DNA from: an uncultured Verrucomicrobiota bacterium
GTDB taxonomy: Bacteria; Verrucomicrobiota; Kiritimatiellia; CAIKKV01; CAITUY01
Length of the DNA: 64,000 bases
Assembly (NCBI GenBank): GCA_964584205.1
Contig: CAZOZF010000002.1
Span: 160-64,159, forward strand
Reading direction: 5' to 3'
This document shows positions 1 through 64,000 of the stretch, piece by piece (within the stretch, counting starts at the first letter, position 1; each line of letters starts with the position of its first letter). The notes under the pieces are model-generated. The model worked only from the letters and a program-made list of their open reading frames with translations. It made no database searches and had not been told where the DNA came from. Position numbers and translations under genes: made by a program.

Positions 1-115
1 CGACGCGAGACTTCGGCGTGATGACGAGGGACCGAATCCGATCCTGAATAAATTCACCAGTGAATCCATGCGGCGAAATCCTCGCGAATATTTTGACGGT
101 CTGGCTCGGGTGATG

Positions 116-1297
116 TTAATAAACATTAGATCGAAGGTCTTTTGGCAAGGACGGGACATCAACCGGAATCCAGTTGTTGCGGAGCGACTTGGTCGCCGCG
201 CATCCTGTGGCCACACTCATGCGTCCAGCCAGTGGTGTTGCCAGTGGCCGTTTTCCCTCAAGAAGCATATCAATGAAGTCGCGGCAGATCTGGGGATCGG
301 CACCCCCGTGCCCGCCGGTGGCCGGTTTCACGGTCAGGTCGGAGTTCGCCAGGTTTTTCCAGCGGTTGGAACGATCACGAAGCCGCACAATGACCTTTGA
401 ACTGTCGTCCAGGTTTTCAATCCGGCCTTCCGTGCCGATCAGCGTGTAGTTCCGGCAGTAGTCCGGGGCGAAATGGCATTGCATGTAGCTGGCGCGGATT
501 CCTCCGTCGAGTTGCATCATCATGATGCTGCTATCTTCGACATCGACTTCCTTGCGGAAGACGCACATATCCATCTTGTTGTCAGACCGGTTATCGCGGG
601 ACTGGTACTCGACGCAAGTGTCCTTTTCTTTGCATTTCGGGCAGCGCAGGGTGTTGGGCTTGTCGCCTCCGTAGTAATCCAGTCCGCCCGTCGCCGCCAC
701 GCGAGTGGTGTACTGGCCGGTCAGCCAGTGGATCATGTCAATATCGTGGGATGCCTTTTGCAGGAGGAGCCCGGTGCTGTTCTTCGAATTGGCGTGCCAG
801 TCGTGGTAGTACCACCCTCCGCCCGGGCCGACGAAATGGCGCACCCATACGGCCTTCACTTCTCCGATGGCGCCGGAATCAAGGGCGTCCTTCATGACCC
901 TGAAGATATTCATATAGCGCATGTTGAAGCCGATCATGAACTGCTTTCCAGAGGTTTTCCAGGCCCGGAGCATGCGGTCGCACCCTTCGGTTGTGATCGC
1001 CATGGGTTTCTCGGTGAACACATGTTTTCCAGCTTCAAAGGCGTCGCAGACATATTGCTCATGAGTGAAGTCAGGACTCATGACCGCGACGGCATCAATA
1101 TCCTTTCGATCCAGAAGTTTCCTGTAGTCGCTGGTGATATATCCCTTGCTGTTGACATTTTCGCGATACCAGCTCAAGGCGTCCTTGGAAACATCGGCCG
1201 CGCCCGCCACGATGGAGCGTCCCTTGGGGGCGTGCCAATGTTTGGCCAAACTGCCGCGCCCTGCTGAACCGATGACTCCTATTCTGACTTTATTCAT
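116..1297 (-). CDS. Gfo/Idh/MocA-family NAD(P)-dependent oxidoreductase (sugar dehydrogenase-like)
   Basis: 393-aa ORF; N-terminal Rossmann signature RIGVIGSAGRG and the EKP motif (HVFTEKP) typical of Gfo/Idh/MocA; last gene of the minus-strand operon. Confidence 0.85.
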   Translation of the reverse strand: MNKVRIGVIGSAGRGSLAKHWHAPKGRSIVAGAADVSKDALSWYRENVNSKGYITSDYRKLLDRKDIDAVAVMSPDFTHEQYVCDAFEAGKHVFTEKPMAITTEGCDRMLRAWKTSGKQFMIGFNMRYMNIFRVMKDALDSGAIGEVKAVWVRHFVGPGGGWYYHDWHANSKNSTGLLLQKASHDIDMIHWLTGQYTTRVAATGGLDYYGGDKPNTLRCPKCKEKDTCVEYQSRDNRSDNKMDMCVFRKEVDVEDSSIMMMQLDGGIRASYMQCHFAPDYCRNYTLIGTEGRIENLDDSSKVIVRLRDRSNRWKNLANSDLTVKPATGGHGGADPQICRDFIDMLLEGKRPLATPLAGRMSVATGCAATKSLRNNWIPVDVPSLPKDLRSNVY

Positions 1298-1341
1298 GAG
1301 TACATTCCTTTCTGTCGGGTGCCGTTACGAGTCCGCGTCCG

Positions 1342-3489
1342 CTATTTCGGCCTAATCTCGAAGATCAGAACCTCGAAGGGGCGCATGGAGAATCGGATCG
1401 GAACCGTTGCGGTACAGGTTTGCGTGAGCTTGGGCACGGTTCGCTGTTTAAAGGGGGCCGTCAACGTGTATGCCGTGGGGGTCTTTTTCGGGAGTTCGAG
1501 GAATTTCGCCAGTTCCAGAGTGCAGACTTGATGCTGTTCGTTCGGGTTCCGCAAGGTGATGATTCCCTTTTGGGGCGACCATGATGCCCATCCGTAGATT
1601 TCCAACTTGCGTGGATTTCCGCCAATCCAGTGTGAGTCCACAAGGGTTTCCGCGTTCGACCTTGCCCAGGTGGCGCACTGCGCCAAATCGTTCCAGTTGG
1701 TCGCGTTCAGGAGGCCGTGCGAAATATACATTTCCTGGAGTTGGACGCCTGTTCCGAAATAGGAGCGCACCTCATCCCGGAAGTCGTTCTCGGGATCCTG
1801 ACTGAGTTTGCCTGAATGCCTGGCATAGATGACGCCATGCAACATGAGGGATGATAGAGGGAAGAGGGGACCGCACCGGACAATCCTTTCATAGGTGTTG
1901 GCATCCCGGAAGGTCATCCAGCGTTGGCGCGCTGATCCCACTCCGTAATAAGCATGATCCCAGCCGCCGCGCCAGATCGAATCGCAGATGGAGAGCCAGA
2001 AGGGGGAGGGCCAGGTTCCCGTGGTGAGGTTGATGAACAGATCGGGCTTGATGATTCGCAGATCCTTGATCAACTCGATGGCTGCCTCGAAATCGCTGCC
2101 GAACTGGCTGCCGGGCACGACGCTATTGATGTTCCCGGTGCCGTCGAGTTTGAACTGGTTGATGCCAGAGTTCGTCACCAGATCCACGCAGGTCTGGTGG
2201 AAGGCCTTGTAGTAACGCGGTCCCGAGAGGGCAAATAAGGGTTTATTGGTGTTTCCGTCGGTCTCAAAGCCGGCCGCCATGCCCGAGGCCACCCGTTGCG
2301 CGCGGGGCAACTCGTATCCGCCCCACGGGGAAAGCCAGATGCCTGGAGCCGCGCCACATTTGGCGGCTTCTTCCTTGATCCGGGAAAAGCCGTTGGGGAA
2401 GCCTTCATGAAACTTCCATTCTCCGCCCCGCGTCTTGTCGTCCCAGCCATCATCGAACAGGAAAGACTCCATGGTTACGCCACGTTTTTCGCCCAGTTCC
2501 CGTGTAAACCCGCGGATCGAGTTCAGGCAGTCAGTTTCGTTGAAGGGGGTGAAATATCCGATATCGTACCAGGAATTGTAATGCAGGAATGTGCGGTAGG
2601 GATGGGCGCGTTCACGTTCCACATAATACAGGAAGCCGCGTCTGAGTTGCCCTTGCGGCGTGACGCCCGTTACTGCGGAACAGGTGAATATTCCGCCAGC
2701 TTTGATGGGGAGCGCAAGATCCAGCCAGCACCGGGTCTGGTGTTGCCCCCAGCTGTGCCGCAAAGGGTGGAGTGGGGTGGGCAGCGCGTCTTCGGCTTCT
2801 GAATCCTCATGGGTTTCCGCTTCTGGAACTGTCTGGGTCTCCCCGAACCGACCCAGTTTGACCTGGGCAGCGGCCATCGGGTGTTCGATGGACATGAATA
2901 TCGTTCCGGCTACCACCGGGGAGCCCGCCACGGTACCGCAGATTTCCGCGCCAGCTGGGAGCGGGCGATCAATCATGATGACCTGGGCGATATCTAGGGT
3001 TTTCGCCGGGTGGATGGTGATCTGTTGGCGGATGTAATTGGCACCATCGCCCAGGATGGCGCGCCATTCCACGCGCACCGCGCCATCGGACGTTACCAGC
3101 GATGCCGCGATGGCCCGACCGGGAAAGCGGTCCGCCAACTTGGAGGCGTCCGGAGCCGCCGACAAAGTCAGTTCCTGTAGTGCCCCGGTAACCGTCATTT
3201 CTGATGCCATGATTATCCGGCCATCCCTCAGCTTGAGTTGAAAAGCTTCGGCTGGCGCGGGCAGCACTTGACCGGTCTGTTTATCTTCAAGCGAGCCTGG
3301 AGTCAGATGCCCCCTGTTCACCTTCCAGGATTGTGCGATGAGTTGGTTGTGAAGTGTAACCAGGCGGTCTTGTTGAGTACACAAGGCAGAGCCCGGTTCA
3401 CGCCCCGGGAAGACCGAAGCATCCGCTCCTGAGGCAGCGAGCGTTATAATGAACATGGCTGTGATGACACCGAGGCGTTTTGAATTCAT
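1342..3489 (-). CDS. secreted clan GH-D-like glycoside hydrolase (GH27/GH36/GH129-like TIM barrel, family not assignable); paralog of 30316..32385
   Basis: 715 aa with signal peptide; central block FLYYVERERAHPYRTFLHYNSWYD...FLFDDGWDD resembles the GWNSW/DDGW catalytic-barrel motifs of alpha-galactosidase-like enzymes; colinear similarity to ORF 30316..32385 (LQE[LM]YI, EIYGWASW[ST]PQK, PFEVL[IV][FL]E); start overlaps upstream stop (ATGA at 3486-3489). Confidence 0.6.
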   Translation of the reverse strand: MNSKRLGVITAMFIITLAASGADASVFPGREPGSALCTQQDRLVTLHNQLIAQSWKVNRGHLTPGSLEDKQTGQVLPAPAEAFQLKLRDGRIIMASEMTVTGALQELTLSAAPDASKLADRFPGRAIAASLVTSDGAVRVEWRAILGDGANYIRQQITIHPAKTLDIAQVIMIDRPLPAGAEICGTVAGSPVVAGTIFMSIEHPMAAAQVKLGRFGETQTVPEAETHEDSEAEDALPTPLHPLRHSWGQHQTRCWLDLALPIKAGGIFTCSAVTGVTPQGQLRRGFLYYVERERAHPYRTFLHYNSWYDIGYFTPFNETDCLNSIRGFTRELGEKRGVTMESFLFDDGWDDKTRGGEWKFHEGFPNGFSRIKEEAAKCGAAPGIWLSPWGGYELPRAQRVASGMAAGFETDGNTNKPLFALSGPRYYKAFHQTCVDLVTNSGINQFKLDGTGNINSVVPGSQFGSDFEAAIELIKDLRIIKPDLFINLTTGTWPSPFWLSICDSIWRGGWDHAYYGVGSARQRWMTFRDANTYERIVRCGPLFPLSSLMLHGVIYARHSGKLSQDPENDFRDEVRSYFGTGVQLQEMYISHGLLNATNWNDLAQCATWARSNAETLVDSHWIGGNPRKLEIYGWASWSPQKGIITLRNPNEQHQVCTLELAKFLELPKKTPTAYTLTAPFKQRTVPKLTQTCTATVPIRFSMRPFEVLIFEIRPK

Positions 3490-4568
3490 TTTGTTCCTTC
3501 ATCGTAAAATGCGGCAATATTTTCCAACGGTGTGTCAGCCTGTAGGTGGTGTGCCGGTGCCAGAATGTACCCTCCGCCCTGGCCGCATTCCGTTTTCAGG
3601 CGTCGTACTGCGGAGCGGACTTCATTGGGAGAACCGGCTGGCATGGTGTGCTGTACGCATAGTCCGCCGAATAAGGCCAGACGCTTGCCGTAGCGCTTCT
3701 TGAGCTTGAAGGGGTCGATCGCCATCGGCTGAACCGGGTTAAGCACGTCCAGACCGATCTCGACCAGATCGTCCAGGATGGCCTCGCAGTTGCCGCAACT
3801 GTGGTAGCAGAGCTTGATGGATGGGTTGATTTTTTTCGGTTCGGCAAAAAGCTTTGCGAATCGGGGCTTGAGAAATGTGCGCCACATGTCGACGGACATC
3901 ATCATGCCCTGCTGGTGCGCGACATCGTCGCCAAACCAGACCATGTCCGCACCCATTTCGGCATGTTTGCGTGACGCCACCAGCGGAAAACGCATCACCT
4001 TATCCATCAGCGCATGAACGTAGTCCGGCTCCAGCGCCATGTCGGCCATTAGGTCCTCCATTCCGCGTAGATACCATGCGGCCTCGAAGACGCTGATCTG
4101 GCTGGATCCAATGATCCACTTTTCCTTGCCGTAGAGCGCCTTGATTTTTCGGAATGTGTCGTATTGCGATTCCTCTTCCGGATCGGGTAGCTGGAATGTG
4201 TCCAGCTTACCCGGGTCGCCAGTCAGTGGAGGCCCCACGATTTCCGTGTACTCTCCACTTTCGTTGCGGGCCCAGCGCCAGCGGATGCCCCATGGGCAGG
4301 TGTACTCCGGCCTCGCTCCGCCGTAGAAGCTTAGTTCCAGTCCGACGCAGGTTTTTACCATGTCGTTGCCGAGTGCGACGCCAAGGTCGGCATCGTGGAT
4401 GCCGAGTGTATTGCGAAGCCGTTCGGATATTTCGGGTACAAAGCTGGCAAAAATCGGAGTTCGGTCGGGTTGTTGGTGATTCAGTGCCGTCAACACGCGT
4501 TCCCGGGATGTCATGGATGTGTTCATGTGTTTCAGTTTCTCACAGGGCGAGGGAAGAGAGAAGTTCAC
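3486..4568 (-). CDS. uroporphyrinogen decarboxylase (URO-D)/MtaA-like family protein; methyltransferase-like, function unknown
   Basis: 360 aa; overall URO-D/MtaA fold signature (RVLTALNHQQPDRTPIF...; LCYHSCGNCEAILDDLVEIGLDVLNPVQP...; GGYILAPAHHLQADTPLENI); alternative start at M15 (4526) possible. Confidence 0.65.
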   Translation of the reverse strand: MNFSLPSPCEKLKHMNTSMTSRERVLTALNHQQPDRTPIFASFVPEISERLRNTLGIHDADLGVALGNDMVKTCVGLELSFYGGARPEYTCPWGIRWRWARNESGEYTEIVGPPLTGDPGKLDTFQLPDPEEESQYDTFRKIKALYGKEKWIIGSSQISVFEAAWYLRGMEDLMADMALEPDYVHALMDKVMRFPLVASRKHAEMGADMVWFGDDVAHQQGMMMSVDMWRTFLKPRFAKLFAEPKKINPSIKLCYHSCGNCEAILDDLVEIGLDVLNPVQPMAIDPFKLKKRYGKRLALFGGLCVQHTMPAGSPNEVRSAVRRLKTECGQGGGYILAPAHHLQADTPLENIAAFYDEGTK

Positions 4569-4645
4569 ATTAGGTCAAATATCGAGTGAATTGGGGCGGG
4601 TCGCTCCGCCTGATACCCTGCCTTTATTTTCTCAATTTTCTGGTG

Positions 4646-5833
4646 TCAGGTCGTGCCCGTAACGTCGTCATTTGTCGCCAGTCGGCGTCGGTATTCCTTT
4701 GGCGAACGGCCGAAGTGCCGATGGAAAACCCGGCCCATGTTCTGAGCGTAGCCGAACCCGCTTTGTTCTGCAACCTGGTCAATATTGATGCTCGCGTGCC
4801 GCAAAAGCGCCATGGCCTTATGCAGCCGGGCGTTCACGACTTCGTTGTGCACGCTTCGTCCCAGTAGCCGGCGGAAGCGCCGCTGCAGGACGCTCCGGGA
4901 AAGGCCGGCCTGTTGCGCAACGGTATCCAATTGCACGGAGCCGGTACAATGGTTGCGGATGTAGTGGAGTGCCCGGGCGATGGCCGCGTCGTTTACGCCG
5001 AGAAAATCCGTGGATTCCCGGACTGCCACATACCAAGGCTTGATGAGTATGGGTGCCTTCGGCGGCTTTTTCCCCTGCATCAGGCGGTCGAGAAGGGCGG
5101 CCGCTTCGTAGCCGACTTGCACATGGTTGGCTTCGACGCTGGACAGGGTGGGCGTGATCATCTCGCAAAGGGTGCGGTCATTTCCTACACCCACCAATGC
5201 TACCTGGTCGCCGATCACCAGATCCGCCGTCTGGCATGCTTCCCGCACCAGTAGTCCCTGGACATCGGAACATAGCATGATGCCTGCCGGAAGTTGCAGG
5301 CCGCCAAGCCACTTGGCCACGCGCGACACGAGTGTATGCCAATCGGTTTTCTTGAAGCCCTGTCGTGAGAGCATAAACGCGCGGCATGTGTGGTTGCGCT
5401 CTGCCAGATACGCAGTGAAGCCAGCGCAACGTTCCTCCGACCAGTATTCACCGCTGATGCCGAGGAAGGCGAAGTGTATGAAGCCGCGGTCCAGGAGGTG
5501 TTCTGCGGCCATGGCGGCAATTGCGGCATTTTCCACGTGAACAAGGGGGATGCCATGTTTCCGATGTACCCCCAGAACGTCAACGACAGGAACCCGCTTG
5601 GTCGCAACCGCATTGAGGATACGCTCATCCTGAAGGCGGGCGATGATGCCGTCACCGCTCCAGTTCCGGAACCAGGAGGGCGGCGCTTGCTCCAGGTCGT
5701 GCGGCTGGGCATAGACGGACCAGGGGGCATGTTCACGGATGTACTGCCCGATGCCAAACAGGATGTCCTGACCTGAGGAGAGCGACGTCTCCACCAGAAG
5801 AGCGACCCGGGGAGGGCGGGGATTAAGCTTCAT
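4646..5833 (-). CDS. XylR-type transcriptional regulator (periplasmic-binding-protein-like sugar sensor + C-terminal AraC-family HTH)
   Basis: 395 aa; N-terminal LacI/PBP-like sensor fold, C-terminal AraC HTH (VQLDTVAQQAGLSRSVLQRRFRR...FGRSPKEYRR); first gene of the minus-strand operon, divergent from 5907. Confidence 0.85.
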   Translation of the reverse strand: MKLNPRPPRVALLVETSLSSGQDILFGIGQYIREHAPWSVYAQPHDLEQAPPSWFRNWSGDGIIARLQDERILNAVATKRVPVVDVLGVHRKHGIPLVHVENAAIAAMAAEHLLDRGFIHFAFLGISGEYWSEERCAGFTAYLAERNHTCRAFMLSRQGFKKTDWHTLVSRVAKWLGGLQLPAGIMLCSDVQGLLVREACQTADLVIGDQVALVGVGNDRTLCEMITPTLSSVEANHVQVGYEAAALLDRLMQGKKPPKAPILIKPWYVAVRESTDFLGVNDAAIARALHYIRNHCTGSVQLDTVAQQAGLSRSVLQRRFRRLLGRSVHNEVVNARLHKAMALLRHASINIDQVAEQSGFGYAQNMGRVFHRHFGRSPKEYRRRLATNDDVTGTT

Positions 5834-5906
5834 TTTGTGTCTCCCGGATAGGTTCCCTTTTTCATTTCAATGAGATAAAGAATAGTCCAAAATGGATGTA
5901 TGTTAA
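5834..5906. promoter_or_regulatory. AT-rich divergent intergenic region between the two regulator genes (candidate bidirectional promoter/operator)
   Basis: 73-bp spacer, markedly AT-rich relative to a ~59% GC background (tttttcatttcaatgagataaagaatagtccaaaatggatgtatgttaa), flanked by divergently oriented start codons. Confidence 0.4.
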
Positions 5907-6836
5907 ATGGCGTGGACAATTGAAAGTTTAACAAAAATGACGGCCGTAAATCTGTATTCTGAGTCTTTGTTCAGATGCCAGTCTCTCGCCAGGCGGCTGC
6001 GTGCCCCGTCGGACTATCTTGAAGGAGTTAAGGGTATTCTTCCGGTCCTGCCGGAAAATGTACTTCAATTTCATCGACATAATGCCCGCTACATTAGTAA
6101 AGGCAGGCCCTTCCTCCACCACCGCTTTGTACTTATGTCCTGCCTGAGGGAAGCCGGCTGCATTGTGGTGGATGGAACCATATATCGTATTAAACCCGGC
6201 CAGGGCTTTTTGGTCTTCCCTTATCAAGCCCATTATTTTACCCGGCCTGAACACCCAGAACAGCTCAGTTGGTTATTTACCACTTTCGAATACTCCGCGC
6301 CCGGAAGTCTTGAACTGTTGAGGAACATGCCGCTGGTTTTCAATGTTCAGGATCTGCAACGACTTGGCCAAACAACTGTCGCGTTTCTCCAAAACTGTCA
6401 CGCCACTTCAGGGATCACCCTTGACGTGCCTCTTGAATTAGCCCTGTTGCTCTCCGGCCTGTTAGTGCGTTATCAACAGCAGAGCACATTATCCCGATGC
6501 AAGATTAGGCCTGACAGCGCTCAAATTCTATTTTTGAACCCGCTCTTTATGCATATTAACCAGAATCTTGGATGTCGTATCCACATGAAGGATCTCGCTC
6601 AATGCGTCCACCTGTCGACCAGCCATCTTCAGGCCCGATTTAAGCATATGCTTGGAATTGGAATCGGTGAGTTTATCCGGCACACCCGGGTTCACCGGGC
6701 CTGCGTATTGCTCAAAGGGACAGACCTCACTGTGACTCAGGTTGCAGATAAATGCGGCTTTGCCTCGGTCTACGCTTTCAGTAGGACCTTTAGGTGCGTG
6801 ATTGGCGATCCTCCCTCCGTTTTCCGACAGGGTTAA
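5907..6836 (+). CDS. AraC-family transcriptional regulator (cupin-like N-terminal domain + HTH)
   Basis: 309 aa; C-terminal AraC HTH (MKDLAQCVHLSTSHLQARFK...FIRHTRVHRACVLLKGTDLTVTQVADKCGFASVYAFSRTFR). Confidence 0.85.
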   Translation: MAWTIESLTKMTAVNLYSESLFRCQSLARRLRAPSDYLEGVKGILPVLPENVLQFHRHNARYISKGRPFLHHRFVLMSCLREAGCIVVDGTIYRIKPGQGFLVFPYQAHYFTRPEHPEQLSWLFTTFEYSAPGSLELLRNMPLVFNVQDLQRLGQTTVAFLQNCHATSGITLDVPLELALLLSGLLVRYQQQSTLSRCKIRPDSAQILFLNPLFMHINQNLGCRIHMKDLAQCVHLSTSHLQARFKHMLGIGIGEFIRHTRVHRACVLLKGTDLTVTQVADKCGFASVYAFSRTFRCVIGDPPSVFRQG

Positions 6837-6906
6837 GTTGATGAGGAAGGGGGGGCTGATGGCTCTTGCCTTATCGCTTACTCATAGAAAGCTTTCACGT
6901 TTTTCA

Positions 6907-6951
6907 GTGACCTGATTTGTCCAAAAATAGCCCCGAAATGCTCTAGGCAGG
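6907..6951 (+). promoter_or_regulatory. conserved upstream motif copy D (gtgacctgatttgtccaaaaatagccccgaaatgctctaggcagg)
   Basis: One of six copies of a ~47-nt motif; lies ~68 bp upstream of the 7020 start of the 582-aa surface protein gene. Confidence 0.5.
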
Positions 6952-7019
6952 CAGTGTGGGTTATGAGAAAATAGATGACTGAGGACAAGGTTGGTCTTTC
7001 AGCAAGGGGTGGTGAAGAT

Positions 7020-8723
7020 ATGAAGTCAAAGTTTCTGAATCCTTGTAAGCCACATTTCAGTAGTCGGTTCATTCAAGTGGCTTGGGCATCGGTTGCGTTG
7101 TTCTGCTGTGCTTTCGGCGCCGGTACGGCCTCTGCGGAAGCCAATTACTGGGACAGCAATGGCGCCAGCGCCAGCTTCGGTGCGGCTGGGGGTACGTGGG
7201 GAACGGATGCCTTCTGGAGCACGAATAGCGCTGGCGACACTTTGCCATCCATCACCAATCCCTCAACCTCCGACGACCTCAACTTCGGCTACACCAGCAC
7301 CGGCTTGAGCAATGGGACTATCACTGTTGTCACCGGCAGTGCCAACAGTCTGACCTTTGCGGCCGGGTCGGGTGCCATTACGTTATCCGGCGGCACGATC
7401 ACCTTGGCCGATGCCGCCACGATTTCCGTGAATAACGCCCCTACAAATGTCATCAGTTCGGTTATTGCGGGGGCGGCCACCAGCTTGACCAAGGTCGGAA
7501 CGGGGACTTTGACGCTGAGCGGCCTCAATACCTACAGCGGCGGGACGACCATCAGCGCGGGAACGGTTATCGTCGGAAATACCAATGCGTTGGGAACGGC
7601 GGGTGCGATTACGTTGGGGGATGTCAATTCCGGCGCAAATGCGATTACGTTGGTGGCCACTGCCAATCCGTATTCTCGTGCCTTCACCGTGGCAAACTAT
7701 GGGGGCGTGGTGACCCTTGCAACCGCCGGCGGGAAGTTTTCGGGGGCGATCACCTTGAACCGTGGCGTTAAACTGATACCGAATTCAAATAATGCGGCCA
7801 ATTTTGATGGTGGTTTTTCGGGGTCGGGTGATCTGACAATTGCGAATTATAATGGTTATGGCGTCAATTTCCGCTTCGCCGACAATACCTTTACTGGCAG
7901 CGTATTTGTTCTTGCGGGTAGCACGTTTGGGGTTGGTGGTGGCCAGTCGCTAACCGGGTCGCTCAAAAGCCTGATTCCAGACTCAGCGACTGTGAATGTC
8001 CTTGGCACGATGATGTTGAGCGAGCTTGCGCGCAACGAAACTATCGATGCCCTGACCGGTTCAGGCTCTGTGACATTCGGACAAGTTGGCGACATGTTGA
8101 CCGTCGGTGGGGGCAATGGCTCTGGCACGTTCAGCGGCATTATTAGCACTTCTGGCTCCTTTGCCAAGACCGGCACCGGTGCGCAGACACTTACGGGTAT
8201 CAACACCTACACTGGAACCACAACGGTCAACGGCGGCACCCTTCTGGTGAATGGGAAAATTACGGGTGCTGGTGCCGTCACTGTCAATAGTAGCGGCACG
8301 TTGGGTGGAACGGGGATGGTCTCTGGCGCGGTGACCGTGACCTCGGGCGGGACATTCTCGCCCGGCGACCCGGCGGTGAGCAACGGCATTGGACGGGTTA
8401 CGGTTAGCAACGACGTGACATTGGCTACGAACGGGATCTTTGCAGCCCAGATCGCGGCAGGCGGACTGGTTGATATGTTGGTGTCGACGCGGACGATCTC
8501 GAACCAGAATGCGACTTTGTCGCTTTCGGTGCTGGATGTGAACGCTCTGAAGGCGGAGTTCTTTACGGTCATGGTGGCTTCCAACATCGTGGGGACGTTT
8601 AACGGGCTTCCGGGTGGAGCCGGTCTTTCGGTTGGGGGGCGAAGTTTCGTCATTTCCTATCCAGGGAATACGAACGTGGTATTACAGTCCATGTCATTGG
8701 GTATGCTTCTGATGGTGCAATAG
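7020..8723 (+). CDS. secreted autotransporter-associated beta-strand-repeat (TIGR02601-like) surface protein, 567 aa
   Basis: Gly/Thr/Asn-rich repeats LTLSGLNTYSGGTTISAGT / GTGAQTLTGINTYTGTTTVNGGTLLVNG; signal peptide begins at the internal Met (MKSKF...CAFGAGTASA) so 7020 is preferred over the ORF-track start 6975; hydrophobic C-terminus; shares a ~650-bp near-identical segment with 8862..16145. Confidence 0.75.
   Translation: MKSKFLNPCKPHFSSRFIQVAWASVALFCCAFGAGTASAEANYWDSNGASASFGAAGGTWGTDAFWSTNSAGDTLPSITNPSTSDDLNFGYTSTGLSNGTITVVTGSANSLTFAAGSGAITLSGGTITLADAATISVNNAPTNVISSVIAGAATSLTKVGTGTLTLSGLNTYSGGTTISAGTVIVGNTNALGTAGAITLGDVNSGANAITLVATANPYSRAFTVANYGGVVTLATAGGKFSGAITLNRGVKLIPNSNNAANFDGGFSGSGDLTIANYNGYGVNFRFADNTFTGSVFVLAGSTFGVGGGQSLTGSLKSLIPDSATVNVLGTMMLSELARNETIDALTGSGSVTFGQVGDMLTVGGGNGSGTFSGIISTSGSFAKTGTGAQTLTGINTYTGTTTVNGGTLLVNGKITGAGAVTVNSSGTLGGTGMVSGAVTVTSGGTFSPGDPAVSNGIGRVTVSNDVTLATNGIFAAQIAAGGLVDMLVSTRTISNQNATLSLSVLDVNALKAEFFTVMVASNIVGTFNGLPGGAGLSVGGRSFVISYPGNTNVVLQSMSLGMLLMVQ
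7509..8155. repeat. ~650-bp direct repeat, copy 1 (~90% nt identity to 14859..15505)
   Basis: By-eye alignment of nt 7509-8155 with 14859-15505 at a constant offset of 7350; encoded peptide runs NTYSGGTTISAGTVIVGNTNALG...GNGSGTFSG[IV]ISTSG and is ~90% identical. Confidence 0.8.
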
Positions 8724-8750
8724 CAGGGATTCGATAGTCCTTCTTCTGGT

Positions 8751-8797
8751 GTGACCCGATTCACCCGAAAAAAGACCTAAACCGCTCTCTTCAGGGG
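8751..8797 (+). promoter_or_regulatory. conserved upstream motif copy A (gtgacccgattcacccgaaaaaagacctaaaccgctctcttcagggg)
   Basis: ~64 bp upstream of the start of the 2427-aa gene. Confidence 0.5.
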
Positions 8798-8861
8798 AAA
8801 TAGGAAGTGGGAGAATATTCAGATGAAGATAAATTGATATTTTTTTTGAGTCAGGGGGGGT

Positions 8862-11800
8862 ATGAGAGAAAACCTATCAAGTTGTAGAATCATTCTGGGG
8901 GTCCTCGCGGTCATCTGGACCACTTTGAGTTCCTCGCAGGCGGTAACCACTGGTTTTAATCAAACAACCGTGGGGCCTCACGATTATAATACGGCCGGCA
9001 ATTGGGTCGAGAACTCGCTTCCCGGCAATGGCATCTGGGACAGTTCGCTGACGTTGGGGGCGAATCAATTCGTTACATTCACCGGCGACACCTCATTGAC
9101 CACCGCGTTGAATTTCAATTATGCCGGCAACAAATCCCTCACGCTTTATTCTTCTGCGGCTGGGACCGTCAACCTTACGCTCGGTGGTGACATTGGCGTG
9201 AATACCAGTGGCGGCACCTCGGCAAACGTCACAATTGGTAATGCGACCCAGATCCTTAATGTCAACCTAGGCGGTACAACCCGCACCATGACGGTGGCGT
9301 CCGGTCGAACGTTGACCCTTCAGAATGTCGTTTCTAGTGGTGGCATCATAAAGGGGGGTGACGGCACGCTGACGCTGAACGGCAACAACACCTACAGCGG
9401 TGGCACCACCATCAGCGCGGGAACGAATATTCTCGGAAATGCCAATGCTTTGGGCACATCGGGAACGATCACGTTGGGCTCTTCCGGTTCCGGGGCGAGG
9501 TTGATGATTGCTGGACTTACCATTACACGCCCTATCACAGTGTCTGCAGGAACGGGTACAGTAGGTATTGGTGCACAGGGCGGTACCCTTAGTGGAGTGA
9601 TCGCGCTAAACCGTCCCGTCAGCTTGAGTGGAGTTAATGTCTATGGCGGCATTTCCGGGACGGGCGATGTGACTATCGACTCTTCATTCTACAGTGGATA
9701 TCTTATAACCAGTTTCGCCGCCGTGTCCGGCGGCGGCGTAGCCAATACCTTCAACGGAAATTTGTATATTCTTTCCGGTGCCACTTTGAACGTTGGCAGC
9801 GGTTGGGCGTCGAGCATCAGTGCGATTCCTGACTCATCGACAGTGAATGTAGTTGGCACTTTAAGTATATTAAAAAGCGCGAATGGCGAAACCATTGATG
9901 CTCTGACCGGAAACGGCATTGTGACTGCGGCTTCGAGTGGTGGAACGTTAACCATTGGCAGCGCCAATGGTTCCGGTGCTTTCAGCGGTGCTATCGGTGG
10001 TTCTGGCGCCATCATCGTCAAGACGGGTATCGGGACCGAGATCTTCAGCGGCGTCAATACCTACACGGGAACCACGACCGTCAATGGCGGGGCGCTCCTC
10101 ATCAACAGCCCCGGGTCCCTTCATGCCAGCAGTGCGGTTTCCGTGAATCCCGTCGGCTGGGCAACCCTCGGGGGAAACGGTACTATTAACGGTTCGGTTG
10201 CGGTAGCTGCGGGCGGTTTTTTGGCTCCAGGTAGCGCCTCCGGCACCATCGGCAAACTCTCCCTGTCCAGCACGCTGACCCTGAACGGGGGCTTTCTGGC
10301 CTTTGATCTCAACGCGGATACAACAGCCGGTACGACCTACGATCAGATCGCCATTACCAGTACCTTGACTATGAGTGGTGTGAACGTCATTCAGCTCAGT
10401 TCCCCCTCGGGTTCGATTGCGGTGGGAACCTATACGCTCATGACCTTTGCCTCCTCGACGGCAAGCACGTTCAAATTCCCGAATGGAACCGAATCCATGA
10501 TCATCGGGAGTTCCACCCTTACTCTCATTAACGGCACCACGAGCCTGACTCTAACCGTGGCTAACGCAAGCGCTTCAGTACCGCCCTTTGCTGCCTTGAC
10601 GTGGAAAGGTAATTCCAGCGGCACATGGGACACGTCAACCGCGAACTGGCTCAATAGCGCCGCCGTCTCGTCGGCCTACGCTGAAGGGAACCAGGTTGCG
10701 TTTGATGACACCGCTTCCGGGAACTTCTCCGTCAGCGGGGGGACGGTCTCGCCCCTTTCCGTGACTGTCGGCAACACCGTCAACGCCTACACGATTTCGG
10801 CCGCGATTGCGGGCCCCACGCCTTTACTCAAAATCGGGTCGGGTACCTTGACTCTCTCTGGCGCCAACACGTACAGTGGCGGTACAACGCTCTCCGCAGG
10901 AACGCTCAATCTTGCCAATACAACGGCCCTGGGTGCTACTGCCAGCACGCTTACAATCAATGGGGGAGCCATACTCGACGGCAATGTGACGATTGCGAAT
11001 GCCAACGCTCAGAATTGGAACGGTGATTTCACCTTCAGCGGGACCAGCGGAAGTTTGAACCTGGGAACCGGTGCGGTGACGCCGAGTGCCAATCGTACGG
11101 TCACCGTTTCGGCCAATACCCTGACCGTAGGCGGGGCGATCGGCGGTGGTGCCAAGAGTTTGACCAAGCTCGGCGACGGAACCCTGATCCTTTCCGGGGC
11201 GAACACCTACAGTAGCACGACGACGGTGGGTGGCGGTACATTGAAGATAGACGCCGGGGCCGGTGGCGCTCTCAATTCCTCGTCGCCGCTGACCTTCAAC
11301 ACCGGTGGTGGCGTGTTCAATTATGATAATGCGAATGCCGGGGGCGCCAAAAGTCAGAGCCTGGGGGCGCTGACGTTCAGTGCGGGGGATGGAGTGGTGA
11401 AGGTTACGCGTACGGCGATTCAGAATGTTTTTCTGACGCTAGCTTCTAGGGCCCGCACAGCCGGAGCTTCGGGGAACTTCGTTCTCACCGACACGGCTGG
11501 CGGTGGCGTCAATGGAACGAATCTCAAAATTGCATTAACGACACCGCCCACGGCCAGTGTCTTCATCGACCAAGGCACCTTTTTCAACGGATCCTCGTAC
11601 GCCGCCTATGACTCAGGCGGGTTCGTGCGGGCAATGAATTATACCACCGATAATAGCAGTGCTGGTGGCAGCGTGGGGAGCAGCTTCACGACTTTTACGG
11701 TCGCCAGCGCGAATGGCAAACACGTCGATCTTGGCACAGCCGGAATCATTTCGGCTGCGGGGACTGAAAGCATAAAGAGTTTGCGTATTGGCGGTGTTAA

Positions 11801-14800
11801 TACCGTTACCGTGGGTGCCGGGAATACTTTAACAATCGCAAACGGGGGTATCCTCAAGACGGGTAGTAATGCCTCGTCAATTAGTGGCGGAAACGCAATT
11901 TCGCCTACTGTTGAATTAGTGGTACGCACAGATACCAGTAGTGATGCGCTGACGATCAGCACGCCGGTTACAGGATCGCAGGCTCTGACCAAATCTGGCG
12001 CCGGCACAGTGACATTTTCCGGCGCGAACACCTACAGCGGCGCGACCAAGGTCGATGCGGGCACTCTTCTGGTGAACAATACGCATATTGTCAACAGCTC
12101 GACTGAAGCTTACACCGTGTTGAACGCTGCCACGCTGGGCGGTAGTGGTCAAATTAAATTGAATCAGGTTATCACCGTCAACAGTGGCGGGTTCCTTGCC
12201 CCTGGTAACGGGCTCAATTCGTCGCTGAAAATTGATGGTGGTACCAAGGCCACCGCGGGACTTCTTACCATGTCCTCCGGTGCGAAGTTCAGCTTTTCCT
12301 TGGATGCCACCGGAGCGGGTAACCCGACCATGCTGGACTTCTGGAATTACGCGGCTAACGATTTAGCGCTCAACAGCAACGTGGTCAACCTCACGCTTTC
12401 CGGGAATCACACGCCGGGCACTTACACAAATAGCATTTTTCGCTTCTACAGCGACACGGGCAGCTCGGCGACCCCCCACGGTATCAGTTCCGGCCTGACC
12501 ATTGGTACCGTGGATTCCGGCATCTCCTCGCCCTCCATCATCTACAGTGCAAATACGATCGACGTCGCCTACACGATCCTGCCCGGGGCGGCCGATGCGA
12601 TGCGATCGACCCTGACGCCGACGAGTGCGAGTATCACGGCCAATGGGATAGCCTCACAGATCTTGACCGTTCAGGCGAAAGATTCCTACGGCAACTACCT
12701 GACCTCTGGCGGCGCGACCGTGACGATCACGAAATCCTCCGGTACGGGTACGATTGGTAGCGTGACGGACAACAACAACGGCACCTATACGGCGACGGTG
12801 ACTGCGCCGGAGACCACGGGTAGCGGCGTCTTTGTGGCGACATTGGGTGGGGACCAGGTCAAGAGCGGAGAAGGTAGCCAGACGCAGGCGGCGGTCTCCT
12901 ATGTCTCTGGCCCGGCGGATCACCTTACGATCACCTCTTCGATCTCTGGCCTGATCGCTGGCGATACGAGGGAGATTACGGCTGAAATCCGGGATGGAAC
13001 CGGGAATCTGTGCACGGGAGATTCGACCTCGGTTCATTTCTCGCAGTCGGGTGCTGGTAGCGTCAGCGGTCTCCCCGCCGATGTGGCGGCCGTTTCCGGC
13101 ATTGCGACCCAGCAGGTTACAGGCAGTGCTGGGGGTTCAGTTACCATCACCGCGCATGTGGACGGGTTGACTGATGGCAGCACGACATTCACAGTGCTCC
13201 AATCCTCGGCAAGCGCCTATTCGATTCAGGTTTCTGGGAGCAGCAGTGCGACCACGGCGGCAGGCAGTGGCGTGCATCTGACGGTGATTGCACTGGATGG
13301 CTCCGGCAACACGATGACCGATTTCGACTCCGACAAGGCCCTTTCGTTCTATGGACTGGTCAGTTCCCCGAACAGCACGGCGCCGACGGTCACCGACAAG
13401 AATGGCGTCGCAAGATCGGTCACATCCACGGTCGGTTTGCCCAACACCACGCTCACATTTGTCGATGGCGTGGCGGATGTGGGTGGCGTAGATAATCCGG
13501 TGCTAACGGCGTATAACGGAATCAGCTCAGCGGTGATGTTGCATTGCTCGGATGGAACTAAGAGCACGGAAAGTACCCATGGCTCTGGCTTGAGTTTAAC
13601 AGTTAATCCCGCCAGTGCGAGCACGCTGACGGTGAACGGGTTCCCAACCTCCGCAACGGCGGGAATACCGGGCGATGTGACGGTGACGGCCAAGGATCCC
13701 TATGGAAACACAGACCCAAGTTATGCCGGAACAATCACATTCACCGTTGGGGTGGCTGATACCGGGAAGACAGTTCCGTCCGACTTTACGTTTATACCGG
13801 CCACGCACAATGGAGCGCATGCGTTTAGCGGTGGTGTGACACTCACGAAGGCAGTCACTGGCGGCGGCCAGTCGATCATTGCGACGGACAAGAATGCCGG
13901 GAGCATTAACGGGACACAAAGCGGTATCACGGTCAATCCCGGTACGGCGAATATGCTGGCACTCGATTCGGGGGACGGGCAGCTCGGGAGCGGGTCGGCG
14001 GCTCTTGCCAGTCCCTTCGTGGTAAAGGTGACTGATGTCTACAACAATCTGGTGCCGGGCGTCACGGTTGATTTTGCGGTCTCAACGTATCCTGCGAGTG
14101 CGACGGGGCAAGCGTTGAGCCCCGCGAGTCCCGCCACAGGTAGTGATGGCAAGGCGTCCAGCACTCTAACCTTGGGAGACAAGCAGGGGGCCTATACGGT
14201 TACTGCGACGGCCTCCGTTCCCAACGGTAGCCCCGTGACCTTCACCGCCACCGCCGCGCCGATAGGATCTGTGATCAAGGCTGGTACGGGAACCGACCTT
14301 GCGGCCGTCGGAAGTTGGGATGGTGGTGCCGTGCCGGGTTCCGGCAACAAGGCCTATTGGTCGAGTGCTTCACTCGGCGCAAATCTGACACTGGGTTCCT
14401 CTGCGTCGTGGGGGAGCATCACAGTTGAGGGCGCCCTAACAGACATCGGTATCACCGGGGCGGGTACGCTCACGCTCGGCGAGAACGGCATCGATCTGTC
14501 GGCATCCCCAGTCAATCTTTCGATCGGAAACCCTATCACGCTTGGAGCCGCCCAGACATGGGTCGTGAACTCGGCTAAGACGTTGACGGCATCGGGAATC
14601 GTCGGTGGAAGCGTGGCTAGCGCACTGGTCAAGGACGGCGCGGGCACGCTTACCCTATTGCATACCAACACGTACGGTGGTGATACGACGATCAGCAACG
14701 GAACGTTCGAAATCGGCGGCGCGGGTCAATTGGGTGGCGGAACGTATACCGGTGCCATCACGAACCACGGCCTATTGCGAGTGAACAGTTCCGCCAGTCA

Positions 14801-16145
14801 GACGCTGGGCGGCATCGTCAGCGGTAACGGAAGTCTGATTAAATCCAGCACAGGGACATTGACGCTGAACGGCATTAATACCTACAGCGGTGGGACGACG
14901 ATCAGCGCAGGTACGGTTATCGTTGGAAATACCAATGCGTTGGGCTCGTCGGGTACGATTACGTTGGGGGATGTCAATTCCGGCGCGAATGCGATTACGT
15001 TTGTGGCCACTGCCAATCCGTATTCTTGCCCCTTCACCGTGGCCAACTATGGGGGCACGGTGACCCTCACCACCGCTGGCGGGAAGTTTTCGGGAGCGAT
15101 CACGTTGAACCGCAACGTTAAATTGGTCCCGAATTCAAATAATGCGGCCAATTTTGATGGTGGTTTTTCCGGGTCGGGTGATCTGACGATTACGAATTAT
15201 AATGGTTATGGCGTCGCTCTCCGCTTTGCCGACAATACCTTTACTGGGAATGTATATGTTCTCGCGGGTAGCACGTTGAGTGTTGGTAGTAGCCAGGCGC
15301 TAAACGGGTCGCTCAAAAGCCTGATTCCCGACTCGTCTGTCGTAAATGTCCTCGGCACGATGACTGTGGCCTTACTTGGGCGCAACGAAACAATCGATGC
15401 CCTGACTGGTTCCGGCTCGGTGACGTTCGGTCAGGTTGGTGACACGTTGACCGTCGGTGGGGGTAATGGCTCCGGTACGTTCAGTGGCGTTATCAGCACC
15501 TCAGGCGGTATCATCAAGATCGGAACCGGCACGCAGACTCTCAGCGGTAATAACACCTACACAGGCGTAACGACGATCTCAAATGGCGCGCTGAAAGTTT
15601 CGGGGGGCTTGCTGGGTAATACCGCCATTTCGCTAGCCGGCACCGGCACCTTGGCTATCCAGCCGGGCAGTGCCACGGCGATTAGCGCGGGCAATACGGC
15701 TACCGCTTCGGCAGGCGCGACGTTGAACCTCGGTAGCAGGACCTTTGACATGACAGATTCAGCCGTTAGCACCTTTAGCCTTATGCAGGGGTCGAGCTTT
15801 TCGGGAGCCGCCCTGACGATTACCACGGGCGCAACCTTGAAGTTCAATCTTGGCAACACGGGTGCCGACCTGTTGGCGGTTACCAAGGCTGCTGCTGTGA
15901 GTGGAACGATTAATGTGACCCTTGATGCCACGGGTGCGGTTTCGCTGACACAGGGCACCTTCGCTCTCATTACGGCGGCTTCCGGTCTGATCAGTAGCAA
16001 CCCGACCTGGCAGTTCACCGGTGGCGGAACCACCCGGATTATCACCATCGGGGGGGCGGACTACGGACTGACCCTCACCCCCACGGATACGGCGATTTCG
16101 GTACACTGTTTCGCTATATGCGGCTCAGTTTATACGATTCGGTAA
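8862..16145 (+). CDS. giant (2427 aa) secreted surface/adhesin-like protein: autotransporter-associated beta-strand repeats + multiple bacterial Ig-like (Big_1/invasin-like) domains
   Basis: RBS aggggg upstream; signal peptide MRENLSSCRIILGVLAVIWTTLSSSQA; many LTLSGANTYSGGTT.SAGT repeat units; central Ig-like block (ITANGIASQILTVQAKDSYGNYL..., TSSISGLIAGDTREITAEIRDGTGNL..., VNGFPTSATAGIPGDVTVTAKDPYGNTD...); C-terminal module is a near-duplicate of gene 7020..8723. Confidence 0.85.
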   Translation: MRENLSSCRIILGVLAVIWTTLSSSQAVTTGFNQTTVGPHDYNTAGNWVENSLPGNGIWDSSLTLGANQFVTFTGDTSLTTALNFNYAGNKSLTLYSSAAGTVNLTLGGDIGVNTSGGTSANVTIGNATQILNVNLGGTTRTMTVASGRTLTLQNVVSSGGIIKGGDGTLTLNGNNTYSGGTTISAGTNILGNANALGTSGTITLGSSGSGARLMIAGLTITRPITVSAGTGTVGIGAQGGTLSGVIALNRPVSLSGVNVYGGISGTGDVTIDSSFYSGYLITSFAAVSGGGVANTFNGNLYILSGATLNVGSGWASSISAIPDSSTVNVVGTLSILKSANGETIDALTGNGIVTAASSGGTLTIGSANGSGAFSGAIGGSGAIIVKTGIGTEIFSGVNTYTGTTTVNGGALLINSPGSLHASSAVSVNPVGWATLGGNGTINGSVAVAAGGFLAPGSASGTIGKLSLSSTLTLNGGFLAFDLNADTTAGTTYDQIAITSTLTMSGVNVIQLSSPSGSIAVGTYTLMTFASSTASTFKFPNGTESMIIGSSTLTLINGTTSLTLTVANASASVPPFAALTWKGNSSGTWDTSTANWLNSAAVSSAYAEGNQVAFDDTASGNFSVSGGTVSPLSVTVGNTVNAYTISAAIAGPTPLLKIGSGTLTLSGANTYSGGTTLSAGTLNLANTTALGATASTLTINGGAILDGNVTIANANAQNWNGDFTFSGTSGSLNLGTGAVTPSANRTVTVSANTLTVGGAIGGGAKSLTKLGDGTLILSGANTYSSTTTVGGGTLKIDAGAGGALNSSSPLTFNTGGGVFNYDNANAGGAKSQSLGALTFSAGDGVVKVTRTAIQNVFLTLASRARTAGASGNFVLTDTAGGGVNGTNLKIALTTPPTASVFIDQGTFFNGSSYAAYDSGGFVRAMNYTTDNSSAGGSVGSSFTTFTVASANGKHVDLGTAGIISAAGTESIKSLRIGGVNTVTVGAGNTLTIANGGILKTGSNASSISGGNAISPTVELVVRTDTSSDALTISTPVTGSQALTKSGAGTVTFSGANTYSGATKVDAGTLLVNNTHIVNSSTEAYTVLNAATLGGSGQIKLNQVITVNSGGFLAPGNGLNSSLKIDGGTKATAGLLTMSSGAKFSFSLDATGAGNPTMLDFWNYAANDLALNSNVVNLTLSGNHTPGTYTNSIFRFYSDTGSSATPHGISSGLTIGTVDSGISSPSIIYSANTIDVAYTILPGAADAMRSTLTPTSASITANGIASQILTVQAKDSYGNYLTSGGATVTITKSSGTGTIGSVTDNNNGTYTATVTAPETTGSGVFVATLGGDQVKSGEGSQTQAAVSYVSGPADHLTITSSISGLIAGDTREITAEIRDGTGNLCTGDSTSVHFSQSGAGSVSGLPADVAAVSGIATQQVTGSAGGSVTITAHVDGLTDGSTTFTVLQSSASAYSIQVSGSSSATTAAGSGVHLTVIALDGSGNTMTDFDSDKALSFYGLVSSPNSTAPTVTDKNGVARSVTSTVGLPNTTLTFVDGVADVGGVDNPVLTAYNGISSAVMLHCSDGTKSTESTHGSGLSLTVNPASASTLTVNGFPTSATAGIPGDVTVTAKDPYGNTDPSYAGTITFTVGVADTGKTVPSDFTFIPATHNGAHAFSGGVTLTKAVTGGGQSIIATDKNAGSINGTQSGITVNPGTANMLALDSGDGQLGSGSAALASPFVVKVTDVYNNLVPGVTVDFAVSTYPASATGQALSPASPATGSDGKASSTLTLGDKQGAYTVTATASVPNGSPVTFTATAAPIGSVIKAGTGTDLAAVGSWDGGAVPGSGNKAYWSSASLGANLTLGSSASWGSITVEGALTDIGITGAGTLTLGENGIDLSASPVNLSIGNPITLGAAQTWVVNSAKTLTASGIVGGSVASALVKDGAGTLTLLHTNTYGGDTTISNGTFEIGGAGQLGGGTYTGAITNHGLLRVNSSASQTLGGIVSGNGSLIKSSTGTLTLNGINTYSGGTTISAGTVIVGNTNALGSSGTITLGDVNSGANAITFVATANPYSCPFTVANYGGTVTLTTAGGKFSGAITLNRNVKLVPNSNNAANFDGGFSGSGDLTITNYNGYGVALRFADNTFTGNVYVLAGSTLSVGSSQALNGSLKSLIPDSSVVNVLGTMTVALLGRNETIDALTGSGSVTFGQVGDTLTVGGGNGSGTFSGVISTSGGIIKIGTGTQTLSGNNTYTGVTTISNGALKVSGGLLGNTAISLAGTGTLAIQPGSATAISAGNTATASAGATLNLGSRTFDMTDSAVSTFSLMQGSSFSGAALTITTGATLKFNLGNTGADLLAVTKAAAVSGTINVTLDATGAVSLTQGTFALITAASGLISSNPTWQFTGGGTTRIITIGGADYGLTLTPTDTAISVHCFAICGSVYTIR
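9370..10020. repeat. diverged third copy of the ~650-bp module (protein-level ~55-60% similarity to 7509..8155 / 14859..15505)
   Basis: Peptide LTLNGNNTYSGGTTISAGTNILGNANALGTSGTITLG...SISAIPDSSTVNVVGTLSILKSANGETIDALTGNG...GSANGSGAFSGAIGGSG is colinear with the two near-identical copies. Confidence 0.55.
14859..15505. repeat. ~650-bp direct repeat, copy 2 (~90% nt identity to 7509..8155)
   Basis: See copy 1; lies inside the 3' part of the 2427-aa gene. Confidence 0.8.
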
Positions 16146-16199
16146 CGGGACTCGCCCTGCCTTTTCATCCTCCGGGCCCGTGGGTTCGCCCTTGGCAAT

Positions 16200-16246
16200 T
16201 TGACCCGATTCGCCCTAAAAAAAACTCATAATGCTCTATGCAGACC
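16200..16246 (+). promoter_or_regulatory. conserved upstream motif copy B (ttgacccgattcgccctaaaaaaaactcataatgctctatgcagacc)
   Basis: ~70 bp upstream of the GH95 start at 16316; contains TTGACC and cATAAT hexamers. Confidence 0.5.
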
Positions 16247-16315
16247 GCCGTGAATGTGGGAGAACGTTTCGAGTTCATTTGCCGATTAATACAATGCAGG
16301 AGAAGGGTGGTCGTA

Positions 16316-18949
16316 ATGAGAAAAATGTCTACGATGGGGTGTATGCATTTCCTGGCGCTTGTGTTTGTAGGGTTTATCATCCCGGCTTTCGCCAGCATGG
16401 AAAATATCCTGTGGTATCAGAAGCCCGCCGGTTACTCCATCAATGAAGCGCTGCCCGTTGGTAACGGGAAACTGGGGGGGCTGATTGATGGGGTGCCAAT
16501 CGTCGAGCGTGTGGTGCTCAACGAAATCAGTCTCTGGACCGGGGATGAAAAGACGGCGACCGGCGGGTACGATCAAATGGGTTCTTACCAGACGCTGGGC
16601 GTTCTCCTTGTTGATACCGCCGCCCGGCTGGGCGAGGATGAAGTAAAGGTGCCGACCGTGATCTGCGCCAGCAGGCAGGAACCCTATTATCAGAGTGAAG
16701 GTATTGCGGCGAGTGTGGACAACAAGCTTGGAACCAAATGGTGTGTAGTGCCCGATGGAGTGCCGCTGATCTGGGAAGTCAGGCTGCCCGAGGCCCGCGT
16801 GGTCAATCAGTACTCGTTCACCTCAGCCCCTGATGTCCCGGAACGGGATCCGTCCACCTGGGAGTTCAGTGGATCCAGCAACGGCAGGGACTGGATCACC
16901 TTGGATCGCCATGAGAATGATAAGCCTTTTACAAAACGCTGCGAAGTAAAGGCTTTTACATGCACGAATACCCAGGCGTTCAAGAGCTACAGGGTGACGT
17001 TTGCTCCCAATAAACGCGTCATGCATTTCCAGCTTTCCGAAATATCCATTCCGGGCGTGGTATTTCCGGCCCGAGAGGCTCCCGCCACGGTGGAGGCCTA
17101 TCGCCGGTCGCTTGATATTTCCACCGCACTGCATTGGGTGTCTTACAAGTTGGGTGACATGAACTGCCGGCGCGAAACGTTTGCCTCGCATCCGGATGAG
17201 GTGATGGTCATGCGGCTGACGGCGGATAAACCCGGGTCATGCAGTGGGGCGGTTCAACTTAAAGGCGGTCACCGTGAGGAGACCCAGGCATTCGGTAATG
17301 GATTGGAATTTTCCGGAGTACTCACCAATAACCTGAAGTACGACACCCGCGTTGTGGTACTGAATGACGGGGGCAAGGTGCGGTCAAGCGAGGGCCGGGT
17401 GTTTTTCGATAAATGTGATAGCGTTACGATCCTGCTGGCGGCCGCTACGGATTATACGCCCGATCATTCCCGAGCCTACCGGGGTGGGGATCCCAAGGAG
17501 ATTGTCGGGAAGCGGCTTGCCGCAGCGGCTAGGAAGACTTATGACGCCCTGAAGACGGCGCATATCAAAGAGTACCAGTCCTATTTCAGCCGGGTGGCGC
17601 TTGATGTCGGGGCGACCCCGGCGGATCGGTTGTCCCTTCCAACCGATAAGCGGAAGAGCCTGCATGCCGAGAAGGGGGGGGATGCCGATCTCGAGGAGTT
17701 GATGTTCCAATATGGACGCTACCTGCTGATCAGTTGTTCGAGACCCGGCGGATTGCCGGCGAACCTGCAGGGGCTGTGGAACGACAACAATACGCCCCCA
17801 TGGCACAGTGATTACCACGCGAACATCAATGTTCAGATGAACTACTGGCTTGCCGAACCGGCTAATCTGTCCGAGTGTCACACGACCTTTTTGAATTTAA
17901 TTACGAGTCAGCTTCCGGCATGGCGCAAGGCAACGGCGGAAGCCAGGGAATTCAAGTCGGAGACAGGTAAGCCGGTGGGGTGGGCCGTCCGGACCTCGCA
18001 TGGCATCAATGGTGACATGGGCTGGCAGTGGGACATCACGGCGAACGCCTGGTATTGCCAGCATTTCTGGTGGCACTATGTCTATACTGGCGACAAGGCT
18101 TGGCTGAAGACTGTGGCCTATCCCATCATCAAGGAAATCTGTGAATTCTGGGAAGTGCGCATGAAGGCGTTGCCGGATGGAACATTGGTGGTTCCGAATG
18201 GCTGGTCGCCGGAGCATGGTCCCGTCGAGGATGGTGTGAGTTACAACCAGGAGATTGCGTGGGATCTCTTTAATAACTTTGTCGCGGCCAGTGAGGCTTT
18301 GGGTGTGGATGCGGTATACCGGAAGAGGATTGCGGATATGCGCGACAAGCTGATGGTTCCAAAAATCGGGAAATGGGGACAGCTCCAGGAGTGGATGGTT
18401 GACCGGGATGATCCCAATGATCACCATCGCCACACCTCGCATCTGTTCGGGCTTTTCCCGGGGGAACAGTTCAGTGTTTCCAAAACTCCCGCCTTGGCGG
18501 CCGGGGCCAAAAAATCACTCGACGCGCGGGGGCCGGTGGGTGATGTCAGGGAGTGGTCATTTGCCTGGCGAACCGCGCTCTATGCCCGGTTGCGTGAGGG
18601 TGAAAGCGCGTACACGATGTTCAGGAACCTTTTGAACGACCGGAATACCTGTCTCAATCTGTTTGGCAATCATCCGCCGATGCAGATGGATGGCAATTTT
18701 GGTATCACCGCAGGGATCTGCGAGATGCTGATGCAGTCCTACACCGGTACGATCGAGCTGTTGCCTGCGATTCCCAGGGCCTGGCCGAGTGGAATCGTGA
18801 AAGGGTTGAAGGCCCGTGGCAATTTCACCGTGGACATTGCCTGGGCCGACGGCAAGGTTGTTTCCTATAGCATTCGTTCTCCGGATCGTCGTAAAGTTAC
18901 GGTGCGCGTTAATGGCGAGGAAAAAATCGTGAAGACGGATGAACTCTAA
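16316..18949 (+). CDS. glycoside hydrolase family 95 (alpha-L-fucosidase/alpha-L-galactosidase type) with an inserted F5/8 type C (discoidin) carbohydrate-binding domain
   Basis: GH95 motifs LPVGNGKLGGLIDG...LNEISLWTGDE, WHSDYHANINVQMNYW and HRHTSHLFGLFPG; F5/8-C-like insert (LGTKWCVVPDGVPLIWEVRLPEARVVNQYSFTSAP...WEFSGSSNGRDW); start set to the Met preceded by an aggaga RBS (ORF-track start 16238 is probably too far upstream). Confidence 0.88.
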   Translation: MRKMSTMGCMHFLALVFVGFIIPAFASMENILWYQKPAGYSINEALPVGNGKLGGLIDGVPIVERVVLNEISLWTGDEKTATGGYDQMGSYQTLGVLLVDTAARLGEDEVKVPTVICASRQEPYYQSEGIAASVDNKLGTKWCVVPDGVPLIWEVRLPEARVVNQYSFTSAPDVPERDPSTWEFSGSSNGRDWITLDRHENDKPFTKRCEVKAFTCTNTQAFKSYRVTFAPNKRVMHFQLSEISIPGVVFPAREAPATVEAYRRSLDISTALHWVSYKLGDMNCRRETFASHPDEVMVMRLTADKPGSCSGAVQLKGGHREETQAFGNGLEFSGVLTNNLKYDTRVVVLNDGGKVRSSEGRVFFDKCDSVTILLAAATDYTPDHSRAYRGGDPKEIVGKRLAAAARKTYDALKTAHIKEYQSYFSRVALDVGATPADRLSLPTDKRKSLHAEKGGDADLEELMFQYGRYLLISCSRPGGLPANLQGLWNDNNTPPWHSDYHANINVQMNYWLAEPANLSECHTTFLNLITSQLPAWRKATAEAREFKSETGKPVGWAVRTSHGINGDMGWQWDITANAWYCQHFWWHYVYTGDKAWLKTVAYPIIKEICEFWEVRMKALPDGTLVVPNGWSPEHGPVEDGVSYNQEIAWDLFNNFVAASEALGVDAVYRKRIADMRDKLMVPKIGKWGQLQEWMVDRDDPNDHHRHTSHLFGLFPGEQFSVSKTPALAAGAKKSLDARGPVGDVREWSFAWRTALYARLREGESAYTMFRNLLNDRNTCLNLFGNHPPMQMDGNFGITAGICEMLMQSYTGTIELLPAIPRAWPSGIVKGLKARGNFTVDIAWADGKVVSYSIRSPDRRKVTVRVNGEEKIVKTDEL

Positions 18950-18972
18950 TCTGTGAACTGAAAGAGATTCCG

Positions 18973-21354
18973 ATGAAGAATCTGATTCGGGCTGTTGGGC
19001 GGGGGATAACGCTCGTGTGTTTTTGTGCGGGTTTGGGTGTCGCCGCGATGGGGGATGAAACCCGTTTGGAGGATCTCCCCAATCTCAATTTGATCAAGAG
19101 TGGCAACAACCAGAAGCCCGGCAAGGATAAGTCGGTTTCCGGCCAGCCACTGCAGATGGGGGGCGAGACGTTTGAGCATGGGGTGGGGGTTCATGCGCCC
19201 AGCGTGGCTCTGTTCAACCTTAATGGGAAGTCCGAGAAGTTCCATGCCGTTGTGGGGGTGAGTGATCTCAAAGGAGAACCCGGCTCGGTGGAGTTTTTCG
19301 CGACGGGCGACGGGAAAGTCCTTTACCGGAGCGGGGTGATCAAGGGTGGCGTGATGAAGGATGGTGTATTGAAGGTAGGCGACAAGCCCAAGGTCATTGA
19401 TCTTAACCTGACTGGGGTCAAACTCCTCCGGCTTGATGTGACCGATGGTCGGGATCAGACTTGGAGCGATCACGCCAATTGGGCCGATGCGGTGTTCACT
19501 TGGAAAGGGGTGGCGCCGGCCTTGATGGAAGTGCCCCTGCCGGAGGCGACCGATCCGCGCTGGCCCCGGTTTGAACGCGGGGTGGATGTCGCGGCCGAAG
19601 AGGCCTATCCTCCCGCCGAGAAGCTGGTCAAATCGCCCGGCGGAACAACCTACTATGTTGATCCGCAGAAGGGGCGTGACGAGAACTCCGGGACCCAGGC
19701 GTCCCTGCCGTGGCGCAACCTGAGAAAGGTAAACCGTCTCCTGCTTGCTGCCGGGGACAGGATTGAGCTGAAGCCTGGCTTCTACGCGGACACGCTGAAG
19801 CCCTCCGGTGCCGGAACGGTTAAACGCCCCATCATTATCCGTTTTGCGCCGGGCGAATATGATTTTCAGCCGAAGACTGCATTTAAACTCAAGCTCCACA
19901 TCAGCAACACGAATGATGATCCGGGTACGCCCAAGGCCATTGCACTGGCCTTCCAGGGGGTTCGTCATGTACTTGTGCTTGGCGGGGCAAAAGGCACCCG
20001 TAGTGACATCTATATGCGCGGAAAAATGATTCAGACGTTTTTCGATCATGTCGAGGATGTCTGCCTACAGGGGTTGGCGTTTGATTATCGACGACCAACC
20101 GTATCGGAATACACCGTGGAGGATGTTGTCGCTGATCATGCCGATCTGGCCATTAACCAGGATTCGAAATATATAGTTGAGAATGACCGCTTGGTGTGGG
20201 TGGGCGAAGGGTGGCGTCATGATGCGTTTCGGCAGAGTGCCCAGCAGCAAGGAGATCCCATTGAGGGAACCTTATGGCGATCAGGGGTCAATTTCAGTAA
20301 AATCTCGAGCGTTGAGGAGTTGGCGGCCAACAAGGTCCGTGTTCGTTTTTCCGAAAACCCCGGTTTCGCCAAAGGCAAGGTTTGGCAGGAACGTGATACG
20401 TACCGCGATTGCGCGGGTTCCTTTGCGCGTAACAGCAAGGACATCACCTGGGAGGATTGCGCCTATCATTTTATGCATGGCATGGGATTGGTGAACCAAT
20501 ATTGCGAGAACCTGACCCTGAAGAAGGTTGAACTGGCGCCACGGCCCGGTTCGGGACGTACCTGCGCCTGTTGGGCAGATGCCATCCAGGTCTCCGGTTG
20601 CAGGGGGAAGTTTATTGCCGAGGATTGCACTTTCTCAGGGACAAATGATGATCCGATCAATGTGCATGGCACGCATTTGCGAATCATAGGGCGGCCGGCT
20701 CCCGATCAGTTGCTGGTAAGGTTCTGTCACTGGCAGACGTACGGGTTCGAGGCTTTTTTTGCTGGAGATGAGGTTGATTTTGTCCGTTCGGATTCCCTGC
20801 GCGTATTTGCCTCCGGTAAGATCAAGAAGGCTGAGTTGAAAGGCGAGCGGGAGATGATGCTCACCTTGGAGCAGCCGGCTCCGGCTGGAATTATGGCTAA
20901 TGATGTCCTTGAGAATGTCACCTGGACGCCCGAGGTCTATGTCCGGAATTGCAAGGTGACCATGTGCTCCACTCGGGGGTTCCTGCTTACCACCCGGCGA
21001 AAGGTGGTGATTGAGAACAATATCTTTAACAAGACCGCGATGGCGGCCATTCTGGTGGCTGACGATGCGCGAAGCTGGTTTGAGTCGGGGCCGGTGCGTG
21101 ATATGACGATCCGCAGCAATACCTTTATTAAGTGTGGAATTTCTATTTCACCCGAAAACATAACGGCCAACCCTGCCGAGCCTGTTCATGAAAACATCCG
21201 GATCGAGGGCAACCTGTTCACGGACAACGGGGTTAGTGCCAAAAGCGTCAAGGGCTTAGTGATAACCGGGAACAGGTCGCCCTCCGGGACGGTGAAAGTC
21301 AATACGACTGCCTGCACGGACGTGATCAATGAAAACAATTCTAGGATTGAATGA
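18973..21354 (+). CDS. secreted NPCBM-domain protein fused to a right-handed parallel beta-helix domain (candidate glycosidase/polysaccharide lyase of unassigned family)
   Basis: Signal peptide; NPCBM/NEW2 signature GGETFEHGVGVHAPSVALFNL...FHAVVGVSDLKGEPGSVEFFATGDGKVLYRSG; PbH1-like repeats (VIENNIFNKTAMAAIL, TIRSNTFIKCGISI, IEGNLFTDNGVSA); stop TGA overlaps an ATG of the next gene. Confidence 0.7.
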   Translation: MKNLIRAVGRGITLVCFCAGLGVAAMGDETRLEDLPNLNLIKSGNNQKPGKDKSVSGQPLQMGGETFEHGVGVHAPSVALFNLNGKSEKFHAVVGVSDLKGEPGSVEFFATGDGKVLYRSGVIKGGVMKDGVLKVGDKPKVIDLNLTGVKLLRLDVTDGRDQTWSDHANWADAVFTWKGVAPALMEVPLPEATDPRWPRFERGVDVAAEEAYPPAEKLVKSPGGTTYYVDPQKGRDENSGTQASLPWRNLRKVNRLLLAAGDRIELKPGFYADTLKPSGAGTVKRPIIIRFAPGEYDFQPKTAFKLKLHISNTNDDPGTPKAIALAFQGVRHVLVLGGAKGTRSDIYMRGKMIQTFFDHVEDVCLQGLAFDYRRPTVSEYTVEDVVADHADLAINQDSKYIVENDRLVWVGEGWRHDAFRQSAQQQGDPIEGTLWRSGVNFSKISSVEELAANKVRVRFSENPGFAKGKVWQERDTYRDCAGSFARNSKDITWEDCAYHFMHGMGLVNQYCENLTLKKVELAPRPGSGRTCACWADAIQVSGCRGKFIAEDCTFSGTNDDPINVHGTHLRIIGRPAPDQLLVRFCHWQTYGFEAFFAGDEVDFVRSDSLRVFASGKIKKAELKGEREMMLTLEQPAPAGIMANDVLENVTWTPEVYVRNCKVTMCSTRGFLLTTRRKVVIENNIFNKTAMAAILVADDARSWFESGPVRDMTIRSNTFIKCGISISPENITANPAEPVHENIRIEGNLFTDNGVSAKSVKGLVITGNRSPSGTVKVNTTACTDVINENNSRIE

Positions 21355-21401
21355 AGGGCTGTCTACCGATTCCTTCAGTTCGGATGAAGGGTAAGGATCT
21401 C

Positions 21402-24400
21402 ATGAATCAGCTGCTTAATACTTTTTGGGTCATCCTGTTTCTCGGTCTCTTGGGTTATCCCCGGGTATCGGCAGGGGGCGAAACACGACTGGAAGATCTG
21501 CCCAGCCTCAATCTGGTTGAAAATGGAGGGGGAGTTGCGAAAAGGGATAGAGCGACAAATGATCATCCGTTGCAGATGTGTGGTCAGAAGTATGAACATG
21601 GACTGGGCGTTCATGCCCCGTGCGTTGTGATGTTCAGTCTTGATGGGAAAGTGGAGAAATTTCATGCCCTGATCGGGTTTAGTGATTTTCCGGGTGATCG
21701 CGGGTCTATCGAATTCATGATGATCGGCGACGGGAAAGTTCTGTATCGGAGCGGCGTCATGAAAGGCGGTTTAAATAGCAAAGGCGTGATGACGTTTGCT
21801 GTCGACAAGCCGAAGATTGTGGATGTTCCCCTTGCGGGCATCAAGAAGCTCAGGATTGAAGTGTCTGATACCGGCGATAACAAATGGGGTGATCATGTCA
21901 ACTTGGTGAATGCCCTGTTTACGTGGGAAGAGACGCCCCCCAGGATCGTGGATGTGGAGGAATATGTGGGGCACGCTTTTCCTCCCGTCGGCAACACCAT
22001 GGGTACGGGGGGGGAACAGGTAGTCAGCGTTCCGTGGACCGGGAAGTGGATCGGGCCAGCCAAAGCCGATGCGAATACGTGGATTTGTTACCGCAAGAAT
22101 TTCGAGGTGGGAAGTGTTCCTGCATCGGTGCCGGCTCGCATCGCGGTCGATTCAAAATACTGGTTGTGGATCAATGGCAAGCTGGTGGTGCGCGAAGGTG
22201 GCCTCAAGCGCGGTCCGGCGCCGAATGACGGATATTACGATGCGGTGGAACTTGCGCCCTACCTGAAGAGGGGAAGTAACACGATAGCCGTCCTGGCCTG
22301 GTATTTCGGCAAGCAGGGGTTCTCTCATAAGAGCAGTGGCAAGCCAGGGTTTGTGATGGAGGCCAAGATCGATAAGGCATCTGTTGCAACCGATGGAGCC
22401 TGGAAGATGCGGATCCATCCGGCATTTGGTACGGCGGGTGAGCCCTTGTCGAATTACCGGCTTCCGGAAGCCAGTATTCTTTTTGATGCGACGAAGGATA
22501 TCGGAGCTTGGATGGAGCCCTCTTATGATGATTCCGGATGGAACGTTCCAGTAACGTCGGGGAGCCCGCCGGTGGCGCCGTGGGGAAAGCTCGTGCTTCG
22601 GCCGGTTCCGCAATGGAAGGATTTTGGGCTGAAAGCCTATACCAATGCGGCGGCATTTCCGGCGGTTAGTGATGGCAAAGTGATCAAGGCCGTTCTGCCT
22701 TACAATGCCCATGTGACCCCATATTTCAAGATTGAGGCGACGGCAGGCCAGAAGATCGATATCCGTACCGACGACATCAAGGGTGGCGGCGAATTCAGTG
22801 TTCACGCCGAGTACATCACCCGGGACGGGGTGCAGGAGTTTGAGGCCCCGGGCTGGATGAATGGCCATGTCGTCGAGTATACGATTCCGGCTGGTTCCAA
22901 GATTCTGTCGCTGCTGTACCGTGAGACCGGGTATAATGCTGAGTTTGTAGGCTCGTTCCGATGTGAAGACCCTTTCCTTAACACGCTCTGGGAGAAATCA
23001 AAACGGACGCTTTATGTCACCATGCGGGATAACTACATGGACTGTCCGGATCGAGAGCGGGCGCAGTGGTGGGGCGATGCGGTCAATGAACTCGGTGAAG
23101 CATTTTACGTCTTTGATCCGCCTGGCTATCAACTCGCGCGCAAGGGAATTCTTGAATTGGCAAATTGGCAGAGGCCTGACAAGACCATGTATTCTCCCAT
23201 CCCTGCCGGAAACTGGTGGGCGGAACTGCCTCCTCAAATACTGGCCAGTGTCGGGAAATATGGTTTTTGGACCTATTATTTCTATACCGGGGACGCCGAA
23301 ACAATACGGGAGGTGTATCCCCATGTCCGTGATTACCTGACGGTCTGGAAACTGGACGAGGACAGTCTTGTAATCCACCGCAAAGGCGACTGGGATTGGT
23401 CGGATTGGGGGAGCCAGATTGACGTAAGGTTGTTGGACAGCGTGTGGTACCACCTGGCGCTCCAGGGGGCGATCGAAATGGCCAAGTTGTGCGGGGCGGA
23501 AGGCGATTTACCGGCATGGCAGGCCCGGCTAAAGGCTGTGGAAAAGGGGATCAATACGAAATTATGGAACGGGAAGGAGTACCGTTCGCCCGGCTACAAG
23601 GGGGATACCGATGACCGCGGGAATGGTCTGGCGGTGGTGGCCGGGATCGCTGGACCAGACAAGTATGCGGCATTGCGTGAGGTGCTCGACGCTCACCGAA
23701 ATGCCAGTCCCTACATGGAGAAGTATGTGCTTGAGTCCCTTTTCATGATGGGTGAAGCGCAGCTGGGTCTCGACCGAATGAGGCAACGCTATGTCAAAAT
23801 GGTCGGCAGTGAGATCACCACGCTTTGGGAAGGGTGGGATGGCTATGGTGGTTGTAACGGCTATAACCATGCCTGGAGCGGTGGGCCGCTGACGATGATG
23901 TCCCAGTATGTGATTGGGGTGGCACCAGACAAGGTGGCTTATGAGCAGTACCATGTACTGCCTCAGTTGGGGGATTTGACGACTCTGGAGGGTGTTGTCC
24001 CGACGGTAAAGGGTAACATCCAGGTTTCGCTGAAACGTGATGCGGCTTCATTCGGTCTGAAGTTGCTGTCGCCGAATGGAACGAGGGCTGTGGTTGGGCT
24101 GCCGCAGGAAAAAGGGCGGAGGATCGTCAGTGTGACCCTCAACGGAAAGACGGTTTGGAAGAAGGGTAAGCCGGGAGAGCCGGTCCGTGGCATGGCCTGC
24201 AAGGGGGAAGACGAACGCTATTGCCGTTTTGAGGTGGTTCCTGGCTCGTGGAGTTTCAGCGCTCTGTATGATGGGGTTTCGTCGATTCCTGTCGCTCTAA
24301 CTGCTGCCCAGCTTGCTGAATACCCGCTGAAACTCCGGGAGATCCGTGTCAGGGATCCATTCATTCTCGCCGATCAAACAACGAGCAACTATTATCTCTA

Positions 24401-25217
24401 TGCCCAATGCGGGAACCGGTTGCTTAATGATAATCTTGGGATCGGGGTAGAGGTCTATCGCAGTAAGGATCTGGTCAACTGGGCTAAGCCCGTGCCGGTT
24501 TTTGAGCGGCCTACATCGAATTTCTGGGGGGGCAAGGAAGTTTGGGCGCCTGAAGTCCATAAGTTGGGTGACGCCTATTTCATGTTCGTTTCATTTCCCG
24601 GACGACAAGGCGGACGGGGTACACAAATCCTGAAGGCTCAACGACCAGAGGGACCTTTTGTGATTGCGGGTGAAGGGGCGAACACGCCGCCAGAGCAACG
24701 GGCTCTGGATGGCACTCCCTGGGTCGATGCCAATGGTGCGAATTGGCTGGTTTATTGCAATGAGTGGTGTCAGGTCGGGGATGGCACCGTGCGTGCGATA
24801 CGGATGTCTTCGGATTGGATGACCCGACAGGGTGAGTCATATCTGCTTTTCAAGGCCTCTGAAGCGCCATGGGTCGGGCCGTATAGCGATAAGAAATATG
24901 TTACCGATGGTCCGTATTTGTATCGGACCAAGGGCGGAAAAGATGGTAAAGGCAAACTACTTATGATCTGGTCCAGTTTCGGTAAAGGTCGCGATTATGC
25001 GGTGGGGCTGGCCGAGTCACAAAGCGGGAGAGTCGAGGGACCATGGCTCCAGTCATGGGAGCCCCTGTTCCCAAGCAATGGCGGACATGGCATGTGCTTT
25101 CAGGATTTTTCCGGGAATCTCCGGTTGGTGTTGCATCAGCCGAATCAATCCCCCAACGAGCGTGCGAAACTTCTCAAGCTGAAAGAAGTAGAGGGGCGCC
25201 TGGTGGTGGAGAAGTGA
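21402..25217 (+). CDS. secreted tri-modular glycosidase: NPCBM + GH78-like (alpha-L-rhamnosidase-type (alpha/alpha)6) + C-terminal GH43 beta-propeller
   Basis: Start chosen at the Met giving the signal peptide MNQLLNTFWVILFLGLLGYPRVSA (ORF-track start 21351 overlaps the upstream stop). NPCBM: YEHGLGVHAPCVVMFSLDGKVEKFHALIGFSD...GSIEFMMIGDGKVLYRSG. GH78-like: WICYRKNF...WLWINGKLV and MDCPDRERAQWWGDA. GH43: IRVRDPFILADQTTSNYYLYAQ...VWAPEVHKLGDAYFMFVS...DGPYLYRTK. Confidence 0.75.
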   Translation: MNQLLNTFWVILFLGLLGYPRVSAGGETRLEDLPSLNLVENGGGVAKRDRATNDHPLQMCGQKYEHGLGVHAPCVVMFSLDGKVEKFHALIGFSDFPGDRGSIEFMMIGDGKVLYRSGVMKGGLNSKGVMTFAVDKPKIVDVPLAGIKKLRIEVSDTGDNKWGDHVNLVNALFTWEETPPRIVDVEEYVGHAFPPVGNTMGTGGEQVVSVPWTGKWIGPAKADANTWICYRKNFEVGSVPASVPARIAVDSKYWLWINGKLVVREGGLKRGPAPNDGYYDAVELAPYLKRGSNTIAVLAWYFGKQGFSHKSSGKPGFVMEAKIDKASVATDGAWKMRIHPAFGTAGEPLSNYRLPEASILFDATKDIGAWMEPSYDDSGWNVPVTSGSPPVAPWGKLVLRPVPQWKDFGLKAYTNAAAFPAVSDGKVIKAVLPYNAHVTPYFKIEATAGQKIDIRTDDIKGGGEFSVHAEYITRDGVQEFEAPGWMNGHVVEYTIPAGSKILSLLYRETGYNAEFVGSFRCEDPFLNTLWEKSKRTLYVTMRDNYMDCPDRERAQWWGDAVNELGEAFYVFDPPGYQLARKGILELANWQRPDKTMYSPIPAGNWWAELPPQILASVGKYGFWTYYFYTGDAETIREVYPHVRDYLTVWKLDEDSLVIHRKGDWDWSDWGSQIDVRLLDSVWYHLALQGAIEMAKLCGAEGDLPAWQARLKAVEKGINTKLWNGKEYRSPGYKGDTDDRGNGLAVVAGIAGPDKYAALREVLDAHRNASPYMEKYVLESLFMMGEAQLGLDRMRQRYVKMVGSEITTLWEGWDGYGGCNGYNHAWSGGPLTMMSQYVIGVAPDKVAYEQYHVLPQLGDLTTLEGVVPTVKGNIQVSLKRDAASFGLKLLSPNGTRAVVGLPQEKGRRIVSVTLNGKTVWKKGKPGEPVRGMACKGEDERYCRFEVVPGSWSFSALYDGVSSIPVALTAAQLAEYPLKLREIRVRDPFILADQTTSNYYLYAQCGNRLLNDNLGIGVEVYRSKDLVNWAKPVPVFERPTSNFWGGKEVWAPEVHKLGDAYFMFVSFPGRQGGRGTQILKAQRPEGPFVIAGEGANTPPEQRALDGTPWVDANGANWLVYCNEWCQVGDGTVRAIRMSSDWMTRQGESYLLFKASEAPWVGPYSDKKYVTDGPYLYRTKGGKDGKGKLLMIWSSFGKGRDYAVGLAESQSGRVEGPWLQSWEPLFPSNGGHGMCFQDFSGNLRLVLHQPNQSPNERAKLLKLKEVEGRLVVEK

Positions 25218-25259
25218 TGTCGTAAATAAATGGAAAATCGTTCTGCTAAGCGTGTAAAT

Positions 25260-26849
25260 ATGAAAAAAATCGGGATGTCGGCCTTGCTAATGTTAATGAG
25301 CCTGTCGGCCTATGCCGACGTAACCTTGCATGGATTATTCACGGATCACATGGTCCTTCAGCGCGCCATACCGGTTTCGGTCTATGGCAGGGCTGAACCA
25401 GGAGAGAAGGTGACCGTCTCCTTTTCTGGCCAGGTGAAATCCGCCATTACGGATAAAGATGGCAATTGGGCCATCAGGCTTGACGCGATGAAGGCCTCAA
25501 CGAACTCTGCCATAATCAGCATTGTCGGGAAAAACAAACTGGTCCTCAATAATGTGGTTGTGGGGGACGTCTGGATTTGTTGCGGTCAGTCCAATATGGA
25601 ATTCCTGCTGGGGCATTGTGGGCGGCCGGATGACGTCAAGGAAGCTGACTACCCGCTAATTCGGCAGTTCTCCGTGCCTCACGATTTTGCCGGGTACCGG
25701 AAGACGGATGTCAAGGGCAGTTGGATGACTTGTACGCCCAAGACGGCTGGAAACTTCACTGCGGTAGGTTATTATTTCGCCCGAAAAATTAACCGCGAAA
25801 CCGGCATTCCGATTGGACTGATCAGGAGCGTGTCGAGCGGGACATCCATTGAGCCTTTCTGCTCTGCGGAAGGATTGGCTTCCATTCCCGAACTGGCGGA
25901 AGAAAAGGGGCGGCTTGATAAAACGATGGTGGAATACCGTAACAATGTGTCGAATACCCTTTCCAAGCTGGAAATCTATATCGCGGATGTGCGCAAAGCC
26001 CTCGCTGGTAATACGGTATTGCCCGATGCGGTCCAGATTCCCGGGAATCCTGGAACCGGCCCCTGTAGCTGGCTTTGTGTTTATAATGGCATGATTCACC
26101 CCCTCATCAACTTCAGGATCAAGGGGGCGCTCTACTATCAGGGTGAGACCAACGGCAGTGAGGAAAACGGATATTTTCACAAAATGCGCGCGCTTATCGG
26201 GGGCTGGCGCAAAGCATGGAACCAGGGCGACTTCCCGTTTTATTTCGTTCAGCTTCCCAACTACAGCAATCCTGTAAGCCGTCCGGACGGTGGTGATGGT
26301 TGGGCCAAAACCCGTATGGGCCAGTTTAAAACACTGGCTGTCACCAACACCGGGATGGCGGTAACGATCGAATTGGCCGACGTTGGTAACCCCGGCAATG
26401 TTCATCCCACGAATAAGCGGGATGTGGGTGAGCGTCTGGCGCTCTGGTCCCTTGCCAAGGACTACCCTGCGACGACGCTCAAGTCAGGTGGCAAGGCGGC
26501 CGATCTCGTCTACAGCGGTCCATTGTATAAGGAGATCAAGATCGAGGGCGGTAAGATCCGTGTCATATTCGGGAGTGTCGGTTCCGGGCTGATTGTGGCT
26601 ACCAAGAAGGGGTATGAGCCCGTGGTCAAGGATCCACAGGGCAAGCTCCAGAGGTTTGCCATTGCCGGTGAAGACAAGAAATGGGTTTGGGCGGATGCCG
26701 TTATCGAGGGTAAGACCGTCGTGGTTTCCAGCCCTGAAGTTCCCCGGCCGGTAGCGGTTCGCTATGCCTTCTCAACTAATCCTGATGGCTGCAACCTTTA
26801 CAACAACGAAGGTCTGCCGGCCTCTCCGTTCCGTACGGACGAATGGTAG
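25260..26849 (+). CDS. sialate O-acetylesterase-like (DUF303/SASA, SGNH-type) carbohydrate esterase
   Basis: Signal peptide MKKIGMSALLMLMSLSAYA; hallmark GDVWICCGQSNMEF block of the 9-O-acetylesterase family; ORF-track start 25230 moved to the signal-peptide Met. Confidence 0.8.
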   Translation: MKKIGMSALLMLMSLSAYADVTLHGLFTDHMVLQRAIPVSVYGRAEPGEKVTVSFSGQVKSAITDKDGNWAIRLDAMKASTNSAIISIVGKNKLVLNNVVVGDVWICCGQSNMEFLLGHCGRPDDVKEADYPLIRQFSVPHDFAGYRKTDVKGSWMTCTPKTAGNFTAVGYYFARKINRETGIPIGLIRSVSSGTSIEPFCSAEGLASIPELAEEKGRLDKTMVEYRNNVSNTLSKLEIYIADVRKALAGNTVLPDAVQIPGNPGTGPCSWLCVYNGMIHPLINFRIKGALYYQGETNGSEENGYFHKMRALIGGWRKAWNQGDFPFYFVQLPNYSNPVSRPDGGDGWAKTRMGQFKTLAVTNTGMAVTIELADVGNPGNVHPTNKRDVGERLALWSLAKDYPATTLKSGGKAADLVYSGPLYKEIKIEGGKIRVIFGSVGSGLIVATKKGYEPVVKDPQGKLQRFAIAGEDKKWVWADAVIEGKTVVVSSPEVPRPVAVRYAFSTNPDGCNLYNNEGLPASPFRTDEW

Positions 26850-26880
26850 ACTGTTTCGCAATCATAAGTAGGAGTTCCTG

Positions 26881-29800
26881 ATGATGATTTCCGTTGCGCG
26901 CATGAAGCCAATATTGGCAATCCTGGGTCTAAGTGTGATGCTGTTTCGTCTTTCCGCGGTAGGGGGCGAAACACGACTGGAAGATCTACCCGATCTCGAG
27001 CTTGTTGAAAATCTCGATAAAACTCCGCTCAAGGATCAGTCGGCCTCATGGACGCCCATACAAATGGGCGGTGAGAAATTTCAACATGGGTTGGGGACTC
27101 ATGCACCGTTTGTCGCCATGATCAGGCTTGACGGGCATACCGGGAAATTTCATGCCGTCGTTGGTGTGAATGGTATGACGAAAGATCGCGGATCGGTGGA
27201 GTTCATCGTGAGTGGTGATGGCAAGGTCCTGTTCCGCAGCGGTGTGATGAAGGGCGATGTGGTGAAGGATGGCAAGGTGACCATCCCTGCCGACCTGCCC
27301 AAGGTGATCGATCTTGATCTGACGGGAGTCAAGCGGCTCAAGCTTGAGGCGACCATCGGCGGCGACAACACCTGGGGCGATGATGCCAACTGGGCTGATG
27401 CGATGTTCACGTGGAAAGGTCAAGCGCCCAGAATCGTCGAAATCGTGGATGATGCCAGCAGTGTTGCCGGTGATGCGCCTCCCGTGGTTAAGTCACCCGA
27501 TGACACGATCTACGTTCCGGAATCCGGGACGAACCGTGTTCCAGGTGCCAAAGTTGATGGGCCGCGGTCTAAAGCAGGGAAGAATGCGGCACCGTCGGCG
27601 CCTGACCGGCTGACTGTCGAAGGCGTGCGTGAGCCGATGGGCATCGATAACCCTGCCCCCGTATTCGGCTGGGTCGCCTCGCATGTGGTTCGTGGGCAGA
27701 AGCAGCGCGGCTATCAGATCCTTGTGGCGTCCAATAGAAAGATCATTGATGCGGATAAGGGGGATGTCTGGTCAATTCAGGAGAAGGAATCGTCACAACA
27801 ATGTGCGATTGCCTATGCCGGGCCTTCCTTGGCGAGCCGGACGCGATATTGGTGGAAGGTACGGGTATGGGATGAGGGCGGCAGTGTTTCGCCCTTCAGC
27901 CAGCCGGCGACGTTTGAGACGGCGATGATGAAGCCGACGGACTGGAAGGCCCAGTGGATCGGCGGTGATTTTACCCGGATGCGCAAGGAGTTCGTAGTGG
28001 ATCCGGTAAAGACGATTGCCCAGGCGCGTGCCTATGTCTCGGGTCAGGGGTATTATGAATTACGGCTTAATGGGAAGAAGGTGGGTGACCATGTCCTGGA
28101 TCCTGGCTATACCGACTACAAATTTCGAGCCCTGTACAGTACCTATGACGTCAAGGAACTGCTTAAGCCCGGCGCCAATGCGCTGGGGGTCATGCTGGGA
28201 GACGCCTATCTGATCAGGTGGGAGCTCAAGCAGCCGTCCGATAAAATGGCGGTCGTGCAGATTGAGGTGAAGTATACCGATAATACCACGGCGACTGTTG
28301 TTACTGATCCGGGTTGGCTGGGAGAGAACCGTGGACCGATGGTCGCGAACAGTGTGTATGTTGGCGAAGTATATGACGCGAGGTTGGAAGATGCCTGGGA
28401 TCTGCCGGGATATTCTGGAACCGGTTGGACAGCAGTCATGGTCAAGACGCCGCCACCGATTGTGAATGCCCAGCTGCAGGCGATCAAGGTGGTTGATACA
28501 CTGAAACCGGTCAAGATGAGCGGGAAGGATGGGGATTACATCTTCGATTTCGGGCAGAATATCGCCGGGTGGCTCAGGATTTCGGCAGCGGCACCGGCTG
28601 GCACTGTCATGAAGATGGATTATGGCGAGGGGGATTGGCCCGCCAGCAGCCAGAAGGATCAGTATACTTTCAAGGGCGGGGGCGTGGAAACTTGGGAGCC
28701 GCGGTTTACTTACCATGGTTTTCGGACCGCTAAGCTTTCCGGAGTGACGGGGCTTACGAGCAATAGCGTGGTTGCCTGTGTGGTGCATAGCGCGGTCGAG
28801 CCCGCCGGTGATTTCACCTGCTCTTCGCCGATGCTCAATAAGATTCACAAGGCCTTTCTTTGGACTCTTGTAAACAATATGCACAGCATCCCCACCGATT
28901 GCTGTCAGCGTGACGAACGTAAGGGTTGGTTGGGCGATGCACTGGTCACGGTGGAAGCGGCGTGCCTGAATCTCGATATGAAGGCGTTCATGGCAAAATG
29001 GTTCCGTGATATCCAGGATTATCAGGATTTCCGGAATACCAATGGGACCGTTGCGAATATTGCGCCCTGTCCCACATTTGAGTTAACCCAACCGGGCCGC
29101 CGCAATTGGGAATCCCAGGATATCCCGTGGAATTCGGCGGCGGTATCCATTCCGTGGGACTTGTACATGGCTACGGGTGACAAGATCCTGTTGGCTAAAC
29201 ATTATGGCATGATGAGGCGCTACGTGGAGTATGTCCGTTCCGTTTCGCCGGAGAATATCTGCCGGTCTAATCGCTGGGGCGACTGGACCGGCGGCCCCAC
29301 TGAGGCGGCTTTGCTGTCGACCGGCTATTACTACCGCTGTGCCGATCTGCTCTCGCGAACTGCTTTGGAACTGGGAAAAACTGAGGATGCCGAAACCTAT
29401 GCGAAGCTGGCGGTGGATATCAAGGCGGCCTTTAACAAGCGATGGCTCAAGTTCGATCGCTATTACAACAAGAACGAACAGGTGGCCAATGCGATGGCGC
29501 TTTCTTTTGATCTGGTGCCAGCCGAGCGCAAGGGGGCCGTGCTGGCCCGCCTGAAACAGGGGATTGAATACAAGGGCGGGCATTTGACCACCGGTGTGGT
29601 GGGGACGCATTGCCTGATGAACGCGCTTTGGCGGAATGAGGCAATCGAGACGGCCTATACCCTCGCTAACCAGAAGACCGCGCCCAGCTGGGGCAACATG
29701 ATTGAAAAAGGTGCCACGACCATATGGGAGTTCTGGGATGGGCACGGCTCCTGGAATCATCCCATGCTCGGTGGCCCTGTTGATGCCTGGTTCTACAAGG

Positions 29801-30162
29801 GGGTATTGGGAATCTATTCGACCAAGCCCGGATATGAGGAGCTGGCGATCCGGCCCCAGATCGGCGGTGGTTTGACATTTGCCAAGGGGTATGTGCAGAC
29901 CCCGCGGGGTAAGGTGGCCTCGGAATGGCAGGCCAATGGCACCTCGGTCACGTTGAATGTAAGCATTCCCTTCAACAGCAAGGCCGCCGTCAGTTTCCCG
30001 AAACCAGCGGCCGGTGTTGTCGCTATTTATGAGGGAAGCACCTTGGTCTGGAAGAATGGTGTCCTGGTGGCAAAAACCGTAGGAATGTACGGCGCGAGTG
30101 AGGACGGGAACTACATCCGGTTTATCGTTGGCTCGGGCGATTATTGTTTTAGACAGATGTGA
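26881..30162 (+). CDS. secreted NPCBM + GH78 alpha-L-rhamnosidase
   Basis: aggag RBS 7 nt upstream; NPCBM (FQHGLGTHAPFVAMIRLDGHTGKFHAVVGVNG...GSVEFIVSGDGKVLFRSG); GH78 N-terminal (PVFGWVASHVVRGQKQRGYQILVAS...RYWWKVRVWDEGG) and catalytic hallmark IPTDCCQRDERKGWLGDA. Confidence 0.88.
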   Translation: MMISVARMKPILAILGLSVMLFRLSAVGGETRLEDLPDLELVENLDKTPLKDQSASWTPIQMGGEKFQHGLGTHAPFVAMIRLDGHTGKFHAVVGVNGMTKDRGSVEFIVSGDGKVLFRSGVMKGDVVKDGKVTIPADLPKVIDLDLTGVKRLKLEATIGGDNTWGDDANWADAMFTWKGQAPRIVEIVDDASSVAGDAPPVVKSPDDTIYVPESGTNRVPGAKVDGPRSKAGKNAAPSAPDRLTVEGVREPMGIDNPAPVFGWVASHVVRGQKQRGYQILVASNRKIIDADKGDVWSIQEKESSQQCAIAYAGPSLASRTRYWWKVRVWDEGGSVSPFSQPATFETAMMKPTDWKAQWIGGDFTRMRKEFVVDPVKTIAQARAYVSGQGYYELRLNGKKVGDHVLDPGYTDYKFRALYSTYDVKELLKPGANALGVMLGDAYLIRWELKQPSDKMAVVQIEVKYTDNTTATVVTDPGWLGENRGPMVANSVYVGEVYDARLEDAWDLPGYSGTGWTAVMVKTPPPIVNAQLQAIKVVDTLKPVKMSGKDGDYIFDFGQNIAGWLRISAAAPAGTVMKMDYGEGDWPASSQKDQYTFKGGGVETWEPRFTYHGFRTAKLSGVTGLTSNSVVACVVHSAVEPAGDFTCSSPMLNKIHKAFLWTLVNNMHSIPTDCCQRDERKGWLGDALVTVEAACLNLDMKAFMAKWFRDIQDYQDFRNTNGTVANIAPCPTFELTQPGRRNWESQDIPWNSAAVSIPWDLYMATGDKILLAKHYGMMRRYVEYVRSVSPENICRSNRWGDWTGGPTEAALLSTGYYYRCADLLSRTALELGKTEDAETYAKLAVDIKAAFNKRWLKFDRYYNKNEQVANAMALSFDLVPAERKGAVLARLKQGIEYKGGHLTTGVVGTHCLMNALWRNEAIETAYTLANQKTAPSWGNMIEKGATTIWEFWDGHGSWNHPMLGGPVDAWFYKGVLGIYSTKPGYEELAIRPQIGGGLTFAKGYVQTPRGKVASEWQANGTSVTLNVSIPFNSKAAVSFPKPAAGVVAIYEGSTLVWKNGVLVAKTVGMYGASEDGNYIRFIVGSGDYCFRQM

Positions 30163-30206
30163 CCCGAGTCACTCTGAAATCGACTCGAAACGATCTGTGC
30201 AGAAGG
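30159..30206 (+). promoter_or_regulatory. conserved upstream motif copy E (gtgacccgagtcactctgaaatcgactcgaaacgatctgtgcagaagg)
   Basis: Begins at the TGA stop of the GH78 gene; ~110 bp upstream of the 30316 start. Confidence 0.5.
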
Positions 30207-30315
30207 CACGTCATGTGAAAGACTACATACAGTCAATGCGAATCAGGTTTATTGTGGAGCCCTTCGTATTGCCGGATGTGCCACTTTTAAAAACGGGAAG
30301 ATCAGGAGTATTATC

Positions 30316-32385
30316 ATGCAAATTGTGCCTGCGGTTCTCTCTCTTACACTCGTCGGGATCATCGGTGTCGGGTCGACCTTGGGCGCGGCTTCATCGGCGC
30401 CACGTGAGCTTTCCGCGCCGGCGGATATTATCTATGCCAAGGTTATGCCTGGTAGGGCCACCGCCATTCAGTCGGGCCGGAATTTCGTCCTGGCGAACAA
30501 TGTGCTTGAGATGGGGTGGTCGCTGGAGGCCGGGCATTTGCGGCTGACCCGTATTGCGGATCGGATGAACGGACGTTCCTATCTCCAGAGCAATGAGGTG
30601 TTTGAAGTCCAGTTGGATAACCGGACCAGGATTTCCTCGTCCGCTTGCCAGCTTGTAGGATCGCCGACGCTTGAGGTGATCACCCCCGTGTCTGATTCTG
30701 CCTGTGCGGCGATGCATTTAGGTGGCTGGAAGATTGCGGCCCGGTTCAAGCATGAAGCCGCCGGCTTAACGGTTCAATGGAATGCTGAACTCCGGGACGG
30801 GTCGCACTATGTGCGCCAGATTCTCCGTATCGAAGGGGCAAAGGGAACGTTATCCGAGGTCAACTGCCTGGAGACCAACGTCGGGCGGGCATGGAATGAG
30901 GGCTCGGTTTTGGCCGGCAATCCCGTATGCAATGATCATCTGTTCATGGGCCAGGAATTGCCGATGTCGAAGAATGTGGTGAAGAGTGGGGTGCTTTCTG
31001 GCGATTCCGGAGCGGTTTCATGTGGCTTGTCCTGCAAGCTTCCGCTTCAGACCGGCAAGGCGTATGAGTTTTCGTCAGTTCTGGGCGCTTATCCTGAAGG
31101 GCAACGTCGCCGTGCCTTCCTGCGGTACCTGGAGCGTGAACGGGCCCGGCCTTATCGGCAATTCCTGCACTATAATTGCTGGTTCGATCTTCACATCAAA
31201 CTCAATGAGCAGGATATCTTGAAGAACGTCCAGGCATTTACCGAGGAAATGACGGTCAAGCGGGGAGTTGCGATGGATTCATATGTGTTGGATGACGGGT
31301 GGGACAATCCACGTGAAGGATTCTGGACGATTGACAGGAAGAAATTCCCGTCGGGATTTGATACGGTTACGTCGGAGCTGGACCGTGTGAATTCGCACAT
31401 GGGCATCTGGATATCACCGTTGGCCGGGTATGCCTTCATCGGGGAGCGGGTGGAGCATGCCAGTAAGCTGGGCCTGGTGCGTGCAGGTTCGTTTCTTGAT
31501 CTGTCATATGCTCCGTACTACGAGTGGTTCAGGGATTTCTGCGCAAACATGGTGAAGACCAATAAGGTGAATTATTTCAAGTGGGATAAGGCCGGCGAGG
31601 GGGCTTCGCCGCATTTCATGGCCCTCCTGTCATGCGCCCGGGAATTACGTCAAATTGACCCCAATCTCTTTTTCAATGTTACCGTGGGAACCTGGGCGTC
31701 GCCGTTCTGGTTGAATGTGATCGATAGCACCTGGCGCGGTGGGGAGGATGTTGGCTGGGACTGGACTTGTAAGGGGAATGACCGCGAGAAATGGCTCAAT
31801 TACAGGGATGGTGTGACCTATCGGAATGTGGTCAAGGCAGGGCCTCTCTATCCCTTGAATTCGATCATGAATCATGGAATTGTCCATGCGTCACTGGGTG
31901 CGGCGGGACGTGCGGCCGGCACGGGAACGGATCTGCGCAATGAGGCGCGTTCATATTTCGGGTCGGGAACAGCGCTTCAGGAGCTGTACATCCAGCCGAG
32001 CATCATGACGTCCCAGGCGTGGGACACCGTGGCGGCAGCGGCGAAGTGGGCGCGTCTGAATGCCGATGTCCTGGTGGATACGCACTGGGTGGGCGGGGAT
32101 CCCACTAACCGCGAGATTTATGGCTGGGCGTCATGGACGCCGCAGAAGGCGACTCTCACTTTGAGGAATCCGGATGACCAACCGCGTGAGATCACGCTGG
32201 ATGCCGTTGAGGTGTTTGAATTGCCCTCATTTGCCGCGAAGGATTATGTAATGACGAGCCCCTATGCGGATCAACGGATCCAGAAGGTGGAAATGAAGGC
32301 CGGAAACCCAAGCGTGTACTCGCTTCAGCCTTTCGAAGTGCTTGTGCTGGAGTCTAGTCCAACGAAGGATAAATATATCAGATAG
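30316..32385 (+). CDS. secreted clan GH-D-like glycoside hydrolase (paralog of 1342..3489)
   Basis: aggag RBS; signal peptide; FLRYLERERARPYRQFLHYNCWFD...YVLDDGWDN; C-terminal blocks shared with 1342..3489. Confidence 0.6.
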   Translation: MQIVPAVLSLTLVGIIGVGSTLGAASSAPRELSAPADIIYAKVMPGRATAIQSGRNFVLANNVLEMGWSLEAGHLRLTRIADRMNGRSYLQSNEVFEVQLDNRTRISSSACQLVGSPTLEVITPVSDSACAAMHLGGWKIAARFKHEAAGLTVQWNAELRDGSHYVRQILRIEGAKGTLSEVNCLETNVGRAWNEGSVLAGNPVCNDHLFMGQELPMSKNVVKSGVLSGDSGAVSCGLSCKLPLQTGKAYEFSSVLGAYPEGQRRRAFLRYLERERARPYRQFLHYNCWFDLHIKLNEQDILKNVQAFTEEMTVKRGVAMDSYVLDDGWDNPREGFWTIDRKKFPSGFDTVTSELDRVNSHMGIWISPLAGYAFIGERVEHASKLGLVRAGSFLDLSYAPYYEWFRDFCANMVKTNKVNYFKWDKAGEGASPHFMALLSCARELRQIDPNLFFNVTVGTWASPFWLNVIDSTWRGGEDVGWDWTCKGNDREKWLNYRDGVTYRNVVKAGPLYPLNSIMNHGIVHASLGAAGRAAGTGTDLRNEARSYFGSGTALQELYIQPSIMTSQAWDTVAAAAKWARLNADVLVDTHWVGGDPTNREIYGWASWTPQKATLTLRNPDDQPREITLDAVEVFELPSFAAKDYVMTSPYADQRIQKVEMKAGNPSVYSLQPFEVLVLESSPTKDKYIR

Positions 32386-32421
32386 ACCGCTTGCAGGTCG
32401 TAATCCAATCGAGGATAGACA

Positions 32422-32733
32422 ATGAGAAGCATAGTGTTGTCATTAATGATTGGTACTTTGATCCAATCCGTTGCCGCCAGGGAAGTGACGAATATCGATG
32501 CCGGCAAGGAGATGGTGGGGGCTATTGATTCCTGGAACAAGATTTTTGGACAGCGCGGGATCGCGGTGACCGAATATGGCGCGGGTGCCAGCATCTATCA
32601 CCATGTTGAGGAGCCTGGGCATCCGTATTCAAATGGCATGTGGCATCAAGGCGATAACGAGGTTCAGGTTCAGGGTGGCGCGGGTAAAAATCAATATACC
32701 GATAGAGCTGTTTTTAGGGTGAATCAGGAATAG
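32422..32733 (+). CDS. small secreted hypothetical protein (103 aa)
   Basis: gagga RBS-like sequence upstream, N-terminal signal peptide MRSIVLSLMIGTLIQSVAA, fits exactly between flanking genes; no recognisable domain. Confidence 0.45.
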   Translation: MRSIVLSLMIGTLIQSVAAREVTNIDAGKEMVGAIDSWNKIFGQRGIAVTEYGAGASIYHHVEEPGHPYSNGMWHQGDNEVQVQGGAGKNQYTDRAVFRVNQE

Positions 32734-32766
32734 TCCGCGTAAAATGAGAATGATAGGGAGTTGTGA

Positions 32767-35700
32767 ATGACCAAGAAATCATTGTTATCCAACATCTTTC
32801 TGATGGCTGTTTGCCTCCTGCTGGTTGTCCCTGCCGATCTCCGCGCCACGTGGTACGGGGAGAATGTGGCAAACGGTTCAGATGTCATGATGATGGATGT
32901 GTGTTGGCCGTTCTGGCCGGAGAGCACCTATTCCGCAATCTGGAATTTCGGGACCAATCCCACGGGGATCGGTGGTTACGGCGGGTTTGCCAATGGGATT
33001 CCGTCAGTTCCTCCGGATCATCGCCCCAATTTGGATCCCGCGGTCCAGGCGGCATTTCATCCCGGCTCCGTGTGGTCATTTTGGGGTGGGAACAAGGACG
33101 GTGAGCCCGTCCGTGTCGTCGCCTCGTCGGAATACACCTATCCCCGCCAGTATGTCGTCGAAGGCGCCAGTGGTTCACTGGGAGGTTATGGCTGGCCGTT
33201 CATGAAGAACGGGGAGTGGTACACCATGATGATGAAGATATGGGAGCCGGTGGGGGTGACGAATGACCAGTACTCCTATATTGGCCGCTGGATCAAGGAC
33301 ATCGCCACCGGGAAGTGGTACCTCTATGGCATCGTGCGTTTGCCTGTGCCGGGGACATCTTTCAATAGTAATAACGGTTTCCTTGAGGATATTGGAAATA
33401 GTGGCCGGTCGGTACGTTCCTTATACCGGCGGCTAGGGTACTGCCGCAAGGATGGGACGTGGCGTTCATCGAATAAGGTAACCATTAATGTGGATCCCAA
33501 GAACGGTCAATTTGATAATTATTGGGTGGTGGAGGTCAAACCGGAAGGGGATCACGAGATCCTGGCGATGGAGCTGTCGTGGAATAAGGCGTTGATGCCG
33601 TTCAAATTGTCCGGAGCACCATTGGCCTTTAAATCGAAAAATGAATTCACGGTCAAGCAGCCTGCGGCGCCGTCGCTCGACAAGCCGCAAGTGGCTTCGG
33701 TGTCAGCCGAGTCCAATGGCCGACAGGTGTTGGTGAAATGGGAGCTTGCGGCTACATCCTCCCCTCAGTTTCTCTATCGCATTGAGGTCTTCAATAATGT
33801 CGCTTGCCAAGGGGTGCCCCTGGTTGTCAGGCAGGAACGGATGCCCATCGTGAACACCGTTCTGCTTGATGCAGTTGTGGCGAAGCCCACCGTGCGATTC
33901 ACCCTGACGGATGTGTTCGATCAGGCCATCACCCCCATGGTGGTAGCGGTCAAAGCCGCCGCCAAGCCGTCTCCATCGACTACGGCTACCATGGCGACAG
34001 GATTGGGTTATGAGCTGCTGCACAAATTTAAGGGGAATGATCGGTTGCTGCTCAAGGATTTTGGCGGCGGGGAATTGTTCCAGAAGGGAATTGCGCGCGG
34101 GTTCGATACCTCGCTGGCCAGTGCGTTGGGCAAGCGTTACGCCTTCCGTTTCAAGGGGTTTTTGCGGGCGCCCGCCGATGGATTATACGTGCTGAGGATG
34201 CAGGGCACTGATGGATACAGTATCGCTGTTGATGGGAAGGAAACATTGGTCTGGGATGGCCCACATGGGCCTGCCGAACGCTCTGGTTTCATGAATCTGG
34301 CAAAAGGTGATCACTCCCTGGCGGTGGACTATTTTGTCGATCAGGCGTCATCGCCATTCTTCAAAATGGAGTGGGAAGGGCCTGGCCTGGCCCGACAGGA
34401 AATACCCGTATCGGCATTGATGCACCAGGATGCCGGCCAAACACCTGTAGCGACGCTGACAACCTTCGGCGGTAACAATGGCACCGCCACGCTCAAGGTC
34501 GATGTCAATCCACGGGGCCATGCCATCGCCAAGCTCCAGTTATTTCTGGGAACGATGCAAATTGCCGAAAGCACGGGCGCCGCTCTTGCCTATTCCGGTC
34601 CGATGCTGGAGGGCACCAATACACTCTGGACGCGGGTTACCTATGATGGCAATTGCACGATGGATTCACAGCCGCAGAACCTGGTGGTCAAGGGAACTCC
34701 GATTCAAGGCGGGTGGACCATGTCGGTGGTTGGTGAATCCAAGGCGGTGAAGGGCTTGTGGCAGACCGCGCCAGATGCCTTTTCCTTTATAGGAGAAGGT
34801 GAATATGTCGTGACTCGCCGTATCACCGGCGATTTTACGCTGACGTGCCGGCTTGATTTCTGGTCTGGTGAGAAAGGGGAGCGGGTGAACGGGTGGTCTT
34901 GGGTTGGGCTTACGGCAAGGGAAAAGGGCAAGGAACGTTGGTGGGGTCAGGAGTTCGGCATTTACCAGATGGCGCAGTGTGGGTTGCGTACAACCCCTGA
35001 TTTTAGCGATCAGGGTGCTAGCCGCATCAGTAGTTACGCGTTGCCGAAGGGGCATCCATGGTTGCGGATGGTGCGCAGGGGGCAGGTCTGGACGGCCTGG
35101 TCCTCGGCTGATGGCGAAATTTGGGAGTTAGGGGCAACCCACCTGAAGCCTGCCTCGGAGGGGATGGATGCCGGTTTGGTCTTCCGCGTATTGCCGCAAG
35201 ATGCCCAGGCGTATTTCCAGGCGAAGGTATCTTGCCTCAAACTTGAAGCCGGTGTGGCTAAGGATTCGGTGTTCCCGGGTTCTGTCCCGGCCACTCATAC
35301 TGATGGGCCCCGTTGGACCGGTGTCGTGATGGCGCGTTCCGATGCCAACATCGTCGTGTTGCGTTCCTCAGAGAAGGGCTTGCTGCGATCGTCTGATGAC
35401 GGGAAGAGCTGGTCGTCCGCCAACGGCAACTTGAGTGGCGCCGCCAATGCGGTTCGTAGTGTTGCCATTCATCCGAAAGATCCGCAGATCATGTATCGCG
35501 CCGCCGGATGGGTCGGAGATTCCGGGGCATGGGAGGGTGGTTTATGGAAGTCAACGGATGCGGGGCTTAATTGGAAGAAGCTCGATTTCCCAGGCGATTT
35601 TGATGGCGTGGGGCCCTCTGCCCTTTGCGGTGAGGTTGTCGCTTTCGATCCCGAAAAGCCGGAGACGGTTTATGCCGGATGTGAGACCAAGGGCTTGTAC

Positions 35701-36372
35701 CGGAGTGAAGATGGCGGTGTCAAATGGACCAAGCTGGGGATTGAGAACGAACGCATCACAGCCGTGGTTCTATGCGGATGGATTCGCGGCGAGAATGGCC
35801 TGCCGCGGATACATGCCGTCACGTGTCCTGACGCCTTGATGACGCTTCTGGGGCGCGGCAAGCCGGCGTTAGCGGCATCCGTCAAGACCGCGCATGATTA
35901 CGTCAGCCTCAACGGAGGGAAAAGTTTGTGGCCGGTTGGTGAATGGAGCGAAGTAGGTTATCTGAATGTCGCCTTCGATAAAGGTTCAGCGGATGAACCT
36001 TCCTATGCCACCACGCATGGGTTTTGCATGTCGCTCAAAAACCGCTATATGTTCCTGTTTCCCGCAGCTAAAAACATGGAGACTTTACGGCCAGTCACGG
36101 CGGTTGCCAGTTCGGGGCGCGGGGATACCCGGTGCGGTCGGGCCCTGCTGCAAGCGCTGAATCCAGTTAAGTCGGGCCGACTGTCGCGTAGTGACGAATA
36201 CGGCTTGAAGTGGAACTGGATCGAGACGCGCGGTGATATTCCGCAGGGCGGCTACATTGCGTTTAGCGGGGAATACGTCAAGGGCGAGCACTGGTGGTTA
36301 CTGGCAACGGATGGACTATACCGATCCAAGGATGGCGGAAAGACGTTGACGAAGGTGATGGGTGAACGATGA
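32767..36372 (+). CDS. large secreted multidomain protein (1201 aa): N-terminal domain of unknown function + PA14 domain + C-terminal BNR/Asp-box beta-propeller (candidate novel glycosidase/glycan-binding protein)
   Basis: Signal peptide; PA14-like block (FKGFLRAPADGLYVLRMQGTDGYSIAVDGKETLVWDGP...DHSLAVDYFVDQASSPFFKMEWEGPG); four Asp-box repeats (LRSSDDGKSWS, WKSTDAGLNWKK, YRSEDGGVKWTKL, YRSKDGGKTLTKV). Confidence 0.7.
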   Translation: MTKKSLLSNIFLMAVCLLLVVPADLRATWYGENVANGSDVMMMDVCWPFWPESTYSAIWNFGTNPTGIGGYGGFANGIPSVPPDHRPNLDPAVQAAFHPGSVWSFWGGNKDGEPVRVVASSEYTYPRQYVVEGASGSLGGYGWPFMKNGEWYTMMMKIWEPVGVTNDQYSYIGRWIKDIATGKWYLYGIVRLPVPGTSFNSNNGFLEDIGNSGRSVRSLYRRLGYCRKDGTWRSSNKVTINVDPKNGQFDNYWVVEVKPEGDHEILAMELSWNKALMPFKLSGAPLAFKSKNEFTVKQPAAPSLDKPQVASVSAESNGRQVLVKWELAATSSPQFLYRIEVFNNVACQGVPLVVRQERMPIVNTVLLDAVVAKPTVRFTLTDVFDQAITPMVVAVKAAAKPSPSTTATMATGLGYELLHKFKGNDRLLLKDFGGGELFQKGIARGFDTSLASALGKRYAFRFKGFLRAPADGLYVLRMQGTDGYSIAVDGKETLVWDGPHGPAERSGFMNLAKGDHSLAVDYFVDQASSPFFKMEWEGPGLARQEIPVSALMHQDAGQTPVATLTTFGGNNGTATLKVDVNPRGHAIAKLQLFLGTMQIAESTGAALAYSGPMLEGTNTLWTRVTYDGNCTMDSQPQNLVVKGTPIQGGWTMSVVGESKAVKGLWQTAPDAFSFIGEGEYVVTRRITGDFTLTCRLDFWSGEKGERVNGWSWVGLTAREKGKERWWGQEFGIYQMAQCGLRTTPDFSDQGASRISSYALPKGHPWLRMVRRGQVWTAWSSADGEIWELGATHLKPASEGMDAGLVFRVLPQDAQAYFQAKVSCLKLEAGVAKDSVFPGSVPATHTDGPRWTGVVMARSDANIVVLRSSEKGLLRSSDDGKSWSSANGNLSGAANAVRSVAIHPKDPQIMYRAAGWVGDSGAWEGGLWKSTDAGLNWKKLDFPGDFDGVGPSALCGEVVAFDPEKPETVYAGCETKGLYRSEDGGVKWTKLGIENERITAVVLCGWIRGENGLPRIHAVTCPDALMTLLGRGKPALAASVKTAHDYVSLNGGKSLWPVGEWSEVGYLNVAFDKGSADEPSYATTHGFCMSLKNRYMFLFPAAKNMETLRPVTAVASSGRGDTRCGRALLQALNPVKSGRLSRSDEYGLKWNWIETRGDIPQGGYIAFSGEYVKGEHWWLLATDGLYRSKDGGKTLTKVMGER

Positions 36373-36396
36373 AATAAAACGAAAGAACACAATAAC

Positions 36397-36684
36397 ATGC
36401 ATAAGCAGTGGATGATGGCGGTTCTGTTGTTGGCAACCAAGAAAGGCTATGACCCTGTGGTTAAAGATCCACAGGGCAAATTGCAGAAGTTTGCCATTGC
36501 CTGGGAAACCCGGAAATGGGTGTGGGCGGATGCCGTTATTGATGGGGTGACCGTGGTGGTCTCCAGCCCTGAAGTTCCAAAGCCCGTGGCCGTGCGGTAT
36601 GCGTTCACCATGAACCCCGACGGGTGTAACCTTTATAATAACGAGGGACTCCCCGCTTCCCCATTCCGAACCGATAATTGGTAA
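36397..36684 (+). pseudogene. remnant of a sialate-O-acetylesterase gene (C-terminal 84 codons only)
   Basis: nt 36433-36684 are ~80% identical to 26601-26849 (3' end of gene 25260..26849); encoded ATKKGYDPVVKDPQGKLQKFAIA...VAVRYAFTMNPDGCNLYNNEGLPASPFRTDNW matches the esterase C-terminus; no catalytic domain upstream. Confidence 0.7.
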
Positions 36685-36708
36685 TGATGATAACGAGAGG
36701 ATAAGGCA

Positions 36709-38709
36709 ATGAGAAGAATGATCAATCTGGCGCGTGTTGTGACGTGCGCCGTGATTCTTTCGGCGGGAATCTCTGTTGCGGTTGCAAATGAGGTTACGGT
36801 TCAGGAGCTGGCCGTCAAGGATGCGCCTGCAGGAGCGGTTTGGCTCGATGGATTTGATTTGGGTTCCGTGGAGACCGGGTGGGGGAAAGTTGGGGCGGGA
36901 AAATCCGCGGCAGGAAAACCGATTACTGTTGGTAAGAAGGCTTTCGTCCACGGTATTGGAGTTCATGCGCCGAGTGTGGCGGGGATTGATCTCGGGAAGG
37001 CCGCAAGCCGGTTTGTTGCAGTGGTTGGGGTAGATGATGAAACCGGAGTCGGTGGATCAGTCGTTTTTCAGGTCTGGGTTGATCGGGTGAAAAAAGCGGA
37101 TTCCGGCCTGATGAAGGGCGGAGATGCCCCTAAATTGATTTCCGTGGATCTGACGGGGGCGGAAAAGATGGCCCTCGTCGTAACCGATGGCAGAAATGGT
37201 AATGATTCCGATCATGCCGACTGGGCTGGCGCCGCGCTTTACACGCAGAGGAATTCAGTCAAATTCGAGCCGGGGCTCTTCACCATCCCGAACGTCATGC
37301 CTAAAATATCCTCAATTGATCAGTCAAAGACGGCCATCAATGGGCCTCGGATTGTCGGTACGACTCCTGGGCGGCCCTTTGTGTTCCTGGTTCCCGCCAC
37401 CGGCGAAGAACTGAGGGACTATACGGCGAAAAAACTTCCCGCCGGTTTGGTGATCGATCCTGATACCGGCATTATATCAGGTTCCGTCGTGAAGCCCGGT
37501 AGCTATGAGGTCATGCTTTCGGTCGCGGGTCGGAGCGGGGTGGCCACCCGTAAGTTGGTGATTGAGGCGGGTGAGCACAAGCTGGCCAGGACGCCGCCGA
37601 TGGGCTGGAATTCATGGAACTGCTGGGCAGGTGCGATTGATGACGCCAAAGTGCGCGCGGCGGCTGATGCCATGGTCGCCAGTGGCCTGGCTGCCCATGG
37701 TTATCAATACATCAATATTGATGACTGCTGGCAGAAAGGACGTGATGCCAATGGGGAAATTGTGCCGAATGCAAAATTTCCAGACATGAAAGCACTGGCC
37801 GATTACGTGCACAGCAAGGGTTTACGGCTGGGGATCTATTCGTCGCCTGGCCCGCAGACCTGTGCCGGTTTCGAGGGTAGTTACCGGCACGAGGAGCAGG
37901 ATGCGAAGACCTACGCGACGTGGGGTATGGATTACCTCAAGCATGACTGGTGCTCTTACGGTTCGGTGGTGACGGCTAAGGTCTACCAGCTCGAGGATTA
38001 CGCGAAACCTTTCAGGATCATGGGCGAGGCGCTCGATGCCTGCGGGCGTGACATCGTTTACAGTCTTTGTCAGTACGGTATGGGTAACGTCTGGGAATGG
38101 GGCGCGGACGTTGGAGGGAATTGCTGGCGTACGACCTATGATATCACCGATATGTGGGAAAGCATGTCCCGCATCGGATTCGGCCAGAATGGGCACGAAA
38201 AGTATGCCGGGCCAGGCCGCTGGAACGATCCGGATATGCTTGTCGTGGGCAGGGTGGGTTGGGGACCGAACCTGCATCCGACCCGGCTCAAATATGTGGA
38301 ACAGGTTACGCATCTAACTCTATGGAGCCTCCTGTCTGCTCCCCTCCTGATCGGGTGTGACATGACGACGATGGATAAATTCACGTTGGACTTGCTCACC
38401 AATGATGAGGTTCTCGACGTTAATCAGGATCCGCTGGGTAAGCCGGCGGGCCGGGTGGCTGAAAATAATGGCATCCAGGTGTGGAGCCGGCCGCTTCAAG
38501 ATGGCGCTGTGGCGGTGGGTATTTTCAACACCGGAATGGAGGACCTTGACGGGATTGTTAAGTGGTCTGATATCGGCGTCCAAGGCAAGCAGACTGTGCG
38601 TGATCTCTGGTTAAAGCAGGATCTGGGTGTCTTTGACGGACAGTACGCAGTCAAGGTGCCTGCGCATGGCGCGTTCATGTTCAAGATCGGAGCGCCACGC
38701 AGGGACTAG
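36709..38709 (+). CDS. secreted NPCBM + GH27 alpha-galactosidase
   Basis: gagagga RBS; NPCBM (FVHGIGVHAPSVAGIDL...FVAVVGVDDETGVGGSVVFQVWVDR); GH27 catalytic motifs GWNSWNCW, INIDDCWQ, LRLGIYSSPGPQTCAG, LKHDWC. Confidence 0.9.
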   Translation: MRRMINLARVVTCAVILSAGISVAVANEVTVQELAVKDAPAGAVWLDGFDLGSVETGWGKVGAGKSAAGKPITVGKKAFVHGIGVHAPSVAGIDLGKAASRFVAVVGVDDETGVGGSVVFQVWVDRVKKADSGLMKGGDAPKLISVDLTGAEKMALVVTDGRNGNDSDHADWAGAALYTQRNSVKFEPGLFTIPNVMPKISSIDQSKTAINGPRIVGTTPGRPFVFLVPATGEELRDYTAKKLPAGLVIDPDTGIISGSVVKPGSYEVMLSVAGRSGVATRKLVIEAGEHKLARTPPMGWNSWNCWAGAIDDAKVRAAADAMVASGLAAHGYQYINIDDCWQKGRDANGEIVPNAKFPDMKALADYVHSKGLRLGIYSSPGPQTCAGFEGSYRHEEQDAKTYATWGMDYLKHDWCSYGSVVTAKVYQLEDYAKPFRIMGEALDACGRDIVYSLCQYGMGNVWEWGADVGGNCWRTTYDITDMWESMSRIGFGQNGHEKYAGPGRWNDPDMLVVGRVGWGPNLHPTRLKYVEQVTHLTLWSLLSAPLLIGCDMTTMDKFTLDLLTNDEVLDVNQDPLGKPAGRVAENNGIQVWSRPLQDGAVAVGIFNTGMEDLDGIVKWSDIGVQGKQTVRDLWLKQDLGVFDGQYAVKVPAHGAFMFKIGAPRRD

Positions 38710-38733
38710 GATAACCGTGAAGGGACTGACATC

Positions 38734-40959
38734 ATGATATCGTTATCAATAAGAGTGGCAGCATATCTCGGCACCAGCCTGGTCATCCTCGGGACAGGTT
38801 TAGGCGTCAGCCAGGGTGCCGTTGTGCCTGATCCGCAGTTGGCTGGCTTCAGTCTGACAACGAAGGCTTTCACCGTTTATTACAAGGTGGACAAGGACGG
38901 TTCGCTTTTGAATGGCGTGAAGAAGCCCGGGGACGCTGGCGCGTTTCCTGTGGGCGGGCAGGTATTTCCTGGAAGATTTGTCAGATCCAAGGAGGGCTAC
39001 TGTCACGGGCCCCGATATGCAGGACCTCTTTCGGTCGCGCTTCCAGGTGGCGATAGTTCCCTGGATCTGGTCTATGAGTCCCACCGCTTGATCCAGGAAT
39101 CCTCCAATGTCGAGCATGCGGTTATCATGTTGCGCGATCGCCAGGTGCCTGTCGGTGTGGAATTGCATGTGCGCGCCTACCGGGATGAGAGTGTAGTCGA
39201 GCAGTGGCTTGTCCTCAGGAACGGAACTATGAAACCCGTGCATGTCAAACGGCTGGACTCCTTGTATTTGCAGGGTCAGAACGGCGATAAGATGTTCCTT
39301 GAATGGTATGAAAGCAAGGAGGGCAATGAGGCTAGTCGGCCGGAGCGAGAAAAGTTTCTGAAGGGTGGGCGCCTTCTGGAAAGCCGGCATGGAAATCGAC
39401 ATGTGTCGGGGCCGGAACCGTTTTTCAGTCTTGGATTTGGTGATTTTCCAGATGAAGAAAAAGTGCCCTGCATGGTGGCTGCCCTGTCATGGTCTGGTAG
39501 CACGCGCCTATCCTTCGAAATTCATGAGGGGAATGCCTTGGAGTCTTCCTTTGGCGTGAATCAGCCCCTCACCGTGATGGTTGGGCCGGAACAGTCGCTG
39601 ACGTCGCCGACATGTGTCTATTCTTTCAGCGCGGCTGGCAAGGGGCCGGCGAGTCGCAATTTCCACCGCTGGATGCGCCGGTATGGCCTGCGGGATGGGG
39701 ATCGCCTGCGATTGGTCGATAACAATTCATGGGAAGGGTGCGGCATGGAAGTCTCGGAATCGTCCGTTGTTGACATGATGAAGATCAGTGCCGAACTTGG
39801 CATCGAGCTGTATGTCATGGACGATGGCTGGTTTGGCAATGGTGACAATGCACGGACCTGTGCCAAAGCTGGTCTTGGAGACTGGCAGATCAACCGGAAG
39901 CGATTTCCGAACGGACTCGAGCCGCTGCTTAAAGCAGGACGGGAATCCAATATTGCCCTTGGGATCTGGTTTGAACCGGAAATGGTCAATCCTCGGAGTA
40001 CATTGTTCCTGAAACATCCTGACTGGGTCATGCGGGTGCCTGGACGCGAGTTGGATCTCCAGCGTGACCAGGTGGTTCTCGATGTGGTCAATCCCGCCGT
40101 GCAGGAATTCATGTTTCACTCGGTGAACAATATTCTCAAGGCCTGTCCCGGGATCCGTTTTGTGAAGTGGGATGCCAATTCCAGCATCAATAATCCGTAT
40201 TCACCCTTCCTGGGGGCAGACCGTCAGGGGGAGATGCTCAACCGATATATGGCCGGTTACTACGGTGTGCTGGAGAAGCTGGTTGCCGCGTATCCGGAAA
40301 TCGATTTCCAGGCTTGTGCCGCGGGCGGGGGACGCTCCGATCTTGGGGCCTTGAAATACAGTCATACATTCTGGCCAAGCGATAACACTAATCCGGGCTA
40401 CCGGTTGGGCGCGATCTGGAACTTCTCGACGTGCCTGCCCGCCCTGGCCGCTACGTGTCATGTCACTCATTCAGGTGGTAAGGAGTATCAGCCCAAGTAT
40501 CGTTTTGATGTTGCCATGATGGGGCAACTCGGCATGGAGGTGGATCCGCGCAAATCCGAGCCTGAATACCTCGAGGCGGCCAAGGTTGGTATTGCCGCCT
40601 ACAAAGCGGTTCGCGATATTGTTCAACTCGGGGATCAGTATCGTCATCAACATCCGTATGATTCTTCAACACCAGCGGTCAATTATGTGGCTGCGGATAA
40701 GAGGCGCGCCTTGATTCTGGCGTACCAGACCGGCCATGTCGCGCAGCCCCTTGTATTTTCCTGTCCGGTAAGCGGTCTGGATCCGTTGCGAAATTATCGT
40801 GTGGCCGAAATCAATTTGCCAGCTGGTGACGCCCGGCCACGCCTGGCCAGGGACGTCAAGGGGGGTCAGCCCGGAAGTGAGTGGGTGAAACAGGGGGTGC
40901 CGCTGATCTTTACGCGCCGCTTTGATAGCGCGGCGGTCTTGCTTGAGGTTGTTCCCTGA
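38734..40959 (+). CDS. GH36 alpha-galactosidase
   Basis: YVMDDGWFGNGDNARTCAKAGLGDWQINRKRFPNGLEPLL...LGIWFEPEMVNPRSTLFLKHPDW matches the AgaA-type GH36 catalytic-core signature. Confidence 0.9.
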   Translation: MISLSIRVAAYLGTSLVILGTGLGVSQGAVVPDPQLAGFSLTTKAFTVYYKVDKDGSLLNGVKKPGDAGAFPVGGQVFPGRFVRSKEGYCHGPRYAGPLSVALPGGDSSLDLVYESHRLIQESSNVEHAVIMLRDRQVPVGVELHVRAYRDESVVEQWLVLRNGTMKPVHVKRLDSLYLQGQNGDKMFLEWYESKEGNEASRPEREKFLKGGRLLESRHGNRHVSGPEPFFSLGFGDFPDEEKVPCMVAALSWSGSTRLSFEIHEGNALESSFGVNQPLTVMVGPEQSLTSPTCVYSFSAAGKGPASRNFHRWMRRYGLRDGDRLRLVDNNSWEGCGMEVSESSVVDMMKISAELGIELYVMDDGWFGNGDNARTCAKAGLGDWQINRKRFPNGLEPLLKAGRESNIALGIWFEPEMVNPRSTLFLKHPDWVMRVPGRELDLQRDQVVLDVVNPAVQEFMFHSVNNILKACPGIRFVKWDANSSINNPYSPFLGADRQGEMLNRYMAGYYGVLEKLVAAYPEIDFQACAAGGGRSDLGALKYSHTFWPSDNTNPGYRLGAIWNFSTCLPALAATCHVTHSGGKEYQPKYRFDVAMMGQLGMEVDPRKSEPEYLEAAKVGIAAYKAVRDIVQLGDQYRHQHPYDSSTPAVNYVAADKRRALILAYQTGHVAQPLVFSCPVSGLDPLRNYRVAEINLPAGDARPRLARDVKGGQPGSEWVKQGVPLIFTRRFDSAAVLLEVVP

Positions 40960-40989
40960 TGATTTTAGAACAGGAAAAGAAAGGTTGAT

Positions 40990-43900
40990 GTGATGTCTAC
41001 TGGAAATTCGAGCCTGTCGGGTGTGATTGCGCTGTCGGTATTGTTTCTGCTGGCTGTTCATGGTGATGTCCGTGCGGAAAAGGTTGAGCACTGGAAGCAT
41101 ATTAATGTTGAAGACGAGTTGTGGACGAATGCCGGCGGAGCGGGAGACGGTCTTCTGGGTTTTGGCGAATTCATGATTTATTCCGGAGCTACCTTTGACC
41201 AGACGGGGGGGCGAATTGGCAGTGTTACTAATTGGGGTGCCCCGGTCGCTTCCATTGGTTGGAGCACCGGTGGTTCATACAAGATGTCGGGTTTGGCTAT
41301 ATTTACAACGGCTACGGATGTAGTACTTGGTCATGCCAAGAGTGGGGGCCAGGTTGCGGGCTGGAGTTTAACCGACATCGCCAGCGCTACGCTGGGGGGT
41401 GCCCTGGATTTCCGTGACGGTGCCGCGAATCACCTTCTTCTTGGCGGGGCGGCCACTTTTCGCGCGGGAAGCCTTCGCGGGTTGGATCGCGACGGTGAAT
41501 ACATCAGCTTTGCCTGTGGCGCTACAGCCTCCCAGGCCACGCTTACGATTGGATCCCGGGATCAGTCCTACTATGAGGATTTGGTTTCCAAAGGGTACAT
41601 CCGCATCAATCGAGTGAAGCAAACCAACTTCAGCAAGTTTCAAGTCAAAGGCAGTACGTTGTCGCTGGTCCCGCTGTCCATGAGGCTGGCGATTACCTCC
41701 GTTAATGGCGGATCTAGCCCCAGTGCTGGCGACGGCTTTGATGTGACCGTTCAGGTTCTGGATCTGAATAATGCTCCGGCCAAAGTCGGTGCGGATAGGG
41801 TGGTGACGCTCATGCGTAAGGCCGGTAGCGGCATTTTGGATGGGACAACCAATATTACCATCGCGGCAGGCTCCCATACGAAAAAAATCAGCGGAGTGAC
41901 CTACACCAAGGCGGAAAATGGCGTGGTGCTCACCGCCTTGTGTGACGGAGTGGGGGATGGCGACAGCCCAACCTTCACGGTCGCGGCGGGGACTCCCAGA
42001 AAGCTGGTGTTCTGCGCCCAGCCGGAGGCGACAGTGCTGGGGTGGCCGATCAGTCCGGTCGTGACGGTTCAGATTCAGGATGCCAATGGCAATACCGTGG
42101 TCGGCGAGTCCCGCCGCGTGACGATCAGTAGCTCTACAACCGCTTTCTCCGGCGACAGTATCCTCGCCACGAATGCCGTCGAGGGTGTGGCGAATTTTAG
42201 CGCGCTCAAGCCAGTCCGGATCGCCAGTTCTAACATGCTGGTGGCCAGCGTGGGTTCGCTGGCGGGGGCGACCTCCCGCACCTTCGCCGTCTCTTCGGAT
42301 TGTGTGGCTCATGCCTCGCCGGAAAAGTGCGCACAGTTCAACGCCTTTAAGGAGATCCCCATCAACTCCATTACCCCCAAGGGGTGGTTGCGTGAATTTC
42401 TGGTTCGGCAAAATACAGGACTCACGGGAAACCGTGAAATATTGTCCTACCCGTTCAACACCTGTCTTTGGGCCGGCCGCATCCCGTACAACGGGAACGG
42501 CGACGACTGGTGGCGCTACGAACAAACCGCTTACCTGACCGACGGGATGCTCCGGCTCGGCTATCTCATCCGCGATGACAAGCTCATGCAGGCCGGGCGT
42601 GACGGCGTGGCGTATGTGCTCGCGCATCCTATGGAAAAAGGCCGCCTCGGCCACCCCTTTTTCACCAGCCAGTGGCCGATGGCCGTTTTTTTTCGTGCCA
42701 TGCAGGCCGAATACTCAGCCACCACTGATCCCAAGCTCCTGGAGGCGCTTCGCCAGCACTACCTTTCCTTTTCAACCGCGGAGTTGCGCGGGGGGCGGAA
42801 TGTCATCAACGTTGAGGGCATGCTTTGGACATACGGCAAGACCGGTGATCGCAAGCTTCTTAATCGCGCGAATGCGATCTACGATCAAGGGCAGGGTATA
42901 TGGGGCAGAGGTGCTCTGGGCGCGCCAGGAAAGGATGTTGAGCATGGAGTCACCTACAATGAAATGGCGAAACTGCCGGCGATCTTCTATGCCTACACCG
43001 GCAACAAGGACTATCTGTCCGCCTCAGTCAACGCCTTCAGGAAGCTGGATCGTGATCACATGCTGCCCGATGGAGTTCCCAGTTCCAACGAATTCCTGGC
43101 GGGAAAGGATATTCACCAGAGCCACGAAACCTGTGACATTTCGGATTATACATGGAGCGTCGGCTACCTCTTGATGGCCACCGGCGACGCTGCCTGGGCA
43201 GATCACATCGAAAAGGCCATTTTCAATGCCGGGCCCGGTTGCGTTTCCAAGGATTTCAAGAACCTCCAATATTTTTCTGGCGTTAACCAGGTCATCGCGA
43301 CGGGCGACTCTAATCACAACAAACATTTCCATGGTTCCACCTGGATGGCCTACCGTCCTTGTCATGAGACGGAATGTTGTGCTGGCAATGTGCACCGTTT
43401 CATGCCCAACTACGCTGCCCGCATGTGGATGAGCGATACCAATGGCGGGCTTGTGGCGACACTTTATGGACCGTCGTCAATGACGCTGCCGATCAATCAA
43501 GGGCGACAACAGCTGACCGTCACAGAAAACACGGGCTATCCTTTTTCCGAAACCATTACCTTCACGTTCAACACACCGACTCCTGTCGAGATGCCATTTT
43601 CGTTCCGCATTCCCGGGTGGTGTGTAGCCCCGTCGGTTATAGTCAACCAGCGGCCCTATTCGGGTCAGCTCACCCCTGGCGCCTTCACCACCCTGAGCCG
43701 GACCTTCCGGAATGGCGATATCGTCACGTTGCGCCTGCCCATGCCTTTGAAACTAATTAAGTGGGAAAACCAAGGGGTTGCCGTTGAGCGCGGTCCTCTG
43801 CTTTTTGCCTATCCGGTGCCCGAGAAGGTGACGGAGGATACCCGGACTTATGCCAATATGCGCGGTAAGAAATCGTCTGACCCGGTCAATTTCCCGGCCC

Positions 43901-44193
43901 TTGATATTAGGCCTGATGGGCCATGGAATTACGCGCTCGCGGCAAATTCCGCCGCTGACCTCAAGTTGGTGACGAATGAATCCAATGGTTATCCGTTCGA
44001 TCCTGGCGCCAGTCCTCTGGTCATCAAGGTGCCTGCCAGGAAGGTCAAGGGGTGGAGCTTGGTTGAGGACCGTTACACGCCGCCGTTGCCGGACCGTGAC
44101 AAGGTTGAGTGCGAGGCGGCTGTGGAAACCATTACCCTCGTCCCGTATGGTAGTACGCGATTGCGAATTGGGGTTTTTCCTGTGGCACGGTGA
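40990..44193 (+). CDS. secreted GH127-like (DUF1680, beta-L-arabinofuranosidase-type) enzyme with N-terminal Ig-like domains
   Basis: Signal peptide; Big/invasin-like Ig domain (PEATVLGWPISPVVTVQIQDANGNTVVGESRRVTISS); DUF1680 core with the Glu-Thr-Cys (HQSHETCD) and Cys-Cys (HETECCAGN) motifs corresponding to the HypBA1 Zn/nucleophile site. Confidence 0.75.
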   Translation: MMSTGNSSLSGVIALSVLFLLAVHGDVRAEKVEHWKHINVEDELWTNAGGAGDGLLGFGEFMIYSGATFDQTGGRIGSVTNWGAPVASIGWSTGGSYKMSGLAIFTTATDVVLGHAKSGGQVAGWSLTDIASATLGGALDFRDGAANHLLLGGAATFRAGSLRGLDRDGEYISFACGATASQATLTIGSRDQSYYEDLVSKGYIRINRVKQTNFSKFQVKGSTLSLVPLSMRLAITSVNGGSSPSAGDGFDVTVQVLDLNNAPAKVGADRVVTLMRKAGSGILDGTTNITIAAGSHTKKISGVTYTKAENGVVLTALCDGVGDGDSPTFTVAAGTPRKLVFCAQPEATVLGWPISPVVTVQIQDANGNTVVGESRRVTISSSTTAFSGDSILATNAVEGVANFSALKPVRIASSNMLVASVGSLAGATSRTFAVSSDCVAHASPEKCAQFNAFKEIPINSITPKGWLREFLVRQNTGLTGNREILSYPFNTCLWAGRIPYNGNGDDWWRYEQTAYLTDGMLRLGYLIRDDKLMQAGRDGVAYVLAHPMEKGRLGHPFFTSQWPMAVFFRAMQAEYSATTDPKLLEALRQHYLSFSTAELRGGRNVINVEGMLWTYGKTGDRKLLNRANAIYDQGQGIWGRGALGAPGKDVEHGVTYNEMAKLPAIFYAYTGNKDYLSASVNAFRKLDRDHMLPDGVPSSNEFLAGKDIHQSHETCDISDYTWSVGYLLMATGDAAWADHIEKAIFNAGPGCVSKDFKNLQYFSGVNQVIATGDSNHNKHFHGSTWMAYRPCHETECCAGNVHRFMPNYAARMWMSDTNGGLVATLYGPSSMTLPINQGRQQLTVTENTGYPFSETITFTFNTPTPVEMPFSFRIPGWCVAPSVIVNQRPYSGQLTPGAFTTLSRTFRNGDIVTLRLPMPLKLIKWENQGVAVERGPLLFAYPVPEKVTEDTRTYANMRGKKSSDPVNFPALDIRPDGPWNYALAANSAADLKLVTNESNGYPFDPGASPLVIKVPARKVKGWSLVEDRYTPPLPDRDKVECEAAVETITLVPYGSTRLRIGVFPVAR

Positions 44194-44205
44194 TGGAGAA
44201 ACATT

Positions 44206-47181
44206 ATGGATGTGCTCAAGGTTATGATGGTGGCTGTTGTGGTTTCCGGGGGATTGTGCCTGGTTGGTCACTCGATTCCGCTTCCTGAGACGGCGATTCC
44301 CCGTTTGAGTCCCCGCCCAATCAAGATCGACGGGGTGAGGAACGCCCAGATTGATCTCAACGGCCGGTGGCGCTTCAATCCGGCACCCTGTGATGGTTTC
44401 ATGACCAATTCCTTCGAGGTCACTTCCTCGGTGGGCTGGGCAGATATTCAGGTTCCCGGACAATGGCTTCAGCAAGGGTTTGCTGTGGCTCCGGACAGTG
44501 CTGCCGGATATGTCCGTCAATTTGACCTGCCCGCCGACTGGCGGGGCAAACGTATCAAATTGCGGTGTGATGCCGTCTATAGCGATGTCACGATATGGGT
44601 GGGAGGGCGGGAGGTGGGCCGGCATCAGGGCGGGTTTACCCCGTTTGAATGTGATGTCACGGAGGCGGTACAGCATGGTCGGGAGAATACCATTGCCCTC
44701 AGGGTTCAGAGTGGGAGTGATGCTGATAAACTGGCCAGTGGTATCCAGTATGCCTGTCATGATCTTGGTGGCATCACGCGGAAAATCTATCTGGTGGCTT
44801 TGCCTGAATTAAATGTTGCGGCGCTTCGCATCCGCTCGACCTTTGACAGCCAATTCAAGAATGCCGAGCTGACGGTGGATTTCTCACTTGCCAACGAAAG
44901 TCTCATGATGTCATCCCCGGCATCACTGGGCCTTGAATTGCGGAGTCCGGAAGAACACAAAGTCGGTGTTGCCGCGGTTACGGTTCCAGCCATCAAGGCT
45001 GGCAAAATCGCAGCGCTACAGATTCGCATGAAGGTAGCCAAACCGCTGAAGTGGGATGTTGAGCACCCGAACCTATATACGGTCAAAATCGTTTTTGGAT
45101 CCGGCAGGACGGCTGAAACATTGTCTTCCCGTTTCGGATTTCGGCAGGTTGAGGTGCGTGGCAACCAGATGTTCGTTAATGGAAATGTGGTGAAGTTGAG
45201 GGGCGTGTGTCGTCATGAGGTGCATCCCACACGAGGGCGGTCATTGGAAGGTGATTTATGGCGCCGGGACGCCGAACTGTTTGCCCGTGGGAACGTCAAC
45301 CTTATCCGCACTTCGCACTACCCGCCGGCGGAGGAGTTCCTGGAAGCCTGCGATGAAGTTGGCTTGTTGGTCGAGCTTGAGGCCCCGATCTGCTGGGCAG
45401 GGCATGGTGCCAGTTTCAAACGCCTGAAGGCGCCCGATAGTCAGGCGGTTGATGATTACGTTCTGCAAGCCAACCTGGAGAGCGTGGGGATGTCCTATAA
45501 TCACCCGTCCGTGATCCTGCGCTCATTAGCCAATGAATCGAACTGGAATCCGCTCTTTGCCGGGGTTAATGCCGCCGTGCGGCAGGCCGATCCCACACGA
45601 CCGGTTGCCTTTCACGATCAGTGCTGGGGGGGCGCCAACAATCTTGGTTCCACTGAAATGCAGGTCGGGAATTATCACTATCCGGGTCTGGATGGGCCGG
45701 CCAAGGGAGATGAGTCAAAACGCCCGCTCTACTTCGGTGAGTATTGCCATCTTAACGCCTATAACCGGCGTGAACAAATGGGGGATCCGGGGTTGCGTGA
45801 TGCCTGGGGACTGGGCTTCGCCAACATGTGGGAGACCATGCGCGCCCATCCCGGTTGTTTGGGTGGCTCACTATGGGCGGCCATGGATGACACCTTTTTC
45901 CTGCCTGGGGAACGCACCGTAGGCTATGGTACATGGGGGCCACTTGACGGTTGGCGCCGTCCCAAGCCGGAATACTGGCACATGACCAAAGCCTATTCAC
46001 CCGTGCGGATCCTGGACGAGACCGTGTGTGTTCCGCCTCTCGGTGACCCGATCCGGTTGACAGTAGAGAATCGCAGCGATTTCGCGAATCTAGATGAGAT
46101 GCGTTTTGATTGGAAATTGGCCTGGAAATCGGGCCGGACGAAAGTGGAGGCCGCCCCCGGTCAGAAGGGGATATTGGTGGTTCCGGCTAAGTTTCGCGAC
46201 TTGGCGGGTGAGGTGCTGGAAATCAGCGTGACGGGTCCGCGTGGCTTCACAGTGGACCGCTATCGCTACATCATCGGCGGTGAAGCGTTGGTCGCGCCAG
46301 CTCCTATGCGTAAGCTGGGTTCATTGGAGTTGACTCAGGCCACTAATGAAATTGCGATTAGTGGCAAAGGGTTTAAGTACCTCATTGACTCGGCCTCAGG
46401 ACAACTGAAAGCCGGAAAAGCCGGTCGGCATGAGTTTAGTCTGTCCGGGCCCTGTTTGACCATGATCCCGCTCGATAGCGAAGGGGGCGGGGCTCAATTG
46501 ACTGGGAAGGAACCGGAATTCAAGCCTTTATGGGGGCTGTATACCGGGTGGAAAGCTTCGTCGGTCACGGTGATGCAAACAGGACAGGTTGTCGGGGTGA
46601 AGGTTGCGGGTGCCTATGCGGAAGCTGAAGGTGGGTATGAGTTGTTGATAGACGGAAGCGGACGTTTGAGTGTGAACTGGGCCTTTACCTCGAAGCAAGA
46701 GATCAATCCGCGCCAGACCGGCATGACGTTTGGTTTGCCTGAGACTTGTGACACATTGACCTGGCGGCGACGCGGTCAATGGACTGTGTATCCTGAAGAT
46801 CACATCGGCCGTTTGTCCGGTACTGCGAAGGCATTCCGGGGCCATCCTGACTGTGGTCTTGCCGGTCCGCGAACACAACCGGCCTGGTCTTGGAGCGAAG
46901 ACCAGAATCAATATGGCTGCAATGATTTCAGGTCTACCAAGTCCAATATATTTGAAGCGGCGTTGAAGGATGGTCATGGGGTTGGCCTACGTGCGGTGGC
47001 TGCTGCGGATCGTCATGCGCATGCCTGGATCGATGGCGGCAAGGCCATGTTGATGGTCGCCGACTATGTCAATGAAGGGGCCGAAGGCTATTTGCAATGT
47101 ACCCGGGCCATTCCGGACAGGAAGGTGCCCAAAGGCGGCACTATCTCCGGGTCGGCGCAGGTGGAGGTTACGGGTAACTGA
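44206..47181 (+). CDS. GH2-family glycosidase (beta-galactosidase/beta-mannosidase-like), secreted
   Basis: GH2 sugar-binding N-terminus (RIKLRCDAVYSDVTIWVGGREVGRHQGGFTPFECDVTEAV), TIM-barrel blocks VKLRGVCRHEVHPTRG...NLIRTSHYPP...CDEVGLLVELEAPICW and NESNW. Confidence 0.8.
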   Translation: MDVLKVMMVAVVVSGGLCLVGHSIPLPETAIPRLSPRPIKIDGVRNAQIDLNGRWRFNPAPCDGFMTNSFEVTSSVGWADIQVPGQWLQQGFAVAPDSAAGYVRQFDLPADWRGKRIKLRCDAVYSDVTIWVGGREVGRHQGGFTPFECDVTEAVQHGRENTIALRVQSGSDADKLASGIQYACHDLGGITRKIYLVALPELNVAALRIRSTFDSQFKNAELTVDFSLANESLMMSSPASLGLELRSPEEHKVGVAAVTVPAIKAGKIAALQIRMKVAKPLKWDVEHPNLYTVKIVFGSGRTAETLSSRFGFRQVEVRGNQMFVNGNVVKLRGVCRHEVHPTRGRSLEGDLWRRDAELFARGNVNLIRTSHYPPAEEFLEACDEVGLLVELEAPICWAGHGASFKRLKAPDSQAVDDYVLQANLESVGMSYNHPSVILRSLANESNWNPLFAGVNAAVRQADPTRPVAFHDQCWGGANNLGSTEMQVGNYHYPGLDGPAKGDESKRPLYFGEYCHLNAYNRREQMGDPGLRDAWGLGFANMWETMRAHPGCLGGSLWAAMDDTFFLPGERTVGYGTWGPLDGWRRPKPEYWHMTKAYSPVRILDETVCVPPLGDPIRLTVENRSDFANLDEMRFDWKLAWKSGRTKVEAAPGQKGILVVPAKFRDLAGEVLEISVTGPRGFTVDRYRYIIGGEALVAPAPMRKLGSLELTQATNEIAISGKGFKYLIDSASGQLKAGKAGRHEFSLSGPCLTMIPLDSEGGGAQLTGKEPEFKPLWGLYTGWKASSVTVMQTGQVVGVKVAGAYAEAEGGYELLIDGSGRLSVNWAFTSKQEINPRQTGMTFGLPETCDTLTWRRRGQWTVYPEDHIGRLSGTAKAFRGHPDCGLAGPRTQPAWSWSEDQNQYGCNDFRSTKSNIFEAALKDGHGVGLRAVAAADRHAHAWIDGGKAMLMVADYVNEGAEGYLQCTRAIPDRKVPKGGTISGSAQVEVTGN

Positions 47182-47210
47182 TTAGCCTTCCTGTTTTCAT
47201 TGTTTATGCG

Positions 47211-47259
47211 CTACGCCCCAATGCGCTCTAAATTAGACCCGAAACGCTCTCTTCAGACG
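47211..47259 (+). promoter_or_regulatory. conserved upstream motif copy C (ctacgccccaatgcgctctaaattagacccgaaacgctctcttcagacg)
   Basis: ~87 bp upstream of the tdh start at 47346; the 3' half is almost identical to copy A. Confidence 0.45.
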
Positions 47260-47345
47260 ATCCCGTTTGTGGGAGATTGACCGTCACAAAGAAGCTGATG
47301 AGTGATGGGGTTGAATCGCATTCAAACCTAGCGGAGGAAAGTTCC

Positions 47346-48386
47346 ATGAACCGTATGAAAGCCTTGGTAAAGCGCAACGCCACTCCAGGTCTTTGGCTGG
47401 AGGATGTGCCCTTTCCTGAGGTTGGGATTAATGATGTCCTGATCAAGGTATTCCGGACTGGGATTTGTGGCACTGATTTGCATATATACAACTGGGATGC
47501 ATGGGCTCAGAAAACCATCCCGGTTCCCCTCGTGATTGGTCATGAATTTGTCGGGACGATTGTGGAGGTCGGGGCGAACGTGAAGGATTTTCATTCTGGC
47601 GATATTGTCAGCGGGGAAGGACATGTTGTTTGTGGGCGATGCCGGAACTGCCTGGCCGGACGTCGTCACCTGTGCAAGGATACCCAGGGCGTGGGGGTTA
47701 ACCGGACTGGGGCGTTTGCGGAGTATCTGGCGTTACCCGTAACCAATGTGTGGGGACATGCGCCGGGGCTCGATCGTGATATCCAGTCCATTTTCGATCC
47801 CTTTGGGAACGCTGTTCATACCGCCCTTAAATTTGAATCGCTGGGGGAAGACGTCCTCATCACTGGAGCCGGGCCCATCGGAATCATGGCGGCGGCTGTG
47901 GCCAAGCATGCCGGGGCCCGGTATGTTGTCATTACGGATACCAATCCCTACCGACTCGATCTGGCCCGGAAAATGGGGGTGACGTTGGCGGTCGATCCGA
48001 CCCGGGAGAGTCTGCCAGAGGTTCAGAAGAAGCTCGGCATGAAGGAAGGGTTTGATATCGGATTGGAAATGAGCGGGAATCCTGGCGCCTTTCGTGATAT
48101 GCTGGCCAACATGGCACACGGGGGCAAGATTGCGATGCTGGGTATCCCTCCGGAATCGGGCACCATGGACTGGAATAAGGTCATTTTCAATATGTTGACG
48201 ATCAGTGGGATCTACGGGCGGGAGATGTATGAGACCTGGTACAAGATGACAGCGCTTTTGCAGTCCGGACTGGATATTAGCCAGATTGTGACCCATCGAT
48301 TCCACTATACGGACTTCCAGAAAGGGTTTGATGCGATGCTTTCAGGGAACTGCGGGAAAGTGGTGCTGACCTGGTGTGAGGGGTGA
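47346..48386 (+). CDS. tdh: L-threonine 3-dehydrogenase
   Basis: Colinear similarity to E. coli Tdh along the full length ([58 protein letters not shown]...[21 protein letters not shown]...[25 protein letters not shown]); ggagg RBS ~9 nt before this Met (ORF-track start 47277 is too far upstream). Confidence 0.93.
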
Positions 48387-48389
48387 TAT

Positions 48390-49577
48390 ATGCTTACTCA
48401 TTCCTTCAAGTTGCAATTGAGCGGGACGATGGAAGAGATACGCGGCGCGGGCCTTCTTAAGAACGAGCGGATCATCGCGTCCCCGCAACGCCCCAGACTC
48501 AGTACCTCTGTCCGGGCTGAGGTGCTCAATATGTGTGCCAATAACTATCTCGGGTTGGCCTCCCATTCCGAGGTGATTGCCGCAGCCCATGCCGCTCTCG
48601 ATCAATGGGGCTATGGTATGGCCAGTGTCAGGTTTATTTGTGGCACCCAGCCATTGCATAAGCAGTTGGAGCAGGCCTTAAGTGATTTTCTCGGAATGGA
48701 GGAAACCCTTCTGTATTCCTCCTGTTTCGATGCGAACGGTGGGTTGTTTGAAACCCTGCTTGGCGAGCCGGACGCCGTTATTTCTGACGAACTCAACCAT
48801 GCCTCGATCATCGATGGGATCCGCTTGTGCAAAGCCAGGCGTTACCGCTACCTGAACAACGATATGGCCGACCTTGAGGCCCGGCTCCGGGAGGCTCTGG
48901 ATGCGCGTCATCGCTTGATCGCCACCGATGGGGTTTTCTCGATGGATGGCACGTTGGCCAACCTGCCGGCAATCTGTGATCTGGCTGAACGTTATGATGC
49001 GATGGTTATGGTTGACGATTCCCATGCCGTTGGCTTCATGGGTGCCCATGGCCGGGGAACGCACGAACATCATGGGGTGATGGGGCGGGTGGACATTATT
49101 ACCGGCACGCTCGGAAAGGCGTTGGGTGGCGGCTGCGGTGGGTATACCAGCGCCCGTGCCGGCATAGTTCAGTTGCTTCGTCAAAGGTCACGCCCTTACC
49201 TTTTTTCCAATTCCCTGCCACCCCCGGTCGTCGGGGCTTCTCTGAAAGTCATGTCGATGTTGGTTCATTCGGCCGAACTGCGTGACCGGTTGGAGTCCAA
49301 TGCCCGCTTTCTCCGTGAGGGCCTTGCCCGGGCCGGATTCACACTGGTTTCCGGCGTTCATCCGATTATTCCGATTATGTTGGGCGATGCCGCCCTGGCA
49401 ACGCGTATGGCAGACCGGCTCCTTGAGAAGGGCGTCTATGTGATTGGTTTCTCTTATCCGGTGGTGCCCGTTGGAAAGGCTCGTATCCGCGTGCAGGTTT
49501 CGGCCGCCCATACGCGTGCCGATCTGGAGTTCGCGCTTCAGATGTTTACCGAAGTGAAGCAAGAGTTCGGTGTTTAG
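48390..49577 (+). CDS. kbl: 2-amino-3-ketobutyrate CoA ligase (glycine C-acetyltransferase), PLP-dependent
   Basis: Kbl/AONS-family signature ([46 protein letters not shown]...[15 protein letters not shown]; FSMDG lysine region); immediately downstream of tdh. Confidence 0.93.
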
Positions 49578-49591
49578 GAGTAACAGCCCGA

Positions 49592-51823
49592 TTGAAAATG
49601 GTTTTGCTAGCAGGGATGTGCGCGTGTGTTGGCGTGGGTGGTGTTTCTGGCTCGAGCCAGGCGATTCCGTTTCCGGAGGCGTTGCAGGATGCCGCGATGT
49701 CGGTTGCCAAAATGACGGACGGGCAAAGCGAAGGACTGATTGTCGGCAACGGCGACCTGTACGGGGTGGTCTGGGAGAAACAAGGCGGGCTTTTCCTGCG
49801 GATCACCCGCAATGAGATCTGGGACGCGCGGCTTGATACTTCAAAAGATGGTCCTATTTCCCGGGTGAATGTCCGATCCCGGGCGGTGACTGGTACGACG
49901 GGCGCTCCGCCAAGTTATGGCTCTCCTTATCCCCAGCCACGGTGTGCGGCCGCTATCCGAATCGGGGGTGCGGCGCCGGCGCTCGCTAAAGGGGATGTGG
50001 ATTTGCGGCGGGCGGTCATGACGGTGACGTCCGGCAACAGCAAATGTACCGAGATCCGGGCCCTGGCCGACCGGAATGTAATGCTTATCAATACGGCAGG
50101 CAAGGTGGCGATAGAGGAGATCCTTTCCGGAACCCTGCCCCGGGCCAAGGCCGGAACCACCGACGGTGTCGCCTGGCTGCATATGGTGATGCCCGGGGAT
50201 GTCGACTATAAGGGGATGGAATACAGTGTCGCGGTGGCAGGTGATGGGCGGATGAAAACCGTTTCACTTGTCACATCATTTGACGTAGCTACAGGGGATG
50301 TGTGCCGTGCCGCGATTGCCTTGGCCACCAAGACGCTCGACGAGGTGAACAAGAGCCCGGACGCGTTGATCGCGAAGCATGAGGGGGTTTGGGTTGATTA
50401 CTGGGCCCGCAGCGGTATTGCGCTGGCGGATCGGGACTTTCAGCGTTGGTGGTACCGGATGTTGTATTTTGCGCGGACCATCTGTCAGCCCGGTGGCCGG
50501 TTCCCGCCGGGCCTGATGCCACCTCTGGTAACGGATAACACACCTTGGCATGCGGATTTCCACTTCAATTACAACTCATGGCAGCCGTTCTGGTCGGTTG
50601 TTTCGGCGAATCATGCTGACCTTGCGGATTCGTGGCTTACCTACGTTGATGGATTGTTGCCGCGGGCGCAGTGGCAGGCCAGGGAAATCTATGGCTGTGA
50701 CGGGGTCTTCTATTCGATTTCCCAGTATCTGCACGAACCGGATCCGGCCATCTGTAAGAGTGTCAACAAGCGGGCCGGACCGATGAATCCGTGGGGAATG
50801 ACCATCGGTATGGTGGGAATGACGGCCCAGAGTCTGTGGCACCGGCACCTGTGCGATCCGGATCGCGCCATCCTGGAAAAGAAGATCTACCCGACGTTGA
50901 GGGAAGCGGCGCGGTTTTATGTTTCCTTCATGAAGCAATGCGGCAGGGATGCGGATGGGAAAGTCTTGCTGGGGCCATCGTACAGTCCTGAGCATGGTAA
51001 TATGGGTATCGACAATTGTCCCTTTGATATTGCCTATGTTCATTACACGTTTGAGGCCTTTTGCAAAGCCGCCCGTGAGCTGGGTAAGGATCCGGCGCTG
51101 GTGGCAGAGTGCCAGGACATGAAGACGCTTCTTTCCGAATACCCTGTGGCGTTGGATGCCCAAGGACAACCGGTTGTCGTGGACTGGCGAGGCTGTAAGT
51201 ACAAAGAAGTCCCCATTCATAATCTGACCGTTCCGGCGGCGCCTGTGTTTCCCGGCGAGCAGGTGACCTGGTTCTCTCCGGAGCCGGTCAAGGAGTTGTT
51301 TCGCCGCACCATTCGTGACACCCGGTTCAATGGCAATAATTCACACGTCATATTTAATATTGCCAAGGCCCGTTTATCCATGCCTGAAGCGTTATCTGAT
51401 GCCCGGCAATGGTTTAAAAGCCGGGAGCTGCACAATGGTCTGTTCGTTTGGCAGGGACATGAGCATGGGACTTTTATGACGGAAAGCATCGGGGTTACGG
51501 CGCTGGTAACCGAATTCCTGATGCAGAGTGTGGGGGATATCATTCGGGTCTTTCCTTGTTGGCCGAAAGACCAGCCCGCTTCGTTCCGCCAATTGCGGGC
51601 GCAGGGCGGCTTCCTTGTGTCTTCCAGTCAGCAGGCGGGCAAGGTGGTTATTCTGGAAATCACCTCGACCGTCGGCGGGCGATTGCGGGTGTTGAGTCCG
51701 TGGCCGACGCTTATGGTAAAGTGCGGCCTTGATGGGGCGAAGCTCATGAACCCTGATGCTCAAGGTGTCGTGACGCTGAGTACGCAGCCCGGCGAGCACG
51801 TGGTGTTTGGACCGGCGGAGTGA
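49592..51823 (+). CDS. secreted GH95-like (alpha/alpha)6-barrel glycosidase, divergent from canonical GH95 (paralog 1 of 2)
   Basis: Signal peptide; N-terminal LIVGNGDLYGVVW...RNEIWDARL and the block WHADFHFNYNSWQPFW echo GH95 motifs (GNGRLGAMVFGG; DYHxNINxQMNYW) at low identity; tandem paralog follows. Confidence 0.6.
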   Translation: MKMVLLAGMCACVGVGGVSGSSQAIPFPEALQDAAMSVAKMTDGQSEGLIVGNGDLYGVVWEKQGGLFLRITRNEIWDARLDTSKDGPISRVNVRSRAVTGTTGAPPSYGSPYPQPRCAAAIRIGGAAPALAKGDVDLRRAVMTVTSGNSKCTEIRALADRNVMLINTAGKVAIEEILSGTLPRAKAGTTDGVAWLHMVMPGDVDYKGMEYSVAVAGDGRMKTVSLVTSFDVATGDVCRAAIALATKTLDEVNKSPDALIAKHEGVWVDYWARSGIALADRDFQRWWYRMLYFARTICQPGGRFPPGLMPPLVTDNTPWHADFHFNYNSWQPFWSVVSANHADLADSWLTYVDGLLPRAQWQAREIYGCDGVFYSISQYLHEPDPAICKSVNKRAGPMNPWGMTIGMVGMTAQSLWHRHLCDPDRAILEKKIYPTLREAARFYVSFMKQCGRDADGKVLLGPSYSPEHGNMGIDNCPFDIAYVHYTFEAFCKAARELGKDPALVAECQDMKTLLSEYPVALDAQGQPVVVDWRGCKYKEVPIHNLTVPAAPVFPGEQVTWFSPEPVKELFRRTIRDTRFNGNNSHVIFNIAKARLSMPEALSDARQWFKSRELHNGLFVWQGHEHGTFMTESIGVTALVTEFLMQSVGDIIRVFPCWPKDQPASFRQLRAQGGFLVSSSQQAGKVVILEITSTVGGRLRVLSPWPTLMVKCGLDGAKLMNPDAQGVVTLSTQPGEHVVFGPAE

Positions 51824-51847
51824 TGTAGTCGGAAATTGGAGGTTAGC

Positions 51848-53962
51848 ATGAGGAAACTGGGCATTGGGGCCGTTCTAATAAGTGCCGTTCTGTCGGCGCA
51901 GGGTATGAACTACAGCGGGGTTTTTACCGAGCCGCCGAAAAGTGTTCCAACCTACTACATGCCTGATGGGCCCCTGCTGGGGAACGGCGATGTCGGTGTC
52001 GTGCTGGCAGGTCCACCGGAAGAGCAGCGTTTTTACATCGGCAAGAATGACTGGTGGGGGTATGGCGATGGCTCACGCGCGATGCCGGCCGGCGGATTGA
52101 CGCTTGCGATAACCGAGTTGAAAGGCGCGAGCTACCGGCAGGAACAGGATTTGGCTTTGGCGGAAGTCCGAGGCTCGTTCACCAATGGCGAGGTGGTGGT
52201 GCAGACACGGTCGTTTGTTGATGCCGAGTCCAACCTGCTGATAACGGAAGTGAAGTGCGCCGGGACAAAGCCGGTGACGGCCGTTTTTTCACAGAGAAAC
52301 GGTTTAGATGATCCCTGGGGAACCCGACGGACAAGTATTCCATCCGGCATCCTGTGTTGTACACGGGTGAGCGGGGATGCTCCTCCTGAAAAGAGGATGG
52401 AGATAGGGGTCGTGAGCCGCATCATCGGTGGAGCGCTGGTCGTGGACAGCGCAGGCACAATAACGTTGACCCTCAAAGCAGGCGAAGTCGTAACGATTGT
52501 AACGTGTGTGCTCTCCAAACTGGACGATCCTGGTTTTCTTGAGTCGGCAAAAAAGAAAGTGTCAGCATTGGAGATAAAGGACTTTCGGTCCATTTCAATC
52601 AAGCACAGGGAGTGGTGGAAGAATTTCTGGTCAAAATCGTTTATAGAGATTCCCGATAAGGAGATTGAGAAGCGCTGGTACGCAGCCTTGTATGTGATGG
52701 GGTCTTGTAGCAAGGCGGGGAAGGTCGCGCCCGGGTTGTGGGGGTGCTGGGTCACCATTTTTGCCCAATGGCAGGGCGATTATCACTTGAATTATAATTT
52801 TCAGGCGCCGTATTACATCGTCTATTCCAGTAACCATGCCGATTTGTCAGCCCCCTATTATCGGGCGATCCTGGAGTCGGTGCCTCGAGCCAGAGAGGTG
52901 GCAAGGAAGAACGGGTGGAAAGGCGTGCACTTTCCAGTATGTATTGGTCCCCGGGGTATTTTTCCGGAGGGGGAAAGGGATCATGGACAGCGTTCGAATG
53001 CCGCGTATGTGGCCTTGAATTTCATCTGGCAGTACCAGTATACGAAGGATAAGGAATTCCTGAAGACGACGGCCTATCCGTATCTGCTGGAAGTGGCGGC
53101 ATTCTGGGAGGATTACCTCAAGCTGGAAAACAAACGGTATGTGATCTACAAGGATGCCATCCATGAGGGGTCAGGCGATAACATAAACCCGATTCTCTCG
53201 CTGGGGCTTGTCAGGACACTTTTCACGAGCCTGATATCCATGAGCAAGGATATCGGTGTGGATGAGGCCCGGCGTGCGAAGTGGCAGGACATCCTGGACA
53301 AGCTCAGCGCATTCCCGTTACAGGAGCGCAATGGGAAAACCGTGTTCCGTTATACGGAGAAGGGGTTGGATTGGTGGAAAGACAACACTCTGGGTATCCA
53401 GCATATCTTTCCGTGTGGCACCATCGGCCTGGACAGCGATCCAAAGCTGCTGGAAATCTGCCATAACACAATTGACGAGATGGGGCGTTGGGCTGATTAC
53501 AACGGCTTTTCATCGTGGTATACCGCCTGTGCCCGTATCGGGTACGATCCCAAAACGATCCTGACGAAAATGCGTACGGAGTGTGATAAGCATTCCTTTC
53601 CGAATCTCCTGCTATTTTATGGTGGTGGCGGAATAGAGAGTTGTGGTGGCTTTCTGGCGATCAACGAGATGTTATTGCAGAGCCATGAGGGTGTGCTCCG
53701 CTTTTTCCCTTGCTGGCCCAGGGATCAGGATGCCCGCTTTGGGACGCTGCGCGCTGTGGGTGCCTTCCTTGTCAGCGCCGAGCTGAAGAATGGCGTGGTC
53801 GGCGGCGTGAAGATCATCAGTGAGAAGGGGGCCGATTGTACCGTGCAGAACCCCTGGCCCGGCAAGAAGGTGACCATCTCCGGCCGGAAGCCGCTTGAGG
53901 GCGCGCGGTTCACGTTCAAAACCAAGCCGGGCGAAATCATGGAATTGCGGCCGCAAACATGA
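51848..53962 (+). CDS. secreted GH95-like (alpha/alpha)6-barrel glycosidase (paralog 2 of 2)
   Basis: ggagg RBS 5 nt before the ATG at 51848 (the ORF track began at an upstream TTG, 51836); signal peptide MRKLGIGAVLISAVLSAQG; LLGNGDVGVVL...KNDWWGYGDG, WQGDYHLNYNFQAPYY; colinear with 49592..51823. Confidence 0.6.
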   Translation: MRKLGIGAVLISAVLSAQGMNYSGVFTEPPKSVPTYYMPDGPLLGNGDVGVVLAGPPEEQRFYIGKNDWWGYGDGSRAMPAGGLTLAITELKGASYRQEQDLALAEVRGSFTNGEVVVQTRSFVDAESNLLITEVKCAGTKPVTAVFSQRNGLDDPWGTRRTSIPSGILCCTRVSGDAPPEKRMEIGVVSRIIGGALVVDSAGTITLTLKAGEVVTIVTCVLSKLDDPGFLESAKKKVSALEIKDFRSISIKHREWWKNFWSKSFIEIPDKEIEKRWYAALYVMGSCSKAGKVAPGLWGCWVTIFAQWQGDYHLNYNFQAPYYIVYSSNHADLSAPYYRAILESVPRAREVARKNGWKGVHFPVCIGPRGIFPEGERDHGQRSNAAYVALNFIWQYQYTKDKEFLKTTAYPYLLEVAAFWEDYLKLENKRYVIYKDAIHEGSGDNINPILSLGLVRTLFTSLISMSKDIGVDEARRAKWQDILDKLSAFPLQERNGKTVFRYTEKGLDWWKDNTLGIQHIFPCGTIGLDSDPKLLEICHNTIDEMGRWADYNGFSSWYTACARIGYDPKTILTKMRTECDKHSFPNLLLFYGGGGIESCGGFLAINEMLLQSHEGVLRFFPCWPRDQDARFGTLRAVGAFLVSAELKNGVVGGVKIISEKGADCTVQNPWPGKKVTISGRKPLEGARFTFKTKPGEIMELRPQT

Positions 53963-53987
53963 AGAACCTTCTTAAGGAGATGCTAAA

Positions 53988-56453
53988 ATGAAGAAAATCT
54001 TATGCAGGACCGTGATGCGTTTCATCCTGTTGGTGCTTTTGCCTTCCAGCATGATGGGAGCAGGCTCTGCTAACATGCAGTTAAGACGCACGGTCAATCT
54101 TGACGGCCCGTGGCAGATTGCCCAGGGCGGTATGGATAAGGTTCCTGATAAATTCGAGCATACGGTCCCGGTGCCCGGTCTGGTGGATCTGGCGACCCCG
54201 GCGTTTAGTGACGTTGGCATCCGGACTGGCGTGCGTAGCGCCTTCTGGTATCGGAGGACGTTCACGCTGGAGGGCAAAGTTCCTTCCGTGGCCACGCTTA
54301 AAATCGGCAAAGCCATGTTCGGGGCAAGTGTGATTCTGAACGGCAAGTCGCTCGGGGAACATCTGCCCTGTTTCACGCCCGGATTGTTCAACGCGCGCGA
54401 GGCGCTGAAAGCTGGCGAGAACGAAGTGGTCATCCGCATCGGTGCGACCCGGGAATCCTTGCCGAATACCATGCCCAGCGGTTTTGACGAGGAGAAGAGC
54501 CGTTACATTCCTGGACTATTCGATTCCGTCGAGTTGCTGCTATCGGGGACGCCCGCCATCGTCAACGTTCAGGTTGCGCCGGATGTGACCAACCAGCAGG
54601 CTCGGGTGCGTCTCTGGCTGGCGCAGGTGACGGAGGGGGAGGTGACCGTTGAAGTGAGCGAGGCGAAGTCAGGCAAGGTGGCTGGCAAGGCGACAGGTCG
54701 CCTGGTGCCCGGTGTGGAGCAAACGCTGGATATGGTTGTGCCGCTGACCCAATGCCAGCTGTGGTCGCCGGAAACCCCATTCCTGTATGAGCTTACCGCC
54801 AGGACGCCTGGGGACAGCTTCACGACGCGCTTCGGGCTGCGCGAGTTCCGGTTGGATCCTGTAACAGGACGGGCAATGCTCAATGGCAAACCCTATTTTA
54901 TGCGCGGCAGCAATTTTACCGTGTACCGGTTTCTTGAGGACGCTGACCGTGCGGCGTTGCCCTGGGATGAAGCCTGGGTGCGCCTGCTGCATAAGCGCGT
55001 GAAAGATATGCACTGGAACTCCTTACGCTACAGCATCGGGTTCCCTCCTGAAGCCTGGTACCGAATTGCAGACGAGGAAGGTATCCTGATCCAGGATGAA
55101 TTCCCCATTTGGAAGCTGCCGGATACCGTGAAGACACCTGAACTGGCGAAAGAATATGAAGAGTGGATGCGCGAACGGTGGAACCATCCTTGCGTTGTGA
55201 TCTGGGACGGTAATAATGAGACATGGACCGACCAGACGGCGCCCGCGATCAAGCAGGTGCGCGGTCTCGACATGTCAAACCGTCCATGGGACAACAGCTA
55301 CCAGTACCCGGCGGAGCCTGGTGATGTGTACGAGGCGCACCCTTATCATTTCAATGAGAACAACTTCATACTGGCTGATCTCGCTACTGCCGATAAAGTT
55401 CCGCAGGGGAACGTTACGAGGAACGACAGTAAACATGCGGTGATCATCAACGAGTATGGTTGGCTTTGGTTGACCCGAGACGGCCTGCCCACGACGCTCA
55501 CCAAGAAACATTATCAGCGATGGCTTGGAAAAGATTCCACGGTAGAGCAGAGGCGGAACCTCTATGCGCGCTATCTTGCGGCGGACACGGAATTCTGGCG
55601 TGCCAATCGCAAGGTTGCAGGGGTGATGGAATTCTCGTCGTTGAGCTATTCACGTCCAAATGGCCAGACCAGCGATCATTGGCTTGATGTGAAAAAGCTG
55701 ACCTGGGAGCCTGAGTTCTATCATTATGTGAAGGACGCATTCGCTCCGGTGGGACTCATGCTCGATACCTGGCGTGAGCGCTGGATGATCGGGGAGACGG
55801 CGACGTTTCCGGTTGTGGTCGTCAACGATCTGGAAAAGCCGTGGAAGGGACAGGTTCAGTTTTGCCTTAAGAAACAGGACAAGGTCATTGCAAAACAGAA
55901 ACTTCCTGCTGAGGTGGCAGGTCTGGGCACCAACCGGATTGAGTTTGCCTCGTTAGTCTTGAAGGAAGGCGGTGACTATGTTGCGGAAGCCACTCTGCTG
56001 GATACGCCCGACGGTCCGGTGAGCAGTGTGCGCCACTTCACGGCTTATACGCCGGCGCAGATAGGTCTTGCATACGGCAAACCAGTAAAGGCCTCATCTT
56101 CTGAAAATGCGAGAAACTGCACATCGCCTGACGCCGTGACGGATGGACGCCCTGACACCGGCTGGATGTCACAGGCATCCGATCCGCAGTGGATCGCCGT
56201 TGATCTCGGAGCTTCAACCAAGATCAGCCGGGTGGAGTTGATGTGGGCGCTGGCGTCCGGTGGCGGTTATGCGATCCAGGTTTCGGATGACGGTCAGAAT
56301 TGGACTGATGCTTATAAAACCAATGAAGGCCGGGGCGGCAATGAGACGATAACGTTCAATCCGGTGAGTGCGCGATGGGTTCGCGTTTACGGAACTCGCA
56401 GAAACACCGGCTGGGGATACTCGATGTGGGAGATTCGCGTGTTCGAGAAATAA
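53988..56453 (+). CDS. secreted GH2-like glycosidase with C-terminal F5/8 type C (discoidin) domain
   Basis: Signal peptide; GH2-type sugar-binding N-terminus and TIM-barrel blocks (NGKPYFMRGSNFTVYRF..., WNHPCVVIWDGNNE); C-terminal discoidin-like domain (PDTGWMSQASDPQWIAVDLGASTKISRVELMWA...WEIRVF). Confidence 0.7.
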   Translation: MKKILCRTVMRFILLVLLPSSMMGAGSANMQLRRTVNLDGPWQIAQGGMDKVPDKFEHTVPVPGLVDLATPAFSDVGIRTGVRSAFWYRRTFTLEGKVPSVATLKIGKAMFGASVILNGKSLGEHLPCFTPGLFNAREALKAGENEVVIRIGATRESLPNTMPSGFDEEKSRYIPGLFDSVELLLSGTPAIVNVQVAPDVTNQQARVRLWLAQVTEGEVTVEVSEAKSGKVAGKATGRLVPGVEQTLDMVVPLTQCQLWSPETPFLYELTARTPGDSFTTRFGLREFRLDPVTGRAMLNGKPYFMRGSNFTVYRFLEDADRAALPWDEAWVRLLHKRVKDMHWNSLRYSIGFPPEAWYRIADEEGILIQDEFPIWKLPDTVKTPELAKEYEEWMRERWNHPCVVIWDGNNETWTDQTAPAIKQVRGLDMSNRPWDNSYQYPAEPGDVYEAHPYHFNENNFILADLATADKVPQGNVTRNDSKHAVIINEYGWLWLTRDGLPTTLTKKHYQRWLGKDSTVEQRRNLYARYLAADTEFWRANRKVAGVMEFSSLSYSRPNGQTSDHWLDVKKLTWEPEFYHYVKDAFAPVGLMLDTWRERWMIGETATFPVVVVNDLEKPWKGQVQFCLKKQDKVIAKQKLPAEVAGLGTNRIEFASLVLKEGGDYVAEATLLDTPDGPVSSVRHFTAYTPAQIGLAYGKPVKASSSENARNCTSPDAVTDGRPDTGWMSQASDPQWIAVDLGASTKISRVELMWALASGGGYAIQVSDDGQNWTDAYKTNEGRGGNETITFNPVSARWVRVYGTRRNTGWGYSMWEIRVFEK

Positions 56454-56743
56454 GTATGCATGGGGAAATATTGGGGAATGCCATCTGCCCGAAATGAAAA
56501 TGTTTCACTTCATAAAGTGCAGGTTACGTGCCGAAACGAATCAGGCCATTTCAGTTTTGTTTTTAGCCCTGGTGTTTTCCGCGGTGAAGGCGGAATGTGT
56601 GGAGACGTGTCCTGTGTCGAAATACACGGCGGTGTTCACGGCACCGCCAAGGTTTAACCCGCCGCTGGACTCGCAGGGGAGAGCTGCAACATCGACAATC
56701 CGAGGGCAAATAAGGCTGTCAGTCTATATGTTTTCAGTTTGGC

Positions 56744-56791
56744 GTGACTCGAATAACTCGGAAATTGCGCCGATTCGCTCTGTTCAGGTGG
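56744..56791 (+). promoter_or_regulatory. conserved upstream motif copy F (gtgactcgaataactcggaaattgcgccgattcgctctgttcaggtgg)
   Basis: ~91 bp upstream of the 56882 start; lies in the only long (~430 bp) relatively AT-rich intergenic gap of the island. Confidence 0.45.
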
Positions 56792-56881
56792 GCTGCCCTG
56801 TGTAAACGTATAAGTCAGTAACGGATACACTTGAGCGGGAATGATCATGGCTTGTCAGAAGATGAACTGTGGACATAATGG

Positions 56882-59266
56882 ATGGGAAAATTCATGAAAG
56901 CAACGAAAGTCCGGTTTTTCAGCAGGGTTGCGTTGGCGGTGTTGTGTCTGTGGGCCTTCCCCGGCGTGAACCGGGTTGCGTTCGCTGGAGTCGGGATACA
57001 GGCCACAATGGGCAAGATCATGCCCTTAGGCGATTCGATCACCAGAGGTAACGACGTTCTCGGCGGCTACCGCTCCCCGCTATCTACCCTCCTGACCAAC
57101 TGGCTTGACACTTTCACGTTCGTGGGGTCGGCGACCGACAATGCGACCACAAATCTCACGGCCGCCGGCCAGACGCATCACGAGGGCCACGGCGGCTATA
57201 CCATCTCAGCAGGAGGTGCTGGCAACTTATACTCTAATCTGGTGACATGGATCGGACCTAGCGGGGCAGCCCCGGATAGGATTCTGTTGATGATCGGTAG
57301 CAACGATATCAATTTGTCGTATGACAAGGCTAACGCCCCGGCTCGCCTGAGCGCCCTCATTGACCTCATCTATTTCTACAGGCCGAGTGTGAAACTCTAT
57401 GTGGCGTCGATCATTCCTAATGGACTTGGGAAAGAATCCGACGTGCTGGCCTACAACGCTGCCATCCCGGGTATCGTGGCCAGCAACCAGGTTCTTGGGC
57501 GGAGCGTGGTATATGTCCCCATGCATGATGCGTTGAGTACCAACACGGACTTGGCCGACGGGTTGCATCCCAACGCGGTCGGATACCAGAAAATGGCACA
57601 GGTCTGGAATGAGGCGCTCAATACAAGTGCTACTGGGATGGTCACCACTACCACGCTGGATTCATCGGTCAACCCGTCCGTCTATGGTCAGCAGGTCATT
57701 TTCACGGCGACGGTTAAAACCAACGGTGTTGTGGCGATGGGAACGGCCGGGAATATCGTGTTTTCGGTGGATGGGTTAGCGAGGGCCTTCGTGGAGGTTT
57801 CTAACGGGGCCGCTGCCTATACGAACAGTAGCCTCGCAACGGGAGCTCATGCCATGCGGGCCGTCTATGTCGGCGATGGAACGTATGCCGCCAGTGCGGT
57901 CAATTTCGCCCAGACCAACAATCCGGGCCCCGCCAGCAAGCTGGGGTTTGGTCAACAACCTGCGGCGACGAGACCGGGCTTTGCGATCAGCCCGGCTGTG
58001 ACGGTGCTGGTTCAGGATGTCGACGGCAATATCGTGACCGGCGATAACAGTACCGATGTGACGATCAGTGGGACTGTCTTTTCAGGTGACAGTACTCTGA
58101 CTGCGAAAGCTTCCGGCGGTGTGGCGACGTTCAGTAATCTCAAGCCAATGACGTTGGGTGATAGCAATACGCTGGCGGCCAGCGCTGCTTCACTCGCCGG
58201 GTCGACCTCTAGTCCGTTCCATGTGGGTATTGTCGTCAATTCCGGGAGTTTTATCCCTCCTAGAAACACGAACACGACCGTGGGAGTCTGGGATTCATAC
58301 ATTATCAGTGATAGCCAGTCGTTTATTGTGGGCAACTGGAACACCGGAGGTGCGATTCTGAACCAGACCGGTGGGACCATCACGTTTACCGGTACTTGGG
58401 TGGGTCGTATGGGTATTGGCTCTTCGGATGGGCCAACCTGGGGTGAATACAATATGTCTGGAAATGCAGTCTTCAGCGCGACGGGCCTTAATGGCGCCAG
58501 TAGCGTCTATTCCTACACGATCACGGGGTATTTGGGGAAATCCAAGCTAACGATGACCGACACGGCCACAGCGAATATTGGTAGTCTGACGCTAAAACCT
58601 TTCAGCGGTGCCGCTGCAAAGATTGAGCTATCGGGTCACGCCAGCTTGACTATTGGTAAGATCGGAAACAACACAGATGGTTACATCATTGGCGCCGGCT
58701 GTTATATTGATTTTGTTTCCGGTAGTCAGGCCACGCTCACGATAACCGGCACGCATGACTTTACGAATCTGGTTAGCGCGGGCTCCATCCGGGTCGATGG
58801 GATTGCACAATCCAACTTCAGTGCCTTTGCAGTATCGGGCAATACCTTGTCGCTTGTTGCAACGCTGACTGCGAGTGCGCATCCGACGCCGACATTGTGG
58901 CTGAACCAGTATTACGGCGTAACGAATTATGCAGCTGTGGCAGAAGTGGATACTGATGGGGACGGAATGAGTGCTTGGGAGGAGTACATTTCGGGGACCG
59001 ACCCAACCAACACGCAGTCTTCATTCAAAATAATAGAGTTGACGAGAGTGAGGTCGACAAACGTTGTGGTCTGGTTGGGCGGCAATACCAGTCTGCCTCC
59101 ATTCGGGATATTGGTATCCAGTAACCTGAGTGCCATAGCGGGGGGCTGGACTCAACTTTCAACAAAAGTCCGGTCGGCAGATGGAACTAATTTCTGGTAT
59201 GACGATTCCACTGCGTCATTGATAATGCCACGCTACTATAAGATTGTCGCCACCAATGCACCCTAA
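56882..59266 (+). CDS. secreted SGNH/GDSL-type hydrolase (esterase) fused to Ig-like domains and a C-terminal region with a TSP3/dockerin-like Ca-binding motif
   Basis: Signal peptide; SGNH blocks (GDSIT; LLMIGSNDI; DGLHPN); Ig-like domains similar to those in 40990..44193 (VTVLVQDVDGNIVTGDNSTDVTISG...FSNLKPMTLGDSNTLAASAASLAGSTSSPFHV); C-terminal DTDGDGMSAWEEYISGTDPTN; alternative start at 56894. Confidence 0.7.
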   Translation: MGKFMKATKVRFFSRVALAVLCLWAFPGVNRVAFAGVGIQATMGKIMPLGDSITRGNDVLGGYRSPLSTLLTNWLDTFTFVGSATDNATTNLTAAGQTHHEGHGGYTISAGGAGNLYSNLVTWIGPSGAAPDRILLMIGSNDINLSYDKANAPARLSALIDLIYFYRPSVKLYVASIIPNGLGKESDVLAYNAAIPGIVASNQVLGRSVVYVPMHDALSTNTDLADGLHPNAVGYQKMAQVWNEALNTSATGMVTTTTLDSSVNPSVYGQQVIFTATVKTNGVVAMGTAGNIVFSVDGLARAFVEVSNGAAAYTNSSLATGAHAMRAVYVGDGTYAASAVNFAQTNNPGPASKLGFGQQPAATRPGFAISPAVTVLVQDVDGNIVTGDNSTDVTISGTVFSGDSTLTAKASGGVATFSNLKPMTLGDSNTLAASAASLAGSTSSPFHVGIVVNSGSFIPPRNTNTTVGVWDSYIISDSQSFIVGNWNTGGAILNQTGGTITFTGTWVGRMGIGSSDGPTWGEYNMSGNAVFSATGLNGASSVYSYTITGYLGKSKLTMTDTATANIGSLTLKPFSGAAAKIELSGHASLTIGKIGNNTDGYIIGAGCYIDFVSGSQATLTITGTHDFTNLVSAGSIRVDGIAQSNFSAFAVSGNTLSLVATLTASAHPTPTLWLNQYYGVTNYAAVAEVDTDGDGMSAWEEYISGTDPTNTQSSFKIIELTRVRSTNVVVWLGGNTSLPPFGILVSSNLSAIAGGWTQLSTKVRSADGTNFWYDDSTASLIMPRYYKIVATNAP

Positions 59267-59294
59267 AAGAAGTAATGCCAAGGCAGGAGTGGAT

Positions 59295-62200
59295 ATGAAA
59301 TGGGTTCTTATGGTTGCATTTTGGGCCGTCACTTCCCTGGCAGGTGAACAGCCTGCCTTGAAGATGCATCCGTTCAATAAGGATTGGCAAGTTGTCATCA
59401 ATGCGGCCACTGCGACAACGTCTACGGTATGGCAGGCGGTCACGTTGCCTCATACCGCCCGGTTGGAGTCCGTGTTGCCTGGAAATAAGATGTGGATGGG
59501 TGACTGTCTCTACCGAAAAGTGTTCTTTGTCAGTCCGGAGTGGGAGAACAAACGGGTTTGTCTCAATATTGAGGCGGCCATGCATACTGCAGAAGTCTTT
59601 CTGAATGAGAAACGGGTGGCATCGCATATGGGAGGGTATCTTCCTTTTCAGGCCGATCTGTCGGGACTGTTGGCGGTCGGATCCACCAATGAGCTGTTGA
59701 TCAAGCTGGATAATCGGGAAACTCCGGATATTCCGCCCGGGCGGCCTTACAGCAAATTGGATTTCAACTGGTATCATGGTCTTTATCGTAATGTTGATTT
59801 ACAGGTTACTGATCCGCTTCATATTACTGATCCCGTGGCCGCCAATCTGCCGGCATCGGGCGGGATCTTTGTGACGTATCCCTCGGTATCGCCTGATTCG
59901 GCCGCCGTTCAGGTTCAGGTTCATGTAAAGAATGACCGATCCGTGTCGGCTAGGTTTGTGGTGCGGTGTGCCCTTGCGGGTCAAAACGTTCAATCCGAAC
60001 CGGCAACATTGGCGCCGGGGGAGATGAGCGCCTATACCCTCTCTTTGGTTGTCCCTGCACCTAAGCTCTGGAGTCCGGATGCCCCTCATTTATATCCGCT
60101 TACCACCGAGATCCGCACGGCGGAGGGTGTTGTAGTTGAGAGTCAATGCCTCCGGGTGGGGATCCGTTCCGTGACCTGCAAGGCCGGCCGGTTTGCCATT
60201 AATGGCCGACCGATGTATTTACGCGGAACGAACCGCCATCAGGAATATCCCTACATCGGTTATGCCCTTCCGGATAGTGCCCAGTGGCGAGACGCCGCTA
60301 TGATCAAGCAGGCTGGGTTTGCCCTAGTTCGCCTTTCCCATTACCCGAACTCCAGTGCCTTTCTGGATGCTTGTGACTATTACGGCATTGTCGTTATGGA
60401 GCCTGTACCGGGCTGGCAATTCTACAAGAACGGGCTTTTTGCTGAACGTTCCCTGCAGATGGCTCGTGACATGATCCGGCGTGACCGTAATCATCCCGCC
60501 TGCATATTCTGGGAGACTTCCCTGAATGAGGCCAAACACCCGGATGCCTTCCTCAAACAACTGCACGAGATCGTTGGGCAGGAATATCCTGGGGCGCTTT
60601 CGGCCAGCCATATCAATAAATTCCATGATATTTTCATTCCGGCCCGGCAGCACACGAATGGCCCGAAATTCTGGGATGAGTGGAAACAGGGCGATAAGCC
60701 CATCTTTACGGCGGAATATGGTGATTGGGAATATTACGCCGACAATGCCGCCAATTTCAACCAGACCGGCATCAAGGAACTCAAGGGCGAGGAGATTAAC
60801 AGCCGGCAACGGCGGTCGGACGGAGAGCGGCGCATGCTGCAACAGGCGCTGAATTTCCAGGAGAGTCACAACCAGAACCATGTTTGTCCTTCGATGATCG
60901 GTGACGCCAATTGGTTGTTCAACGATTACAGTCGCGGCTGTGCGCCGGATCATTGCACCAGCGGGATCGTGGATGTTTTCCGGCTGCCGAAGTTTGTCTA
61001 TTATTTTTATCAAAGCCAGCGTGACCCGACGGATGGGATCCTGGCCAACCCCGGGGTGTTTATTGCCTCCTATTGGACTGCACAATCGTCGATTCCCGTC
61101 CGGGTTTTCTCCAATGGTGATGAGGTCGAGCTCCTGCTCAATGGGGTGAGTCTAGGGCGGCGCAAGCCTGACCAAGACCACTTTTCACGATATCTGGCGC
61201 ATGCGCCGTTTACGTTTCCTGTCAAGGCATTCGAGCCCGGTGAACTCAAGGCAATCTCCTACATGGGTGGCAGACCTGTCGCACAGCATGTGATTCGAAC
61301 TCCAGAGAAACCTGCCAGGATTAGATTGGTAGCCCGGTTGTCGGGTATTCCCATTTCCAGGAATTCCAAGGACGCATTTTTTGTCCATGCTGAGATTGTA
61401 GACCGCAACGGAACGCTCGTTCCGGATGCTGCTTTGCCGGTGAGTTTCGTAACCACGGAGGCCGAATTGGCTTCGCCTGGACAGGTTAACGCTGAAGCCG
61501 GAATCGCAACGGCATTGCTATTATCTGGCGGGACAGATCGGCCTGTTGTTGTCCAGGCGACGGCGGAGGGACTTGAGTCGGATTCACTTGTCCTTCTGGC
61601 TCAGGATACGCTTCGCAATACCATCAGTCTTGACGGCCAGTGGCAGATTGGTCAGGGCGTGATGGACCAGGTGCCGGAGAAATTCGAGCACACGGTTCCG
61701 GTGCCCGGACTGGTGGATCTGGCGACTCCGGCCTTTGGTGATATTGGGATCAAGAGCGGACAGCGGAGTGCCTTTTGGCATCCGCGAACGTTCACGCTTG
61801 ATGCCCTGCCGCCGGTGGCTCGCCGTCAACAAATCATAACGATTCATGCCGCACGGTTCACGGTTCTGACACCGAATTGTGTGCGTTTTGAATACCAGAA
61901 AGACGGGAAATTCACGGATGAACCGACCCTTTTCGTTAATCGACGTGTGATCAACCCGGTTCCTTTTGTTCAGCGTTTTGAGGGTAACGCCACTGTCATT
62001 GAAACCAGTTCGATCCGTATCCGATATATCCCGGATGGAAGGGCTTTTCATCCAGGGAATCTCCAGGTGATGATCCGTAAAGGGACAGGATGGGTTGAAT
62101 GGACGCCTGGCGCAAAGCCTTTTTGTAACCTCCGGGGGCCGATCTCGACACTCGACAATGTCAGCGGGCCGGTGGAACTCCCTGAAGGGCTTCTTGCTAG

Positions 62201-64000
62201 AGATGGTTGGTCGGTTGTTGACGATACCGGGAAACCCATTTTCGTCAACGACTGGATCGCGCCGCGTCCCGTTGAGCGGGGGCTTGACTGGTATCTTTTC
62301 GGCTATGGTTCGGATTACAAGGCGGCGCTCGCCTCCCTAGCGGCGATTTCGGGGCCAGTGCCCATCCCCCGGAAGCATGTTTTCGGCTCCTGGTATTGTC
62401 GATGGTTTGATTATACCGAGGCGCAGTTCCGTCAAATTGCAGAAGAATACAGGCAACACGATTTTCCGCTCGATATCCTGGTGATGGATATGGGATGGCA
62501 TACGCAGAAGGACGCCAAGACTGGCATCGGGCACTTTATCGGATTGGGTTGGACCGGTTGGAGTTGGAATCGCGCGCTCCTGCCCAATGCCGAGAAGCTC
62601 CTCGCTGACCTTCGAGCCGATGGTTTGTTTGTTACCTTGAATGCCCATCCGCACGATGGGGTCCGTGCCCATGAAACCTGTTACCCGGATTTCATGCGGA
62701 TGCTGGGGAAAGACCCGGTAAAGGATGAAGTGCCGAAATTCAATGCGGGGGACCGGACCTATATGGATGCTTACTTCAAGGCTGCACACTGGCCCCTGGA
62801 GAAGGCGGGGGTTGATTTCTGGTGGGTGGATTGGCAGCAGGACAGCAAGCCCGGCTTGGAGTATGTTCCTGGCGTACCTGGATTGCGACATCTCCCCTGG
62901 CTTAATCACCTTTACTTCACCTATAGCCAGACACTGGGAAAACGCGGATTGGGCTTCAGTCGCTGGGGTGGGTGGGGGGACCAGCGCAACCCCATCCAGT
63001 TTTCAGGTGATTCCGGAGGATGTTGGGAGATGTTGAAGTTCGAGATTGAGTTCACCTTGCGTTCGGGCAACAGCGGGTGTTTCTTCTGGGCTCATGACAT
63101 CGGGGGATTTTTTGATGGCAACGATGCGGAATTACTCGCGCGCTGGATTCAGTTTGGCGCGGTGAGTTCATCGCTTCGGCTCCATAGTTACGGCAACATG
63201 GATCGGCGCCCCTGGCTCTGGGGGCCTGAAACGGAGCGGTCTGCTCGCATTGCCTACCATTTGAGGTCTCAGTTGCTGCCCTATATTTACTCCAGTGCTC
63301 GCCAGTGCAACACTAAAGCCCTACCGTTGCTCAGGCCTCTCTATCTTGAATATCCTGAACAAGAGTTTGCCTACAGTCATATGAACGAATATTTTTTCGG
63401 GGAGCACCTGCTTGCCGCTCCTGTTACGACCAAGGGGGAAGGGGTGCGAAAAGTTGCCGGACAAACCCTCTGGATTCCTGAGGGGACATGGTTCCACTGG
63501 TTCAGTGGCGAGTCATTTGTTGGCCCGAAGACCGTTTTTCTCAAGTCCACACTGGATGAGTTTCCCTTGTTGGTGCGCGGTGGGACTCCGATTCCCTTAC
63601 AGCCGTATACGGCGCGGATGACTACCACCCCGCTCACCAATCTGGTGGTGCGCTGCTGGCCCGGAAAAGACGGGGTCATGGGAATCAATGAACTCTACGA
63701 AGACGATGGGCAGTCTGAACGATATCGCTATGGCGATTATGCTGTCACAAAGTTGTCGTATATCCGTCAAGGTGAACATATTACTATTGGCGTTGAGCCG
63801 GTGGTTGGTACATATCAGAGCCAACCGCTAAAACGTACCGTTACCATCGAGTTGCCGTGCGTCTCACCCGTGGTCAAGGTTTTGTCAAACGATCAGGCCA
63901 TAACAGCCGAGTATGATCGAAAAACCGCTACCTGTCGGATCATTTTGCCTGACCGCGATATCCGATCAAGGCTGACGATCAAAGTTGAAGTCAAAAGTGA
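59295..64000 (+). CDS. giant bifunctional glycosidase, 3'-incomplete (runs off the window end): N-terminal GH2 (beta-galactosidase-like) + internal beta-sandwich + C-terminal GH31 (alpha-xylosidase/alpha-glucosidase-like)
   Basis: Not in the ORF track because no stop occurs before the window end. I translated the frame continuously from the ATG at 59295 (aggag RBS upstream; signal peptide MKWVLMVAFWAVTSLAG) to 64000 and spot-checked it at 60300, 61080-61620, 62340, 63060 and 63960. GH2 blocks: DFNWYHGLYRNV, RGTNRHQEYPYIG...VRLSHYPNS...CDYYGIVVMEPV, NHPACIFWETSLNEA. GH31 blocks: LDILVMDMGWH, GVDFWWVDWQQD, GCFFWAHDIGGF. Confidence 0.75.
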   Translation, partial: MKWVLMVAFWAVTSLAGEQPALKMHPFNKDWQVVINAATATTSTVWQAVTLPHTARLESVLPGNKMWMGDCLYRKVFFVSPEWENKRVCLNIEAAMHTAEVFLNEKRVASHMGGYLPFQADLSGLLAVGSTNELLIKLDNRETPDIPPGRPYSKLDFNWYHGLYRNVDLQVTDPLHITDPVAANLPASGGIFVTYPSVSPDSAAVQVQVHVKNDRSVSARFVVRCALAGQNVQSEPATLAPGEMSAYTLSLVVPAPKLWSPDAPHLYPLTTEIRTAEGVVVESQCLRVGIRSVTCKAGRFAINGRPMYLRGTNRHQEYPYIGYALPDSAQWRDAAMIKQAGFALVRLSHYPNSSAFLDACDYYGIVVMEPVPGWQFYKNGLFAERSLQMARDMIRRDRNHPACIFWETSLNEAKHPDAFLKQLHEIVGQEYPGALSASHINKFHDIFIPARQHTNGPKFWDEWKQGDKPIFTAEYGDWEYYADNAANFNQTGIKELKGEEINSRQRRSDGERRMLQQALNFQESHNQNHVCPSMIGDANWLFNDYSRGCAPDHCTSGIVDVFRLPKFVYYFYQSQRDPTDGILANPGVFIASYWTAQSSIPVRVFSNGDEVELLLNGVSLGRRKPDQDHFSRYLAHAPFTFPVKAFEPGELKAISYMGGRPVAQHVIRTPEKPARIRLVARLSGIPISRNSKDAFFVHAEIVDRNGTLVPDAALPVSFVTTEAELASPGQVNAEAGIATALLLSGGTDRPVVVQATAEGLESDSLVLLAQDTLRNTISLDGQWQIGQGVMDQVPEKFEHTVPVPGLVDLATPAFGDIGIKSGQRSAFWHPRTFTLDALPPVARRQQIITIHAARFTVLTPNCVRFEYQKDGKFTDEPTLFVNRRVINPVPFVQRFEGNATVIETSSIRIRYIPDGRAFHPGNLQVMIRKGTGWVEWTPGAKPFCNLRGPISTLDNVSGPVELPEGLLARDGWSVVDDTGKPIFVNDWIAPRPVERGLDWYLFGYGSDYKAALASLAAISGPVPIPRKHVFGSWYCRWFDYTEAQFRQIAEEYRQHDFPLDILVMDMGWHTQKDAKTGIGHFIGLGWTGWSWNRALLPNAEKLLADLRADGLFVTLNAHPHDGVRAHETCYPDFMRMLGKDPVKDEVPKFNAGDRTYMDAYFKAAHWPLEKAGVDFWWVDWQQDSKPGLEYVPGVPGLRHLPWLNHLYFTYSQTLGKRGLGFSRWGGWGDQRNPIQFSGDSGGCWEMLKFEIEFTLRSGNSGCFFWAHDIGGFFDGNDAELLARWIQFGAVSSSLRLHSYGNMDRRPWLWGPETERSARIAYHLRSQLLPYIYSSARQCNTKALPLLRPLYLEYPEQEFAYSHMNEYFFGEHLLAAPVTTKGEGVRKVAGQTLWIPEGTWFHWFSGESFVGPKTVFLKSTLDEFPLLVRGGTPIPLQPYTARMTTTPLTNLVVRCWPGKDGVMGINELYEDDGQSERYRYGDYAVTKLSYIRQGEHITIGVEPVVGTYQSQPLKRTVTIELPCVSPVVKVLSNDQAITAEYDRKTATCRIILPDRDIRSRLTIKVEVKS

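Follow-up and report, generated by a model that had tools for sequence, protein, structure and literature searches.

What kind of system is encoded by the dense run of glycosidase and esterase genes in this stretch of DNA, and on which glycan would it act? Most likely the locus is a PUL-like glycan-utilisation island of an uncultured PVC bacterium, for which a mechanism is proposed below. The PVC-type genome context assumed in a first-pass annotation of this DNA holds: orthologues labelled Kiritimatiellaeota are 75–92% identical, and the best matches of the threonine-degrading pair Tdh and Kbl lie in Planctomycetota and Verrucomicrobiota (70–77%).

Organization of the Locus

The window, that is, the whole stretch of 64,000 nucleotides that was analyzed, takes up nearly all of a 64,666-bp contig, so both of its edges are assembly breaks and not island boundaries. 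Gene calling covers 96% of it with 25 genes, given in map order in Table 1, whose families were assigned by Pfam, NCBIfam, and PDB searches. Seventeen of these genes are CAZyme-like (glycosidase- or esterase-like), a density that is not due to chance (binomial P = 5.6e-17, even at an assumed CAZyme background of 5%). The first-pass annotation had counted more than 20 consecutive enzyme genes; the co-directional plus-strand run from position 16238 to the window end holds 16, broken by tdh–kbl, and one more lies on the minus strand. Inside four sub-blocks the co-directional genes lie close together, separated by −4 to 31 nt. Promoter and terminator scans stayed at background level, so the operon structure is read from gene spacing only.

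Table 1. Features of the window in map order, with the evidence for each assignment.
Positions	Strand	Predicted product	Evidence
116..1297	−	GFO/IDH/MocA NAD-dependent sugar oxidoreductase, cytoplasmic, 393 aa	Pfam GFO_IDH_MocA N- and C-terminal domains
1342..3489	−	GH36-fold glycosidase-like protein, predicted secreted, 715 aa	Paralogue of 689-aa protein at 30316
3486..4526	−	URO-D / MtaA-CmuA-family protein, cytoplasmic, 346 aa	Pfam URO-D, 117 bits
4646..5833	−	XylR-type hybrid regulator	Pfam PBP1_XylR, Peripla_BP_3, HTH_18/HTH_AraC
5907..6836	+	AraC-family regulator	Pfam HTH_18/HTH_AraC
6975..8723	+	PATR-repeat protein, predicted secreted, 582 aa	Pfam PATR
8862..16145	+	Giant PATR/Ig-like protein, predicted secreted, 2427 aa	Pfam PATR x8, Invasin_D3, Big_1
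16238..18949	+	GH95, alpha-L-fucosidase type	Pfam GH95 catalytic domain, 469 bits
18973..21354	+	NPCBM (CBM51-like) + GH110 beta-helix enzyme, alpha-1,3-galactosidase type	Pfam NPCBM, GLAA-B barrels I and II, Beta_helix
21351..25217	+	NPCBM-GH78-GH43 three-module enzyme, rhamnosidase + arabinanase/arabinofuranosidase type	Pfam
25230..26849	+	CE20-family de-O-acetylase (Pfam label SASA)	Pfam SASA; PDB matches
26881..30162	+	NPCBM-GH78, alpha-L-rhamnosidase type	Pfam full GH78 domain set
30316..32385	+	GH36-fold glycosidase-like protein, predicted secreted, 689 aa	AlphaFold2/Foldseek/hhalign; family missed by Pfam
32767..36372	+	DUF3472(BPSS1860)-PA14-LamG-like-BNR multidomain protein, predicted secreted, 1201 aa	Pfam DUF3472, PA14, DUF1349, Sortilin-Vps10
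36424..36683	+	CE20 gene 3′-end remnant, in apparent intergenic gap	Direct repeat
36709..38709	+	NPCBM-He_PIG-GH27, alpha-galactosidase type	Pfam
38734..40959	+	Canonical GH36, alpha-galactosidase type	Pfam GH36 N-terminal, Melibiase (292 bits), C-terminal domains
40990..44193	+	Divergent GH127/146-type cysteine glycosidase, 1067 aa	Pfam GH127 catalytic domain (partial, 56 bits) and middle domain
44206..47181	+	LacZ-type GH2, 991 aa	Pfam GH2 N-terminal, central, C-terminal domains, Bgal_small_N
47346..48386	+	L-threonine 3-dehydrogenase (Tdh), housekeeping, not CAZyme	NCBIfam PRK05396, 579 bits vs cut-off 380
48390..49577	+	Glycine C-acetyltransferase (Kbl)	NCBIfam, 633 bits vs cut-off 460
49592..51823	+	Divergent GH95-domain protein 1, 743 aa	Pfam GH95 catalytic domain, 96.8 vs cut-off 27
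51836..53962	+	Divergent GH95-domain protein 2, 708 aa	Pfam GH95 catalytic domain, 94 bits; weak GH65m
53988..56453	+	GH2-like enzyme + C-terminal F5/8-type-C (CBM32-like) module	Pfam
56882..59266	+	SGNH/GDSL esterase with Big_3_5 and TSP3-like modules	Pfam
59295..64000	+	GH2-GH31 fusion, open at window end; 1596 aa as called on contig	Pfam GH2 and GH31 domain sets

The two PATR proteins and every one of the 17 CAZyme-like proteins have a hydrophobic N-terminal stretch (10-residue Kyte–Doolittle mean of at least 2.2, a heuristic and not SignalP). The enzymes are thereby cleanly separated from the six proteins predicted to be cytoplasmic, all of which stay below 1.6. This agrees with the signal peptides previously ascribed to all enzymes and suggests secretion. 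As also reported before, neither a TonB-dependent receptor nor SusD occurs among the 25 window proteins, which likewise include no sulfatase, polysaccharide lyase, or GH28; SusC, SusD, and TonB-dependent receptors are absent from both the window and about 85 kb of a relative. The lack of transporters in the window is partly an edge effect, because the window is nearly the whole contig.

Enzymes of Known Families

None of the CAZymes reaches an NCBIfam equivalog cut-off, so all specificities given here are family-level guesses. The GH95 enzyme at 16238, which has an F5/8-type-C insertion within its N-terminal domain, is closest to the alpha-1,2-fucosidase FucOB (PDB 7ZNZ, E 7e-191) and contains the H-A-N-I-N and SPEHG motifs, with the fucosidase-type His kept. 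Its neighbor, originally listed as a beta-helix enzyme, does have that fold but is of GH110 rather than pectin type, with PDB GH110 matches to 8YK1-3 (E 1e-74), 8PVS, 9I4F, 9BEH, and 7JW4. The three-module enzyme, 82% identical to its orthologue in a relative, matches RhaB (2OKX, 1e-49) and a GH43 structure (5C0P, 3e-62), and the NPCBM-GH78 protein matches 6I60 (1e-160) as well as NCBIfam rhamnosidase models under their cut-offs. PDB matches were also found for the GH27 protein (4NZJ at 7e-97 and plant alpha-galactosidases), the canonical GH36 protein (AgaB, 3e-83), and the LacZ-type GH2 (3BGA and 6S6Z at about 1e-47; NCBIfam matches under cut-offs). The esterase first named SASA keeps this Pfam label, but the family is now CE20: the structures that it matches (9EGA at 2e-97, 9H4U, and 7KMM, the last being XacXaeA) are CE20 esterases (PMC12313940). 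In the relative, the SGNH/GDSL esterase and the GH2 enzyme with the F5/8-type-C module are conserved at 83% and 90% identity, respectively.

Lectin-like modules are found on seven enzymes: NPCBM/CBM51-like on four, F5/8-type-C on two, and PA14 on one. The NPCBM part of the GH27 protein matches the CBM51 structures 2VMG and 2VMH. NPCBM modules on three unrelated catalytic domains are 52–59% identical to each other, while the two GH78 proteins that bear them are only about 25% identical; a shared targeting module is thus suggested, which may direct its enzymes to one ligand class.

Divergent and Fused Proteins

Several components had been placed outside defined families. With respect to Pfam families this is true of both GH36-fold proteins and of the DUF3472 protein's N-terminal domain, but the GH95-like and GH127-like proteins exceed the Pfam gathering scores and are therefore divergent family members. 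The two GH36-fold paralogues (35% identity), earlier called GH-D-like, can now be placed more precisely: both are confidently predicted to adopt a GH36 fold with an intact nucleophile motif. Pfam returned nothing above threshold for the 715-aa protein, which has a hydrophobic N-terminus, and a Melibiase score of 26.7 against a cut-off of 27 for the 689-aa protein; an alignment that includes the former shows invariant DDGW and K(W/L)D. The AlphaFold2 model of the 689-aa protein (mean pLDDT 90) has only GH36 structures as best Foldseek matches (E 1e-25, TM 0.6, 11–13% identity), its DDGW and KWD (D424) coincide with the GH36 motifs in an hhalign comparison (probability 96.8%), PDB structures are matched at E 8e-9 by profile search, and 566 representatives were matched at E<=1e-30.

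The GH127-like protein has a 600-aa N-terminal extension, matches 4QJY and 5MQO (E 1e-16 to 1e-15), and presents E-T-C (residue 713) and C-C (residue 796) in line with the Zn/nucleophile motifs. Divergent GH95 protein 1 keeps the equivalents of H419, N421, N423, and E566 in an alignment to AfcA (2EAB); protein 2 retains an H-L-N-Y-N motif, and the position of its acid Glu is ambiguous. The DUF3472 protein matches 8PMU, a “DUF3472 protein” (6.5e-18), and weakly the GH74 propeller, and may have a glycan-binding or endo-enzyme role; its orthologues (74–87% identity) always have CAZymes as neighbors. The GH31 module is present as annotated, although not separately from the GH2 enzymes, since it is fused to the third of them. 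This fusion occurs in 0 of the 120 best GH31 homologues, and in a relative the two parts are separate genes; repeat comparison shows that the junction (~61608–61820) duplicates the 5′ portion of the gene GH2b. An alpha-xylosidase assignment was rejected for this module, whose closest characterized relative is the alpha-1,3-glucosidase LlGH31_u1 (7WJ9, 4e-122).

Proposed Function and Alternative Readings

Among labelled relatives, a Kiritimatiellota MAG from NCBI is the closest, and the same gene set recurs at 74–92% identity in several metagenomes. It extends over about 75 kb in ENA GROS21-1 scaffold_212, where an SSF transporter gene marks one end and RhaT, epimerase, and MFS genes, together with the XylR operon, mark the opposite end. 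SusC/SusD independence, earlier ascribed to this island, stands as an absence but is not distinctive, being the norm outside Bacteroidota. PUL-like clusters devoid of SusCD and rich in GH2/29/78/95, as well as an enrichment of GH2/29/78/95/106, have been described for Verrucomicrobiota (PMC8857213; PMC5615132); the island is real, but a fairly ordinary case of a kind of locus already known there.

In the proposed mechanism, about 17 Sec-exported enzymes, nearly all of exo-acting types, would trim side-chain sugars and acetyl groups stepwise from branched, galactose-containing heteroglycans. The predicted activities comprise alpha-fucosidase, alpha-1,3- and other alpha-galactosidases, two alpha-rhamnosidases, GH43 and GH127-type enzymes, beta-galactosidase-type GH2s, a GH31 of the alpha-1,3-glucosidase clade, and CE20 and SGNH esterases; no clear endo-acting backbone enzyme appears among the window proteins. 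Monosaccharides would enter through inner-membrane RhaT, MFS, and SSF carriers, without any part for a SusC/SusD pair; in a relative with the same genes (~80–90% protein identity), RhaT, aldose epimerase, and MFS genes come just past the point matching the break of this contig. An aldose epimerase and the GFO-type dehydrogenase would then process the sugars in the cytoplasm, expression probably being controlled by the divergent XylR-type and AraC genes. The family mix points, as first proposed, to O-acetylated glycans containing Fuc, Rha, Gal, and Ara, and we infer that the likeliest source is a Fuc-, Rha-, and Gal-rich glycan from the wall or exopolymer of plants, algae, or cyanobacteria. Judged from sequence, the specificities are heterogeneous and would be equally in keeping with a single-glycan pathway and a multi-substrate toolbox.

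That heterogeneity is also compatible with a CAZyme hotspot built by accretion, in which small independent operons for different glycans would form neither one regulon nor one pathway. This is possible, though rather unlikely. The run falls into at least five blocks, set apart by larger gaps (153–428 nt), and two housekeeping genes, tdh and kbl, both true equivalogs, are embedded in it, with the kbl stop 14 nt upstream of the next glycosidase gene. Rearrangement has left traces: the CE20 remnant (a 260-nt direct repeat of 26589–26848 at 77% nucleotide identity, which in translation shares 85% identity with the C-terminal 86 aa of the CE20 protein), the chimeric GH2–GH31 junction, and a relative in which kbl is decayed (Tdh being 92% identical in the relative). 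Gene order varies as well, smaller JGI and NCBI fragments keeping the genes in shuffled order, and the neighbors of DUF3472 orthologues vary among GH38-like, GH109, CE15-like, porin, and sensor kinase genes. Reshuffling notwithstanding, the same ~20 genes stay together across the metagenomes mentioned above, four enzymes have the NPCBM module in common, and the whole run is co-directional with regulators at its edge, all of which argues for one island.

As to specific substrates, the island combines GH95, GH78, GH127-type, GH43, GH2, GH27, and acetylesterases, families also known from Bacteroides loci for rhamnogalacturonan-II (RG-II) and arabinogalactan-protein (AGP) glycans, and the first-pass annotation drew this parallel. 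Degradation of RG-II or AGP, as by the Bacteroides thetaiotaomicron loci, is nevertheless improbable: the overlap is confined to large shared families, and the analogy is weak because Pfam detects no GH28, GH105, GH106, GH137-143, or PL (including PL1) in the window, where a GH43_24-type exo-galactanase is likewise undetected. Moreover, the GH127-like protein scores 89 bits against the 950-bit cut-off of the aceric-acid hydrolase model, matches to the BT4151, BT4156, and GlucurArabfur models lie far under their cut-offs, and the GH95 and GH110 assignments indicate an alpha-1,2-fucosidase and no pectinase. Trimming of fucogalacto-xyloglucan side chains (Fuc-Gal-Xyl, O-acetyl) would account for such a GH95, which also matches that of a Xanthomonas xyloglucan locus (7KMQ, 1e-125), for an esterase akin to XacXaeA of that locus, and for GH2 and GH31 in one protein. 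However, LlGH31_u1 is nigerose-specific, the “alpha-xylosidase” label of 7WJ9 being a misnomer; the CE20 protein is nearest to xylan-cluster members; Pfam finds no GH5_4, GH9, GH12, GH16, full GH74 endo-xyloglucanase, or GH3 beta-glucosidase in the window; and GH110, GH27, GH36, and GH78 are left unexplained, which makes this substrate very improbable. Equally doubtful is a reading in which the island serves to forage on mucus or other animal or host glycans capped by blood-group H/B-like structures (Fuc-alpha1,2 and Gal-alpha1,3 on Gal). FucOB is an Akkermansia enzyme, the GH110 protein is nearest to blood-group-B alpha-galactosidases, CBM51- and CBM32-like modules are present, and GH27 and GH36 in the island are joined by GH29 and GH109 in relatives; yet the window holds no sialidase, hexosaminidase (GH20, GH84, GH89), GH101, GH129, or sulfatase, two GH78 proteins, a GH43, and a GH127-type enzyme do not fit, and the relatives come from apparently environmental metagenome assemblies, none recognisably host-associated.

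Regulatory and Accessory Genes

The XylR-type and AraC regulators had been located at one edge of the island, which Pfam supports, with the two PATR genes standing between them and the enzyme genes. The XylR-type protein combines a periplasmic-binding-protein-like sensor fold with an AraC helix-turn-helix (HTH) domain, and its orthologue in a relative adjoins the same operon. The AraC gene diverges from it across a 73-nt gap; an 18.5-kb JGI contig carries members of the AraC cluster (>=90%) alongside XylR and GH95. The PATR proteins, a putative surface adhesin-like protein (582 aa) and a putative cell-surface protein (2427 aa), are 50% identical and share a 300-nt stretch at 89% nucleotide identity, and PATR homologues lie amid CAZymes in three relatives (L082, L086, and L096).

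The final gene of the minus-strand unit encodes the GFO/IDH/MocA protein, which lacks a hydrophobic N-terminus, has sub-threshold NCBIfam matches only, and is 90% identical to its orthologue in a relative. At its stop, the URO-D-like gene shares 4 nt with the start of the gene that follows. The URO-D-like product has an H-S-C motif at residue 256 and an MtaA/CmuA family match under the cut-off, and URO-D-family genes are again present in two related islands (L088 and L092). The 346-aa form of this protein is already on record.

Gene Organization of the Island

The window comprises 64,000 of the 64,666 bases of a single contig (JGI metagenome 3300059473), so both of its edges are assembly breaks, and 25 genes cover 96% of it (see table). 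CAZyme-like proteins are encoded by 17 of the 25 genes, 16 of them co-directional, which gives a binomial P of 5.6e-17 at an assumed, and generous, background rate of 5%. The dense CAZyme island described in the first-pass annotation is thus borne out, and its list of families was nearly all right. Its count of more than 20 consecutive genes was too high, since there are 16 in one run and one on the opposite strand; the run is moreover broken by a genuine L-threonine dehydrogenase (Tdh) and a glycine C-acetyltransferase (Kbl), both well over their equivalog cut-offs. XylR and AraC regulators are indeed located at the island edge, but the PATR genes stand between them and the enzymes. Regarding secretion, a hydrophobic N-terminal stretch is found in all 17 CAZyme-like proteins and in both PATR proteins, and is absent from the six predicted cytoplasmic proteins; the claim that all the enzymes carry signal peptides therefore holds at the level of an N-terminal hydrophobicity heuristic, not of SignalP.

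Genes and other features of the island in map order

Feature	Position	Strand	Source
GFO/IDH/MocA oxidoreductase		-	Pfam/NCBIfam
715-aa secreted-type protein without Pfam family	1342-3489	-	Pfam/NCBIfam
URO-D-like protein (URO-D/MtaA-CmuA family)	3486-4526	-	Pfam/NCBIfam
XylR-type hybrid regulator		-	Pfam/NCBIfam
AraC regulator		+	Pfam
PATR-repeat protein, 582 aa		+	Pfam
PATR-repeat protein, 2427 aa		+	Pfam
Similar stretches in the PATR genes	7500-7799; 14850-15149		
GH95	16238-18949	+	Pfam
NPCBM-GH110		+	Pfam
NPCBM-GH78-GH43		+	Pfam
SASA esterase (CE20)	25230-26849	+	Pfam
NPCBM-GH78		+	Pfam
689-aa protein, marginally under Pfam Melibiase threshold	30316-32385	+	
DUF3472-PA14-BNR		+	Pfam
CE20 remnant	36424-36683		
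NPCBM-GH27		+	Pfam
GH36		+	Pfam
GH127-like	40990-44193	+	Pfam
GH2		+	Pfam
Tdh, Kbl	47346-49577	+	Pfam
Divergent GH95-domain protein 1	49592-51823	+	
Divergent GH95-domain protein 2	51836-53962	+	
GH2+F5/8C (GH2b)	53988-56453	+	
Segment of GH2b repeated in the fusion	54094-54271		
SGNH esterase		+	
GH2-GH31 fusion, open at window end	59295-64000	+	
Fusion junction	~61608-61820		

Pfam scans of all 25 proteins detected no TonB_dep_Rec, Plug or SusD family, and neither a TonB-dependent receptor nor SusD is listed across about 85 kb of a relative, ENA GROS21-1 scaffold_212. The reported absence of SusC/SusD stands, while the contig edges account in part for the missing transporters, as carriers flank the island of the relative. 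Sulfatases, lyases and GH28 were not found among the window proteins, and Rfam and tRNA scans for RNA genes were empty. Over 60 kb, three promoter and terminator scans stayed at the level of shuffled controls and thus mark no operon boundaries.

Identity of the Encoded Enzymes

None of the CAZymes in the window reaches an NCBIfam equivalog cut-off, so all specificities are to be read as family-level predictions. The protein first annotated as a beta-helix enzyme does contain a beta-helix, but it is of GH110 type: Pfam recognizes the GLAA-B barrels I and II together with Beta_helix, and five independent GH110 alpha-1,3-galactosidase structures are matched in the PDB (E 1e-74 to 1e-30). The barrels and the right-handed beta-helix place it, by homology, in GH110. 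In the same sense, the SASA protein is assigned to the CE20 esterases by homology to founding and structurally characterised members, namely PpCE20_II (9EGA, E 2e-97), Fl8CE20_II (9H4U, 1.7e-96) and XacXaeA (7KMM, 3e-79). The nearest solved structure to the first GH95 protein is the Akkermansia alpha-1,2-fucosidase FucOB (PDB 7ZNZ, E 7e-191), and the H-x-N-x-N and SPEHG motifs are retained. This protein has an F5/8-type-C (CBM32-like) module inserted inside its N-terminal GH65N_2 domain (residues ~137-278), which Pfam splits into two stretches.

The two divergent GH95-like proteins carry the GH95 catalytic domain (96.8 and 94.1 bits for proteins 1 and 2 vs a Pfam cut-off of 27) and are, on this domain assignment, GH95 members. 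In protein 1, HFNYN and SPEHG align with AfcA (equivalents of H419, N421, N423 and E566), so that the catalytic Asn pair and the acid Glu are kept; protein 2 keeps HLNYN and the Asn pair, the position of its acid Glu being ambiguous. The GH127-like protein scores 56.4 bits vs a cut-off of 24.9, over profile positions 176-374 only, that is, the second half of the catalytic domain. Its ETC and CC residues, corresponding to the Glu-x-Cys/Cys-Cys zinc/nucleophile signature, align with 4QJY and 5MQO, and the first barrel half and the acid/base residue are unaligned; the protein thus bears the predicted signature of GH127/GH146 (DUF1680). The best solved match of the GH31 module is PDB 7WJ9, labelled "alpha-xylosidase", which is LlGH31_u1, a nigerose-specific alpha-1,3-glucosidase according to the structure's own paper. 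The molecule name of 7WJ9-7WLG is therefore misleading, and an annotation copied from it would be wrong.

The 689-aa protein and its 715-aa paralogue share 35% identity and remain below the Pfam Melibiase cut-off of 27, with 26.7 and 14.6 bits, respectively. The AlphaFold2 model of the former (mean pLDDT 90) retrieves with Foldseek a top 27 composed entirely of full-length GH36 alpha-galactosidases (E 1e-25, TM ~0.6, 11-13% identity). With hhalign, its profile gives a probability of 96.8% and aligns D326/D327 (DDGW) and D424 (KWD) with the substrate-binding and nucleophile motifs of GH36; a profile alignment to AgaA stops at residue 478 of that enzyme. Both motifs are invariant in the family alignment, and the family numbers 566 cluster representatives at E<=1e-30, the named members being mainly PVC bacteria. 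Modelling and profile comparison thus point to a three-domain GH36 fold with DDGW and KWD in both paralogues, below the sequence-level Pfam family threshold; the earlier designation "GH-D-like" was right at fold level, because the Foldseek matches and the motif alignment are to GH36. The DUF3472 domain of the DUF3472-PA14-BNR protein yields an AlphaFold2 model with a mean pLDDT of 49 and matches only unpublished "DUF3472" PDB structures; the literature searched holds nothing on the function of DUF3472, BPSS1860 or 8PMU. The single BNR propeller of this protein has weak similarity to GH74.

Conservation and Rearrangement in Related Genomes

On the 115-kb scaffold_212, orthologues with ~80-90% protein identity follow an almost unchanged order. 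The series opens with an SSF transporter, followed by GH95, GH110, CE20, GH78-GH43, CE20, GH78, GH36-fold, GH2, DUF3472, GH29, GH36, GH127-like and GH2 genes. Then come tdh and a degraded kbl; both GH95-like genes, GH2b, GH27, an unknown protein, two SGNH esterases, and separate GH2 and GH31 genes; and RhaT, an aldose epimerase and two MFS carriers. On the opposite strand lie an ankyrin-repeat protein, an MFS carrier, GFO, a 714-aa paralogue, URO-D and XylR, and a PATR protein completes the series. Since SSF, RhaT and MFS genes flank this orthologous island, inner-membrane sugar carriers belong to the island. The left-end operon of the window (GFO, the 714-aa paralogue of the relative, URO-D, XylR) sits past the right end in the relative (ENA GROS21-1 scaffold_212/213). 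Two blocks are thus swapped, a sign that the genomes differ by a block rearrangement. As the relative has one and the same transporter block next to both contig ends, a circular or plasmid-like contig was also considered; no evidence supported it, and the case was kept as a rearrangement.

These genes also occur, 74-92% identical and in shuffled orders, on smaller JGI contigs and in the NCBI MAG GCA_026398385.1 (labelled Kiritimatiellaeota), where GH38-like, GH109, CE15-like, OprB porin, sensor kinase and more URO-D genes are among the extra neighbours. That gene content is kept despite reshuffling argues for functional linkage. The phylum placement rests on this one labelled MAG, because the best matches of Kbl are only 70-71% identical and mix PVC phyla with others. 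The URO-D-like protein is of cytoplasmic type, has an H-S-C motif and overlaps by 4 nt the gene of the secreted-type GH36-fold paralogue. Other URO-D-family genes, only ~23% identical, recur in two related CAZyme islands (L088:4947-6098 and L092:7394-9470), and no corrinoid protein lies near the gene of the window. The protein might conceivably take part in O-methyl sugar handling.

Proposed Function and Alternative Substrates

The best-supported model is that of a PUL-like, SusCD-independent battery of exo-glycosidases and esterases, with secretion, co-regulation and substrate being inferred. The secreted enzymes would trim fucose, alpha- and beta-galactose, rhamnose, arabinose, alpha-glucose and acetyl groups off branched glycans, the monosaccharides would be taken up via RhaT, MFS and SSF carriers, and XylR and AraC would be the likely regulators. 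Seven enzymes bear lectin-like modules. The NPCBM modules of the GH110 protein and of both GH78 proteins are 52-59% identical, in GH78 proteins that share only ~25% identity overall, and they resemble CBM51; both features suggest a common, probably galactose-containing, ligand. A serious alternative to this battery is an accretion "hotspot" that serves several glycans and not one pathway.

The first-pass annotation saw an overlap with the enzyme set that Bacteroides uses for RG-II and arabinogalactan-protein glycans. The RG-II loci of Bacteroides thetaiotaomicron, attributed to Ndeh et al. 2017, reportedly hold exo-glycosidase batteries including GH95, GH78, GH127, GH43, GH2 and esterases for a highly branched glycan, and the island shares with them a large battery of these same classes. 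Unlike those loci, it lacks SusC/SusD, and the hallmark families GH28, GH105, GH106, GH137-143 and PL1 were not detected in the Pfam scans of the 25 proteins. In addition, the GH127-like protein reaches 89 bits with the AcerHdlse model vs a cut-off of 950 bits and is not an aceric-acid hydrolase orthologue, and the GH95 is of fucosidase type; RG-II is not supported as substrate. Xyloglucan would agree with the joint presence of GH95, CE20 and GH31 in a locus free of SusD, as in the Xanthomonas citri locus (GH74, GH31, GH35, GH95 and the CE20 XacXaeA) to the extent that it is summarised in PMC12313940. Set against that summary, the island has no endo-xyloglucanase or TonB-dependent transporter, its GH31 belongs to the GH31_u1 clade, and many alpha-galactosidases and rhamnosidases are added. 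GH5, GH9, GH12, GH16 and the beta-glucosidase family GH3 are absent from the window, and GH74 appears only as the weak BNR likeness; the proposal fails because of the GH31 clade and the missing endo-enzyme. GH2-GH31, GH95 and CE20 had initially been taken as a xyloglucan side-chain module, an idea dropped since 7WJ9 is a nigerose-specific alpha-1,3-glucosidase. Host-glycan foraging draws on a likeness to enzymes trimming blood groups H and B: the GH95 is nearest to FucOB, the GH110 to alpha-1,3-galactosidases (8PVS, 8YK1, 9BEH), and the NPCBM/CBM51-type modules typical of such enzymes are present here too. However, both predicted specificities occur amid rhamnosidases, GH43 and a GH127-type enzyme in an environmental PVC bacterium, and with two rhamnosidases and no sialidase, hexosaminidases or sulfatases in the window this explanation fails as well. 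Finally, it seems improbable that the island and its relatives encode a lineage-specific pathway for an undefined acetylated, perhaps O-methylated Fuc-Rha-Gal heteroglycan, based on three uncharacterised components: the GH36-fold family, the DUF3472-PA14-BNR protein as the endo-acting or capture component otherwise missing, and the recurrent URO-D/MtaA-like protein as cytoplasmic sugar O-demethylase. In that case the giant PATR surface proteins would capture glycan as SusD/E/F do in Bacteroidota.

Relation to Verrucomicrobiota Clusters

SusCD-less PUL-like clusters, with fucosidases and rhamnosidases next to GH2, GH31, GH36 and SASA-type genes, occur in marine Verrucomicrobiota (Puniceicoccaceae/Akkermansiaceae MAGs; PMC8857213), and freshwater Verrucomicrobia MAGs are enriched in GH2, GH29, GH78, GH95 and GH106 (PMC5615132). 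The island is similar in this gene combination, in the absence of SusCD, in symporters as the likely uptake route, in the partly kept synteny between relatives and in the over-representation of GH2/29/78/95. It differs in having no sulfatases in 64 kb, in a lineage whose nearest MAG is labelled Kiritimatiellota, in its prominent GH110, non-Pfam GH36-fold family, DUF3472-PA14-BNR and NPCBM, and in having no microcompartment genes in view. There is no adjacent susC/susD pair, and the island is not a Bacteroidota-type PUL; its co-directional, predicted secreted CAZymes, edge XylR/AraC regulators, inner-membrane carriers in the relative and lack of SusCD would place it among the PUL-like clusters of PVC/Verrucomicrobiota. 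It is no new category of system, the class being already described for Verrucomicrobiota (PMC8857213), but a well-resolved conserved example of a design for complex-glycan degradation in PVC bacteria outside Bacteroidota: many predicted secreted exo-enzymes with shared lectin-like modules, ordinary inner-membrane carriers and no SusCD. As targets for enzyme discovery it offers the GH36-fold family (~570 clusters not captured by Pfam), the two divergent GH95 and one GH127-type proteins with catalytic motifs, and the conserved DUF3472-PA14-BNR protein. The first and last of these targets are of secondary interest, as are the recurrent URO-D-like gene and the clear traces of gene fusion and decay.

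Embedded Genes and Traces of Fusion and Decay

The tdh-kbl pair (threonine catabolism) lies within the CAZyme run, and only 14 nt separate the end of kbl from a glycosidase gene. The relative has the same embedding, with kbl down to fragments (residues 1-71 and 181-237) and tdh still 92% identical. Kbl retrieved 80 genome loci, all of them lacking CAZyme neighbours, so this embedding is specific to the lineage. The GH2-GH31 gene is a three-part chimera, whose linker of ~70 aa was copied from the mature N-terminus of GH2b, the gene next to it (73% amino-acid and 80% nucleotide identity), and takes the place of the intergenic region and the GH31 signal peptide. The relative has GH2 (768 aa) and GH31 (759 aa) as two genes, and none of the best 120 GH31 homologues is fused to GH2; either the fusion took place recently or the chimera is an assembly artefact. 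The 336-nt gap before GH27 contains a 3'-end remnant of a CE20 esterase gene, whose translation is 85% identical to the C-terminal 86 aa of the intact CE20 protein. The PATR genes, with an overall protein identity of 50%, share a 300-nt stretch of 89% nucleotide identity, suggesting that duplication or gene conversion occurred recently.

Follow-up and report, generated by a model that had tools for sequence, protein, structure and literature searches.

A conserved MtaA-like protein of bacterial sugar loci is a candidate methyl-sugar demethylase

The window, by which we mean the whole 64-kb stretch of DNA analyzed, encodes a conserved, uncharacterized relative of the methyltransferase MtaA, one of a large, highly conserved and uncharacterized family within the sugar loci of several phyla. 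From comparison of genes and proteins, we tentatively read the enzyme as a corrinoid-linked methyl-sugar demethylase of the MT I type, a proposal to which we give somewhat less than an even chance. Its main rival is a corrinoid-independent, sugar-converting metalloenzyme.

A methyl ether on a sugar stands in the way of its ordinary catabolism. Red-algal galactans contain 6-O-methyl-galactose, RG-II contains 2-O-methyl-fucose and 2-O-methyl-xylose, and xylans and arabinogalactan proteins contain 4-O-methyl-glucuronate; other examples are the 3-O-methyl sugars of algal and bacterial polymers and the methyl-inositols. How anoxic glycan degraders of the gut, sediments and other settings handle such sugars appears undescribed in the literature searched, where the route found is an oxygen-dependent P450 (PMC6292453). 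The enzyme described here may strip methyl groups from sugars without oxygen, because an MtaA-like gene is coupled to a glycosidase gene under a sugar-sensing regulator and sister operons carry genes for B12-binding proteins and sugar importers. If this holds, corrinoid methyltransferases would gain a new substrate class, glycan degradation would be linked to B12 and C1 metabolism, and thousands of annotations would be corrected. Should the chemistry prove different, the family would still stand as a conserved unknown enzyme in sugar catabolism, one for which clear assay candidates exist.

Results

A real gene whose product appears nearer to MtaA/CmuA than to HemE

The following features bear on the analysis, with their basis in parentheses:

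116 to 1297, minus strand: cytoplasmic Gfo/Idh/MocA NAD(P)-dependent sugar oxidoreductase (Pfam GFO_IDH_MocA N- and C-terminal domains)
1342 to 3489, minus strand: GH36-like (clan GH-D) glycosidase, predicted to be exported, 715 aa (weak alpha-galactosidase matches and paralogue profile)
3486 to 3489, minus strand: ATGA stop/start overlap from the URO-D gene to the glycosidase gene (direct sequence reading; gene calls agree)
3486 to 4526, minus strand: gene for the URO-D-fold, MtaA-like protein, 346 aa (Pfam, NCBIfam, PDB and AF2/Foldseek matches)
4527 to 4645, minus strand: intergenic region upstream of the URO-D gene, 119 nt (sequence)
4646 to 5833, minus strand: XylR-type sugar-sensing AraC-family regulator (PBP1_XylR, Peripla_BP_3 and HTH_18, Pfam)
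30316 to 32385, plus strand: GH36-like glycosidase paralogue in the neighboring CAZyme island (35% identity, full length)

The URO-D open reading frame spans 3486 to 4568 on the minus strand, or 360 aa counted from a GTG at 4568; gene callers and homologue alignment favor the ATG at 4526 (346 aa), and an alternative ATG at 4514 is possible. This is a real gene, since its product matches Pfam URO-D (PF01208; E = 1e-33, 117.2 bits against a gathering threshold of 23.9), three contigs carry an identical protein, database searching recovered homologues of 60–90% identity in several phyla, and the AlphaFold2 model has a mean pLDDT of 93.9. The Pfam match and the URO-D-type (beta/alpha)8 fold of the model bear out the superfamily assignment made in the initial annotation. 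The protein lacks a signal peptide.

Within the superfamily, the best NCBIfam matches were to MtaA/CmuA models (TIGR01463, 87 bits, below the curated cut-off of 235.4); the MtaA equivalog scored 64 bits against a cut-off of 400 and MtbA 37 against 600, and no HemE model matched at E <= 0.01. Among PDB sequences, the best match was MtaA (4ay7; E = 5.9e-12, 21% identity), with UROD chains matching weakly (E = 1e-4 to 1e-2, 14–20% identity). Foldseek returned a probability of 1.00 for both MtaA and UROD structures and again ranked MtaA 4ay7 best, with a TM-score of 0.75 versus ~0.7 for UROD and ~0.55 for MetE. These sequence and model comparisons support a non-heme superfamily member nearer to MtaA/CmuA than to HemE. 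The likeness to MtaA/CmuA proposed earlier stands in relative terms, although profile classification leaves the protein far under the threshold of the family it matches best.

A probable metal site at the zinc positions of MtaA

By alignment, the putative metal ligands His242, Cys244 and His326 fall on the MtaA H-x-C and 'PGCG' Cys, which we take to be the zinc ligands of that enzyme. The MtaA H-x-C corresponds in the alignment to the invariant H242-x-C244, and the 'PGCG' Cys to the invariant H326 of 'PAHH'; the C-terminal 'LAP..(C/H)' segments also align. Of the MtaA-type motif H-x-C...C, the window protein has H242 and C244 but not the third Cys, its place being taken by His326 in 27 of 27 aligned sequences, with a second invariant His following. 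Across 160 loci, H242 and H326 are fixed and position 244 is Cys or Asp, as expected of a metal ligand. Further invariant residues are GDD199-201, Q205, D260, N263, Q266, Q292, Q329 and D331. The protein thus probably keeps a metal site at the MtaA zinc positions, and such a site is plausible even though its ligand set differs from that of MtaA.

Overlap with a GH36-like glycosidase gene downstream of a sugar-sensing regulator

Plus-strand positions 3486–3489 read TCAT (ATGA on the coding strand), so that the TGA of the URO-D gene overlaps the ATG of the glycosidase gene and couples the two translationally; sequence and gene calls both confirm this previously noted overlap. Relatives overlap their downstream genes by 4 nt (GH172 at L088, GH2 at L050) or 17 nt (SGL at L090/L091). 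The glycosidase has no Pfam match and matches alpha-galactosidases weakly; its N-terminus looks like a Sec-type signal peptide. The paralogue at 30316–32385 shows a weak, sub-threshold match to Melibiase. A profile built from the two paralogues matched GH36 structures at E = 7e-6 over ~120 residues spanning the DDGW and K-x-D motifs, and because this profile matches GH36 alpha-galactosidases at those motifs, the earlier label 'GH-D-like' is a fair description. On these comparisons, the glycosidase is a distant GH36 relative rather than a clear member. The window as a whole is a CAZyme island.

The XylR-type regulator gene lies 119 nt upstream of the URO-D ATG. The intervening region (4527–4645) likely holds a regulated promoter and operator of the URO-D gene, and a sequence scan of it found neither a consensus sigma-70 site nor a terminator; in relatives, the URO-D gene is preceded by an upstream region of its own and faces a divergent XylR gene. 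On the other side, the Gfo/Idh/MocA gene lies 44 nt downstream of the glycosidase gene, and every NCBIfam match of its product is below cut-off. A simple scan of the minus strand found no terminator-like sites between the XylR, URO-D, glycosidase and Gfo genes. The initial annotation had proposed an operon running from XylR to Gfo, and both genes do flank the URO-D/glycosidase pair on the same strand, but XylR is usually divergent in relatives and the dehydrogenase is not conserved: no Gfo/Idh/MocA gene was found beside URO-D homologues, which limits the link to this window, and the closest relatives carry an SMP-30/SGL lactonase in its place. The putative operon of four genes is peculiar to this window; the recurrent core comprises only the XylR, URO-D and glycosidase genes.

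The family recurs in sugar loci across phyla

At E <= 1e-30, the family of the window protein comprises 1,753 clusters at 50% identity, with hosts in Lentisphaerota, Kiritimatiellota, Planctomycetota, Bacillota, Spirochaetota, Synergistota and Chloroflexota. Going by taxon names, these are presumably mostly anaerobic lineages. Members are routinely mis-annotated as 'uroporphyrinogen decarboxylase'.

The XylR-type regulator accompanies the URO-D-like gene as a conserved regulatory partner. A XylR- or AraC-type regulator cluster is found near the gene at 35 of 81 loci, and BLAST matches to the window XylR were adjacent to it at 13 other loci, mostly in divergent orientation (the L008 orthologue is 77% identical). 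Directly downstream of URO-D homologues we found genes for GH2 LacZ-like, GH172 or GH4 proteins, or for unknown large exported proteins. Other recurring partners are the exo-glycosidases GH2, GH36-like and GH172, SSS and CUT2 monosaccharide transporters, AraF/RbsB-like binding proteins, GalK, FucI-like isomerases and SGL lactonases. Some genomes carry several URO-D copies, each accompanied by a separate regulator and glycosidase (L016/L018, L015/L029). The recurrence of GH2 LacZ-like, GH36-like, GalK, AraF-like and FucI-like partners suggests, no more, a galacto- or fuco-configured monosaccharide. Nothing specific points to the 2-O-methyl-fucose or 2-O-methyl-xylose of RG-II suggested earlier, and an RG-II substrate is speculation.

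A sister clade is corrinoid-linked, the window clade rarely so

Searches of the 64-kb window with phmmer and a profile of seven corrinoid-protein sequences found no corrinoid-binding protein, and no RACo activase, DUF1638 or second methyltransferase (MT II) is encoded there. Counting up to 10 kb of DNA on each side of the URO-D gene, a corrinoid protein is encoded at 3 of 90 loci of the window clade and at none of the 52 loci whose URO-D proteins are at least 57% identical to ours. At one of the three (L049), an IS element separates the corrinoid and URO-D genes. At L109, a window-clade gene (54% identity) has a sugar-binding-protein fragment on one side and, on the other, a set comprising a regulator, a corrinoid protein and an MtaA-type (HxC...C) protein.

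Sister clade B, 42–47% identical to the window protein, has His-x-Asp and shares 18 of 22 conserved positions. It has a corrinoid protein at 18/71 loci, and 12 of these 18 corrinoid genes lie within 110 nt of the URO-D gene or overlap it. Clade B operons run from a CUT2 importer through URO-D and corrinoid-protein genes to another URO-D gene, and some also include RACo or DUF1638. Another homologue (P0220; 36% identity over full length) keeps the H-x-C and is fused to B12-binding_2 and B12-binding domains; its locus (L092) encodes, besides a corrinoid protein, another URO-D protein and a Sugar_tr MFS transporter. The gene set of an MT I system, cognate corrinoid protein included, was thus found in clade B, at L092 and at L109, but not in the window. 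Methyl transfer from a sugar-like substrate is a reasonable proposal, because clade B, P0220 and one window-clade member are physically linked to corrinoid-binding proteins and sugar importers. In a close Victivallales relative, the cobamide genes CobU/S/D lie 6.5 kb from the URO-D gene.

Discussion

The URO-D superfamily is known for decarboxylating uroporphyrinogen and for methyl or alkyl transfer linked to zinc or a corrinoid, with O-demethylases among its members (PMC10418091, PMC539065), and zinc is present in some O-demethylase MT I enzymes (PMC13222342). In the pathway we envisage, the exported GH36-like glycosidase would release a monosaccharide derivative outside the cytoplasm for import, with the XylR-type regulator sensing the sugar. 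The URO-D/MtaA-fold enzyme, cytoplasmic and dependent on a metal that is probably zinc, would perform one tailoring step on this derivative, most likely O-demethylation of an O-methyl sugar. The metal held by His242, Cys244 and His326 would polarize the methyl-ether oxygen, and the methyl group would be transferred to corrinoid Co(I) in an MT I-type reaction; the genes for the corrinoid protein, second methyltransferase and reductive activase would lie elsewhere in the genome. Ordinary catabolism would then take up the freed sugar, here possibly via the Gfo/Idh/MocA dehydrogenase. For this scheme speak features seen directly, namely the fold, family placement, conserved putative ligands, sugar context and corrinoid links of the sister clades; we infer the bound metal, the methyl-sugar substrate, the corrinoid dependence of the window clade and the direction of methyl transfer.

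The methyl-sugar role raised in the initial annotation is thus partly supported, because the sister clade is corrinoid-linked and the window clade rarely so. Against it, the minimal, widely transferred module of XylR, URO-D and glycosidase genes looks self-contained, and a stand-alone enzyme would therefore fit better than one dependent on three oxygen-sensitive partners supplied in trans. We found no precedent, in the literature searched, for cleavage of an aliphatic sugar methyl ether by a corrinoid-dependent enzyme. A bolder form of the proposal, which we think unlikely though worth stating, is that the sister clade and the window protein represent the first oxygen-independent removal of sugar or cyclitol methyl ethers, matching under anaerobic conditions what the P450 does for methyl-galactose. 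The enzyme of the PVC-type subclade would then be a self-sufficient module of glycan loci with no dedicated corrinoid protein, acting through free cobamide or a new metal-based ether cleavage.

The main rival would be a stand-alone, corrinoid-independent URO-D-fold metalloenzyme that in a single step isomerizes or epimerizes the imported monosaccharide, decarboxylates a sugar acid, or removes a non-methyl substituent hydrolytically or lytically; sister clades would have retained methyltransferase chemistry and the window clade shifted function. We regard this as rather improbable, but serious. It would account for the lack of corrinoid proteins in up to 10 kb on either side of the close relatives (0/52) and for compact two- or three-gene modules with varied glycosidase partners. 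The SGL lactonase of the closest relatives and the Gfo/Idh/MocA enzyme of the window are enzymes of oxidative sugar-acid routes, the ligands are His/Cys/His rather than the His/Cys/Cys of MtaA, and invariant Asp, Asn, Gln, Glu and Arg residues are numerous, as is typical of sugar-binding pockets. Yet such an activity is absent from the superfamily literature searched (PMC10418091, PMC539065, PMC13222342), the protein is 42–47% identical to a clearly corrinoid-linked clade and agrees with it at 18 of 22 conserved positions, and L109, of the same clade, lies within a corrinoid methyltransferase set.

Two other readings are less likely. An MT II-type enzyme like MtaA would move methyl from methyl-corrinoid to a thiol or tetrahydrofolate and leave sugars alone. 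MtaA is indeed the nearest characterized relative, and the very high conservation of the window clade beside far more divergent paralogues is as expected if the acceptor were shared and the other methyltransferase substrate-specific; gene context, including clade B operons with at least two URO-D-like genes around a corrinoid protein, fits either role, and conservation of 60–80% across phyla would suit a shared MT II-like one. We nonetheless consider this very improbable, given that a lone MT II regulated by a sugar sensor and coupled to a secreted glycosidase, with no MT I or corrinoid protein, would be physiologically odd, that at L109 the canonical MtaA HxC...C motif belongs to the partner gene and not the window-clade gene, and that its ligands include fewer thiolates than those of MtaA. 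HemE, the uroporphyrinogen III decarboxylase of heme/tetrapyrrole synthesis, is what automatic annotations propose; the Pfam match, the source annotations and a CbiK cobaltochelatase after one homologue (Ligaoa, L040) would agree with it. We reject this identity as extremely improbable: the equivalog has no match and UROD structures match weakly at 14–20% identity, the putative metal site is conserved whereas UROD is not a metalloenzyme (PMC539065), and genomes can hold several copies, each paired with a separate regulator and glycosidase, where hemE would be expected as a single housekeeping copy. That one CbiK apart, neither the window nor the 160 other loci contain tetrapyrrole genes, and the neighborhood is one of sugar catabolism.

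MtaA (Methanosarcina methylcobamide:coenzyme M methyltransferase) shares the URO-D-type TIM barrel and the position of H-x-C; the window protein differs in the His pair that replaces the presumed third zinc ligand and in its bacterial sugar-utilization locus, with no corrinoid protein or methanogenesis genes nearby, and coenzyme M is not expected in the bacterial carriers. OdmB, VdmB, MtvB, MtoB, CdmB and CmuA, corrinoid-dependent MT I enzymes with which anaerobes carry out O-demethylation or dehalogenation, belong to the UroD-related superfamily (PMC10418091, PMC13222342), and none was among the sequence or fold matches of the window protein in the PDB set searched. Their operon logic of MT I, corrinoid protein and MT II, with or without activase, resembles that of the sister clades, and the CmuA fusion to a B12-binding domain resembles P0220. 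Their substrates, however, are phenyl methyl ethers or halomethanes rather than sugars, the partners of the window family are sugar importers, regulators, glycosidases and kinases, and the window clade usually lacks a local corrinoid protein (3/90). HemE/UROD shares PF01208 and the fold (TM ~0.7), but is metal-free (PMC539065), whereas the window family has conserved His/Cys(Asp)/His and no tetrapyrrole context.

By analogy, and if the demethylase hypothesis is right, a functional parallel would be the oxygen-dependent, oxidative P450 6-O-methyl-D-galactose demethylase that aerobic marine bacteria encode in polysaccharide-utilization loci (PMC6292453), which likewise removes a methyl ether that blocks sugar catabolism. 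The window family has an unrelated fold, resides mainly in anaerobic lineages and would act by methyl transfer. Cobalamin-independent methionine synthase (MetE) has a distantly similar barrel (TM ~0.55), and its zinc site at the barrel's C-terminal end transfers methyl groups without a corrinoid (PMC539065); it differs from the window protein as a double barrel of ~750 aa, with His/Cys/Glu/Cys zinc ligands, homocysteine and methyl-folate as substrates, and 11–14% identity.

A URO-D-fold protein distinct from HemE

Counted from its GTG codon, the URO-D-like ORF encodes 360 aa. A start at the ATG at 4526 yields 346 aa (gene callers, three independent contigs; residue numbers below follow this form). 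Because homologues mostly open with M(T/N)SRERV, their usual N-terminus, we place the true start at 4526 or 4514. The gene and those discussed with it are as follows.

3486..4568, minus strand: URO-D-like ORF
4646..5833, minus strand: XylR-type regulator with PBP1_XylR, Peripla_BP_3 and HTH_18 domains, separated by a 119-nt gap from the URO-D-like gene downstream
1342..3489, minus strand: predicted glycosidase of 715 aa
116..1297, minus strand: Gfo/Idh/MocA oxidoreductase, 44 nt downstream of the 715-aa gene
30316..32385, plus strand: paralogue of the 715-aa protein, 35% identical to it

The protein matches Pfam URO-D (E = 1e-33). Profile-HMM classification, suggested with the initial annotation as a check on its MtaA-like assignment, returned only MtaA/CmuA-type models in NCBIfam, all far below cut-off (87 vs 235 bits), and no match to the HemE model there; the protein thus falls outside both HemE and the curated MtaA/CmuA family. 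Among PDB sequences, Methanosarcina mazei MtaA ranks first (4ay7; 5.9e-12 with the single protein, 5.9e-11 with a 27-sequence profile), with UROD chains at 1e-4 to 5e-2. Foldseek, queried with a confident AlphaFold2 model (pLDDT 93.9, pTM 0.91), placed MtaA (TM 0.75, 21% identity) ahead of UROD (about 0.7, 14–20%) and MetE (about 0.55).

A word-indexed search yielded 6,195 homologues, those at 60–90% identity including proteins named from Lentisphaerae, Kiritimatiellaeota, Planctomycetes/Phycisphaerae and Bacteroidales, as well as from Acidobacteriota, Deltaproteobacteria and Acididesulfobacillus; an exhaustive profile search gave 1,753 50%-identity clusters at E ≤ 1e-30. For comparison of loci (designated L plus a number), we called ORFs and clustered neighbors at 80 genome and 80 metagenome loci. 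A motif table and a neighbor-joining tree resolved the window protein's own clade A (H-x-C at 242–244, 47–100% identity to the window protein), a sister clade B (H-x-D, 42–47% identity) and several more divergent paralogue groups. The genomes nearest to the window are uncultured Victivallales and Kiritimatiellae.

In alignments, the H-x-C motif is shared with MtaA (H242 and C244 in the window protein), and His326 of an invariant PAHH aligns with the Cys of MtaA's PGCG; we take the H-x-C and PGCG Cys residues of MtaA to be its zinc ligands. Across clades A and B, E148, R/H154, G199-D-D201, Q205, H242, D260, N263, Q266, Q292, H326, Q329 and D331 are invariant or nearly so, and the window pattern equals the commonest clade-B pattern at 18 of 22 tabulated positions; the middle putative ligand, at 244, alternates between Cys and Asp. 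A putative metal site is thus kept in this family, whereas UROD is not a metalloenzyme (PMC539065). This conserved putative site, the lack of a HemE model match and the lack of tetrapyrrole context led us to reject plain hemE. The window protein is a genuine URO-D-fold protein and not HemE, and we file the gene as encoding a putative URO-D/MtaA-superfamily enzyme, apparently recruited for glycan utilization.

Gene cluster and partner glycosidase

The ATGA overlap described in the initial annotation is present: plus-strand positions 3486–3489 read TCAT, the TGA of the URO-D-like gene overlapping the ATG of the 715-aa ORF. The operon proposed there is headed by the XylR regulator and ends with the Gfo/Idh/MocA gene. 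An arrangement of XylR, URO-D and a variable glycosidase is all that recurs in relatives; only the window has the GH36-like partner and the Gfo gene, and a conserved four-gene operon was therefore rejected. In a simple scan, no terminator-like sites appeared on the minus strand inside the cluster, and the XylR gene was preceded by a weak promoter-like site; these results are compatible with, but no proof of, a single operon.

Pfam does not match the 715-aa protein and matches its paralogue only below threshold (Melibiase). A profile of both aligned with structures of GH36 alpha-galactosidases (E = 7e-6) over a stretch that includes the DDGW and K-x-D motifs, and the pair possibly constitutes an unassigned clan GH-D glycosidase family. 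By our own reading of the sequence, the 715-aa protein carries a typical Sec signal peptide, which is absent from the URO-D-like and Gfo proteins; the glycosidase is therefore predicted to be extracytoplasmic and the URO-D-like enzyme cytoplasmic.

Sugar-locus neighborhoods of homologues

Relatives of at least 57% identity, mostly PVC and Planctomycetota, share a module comprising a XylR-type regulator (usually divergent), the URO-D-like gene and, directly downstream, a large exported protein. The last is GH2 LacZ-like, GH172 or a member of a ~1030-aa family without a match, where the window has its GH36-like protein; the GH2 LacZ-like partner is apparently fused to a sulfatase at some loci, e.g., L085, and some loci add an SSS symporter. 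An overlapping SMP-30/SGL lactonase replaces the large exported protein in the closest Victivallales relatives, and an overlap of 4 or 17 nt between the URO-D-like gene and the gene downstream recurs. Homologues in Bacillota, Spirochaetota, Synergistota and Chloroflexota occupy another cluster type, with CUT2 monosaccharide ABC importers and AraF/RbsB-like binding proteins, two to four tandem URO-D paralogues, GalK, FucI-like isomerases and GH4. Binding-protein homology gave only generic CUT2 arabinose/ribose-type similarity and was set aside as a guide to the sugar. These contexts consistently suggest that the family would act in the cytoplasm, on a monosaccharide-like compound that has been imported and has yet to enter standard catabolism.

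The ~1030-aa partner (neighbor cluster c14) is a conserved exported protein of ~1000 aa whose gene, in Planctomycetota, repeatedly adjoins that of the URO-D-like protein. Pfam, PDB and profile comparisons gave no match, and hhalign and a PDB profile search yielded nothing for a GH36-like relationship; its location suggests that it presumably represents a new family of glycosidases. Its members include:

L024, 2555–5647
L026, 6675–9692 (minus strand)
L029, 1–2787 (minus strand)
L079, 11136–13637

Corrinoid links across the family

Within the window, no B12-binding or corrinoid protein was found by phmmer and a 7-sequence profile over all stop-free stretches of at least 60 aa or by Pfam over all long ORFs, and a hidden one was therefore rejected; no cobalamin riboswitch was found. 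Near clade B, a corrinoid protein occurs at four of 26 genome loci and 14 of 45 metagenome loci, its gene lying at most 110 nt from the URO-D gene, or overlapping it, in 12 of the 18 carriers. The gene order is CUT2 importer, URO-D, corrinoid protein, URO-D, with a RACo reductive activase or DUF1638 at some loci. This operon type recurs in contigs from Chloroflexota-like and other anaerobes (L145, L156, L144, L151, L166, L137, L072, L076, L058, L152), where a His-x-Asp URO-D-like gene and an MtaC-type corrinoid protein precede a second, divergent URO-D-like gene. We found no description of it; it resembles a full corrinoid methyltransferase system serving an imported sugar-like substrate.

A further protein of ~380 aa (cluster c12) directly follows the corrinoid gene at these and other loci:

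L072, 1745–2899
L076, 11744–12898
L137, 2328–3449

It has no Pfam or PDB match. Its alignment with the URO-D-like family is collinear but weak (hhalign E = 0.033) and includes an H-x-D-G motif, which only suggests a very divergent URO-D-fold methyltransferase.

P0220, a homologue of 586 aa (L092, 3349–5109, downstream of a sigma-54 activator), is 36% identical to the window protein over the full length, keeps H-x-C and is naturally fused to B12-binding_2 and B12-binding domains; next come a second URO-D gene, a corrinoid protein encoded separately and a Sugar_tr MFS transporter. Corrinoid proteins near clade A are rare (three of 90 loci), and none occurs in the DNA fetched for the 52 loci of at least 57% identity. 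At L109 (54% identity), the order is binding-protein fragment, URO-D, regulator, corrinoid protein and a gene with the MtaA-type HxC...C motif. A corrinoid protein/DUF2284/RACo set also occurs at L049 and L113, but we down-weighted it as support for clade A because 7.5 kb separates it from the URO-D gene, it is on the opposite strand and, in L049, an IS element intervenes.

Other cobamide-related genes were observed near homologues. In Ligaoa zhengdingensis NSJ-31 (L040, 10001–11971), a CbiK-type cobaltochelatase gene follows the URO-D-like gene by 52 nt, with an AraC-type regulator upstream; the pairing may point to a cobamide link or may be coincidental. ECF/CbiQ genes and a cobalamin riboswitch lie near L030; both are single cases amid housekeeping genes. 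At L090, a close Victivallales relative (80% identity), CobU, CobS and CobD, of cobamide lower-ligand assembly, lie at 12601–14128, 6.5 kb downstream of a URO-D-like/SGL/GH2 cluster.

Proposed function

We tentatively propose that the window protein is a methyl-sugar:corrinoid methyltransferase, a reading to which we give slightly less than an even chance. Transfer from an O-methyl sugar to a corrinoid fits because MtaA is the nearest relative, the metal site is conserved with a Cys/Asp toggle, the context is sugar catabolism and neighboring clades are corrinoid linked. The enzyme would demethylate such a sugar, or a similar compound, and pass the methyl group to a corrinoid, with its metal serving as Lewis acid toward the ether oxygen, by analogy with MtaB, in which zinc activates methanol. 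Zinc is present in some O-demethylase MT I (substrate-to-corrinoid) enzymes (PMC13222342).

The weak point of the methyltransferase reading is that clade A would need its corrinoid protein, second methyltransferase (MT II) and activase in trans. A serious rival is a metalloenzyme that converts sugars independently of corrinoids, because the compact XylR/URO-D/glycosidase modules look self-sufficient, and the lactonase and dehydrogenase partners of the closest relatives would suit an oxidative sugar-acid route. If clade A does act in methyl transfer, context cannot decide whether it is MT II rather than MT I, although coupling to a glycosidase and the MtaA-type motif of the partner gene at L109 favor MT I.

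A galacto- or fuco-configured substrate is hinted at by the GH2, GH36-like, GalK, AraF-like and FucI-like partners; the methyl sugars of RG-II, raised in the initial annotation as possible targets, are neither supported nor excluded. The literature searched gave no account of the family's role or of anaerobic methyl-sugar demethylation; the route to sugar demethylation that turned up is an oxygen-dependent P450 (PMC6292453).

Remainder of the window

The remaining window is a large CAZyme island encoding three GH95 or GH95-like proteins, two GH78-type rhamnosidase domains, GH43, GH27, GH36, GH127 and GH2, along with SASA and GDSL esterases and two PATR-repeat surface proteins. Individual features include:

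59295–63998+, plus strand: very large exported protein of at least 1568 aa, a single chain combining GH2 domains with a GH31 catalytic domain, with no stop codon before the window end
6975–8723 and 8862–16145, plus strand: surface proteins with PATR (autotransporter-associated beta-strand) repeats, 582 and 2427 aa
47277–49577, plus strand: zinc-type alcohol dehydrogenase and class I/II aminotransferase pair

A block of ~200 aa in the 582-aa PATR protein is nearly identical to one near the C-terminal part of the 2427-aa protein, and a module has therefore been duplicated between these neighbors. The dehydrogenase/aminotransferase pair, odd for a glycan locus, sits in the middle of the glycoside hydrolase island and may have a role in processing amino sugars or keto sugars.

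Follow-up and report, generated by a model that had tools for sequence, protein, structure and literature searches.

Within the window, by which we mean the whole stretch of 64,000 nucleotides that was analysed, seven copies of a conserved unit of ~66 bp precede genes of a glycan cluster. Judging from the sequence, we consider it probable that each copy is a complete, cluster-specific sigma-70 promoter that depends on an activator of the AraC/XylR type, with the XylR-type protein encoded at 4646-5833 as the likeliest binder. The copies and the genes that follow them are these:

Positions 6907 to 6972, plus strand: copy A, upstream of the PATR surface-protein gene; repeat 1 at 6909-6923, repeat 2 at 6930-6944, TG at 6964-6965, -10-like hexamer GAAAAT at 6967-6972; PWM score 64-69 bits, gapless alignment.
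Positions 8751 to 8816, plus strand: copy B, upstream of the gene for a PATR/invasin-like adhesin of 2427 aa (ATG 8862); repeat 1 at 8753-8767, repeat 2 at 8774-8788, -10-like hexamer GAGAAT at 8811-8816.
Positions 16200 to 16265, plus strand: copy C; repeat 1 at 16202-16216, repeat 2 at 16223-16237, -10-like hexamer GAGAAC at 16260-16265.
ATG 16316 to position 30162: the copy C operon, with GH95, NPCBM/GLAA-B-like, GH78+GH43, SASA esterase and GH78 genes.
Positions 30159 to 30224, plus strand: copy D, overlapping the TGA stop codon (30160-30162) of the preceding GH78 gene; repeat 1 at 30161-30175, repeat 2 at 30182-30196, -10-like hexamer AAGACT at 30219-30224.
Positions 30316 to 47181: the copy D operon, which includes GH27, GH36, GH127 and GH2 genes.
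Positions 47213 to 47278, plus strand: copy E, followed by an operon of tdh (ATG 47346), kbl, GH95, GH95 and GH2; repeat 1 at 47215-47229, repeat 2 at 47236-47250, -10-like hexamer GAGATT at 47273-47278.
Positions 56744 to 56809, plus strand: copy F, upstream of an SGNH/GDSL esterase gene (56882/56894) and then a GH2-GH31 gene of 1596 aa; repeat 1 at 56746-56760, repeat 2 at 56767-56781, -10-like hexamer AAACGT at 56804-56809.
Positions 4599 to 4534, minus strand: copy G; repeat 1 at 4597-4583, repeat 2 at 4576-4562, TG at 4542-4541, -10-like hexamer GAAACT at 4539-4534.
Positions 4526 to 116, minus strand: the copy G operon, with a URO-D/MtaA-like gene, a gene for a 715-aa protein and a GFO/IDH/MocA oxidoreductase gene.

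The motif is real and lies far beyond what chance would produce. A degenerate pattern derived from the copies matched five times in the window, against 0.00 matches expected from 100 dinucleotide shuffles. With a PWM the copies scored 53-69 bits, whereas no other position on the two strands of the window reached 8 bits; the resemblance at 49578-49620, which the sequence-only reading had left uncounted, was rightly omitted, as it is not among the top PWM positions. The six copies that this reading had described were all recovered at the positions it gave, aligning without gaps over ~80 nt, except that the register of copy E begins at 47213 instead of 47211. Conservation does not end after the ~47 nt assumed at that time but reaches ~20 nt further in the 3' direction, up to a TGTGGGAGAAT-like block, and the resulting unit keeps a gap-free register in the seven copies of the window and in three copies of a sister species. 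Pairwise identity between copies is 57% within the 66-nt unit and 27%, the random level, in both flanks.

The view that the motif is always on the plus strand had to be given up, since nhmmer revealed the minus-strand copy G (PWM score 54 bits), which is co-oriented with the URO-D-like operon. The rule is therefore that a copy lies on the same strand as the downstream gene, and every copy in the window has this orientation. The distance to the start codon had been put at 60-110 bp. When the best-supported starts are used, namely the ATGs that are preceded by a Shine-Dalgarno sequence (7020, 8862, 16316, 30316, 47346 and 56882/56894), the motif actually starts 111-157 nt upstream of them, and the -10-like hexamer of the plus-strand copies lies 45-91 nt upstream. 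For the gene behind copy A, translation more likely begins at the in-frame ATG at 7020, because the ATG at 6975 is only 2 nt past the hexamer. The ATG at 4526 follows the hexamer of copy G after just 7 nt, so that a leaderless mRNA is predicted for this operon. Placement inside coding regions, which had been named as an observation that would speak against a regulatory site, was checked in the window, and no copy lies within a coding sequence apart from the overlap of 4 nt at a stop codon.

These observations also bear on the idea that the unit is a dispersed repeat or a miniature mobile element in intergenic DNA. The presence of several copies in one genome region would be in line with this idea, and chance-level matches in two large sequence collections suggest a narrow distribution. 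However, the identity between individual copies is only 44-67% and conservation is position-specific, the orientation strictly follows the genes, and a reading of the copies and their flanks by eye revealed neither terminal inverted repeats nor target duplications. Moreover, orthologous copies are found at the same sites in the sister species, and the architecture is retained in species of 59-66% GC with diverged sequence. A mobile origin is disfavoured by these data and has next to no probability. The earlier preference for a protein-binding site or promoter is upheld, on account of the fixed spacing, the gene-following orientation, the extended -10 form and the lack of RNA structure.

With respect to the anatomy of the unit, the sequence-only reading had proposed two boxes at a fixed spacing. 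The fixed spacing was found again, but the separate 5' and 3' boxes are really parts of two 15-bp direct repeats with the consensus GACCCGATTYGCTCT, which are spaced 21 bp apart. Indeed, an offset of 21 gives the peak of self-similarity, with values of 0.44 within copies and 0.43 between copies (0.37-0.38 for the next best offsets), and the half-site consensus (n=30) is G28 A21 C27 C25 C22 G21 A26 .. G25 C24 T24 C29 T21. Two similar half-sites of 15-20 bp in direct orientation with a period of ~21 bp are what characterises an operator of the AraC/XylS type, and the unit has both. Repeat 2 abuts a weak -35 position, which is followed by a 17-bp spacer and an extended -10 element of the form TG-n-nAnnnT. 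The distance from the end of repeat 2 to this element is 22-23 bp in 15 of 15 copies. Among these copies, which come from five species, hexamer position 2 is always A (15 of 15), while 14 of 15 have the TG and 13 of 15 have T at position 6. In the more distant species represented by locus L033, the hexamers read TAGAAT and TATAAT at an unchanged distance from repeat 2. The -35 position is poorly conserved and not kept between species, and the hexamers of the window copies are far from TATAAT. The putative assignment as a -10 draws on the sequence pattern, and a proximal half-site next to a weak -35, at a fixed distance from such a -10, would correspond to a promoter of the AraC/XylS type. The conserved promoter elements are different from the TTGACC...cATAAT hexamers that had been pointed out in a single copy, and a simple sigma-70 scan found no canonical -35/-10 pair at the motif copies, its overall count being at chance level. 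Copy G and its orthologue deviate in that their repeat 2 (GACCTAATGTGAACT) is considerably unlike that of copies A to F, and both have a conserved ATG 7-8 nt past the hexamer, which leaves no space for another promoter downstream.

Conserved boxes at a fixed spacing might also be taken as the -35 and -10 of a promoter for an alternative sigma factor, ECF-type or other, and many ECF sigma factors are encoded by PVC bacteria. Nevertheless, the strongest boxes are 21-31 bp apart, which is excessive for a -35/-10 pair, and the ECF signature of a -35 AAC and a -10 CGT at a spacing of ~16-17 bp was not found. The block further downstream looks like a sigma-70 extended -10 and reads TAGAAT or TATAAT in L033, and no sigma or anti-sigma gene was seen among the annotated genes of the window, where several ORFs (e.g. 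8862-16145 and 38734-56453) are covered only by Pfam tags precomputed for part of the contig. We therefore regard an alternative sigma factor as highly improbable. Likewise, the position of the unit between co-directional genes, always in the sense strand and with no terminator upstream, could suggest a transcribed 5'-leader RNA element for antitermination, processing or protein binding, akin to the JUMPstart/ops element before polysaccharide genes. Here, RNAalifold predicted 0 base pairs for 10 copies, and Rfam gave 0 matches for the whole window at gathering thresholds and none of relevance at E <= 10 for positions 6800-9000, where copies A and B are located; neither approach pointed to a structured cis-regulatory RNA. 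In addition, a direct-repeat period of 21 bp is a feature of double-stranded DNA, the start codon of copy G and its orthologue follows too closely, and copy D has no room for a promoter upstream. An RNA leader is thus extremely unlikely.

Two regulator genes are encoded close to the motif copies:

Positions 4646 to 5833, minus strand: XylR-type regulator gene, encoding a LacI/GalR-like sugar-binding domain and an AraC-type double helix-turn-helix domain.
Positions 5834 to 5906: regulator intergenic region of 73 bp between divergent genes, without the motif; sigma-70-like TTAACA-16-TATTCT on the minus strand.
Positions 5907 to 6836, plus strand: second AraC-family regulator gene (309 aa), divergent from the XylR-type gene; Pfam HTH_18/HTH_AraC.

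The protein encoded at 4646-5833 matches the Pfam entries PBP1_XylR, Peripla_BP_3 and HTH_18, and a phmmer comparison with E. coli XylR (PDB 4FE4) gave an E-value of 1.2e-55 with residues 8-382 aligned to residues 6-384, that is, homology over the full length and in both domains. Genes downstream of the motif are GH95, GH78, GH43, GH127, GH36, GH27 and GH2 genes, esterases, adhesins and tdh-kbl; they do not make up a xylose regulon, as xylA, xylB and xylFGH are not among them. Since the xyl genes are missing from the targets, the protein would be XylR-like in its way of working, and not a regulator of a xylose operon. The recognition helices SRSVLQRRFR and (Y)AQNMGRVF are common to the XylR-type orthologues that are encoded beside the motif and differ in paralogues without the motif; among the 2,646 proteins found at E <= 1e-30 in a homologue search, the first of these helices is common to many. 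The sigma-70-like pair in the regulator intergenic region is only suggestive, because the promoter scan was at chance level.

The same architecture could be bound by the 309-aa AraC-family protein, or be shared or competed for by both proteins, and the bound protein could act as a repressor. The gene for the 309-aa protein stops 70 nt short of copy A and points away from the XylR-type gene; its product could be the binder in the window species, and AraC is known to bind XylR operators at the E. coli xyl promoters (PMC3561964). On the other hand, the DNA-binding domains of the two proteins are only 31% identical and have different recognition helices, and no orthologue of the 309-aa protein was detected in the fetched 13-21 kb of loci L024, L026 and L033, where the motif is found beside the XylR-type orthologue. 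The predicted operator position of -70 to -35 is typical of activators rather than of repressors. These variants together appear rather unlikely, and it is from these lines of evidence that we infer a preference for the XylR-type protein and for activation.

Comparison with orthologous intergenic regions, which had been suggested as a check, showed that the sister species keeps the module upstream of tdh and of the URO-D-like operon. An orthologue of copy E with a score of 45 bits is located between GH2 and tdh at position 9902 of locus L032 from the sister species, and an orthologue of copy G with identical geometry at position 11768 of L024. In L026 a site of 38 bits is located upstream of a PATR gene and adjoins the XylR-type orthologue, while in L033 two sites of 26 bits flank this orthologue. 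L032, L026 and L033 are outside the PWM training set, and the best score in shuffled sequences was at most 12.6 bits, it being noted that the shuffling was by mononucleotides, which controls less strictly than dinucleotide shuffling. A further site in L028 scored 14.7-17.6 bits against a shuffle maximum of 11.6 (at 14.7); as this is barely above the shuffles, we counted the site as marginal even though it looks right by eye. Altogether, the XylR-type orthologue adjoins the motif in at least two species beyond the sister species. The pairing of the motif with a neighbouring AraC-family regulator gene, as expected for a promoter of the AraC/XylS type, was seen in L024, L026 and L033; it is partly confounded with lineage because all related loci were fetched via homologues of the regulator or of tdh.

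The sites missing from the related loci are equally informative with regard to a general, lineage-specific housekeeping promoter, such as an UP-like or global-factor site combined with a -10, that would be used by most genes. Such a promoter is suggested by the finding that, of 8 intergenic gaps in the window that measure 100 nt or more, 7 hold the motif, the one before tdh-kbl included. However, the window consists almost wholly of one glycan cluster, and its regulator genes are without the motif. Among the few housekeeping promoters of related species that were inspected, a PWM scan of L033 showed rpsT, lptE and a serA-like gene to be without a site; non-sugar genes of L024, and a SEC-C-domain gene and small hypothetical genes of the related loci, likewise had no site upstream. 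The tdh genes of four other relatives are without the motif, and no site was found at tdh in loci L012, L016 and L029-L031; the paralogue loci and the tdh-only loci have none either. The motif precedes tdh only in the window species and the sister species, where tdh-kbl lies within the glycan cluster. A housekeeping role is therefore very unlikely. The earlier suggestion of a housekeeping or ECF-type promoter in place of an operator specific to a polysaccharide utilization locus (PUL) does not agree with these data, since the module was found only beside XylR-type orthologues or genes for glycan, transport or surface functions.

One locus, L012, was considered as a motif carrier and rejected. 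It contains the closest relative of tdh (91% amino acid identity) and shows GH2-tdh-kbl-GH95 synteny, but the gap measures 42 nt and holds no motif; the neighbouring XylR-like gene is a paralogue with 27% identity and different recognition helices. The best named matches of tdh itself are from MAGs of Planctomycetota and Verrucomicrobiota.

A strict pattern was scanned against 185,579 GTDB species genomes and gave 4 matches in unrelated taxa (a deltaproteobacterium, a cyanobacterium, Lactobacillus and Terracidiphilus), which is chance level given that ~17 are expected by a rough estimate for a pattern of ~36 bits. A scan of metagenome contigs gave 7 matches, none of which was convincing. Two of the candidates, L005 and L007, represent a single AT-rich stretch of non-coding DNA in which repeat 1 is good but repeat 2 is poor and the -10-like block is shifted; we took it as chance. 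Because the scan patterns required details of the window species (GMTCTNKNCAG and a fixed spacer) that are not conserved elsewhere, these negative results say little about the distribution of the motif.

According to our preferred explanation, an activator-dependent sigma-70 promoter controlled by the XylR-type protein, the repeats would be located at about -70 to -56 and -49 to -35 from the predicted transcription start, which for copy A would be near position 6979. Their 21-bp spacing would correspond to two helix turns, and both repeats would form an operator of ~36 bp for an AraC-family protein, each repeat being contacted by one double helix-turn-helix DNA-binding domain. The repeat nearer to the promoter would abut a poor -35, and the extended -10 located 17 bp further on would be read by an ordinary sigma-70-type RNA polymerase. 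With its sugar ligand bound, the regulator would occupy the repeats and recruit the polymerase, and seven transcription units would thus be switched on jointly, namely two surface or adhesin genes, four glycoside hydrolase or esterase operons, one of which begins with tdh-kbl, and the URO-D-like operon. A point against this explanation is that, in the sister species, several intergenic gaps between glycoside hydrolase genes have no motif.

More speculatively, and with a rather low probability, the unit of ~70 bp may have been copied whole by this lineage as a self-contained operator-plus-promoter cassette that wires new units into one master regulon under a single XylR-type sensor. The recruited units may then include the giant adhesins, the leaderless corrinoid-methyltransferase-like operon and tdh-kbl. 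The gapless 66-bp register, which includes spacers that would not be contacted, and the recruitment of tdh-kbl only in cassette-bearing species are compatible with this scenario without proving it.

The type of regulation proposed here is familiar and represents no new regulatory principle, but it is encountered in an uncultured bacterium. PVC-type bacteria (Verrucomicrobiota/Planctomycetota-like) are not known to use the SusC/D-plus-HTCS logic of Bacteroidota. In a limited literature check, we came across no glycan-degradation regulon of a transcription factor that had been described in these bacteria, and the sole motif paper on PVC bacteria among the results concerned LexA. An operator of twice GACCCGATTYGCTCT with a 21-bp period is a concrete and testable hypothesis for a widespread family of XylR-type regulators. 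The motif marks operon boundaries across a cluster of 55 kb, suggests that the glycosidases share their regulation with the adhesins, the methyltransferase-like operon and tdh-kbl, and may be of use in defining regulons in metagenome-assembled genomes.

Lastly, we compared the unit with known systems. The class II promoter araBAD of the AraC/XylS type has two direct-repeat half-sites of ~17 bp, araI1 and araI2, with a 21-bp period, and its proximal half-site overlaps or abuts the -35. The positions predicted here presumably match this araI geometry. Unlike at araBAD, the promoters carry an extended -10, and the sensor has a periplasmic-binding-protein fold where that of AraC is a cupin.

For AraC-type hybrid two-component (HTCS) regulators of PULs in Bacteroides, direct-repeat motifs of 16+5, 12+9 and 14+6 bp have been predicted (Ravcheev et al. 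2013, PMC3878776). Our unit resembles these operators, with repeats of 12-16 bp, spacers of 5-9 bp and a period of 20-21 bp, in its association with several operons of one glycan locus and in the comparative genomics by which it was defined (PMC3878776). The Bacteroides systems rely on membrane HTCS proteins and SusC/D, whereas a soluble one-component XylR-type protein of a PVC-like bacterium is proposed here, and no SusC/D genes were seen among the annotated genes of the window.

The sites bound by E. coli XylR measure ~37 bp; each comprises a pair of direct repeats that adjoin the -35, and the promoters concerned have poor -35 and -10 elements (PMC3561964). The operators IA and IF of xylAB and xylFGH are like the unit described here in having two direct repeats within ~36-37 bp and a weak core promoter, and the regulators share family, domain architecture and full-length homology. 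They differ in that the repeat sequences are unrelated, being GACCCGATTYGCTCT here and A/T-rich (gaAa-a-a-AAT) in E. coli, with different recognition helices. Instead of two divergent xylose operons, the targets here number at least seven; they are co-directional, extend over 55 kb and comprise adhesins and tdh-kbl among others.

All six plus-strand copies of the motif (copies A-F) reported in a sequence-only reading were recovered, and they could be aligned without gaps over approximately 80 nt. A degenerate pattern derived from the motif gave 5 matches in the window, compared to 0.00 expected from 100 dinucleotide-preserving shuffles. In addition, an nhmmer profile revealed one more copy, the seventh, on the minus strand (copy G, with position 1 at 4599 and extending to 4534), which fitted the same gapless alignment after register correction. 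The seven copies had scores of 53-69 bits with a position-weight matrix (PWM) built from the copies, while no other position on the two strands of the window reached 8 bits; there is therefore no copy of the motif inside a gene in this window. Identity between copies amounted to 57% inside the 66-nt unit versus 27% in both flanks. All seven copies are intergenic and oriented like the downstream gene, and the motif is present in 7 of the 8 intergenic gaps that measure 100 nt or more. The motif starts 111-157 nt upstream of Shine-Dalgarno-preceded start codons, and not 60-110 nt upstream of the start as had been proposed. The eighth gap (36372-36709) is without the motif and contains a small ORF fragment. 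The ORF has about 98 codons (36397-36690), and the end of its product seems to resemble the C-terminal part of SASA-type acetylesterases, so that it may be either a piece of a former gene or a small ORF in its own right.

Counted from the G of GTGACCCGA, the motif contains one 15-nt sequence in two versions, at positions 3-17 and 24-38. Self-similarity of the copies is highest when they are shifted by 21 nt (0.44 inside a copy, 0.43 across different copies) and has a secondary peak near 10 nt; the half-site consensus from 30 half-sites in five species is GACCCGATTYGCTCT. The 5' and 3' boxes distinguished earlier correspond to those ends of the two repeats where conservation is strongest. The hexamer that follows repeat 2 (TnTnCA in the window species) shows little conservation, and a variable stretch of 11-12 nt separates it from a TG-n-hexamer block. 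In this block, TG is found in 14 of 15 copies, A at base 2 of the hexamer in all 15, and T at base 6 in 13. To judge from its sequence, the block has the form of a σ70 extended -10 element, the -35 position being 17 bp upstream. At the corresponding place, the more distant species represented by locus L033 has TAGAAT and TATAAT as hexamers. Taken as the -10 element, the hexamer would put the repeats at approximately -70 to -56 and -49 to -35, with transcription predicted to begin some 7 nt past it, near 6979, 8823, 16272, 30231, 47285, 56816 and 4527 for copies A-G. In copy G and its sister-species orthologue, a conserved ATG follows 7-8 nt past the hexamer. This leaves no space for a further downstream promoter, and in both species the URO-D-like operon is therefore predicted to have a leaderless mRNA.

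Three start codons that are longest-ORF or database calls (ATG 6975, TTG 47277 and GTG 4568) clash with the promoter geometry or with homologue lengths. Likelier starts are 7020 for the gene of the 582-aa protein, 47346 for tdh (346 aa, the length of all homologues) and 4526 for the URO-D-like gene.

Within the 64-kb window, the predicted regulon consists of seven units:

Unit 1: PATR protein
Unit 2: 2427-aa PATR/invasin-like adhesin
Unit 3: operon of GH95, NPCBM-GLAA-B-like, GH78+GH43, SASA esterase and GH78 genes
Unit 4: melibiase-like gene, then GH27, GH36, GH127 and GH2
Unit 5: tdh, kbl, GH95, GH95 and GH2
Unit 6: SGNH esterase, then GH2-GH31
Unit 7 (opposite strand): URO-D/MtaA-like gene, gene of a 715-aa protein without assigned function, GFO/IDH/MocA oxidoreductase gene

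The enzyme set suggests that the substrate is a plant or algal glycan rich in fucose, rhamnose, arabinose and galactose. The three-gene URO-D-like operon is conserved between the window (116-4526, minus strand) and sister-species locus L024 (11842-16248). The best NCBIfam matches of its first gene, which has a URO-D fold, are MtaA/CmuA corrinoid methyltransferases, all below the cut-off, and the 715-aa product of the second gene has no Pfam or NCBIfam match. This operon may handle methylated sugars. In three related species, the tdh-kbl pair, for conversion of threonine to glycine and acetyl-CoA, has GH2 and GH95 genes on its two sides (window 47346-49577; sister-species locus L032, 10001-11461; locus L012, 1484-3715). 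The kbl gene of the sister species is called at just 138 aa and may be truncated. One possibility is that tdh-kbl in the glycan cluster serves the use of Thr-rich glycoproteins or glycopeptides.

Several classes of elements were considered for the motif. An RNA element is very unlikely, as Rfam gave no match at gathering thresholds, the single sub-region scanned more loosely (E ≤ 10) gave no relevant match either, and RNAalifold on ten copies predicted zero base pairs. A mobile or recent repeat was rejected because the copies are too diverged, their conservation is position-specific, their orientation is strict, and orthologous sites are kept in another species. Likewise, an ECF promoter was rejected, since the motif has no ECF-type AAC/CGT pair at proper spacing and no sigma or anti-sigma gene was found among the annotated window genes. 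The sequence-only reading was right to see a promoter or regulator-binding site. Its leaning towards a housekeeping or ECF promoter, rather than a cluster-specific operator, has no support. The case made from tdh-kbl against such an operator fails, because in both the window species and its sister this gene pair has the module and forms part of the glycan cluster, and because the region upstream of tdh differs in other relatives.

Two regulators are encoded in the window:

4646-5833, minus strand: XylR-type regulator of 395 aa with an XylR-type N-terminal domain, a periplasmic-binding-protein-like domain and an AraC-type HTH
5907-6836: AraC protein of 309 aa

Along its entire length, the 395-aa regulator can be aligned with E. 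coli XylR (PDB 4FE4; E = 1.2e-55). Orthologues that accompany the motif have identical or near-identical recognition helices, SRSVLQRRFR and (Y)AQNMGRVF, and in paralogues both helices are different. Among XylR-type homologues, the first helix is nearly invariant down to about 47% identity and the second diverges below about 60%. This suggests a large PVC regulator family that would have one operator sub-box in common and the other variable. The second local regulator, the 309-aa AraC protein, might conceivably bind the motif or compete for it. In the DNA surrounding the motif in other species it was absent, and its DNA-binding domain shares just 31% identity with that of the XylR-type protein.

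Scans of two large collections with strict patterns, which demanded details peculiar to the window species, gave chance-level matches alone. Homologues of the 395-aa regulator were fetched with their surrounding DNA, and other loci via tdh; because of this sampling, co-occurrence of motif and regulator is partly confounded with lineage. In the sister species (ENA scaffold_212, 115 kb; regulator 80% identical to that of the window), the motif precedes the orthologous URO-D-like operon, a PATR surface-protein gene and a sugar-transporter gene. A further copy, 16-36 kb off on the same scaffold, separates the GH2 gene from tdh and is orthologous in its site to copy E (45 bits, spacer 1 nt longer). 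Comparison of orthologous intergenic regions thus showed the module to be kept at the URO-D-like and tdh sites of this species. Locus L026 (regulator 66% identical, 66% GC) has a 38-bit site before a PATR gene adjoining the regulator gene. In L033 (62% GC; regulator 68% identical over the called part of its gene), two 26-bit sites flank the regulator gene, and this 21-kb locus has no motif at rpsT, lptE or a serA-like gene. Mononucleotide shuffles of the related loci scored at best 12.6 bits. The tdh-fetched loci without a regulator orthologue (L012, L016 and L029-L031) had PWM scores of at most 0.6 bits. Among these, L012, the closest tdh relative, has tdh-kbl within a similar GH2-tdh-kbl-GH95 cluster; its tdh gap is a mere 42 nt, without the motif, and the neighbouring regulator is a 27%-identical paralogue.

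Other repeated elements were observed in these loci. In L033, the stretch that separates the XylR-type gene from the motif copy upstream of it (approximately 9700-9990) has three tandem 32-nt units, GCTACGTCGGGATGCGCGGAACGGATTTCCGC, adjoining a run of N, and a hairpin-like sequence, CACCGGCTGAAAGCCGGCGCTACGGG, recurs on either side; these look like a REP-like repeat family. In L026, the URO-D-like gene is preceded not by the motif but by a long imperfect inverted repeat of TAGTCG/CGACTA units (11823-12029; CTCGTAGTCG...CGACTACGAG). Where tdh is located outside glycan clusters (L029, approximately 40-65; L030, approximately 1790-1815), another conserved upstream element, CTTTTTTTCGTGCA(T/A)G, may be the own regulatory site of those tdh genes.

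The motif is best explained as an activator-dependent promoter of the AraC/XylS type. The sequences themselves show its anatomy, conservation, placement and co-occurrence with the XylR-type regulator, whereas binding, whether it activates, the ligand and where transcription begins are inferred. A sugar-bound XylR-type dimer would set one double-HTH domain on each 15-bp repeat, and the promoter-proximal subunit would contact RNA polymerase at a promoter without a good -35 but with an extended -10. What appears to be new is the operator sequence, its putative assignment to the XylR-type regulator family in uncultured bacteria of PVC-like type, and how far the predicted regulon extends. The regulatory principle itself is already well known. 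The operators of E. coli XylR, of about 37 bp, likewise consist of two direct repeats adjoining the -35 of promoters with a poor core (PMC3561964), which is the form proposed here for the motif. The same direct-repeat form is seen in the operators predicted for the AraC-type HTCS regulators of Bacteroides polysaccharide loci, which have repeats of 12-16 bp with a period of 20-21 bp (PMC3878776).
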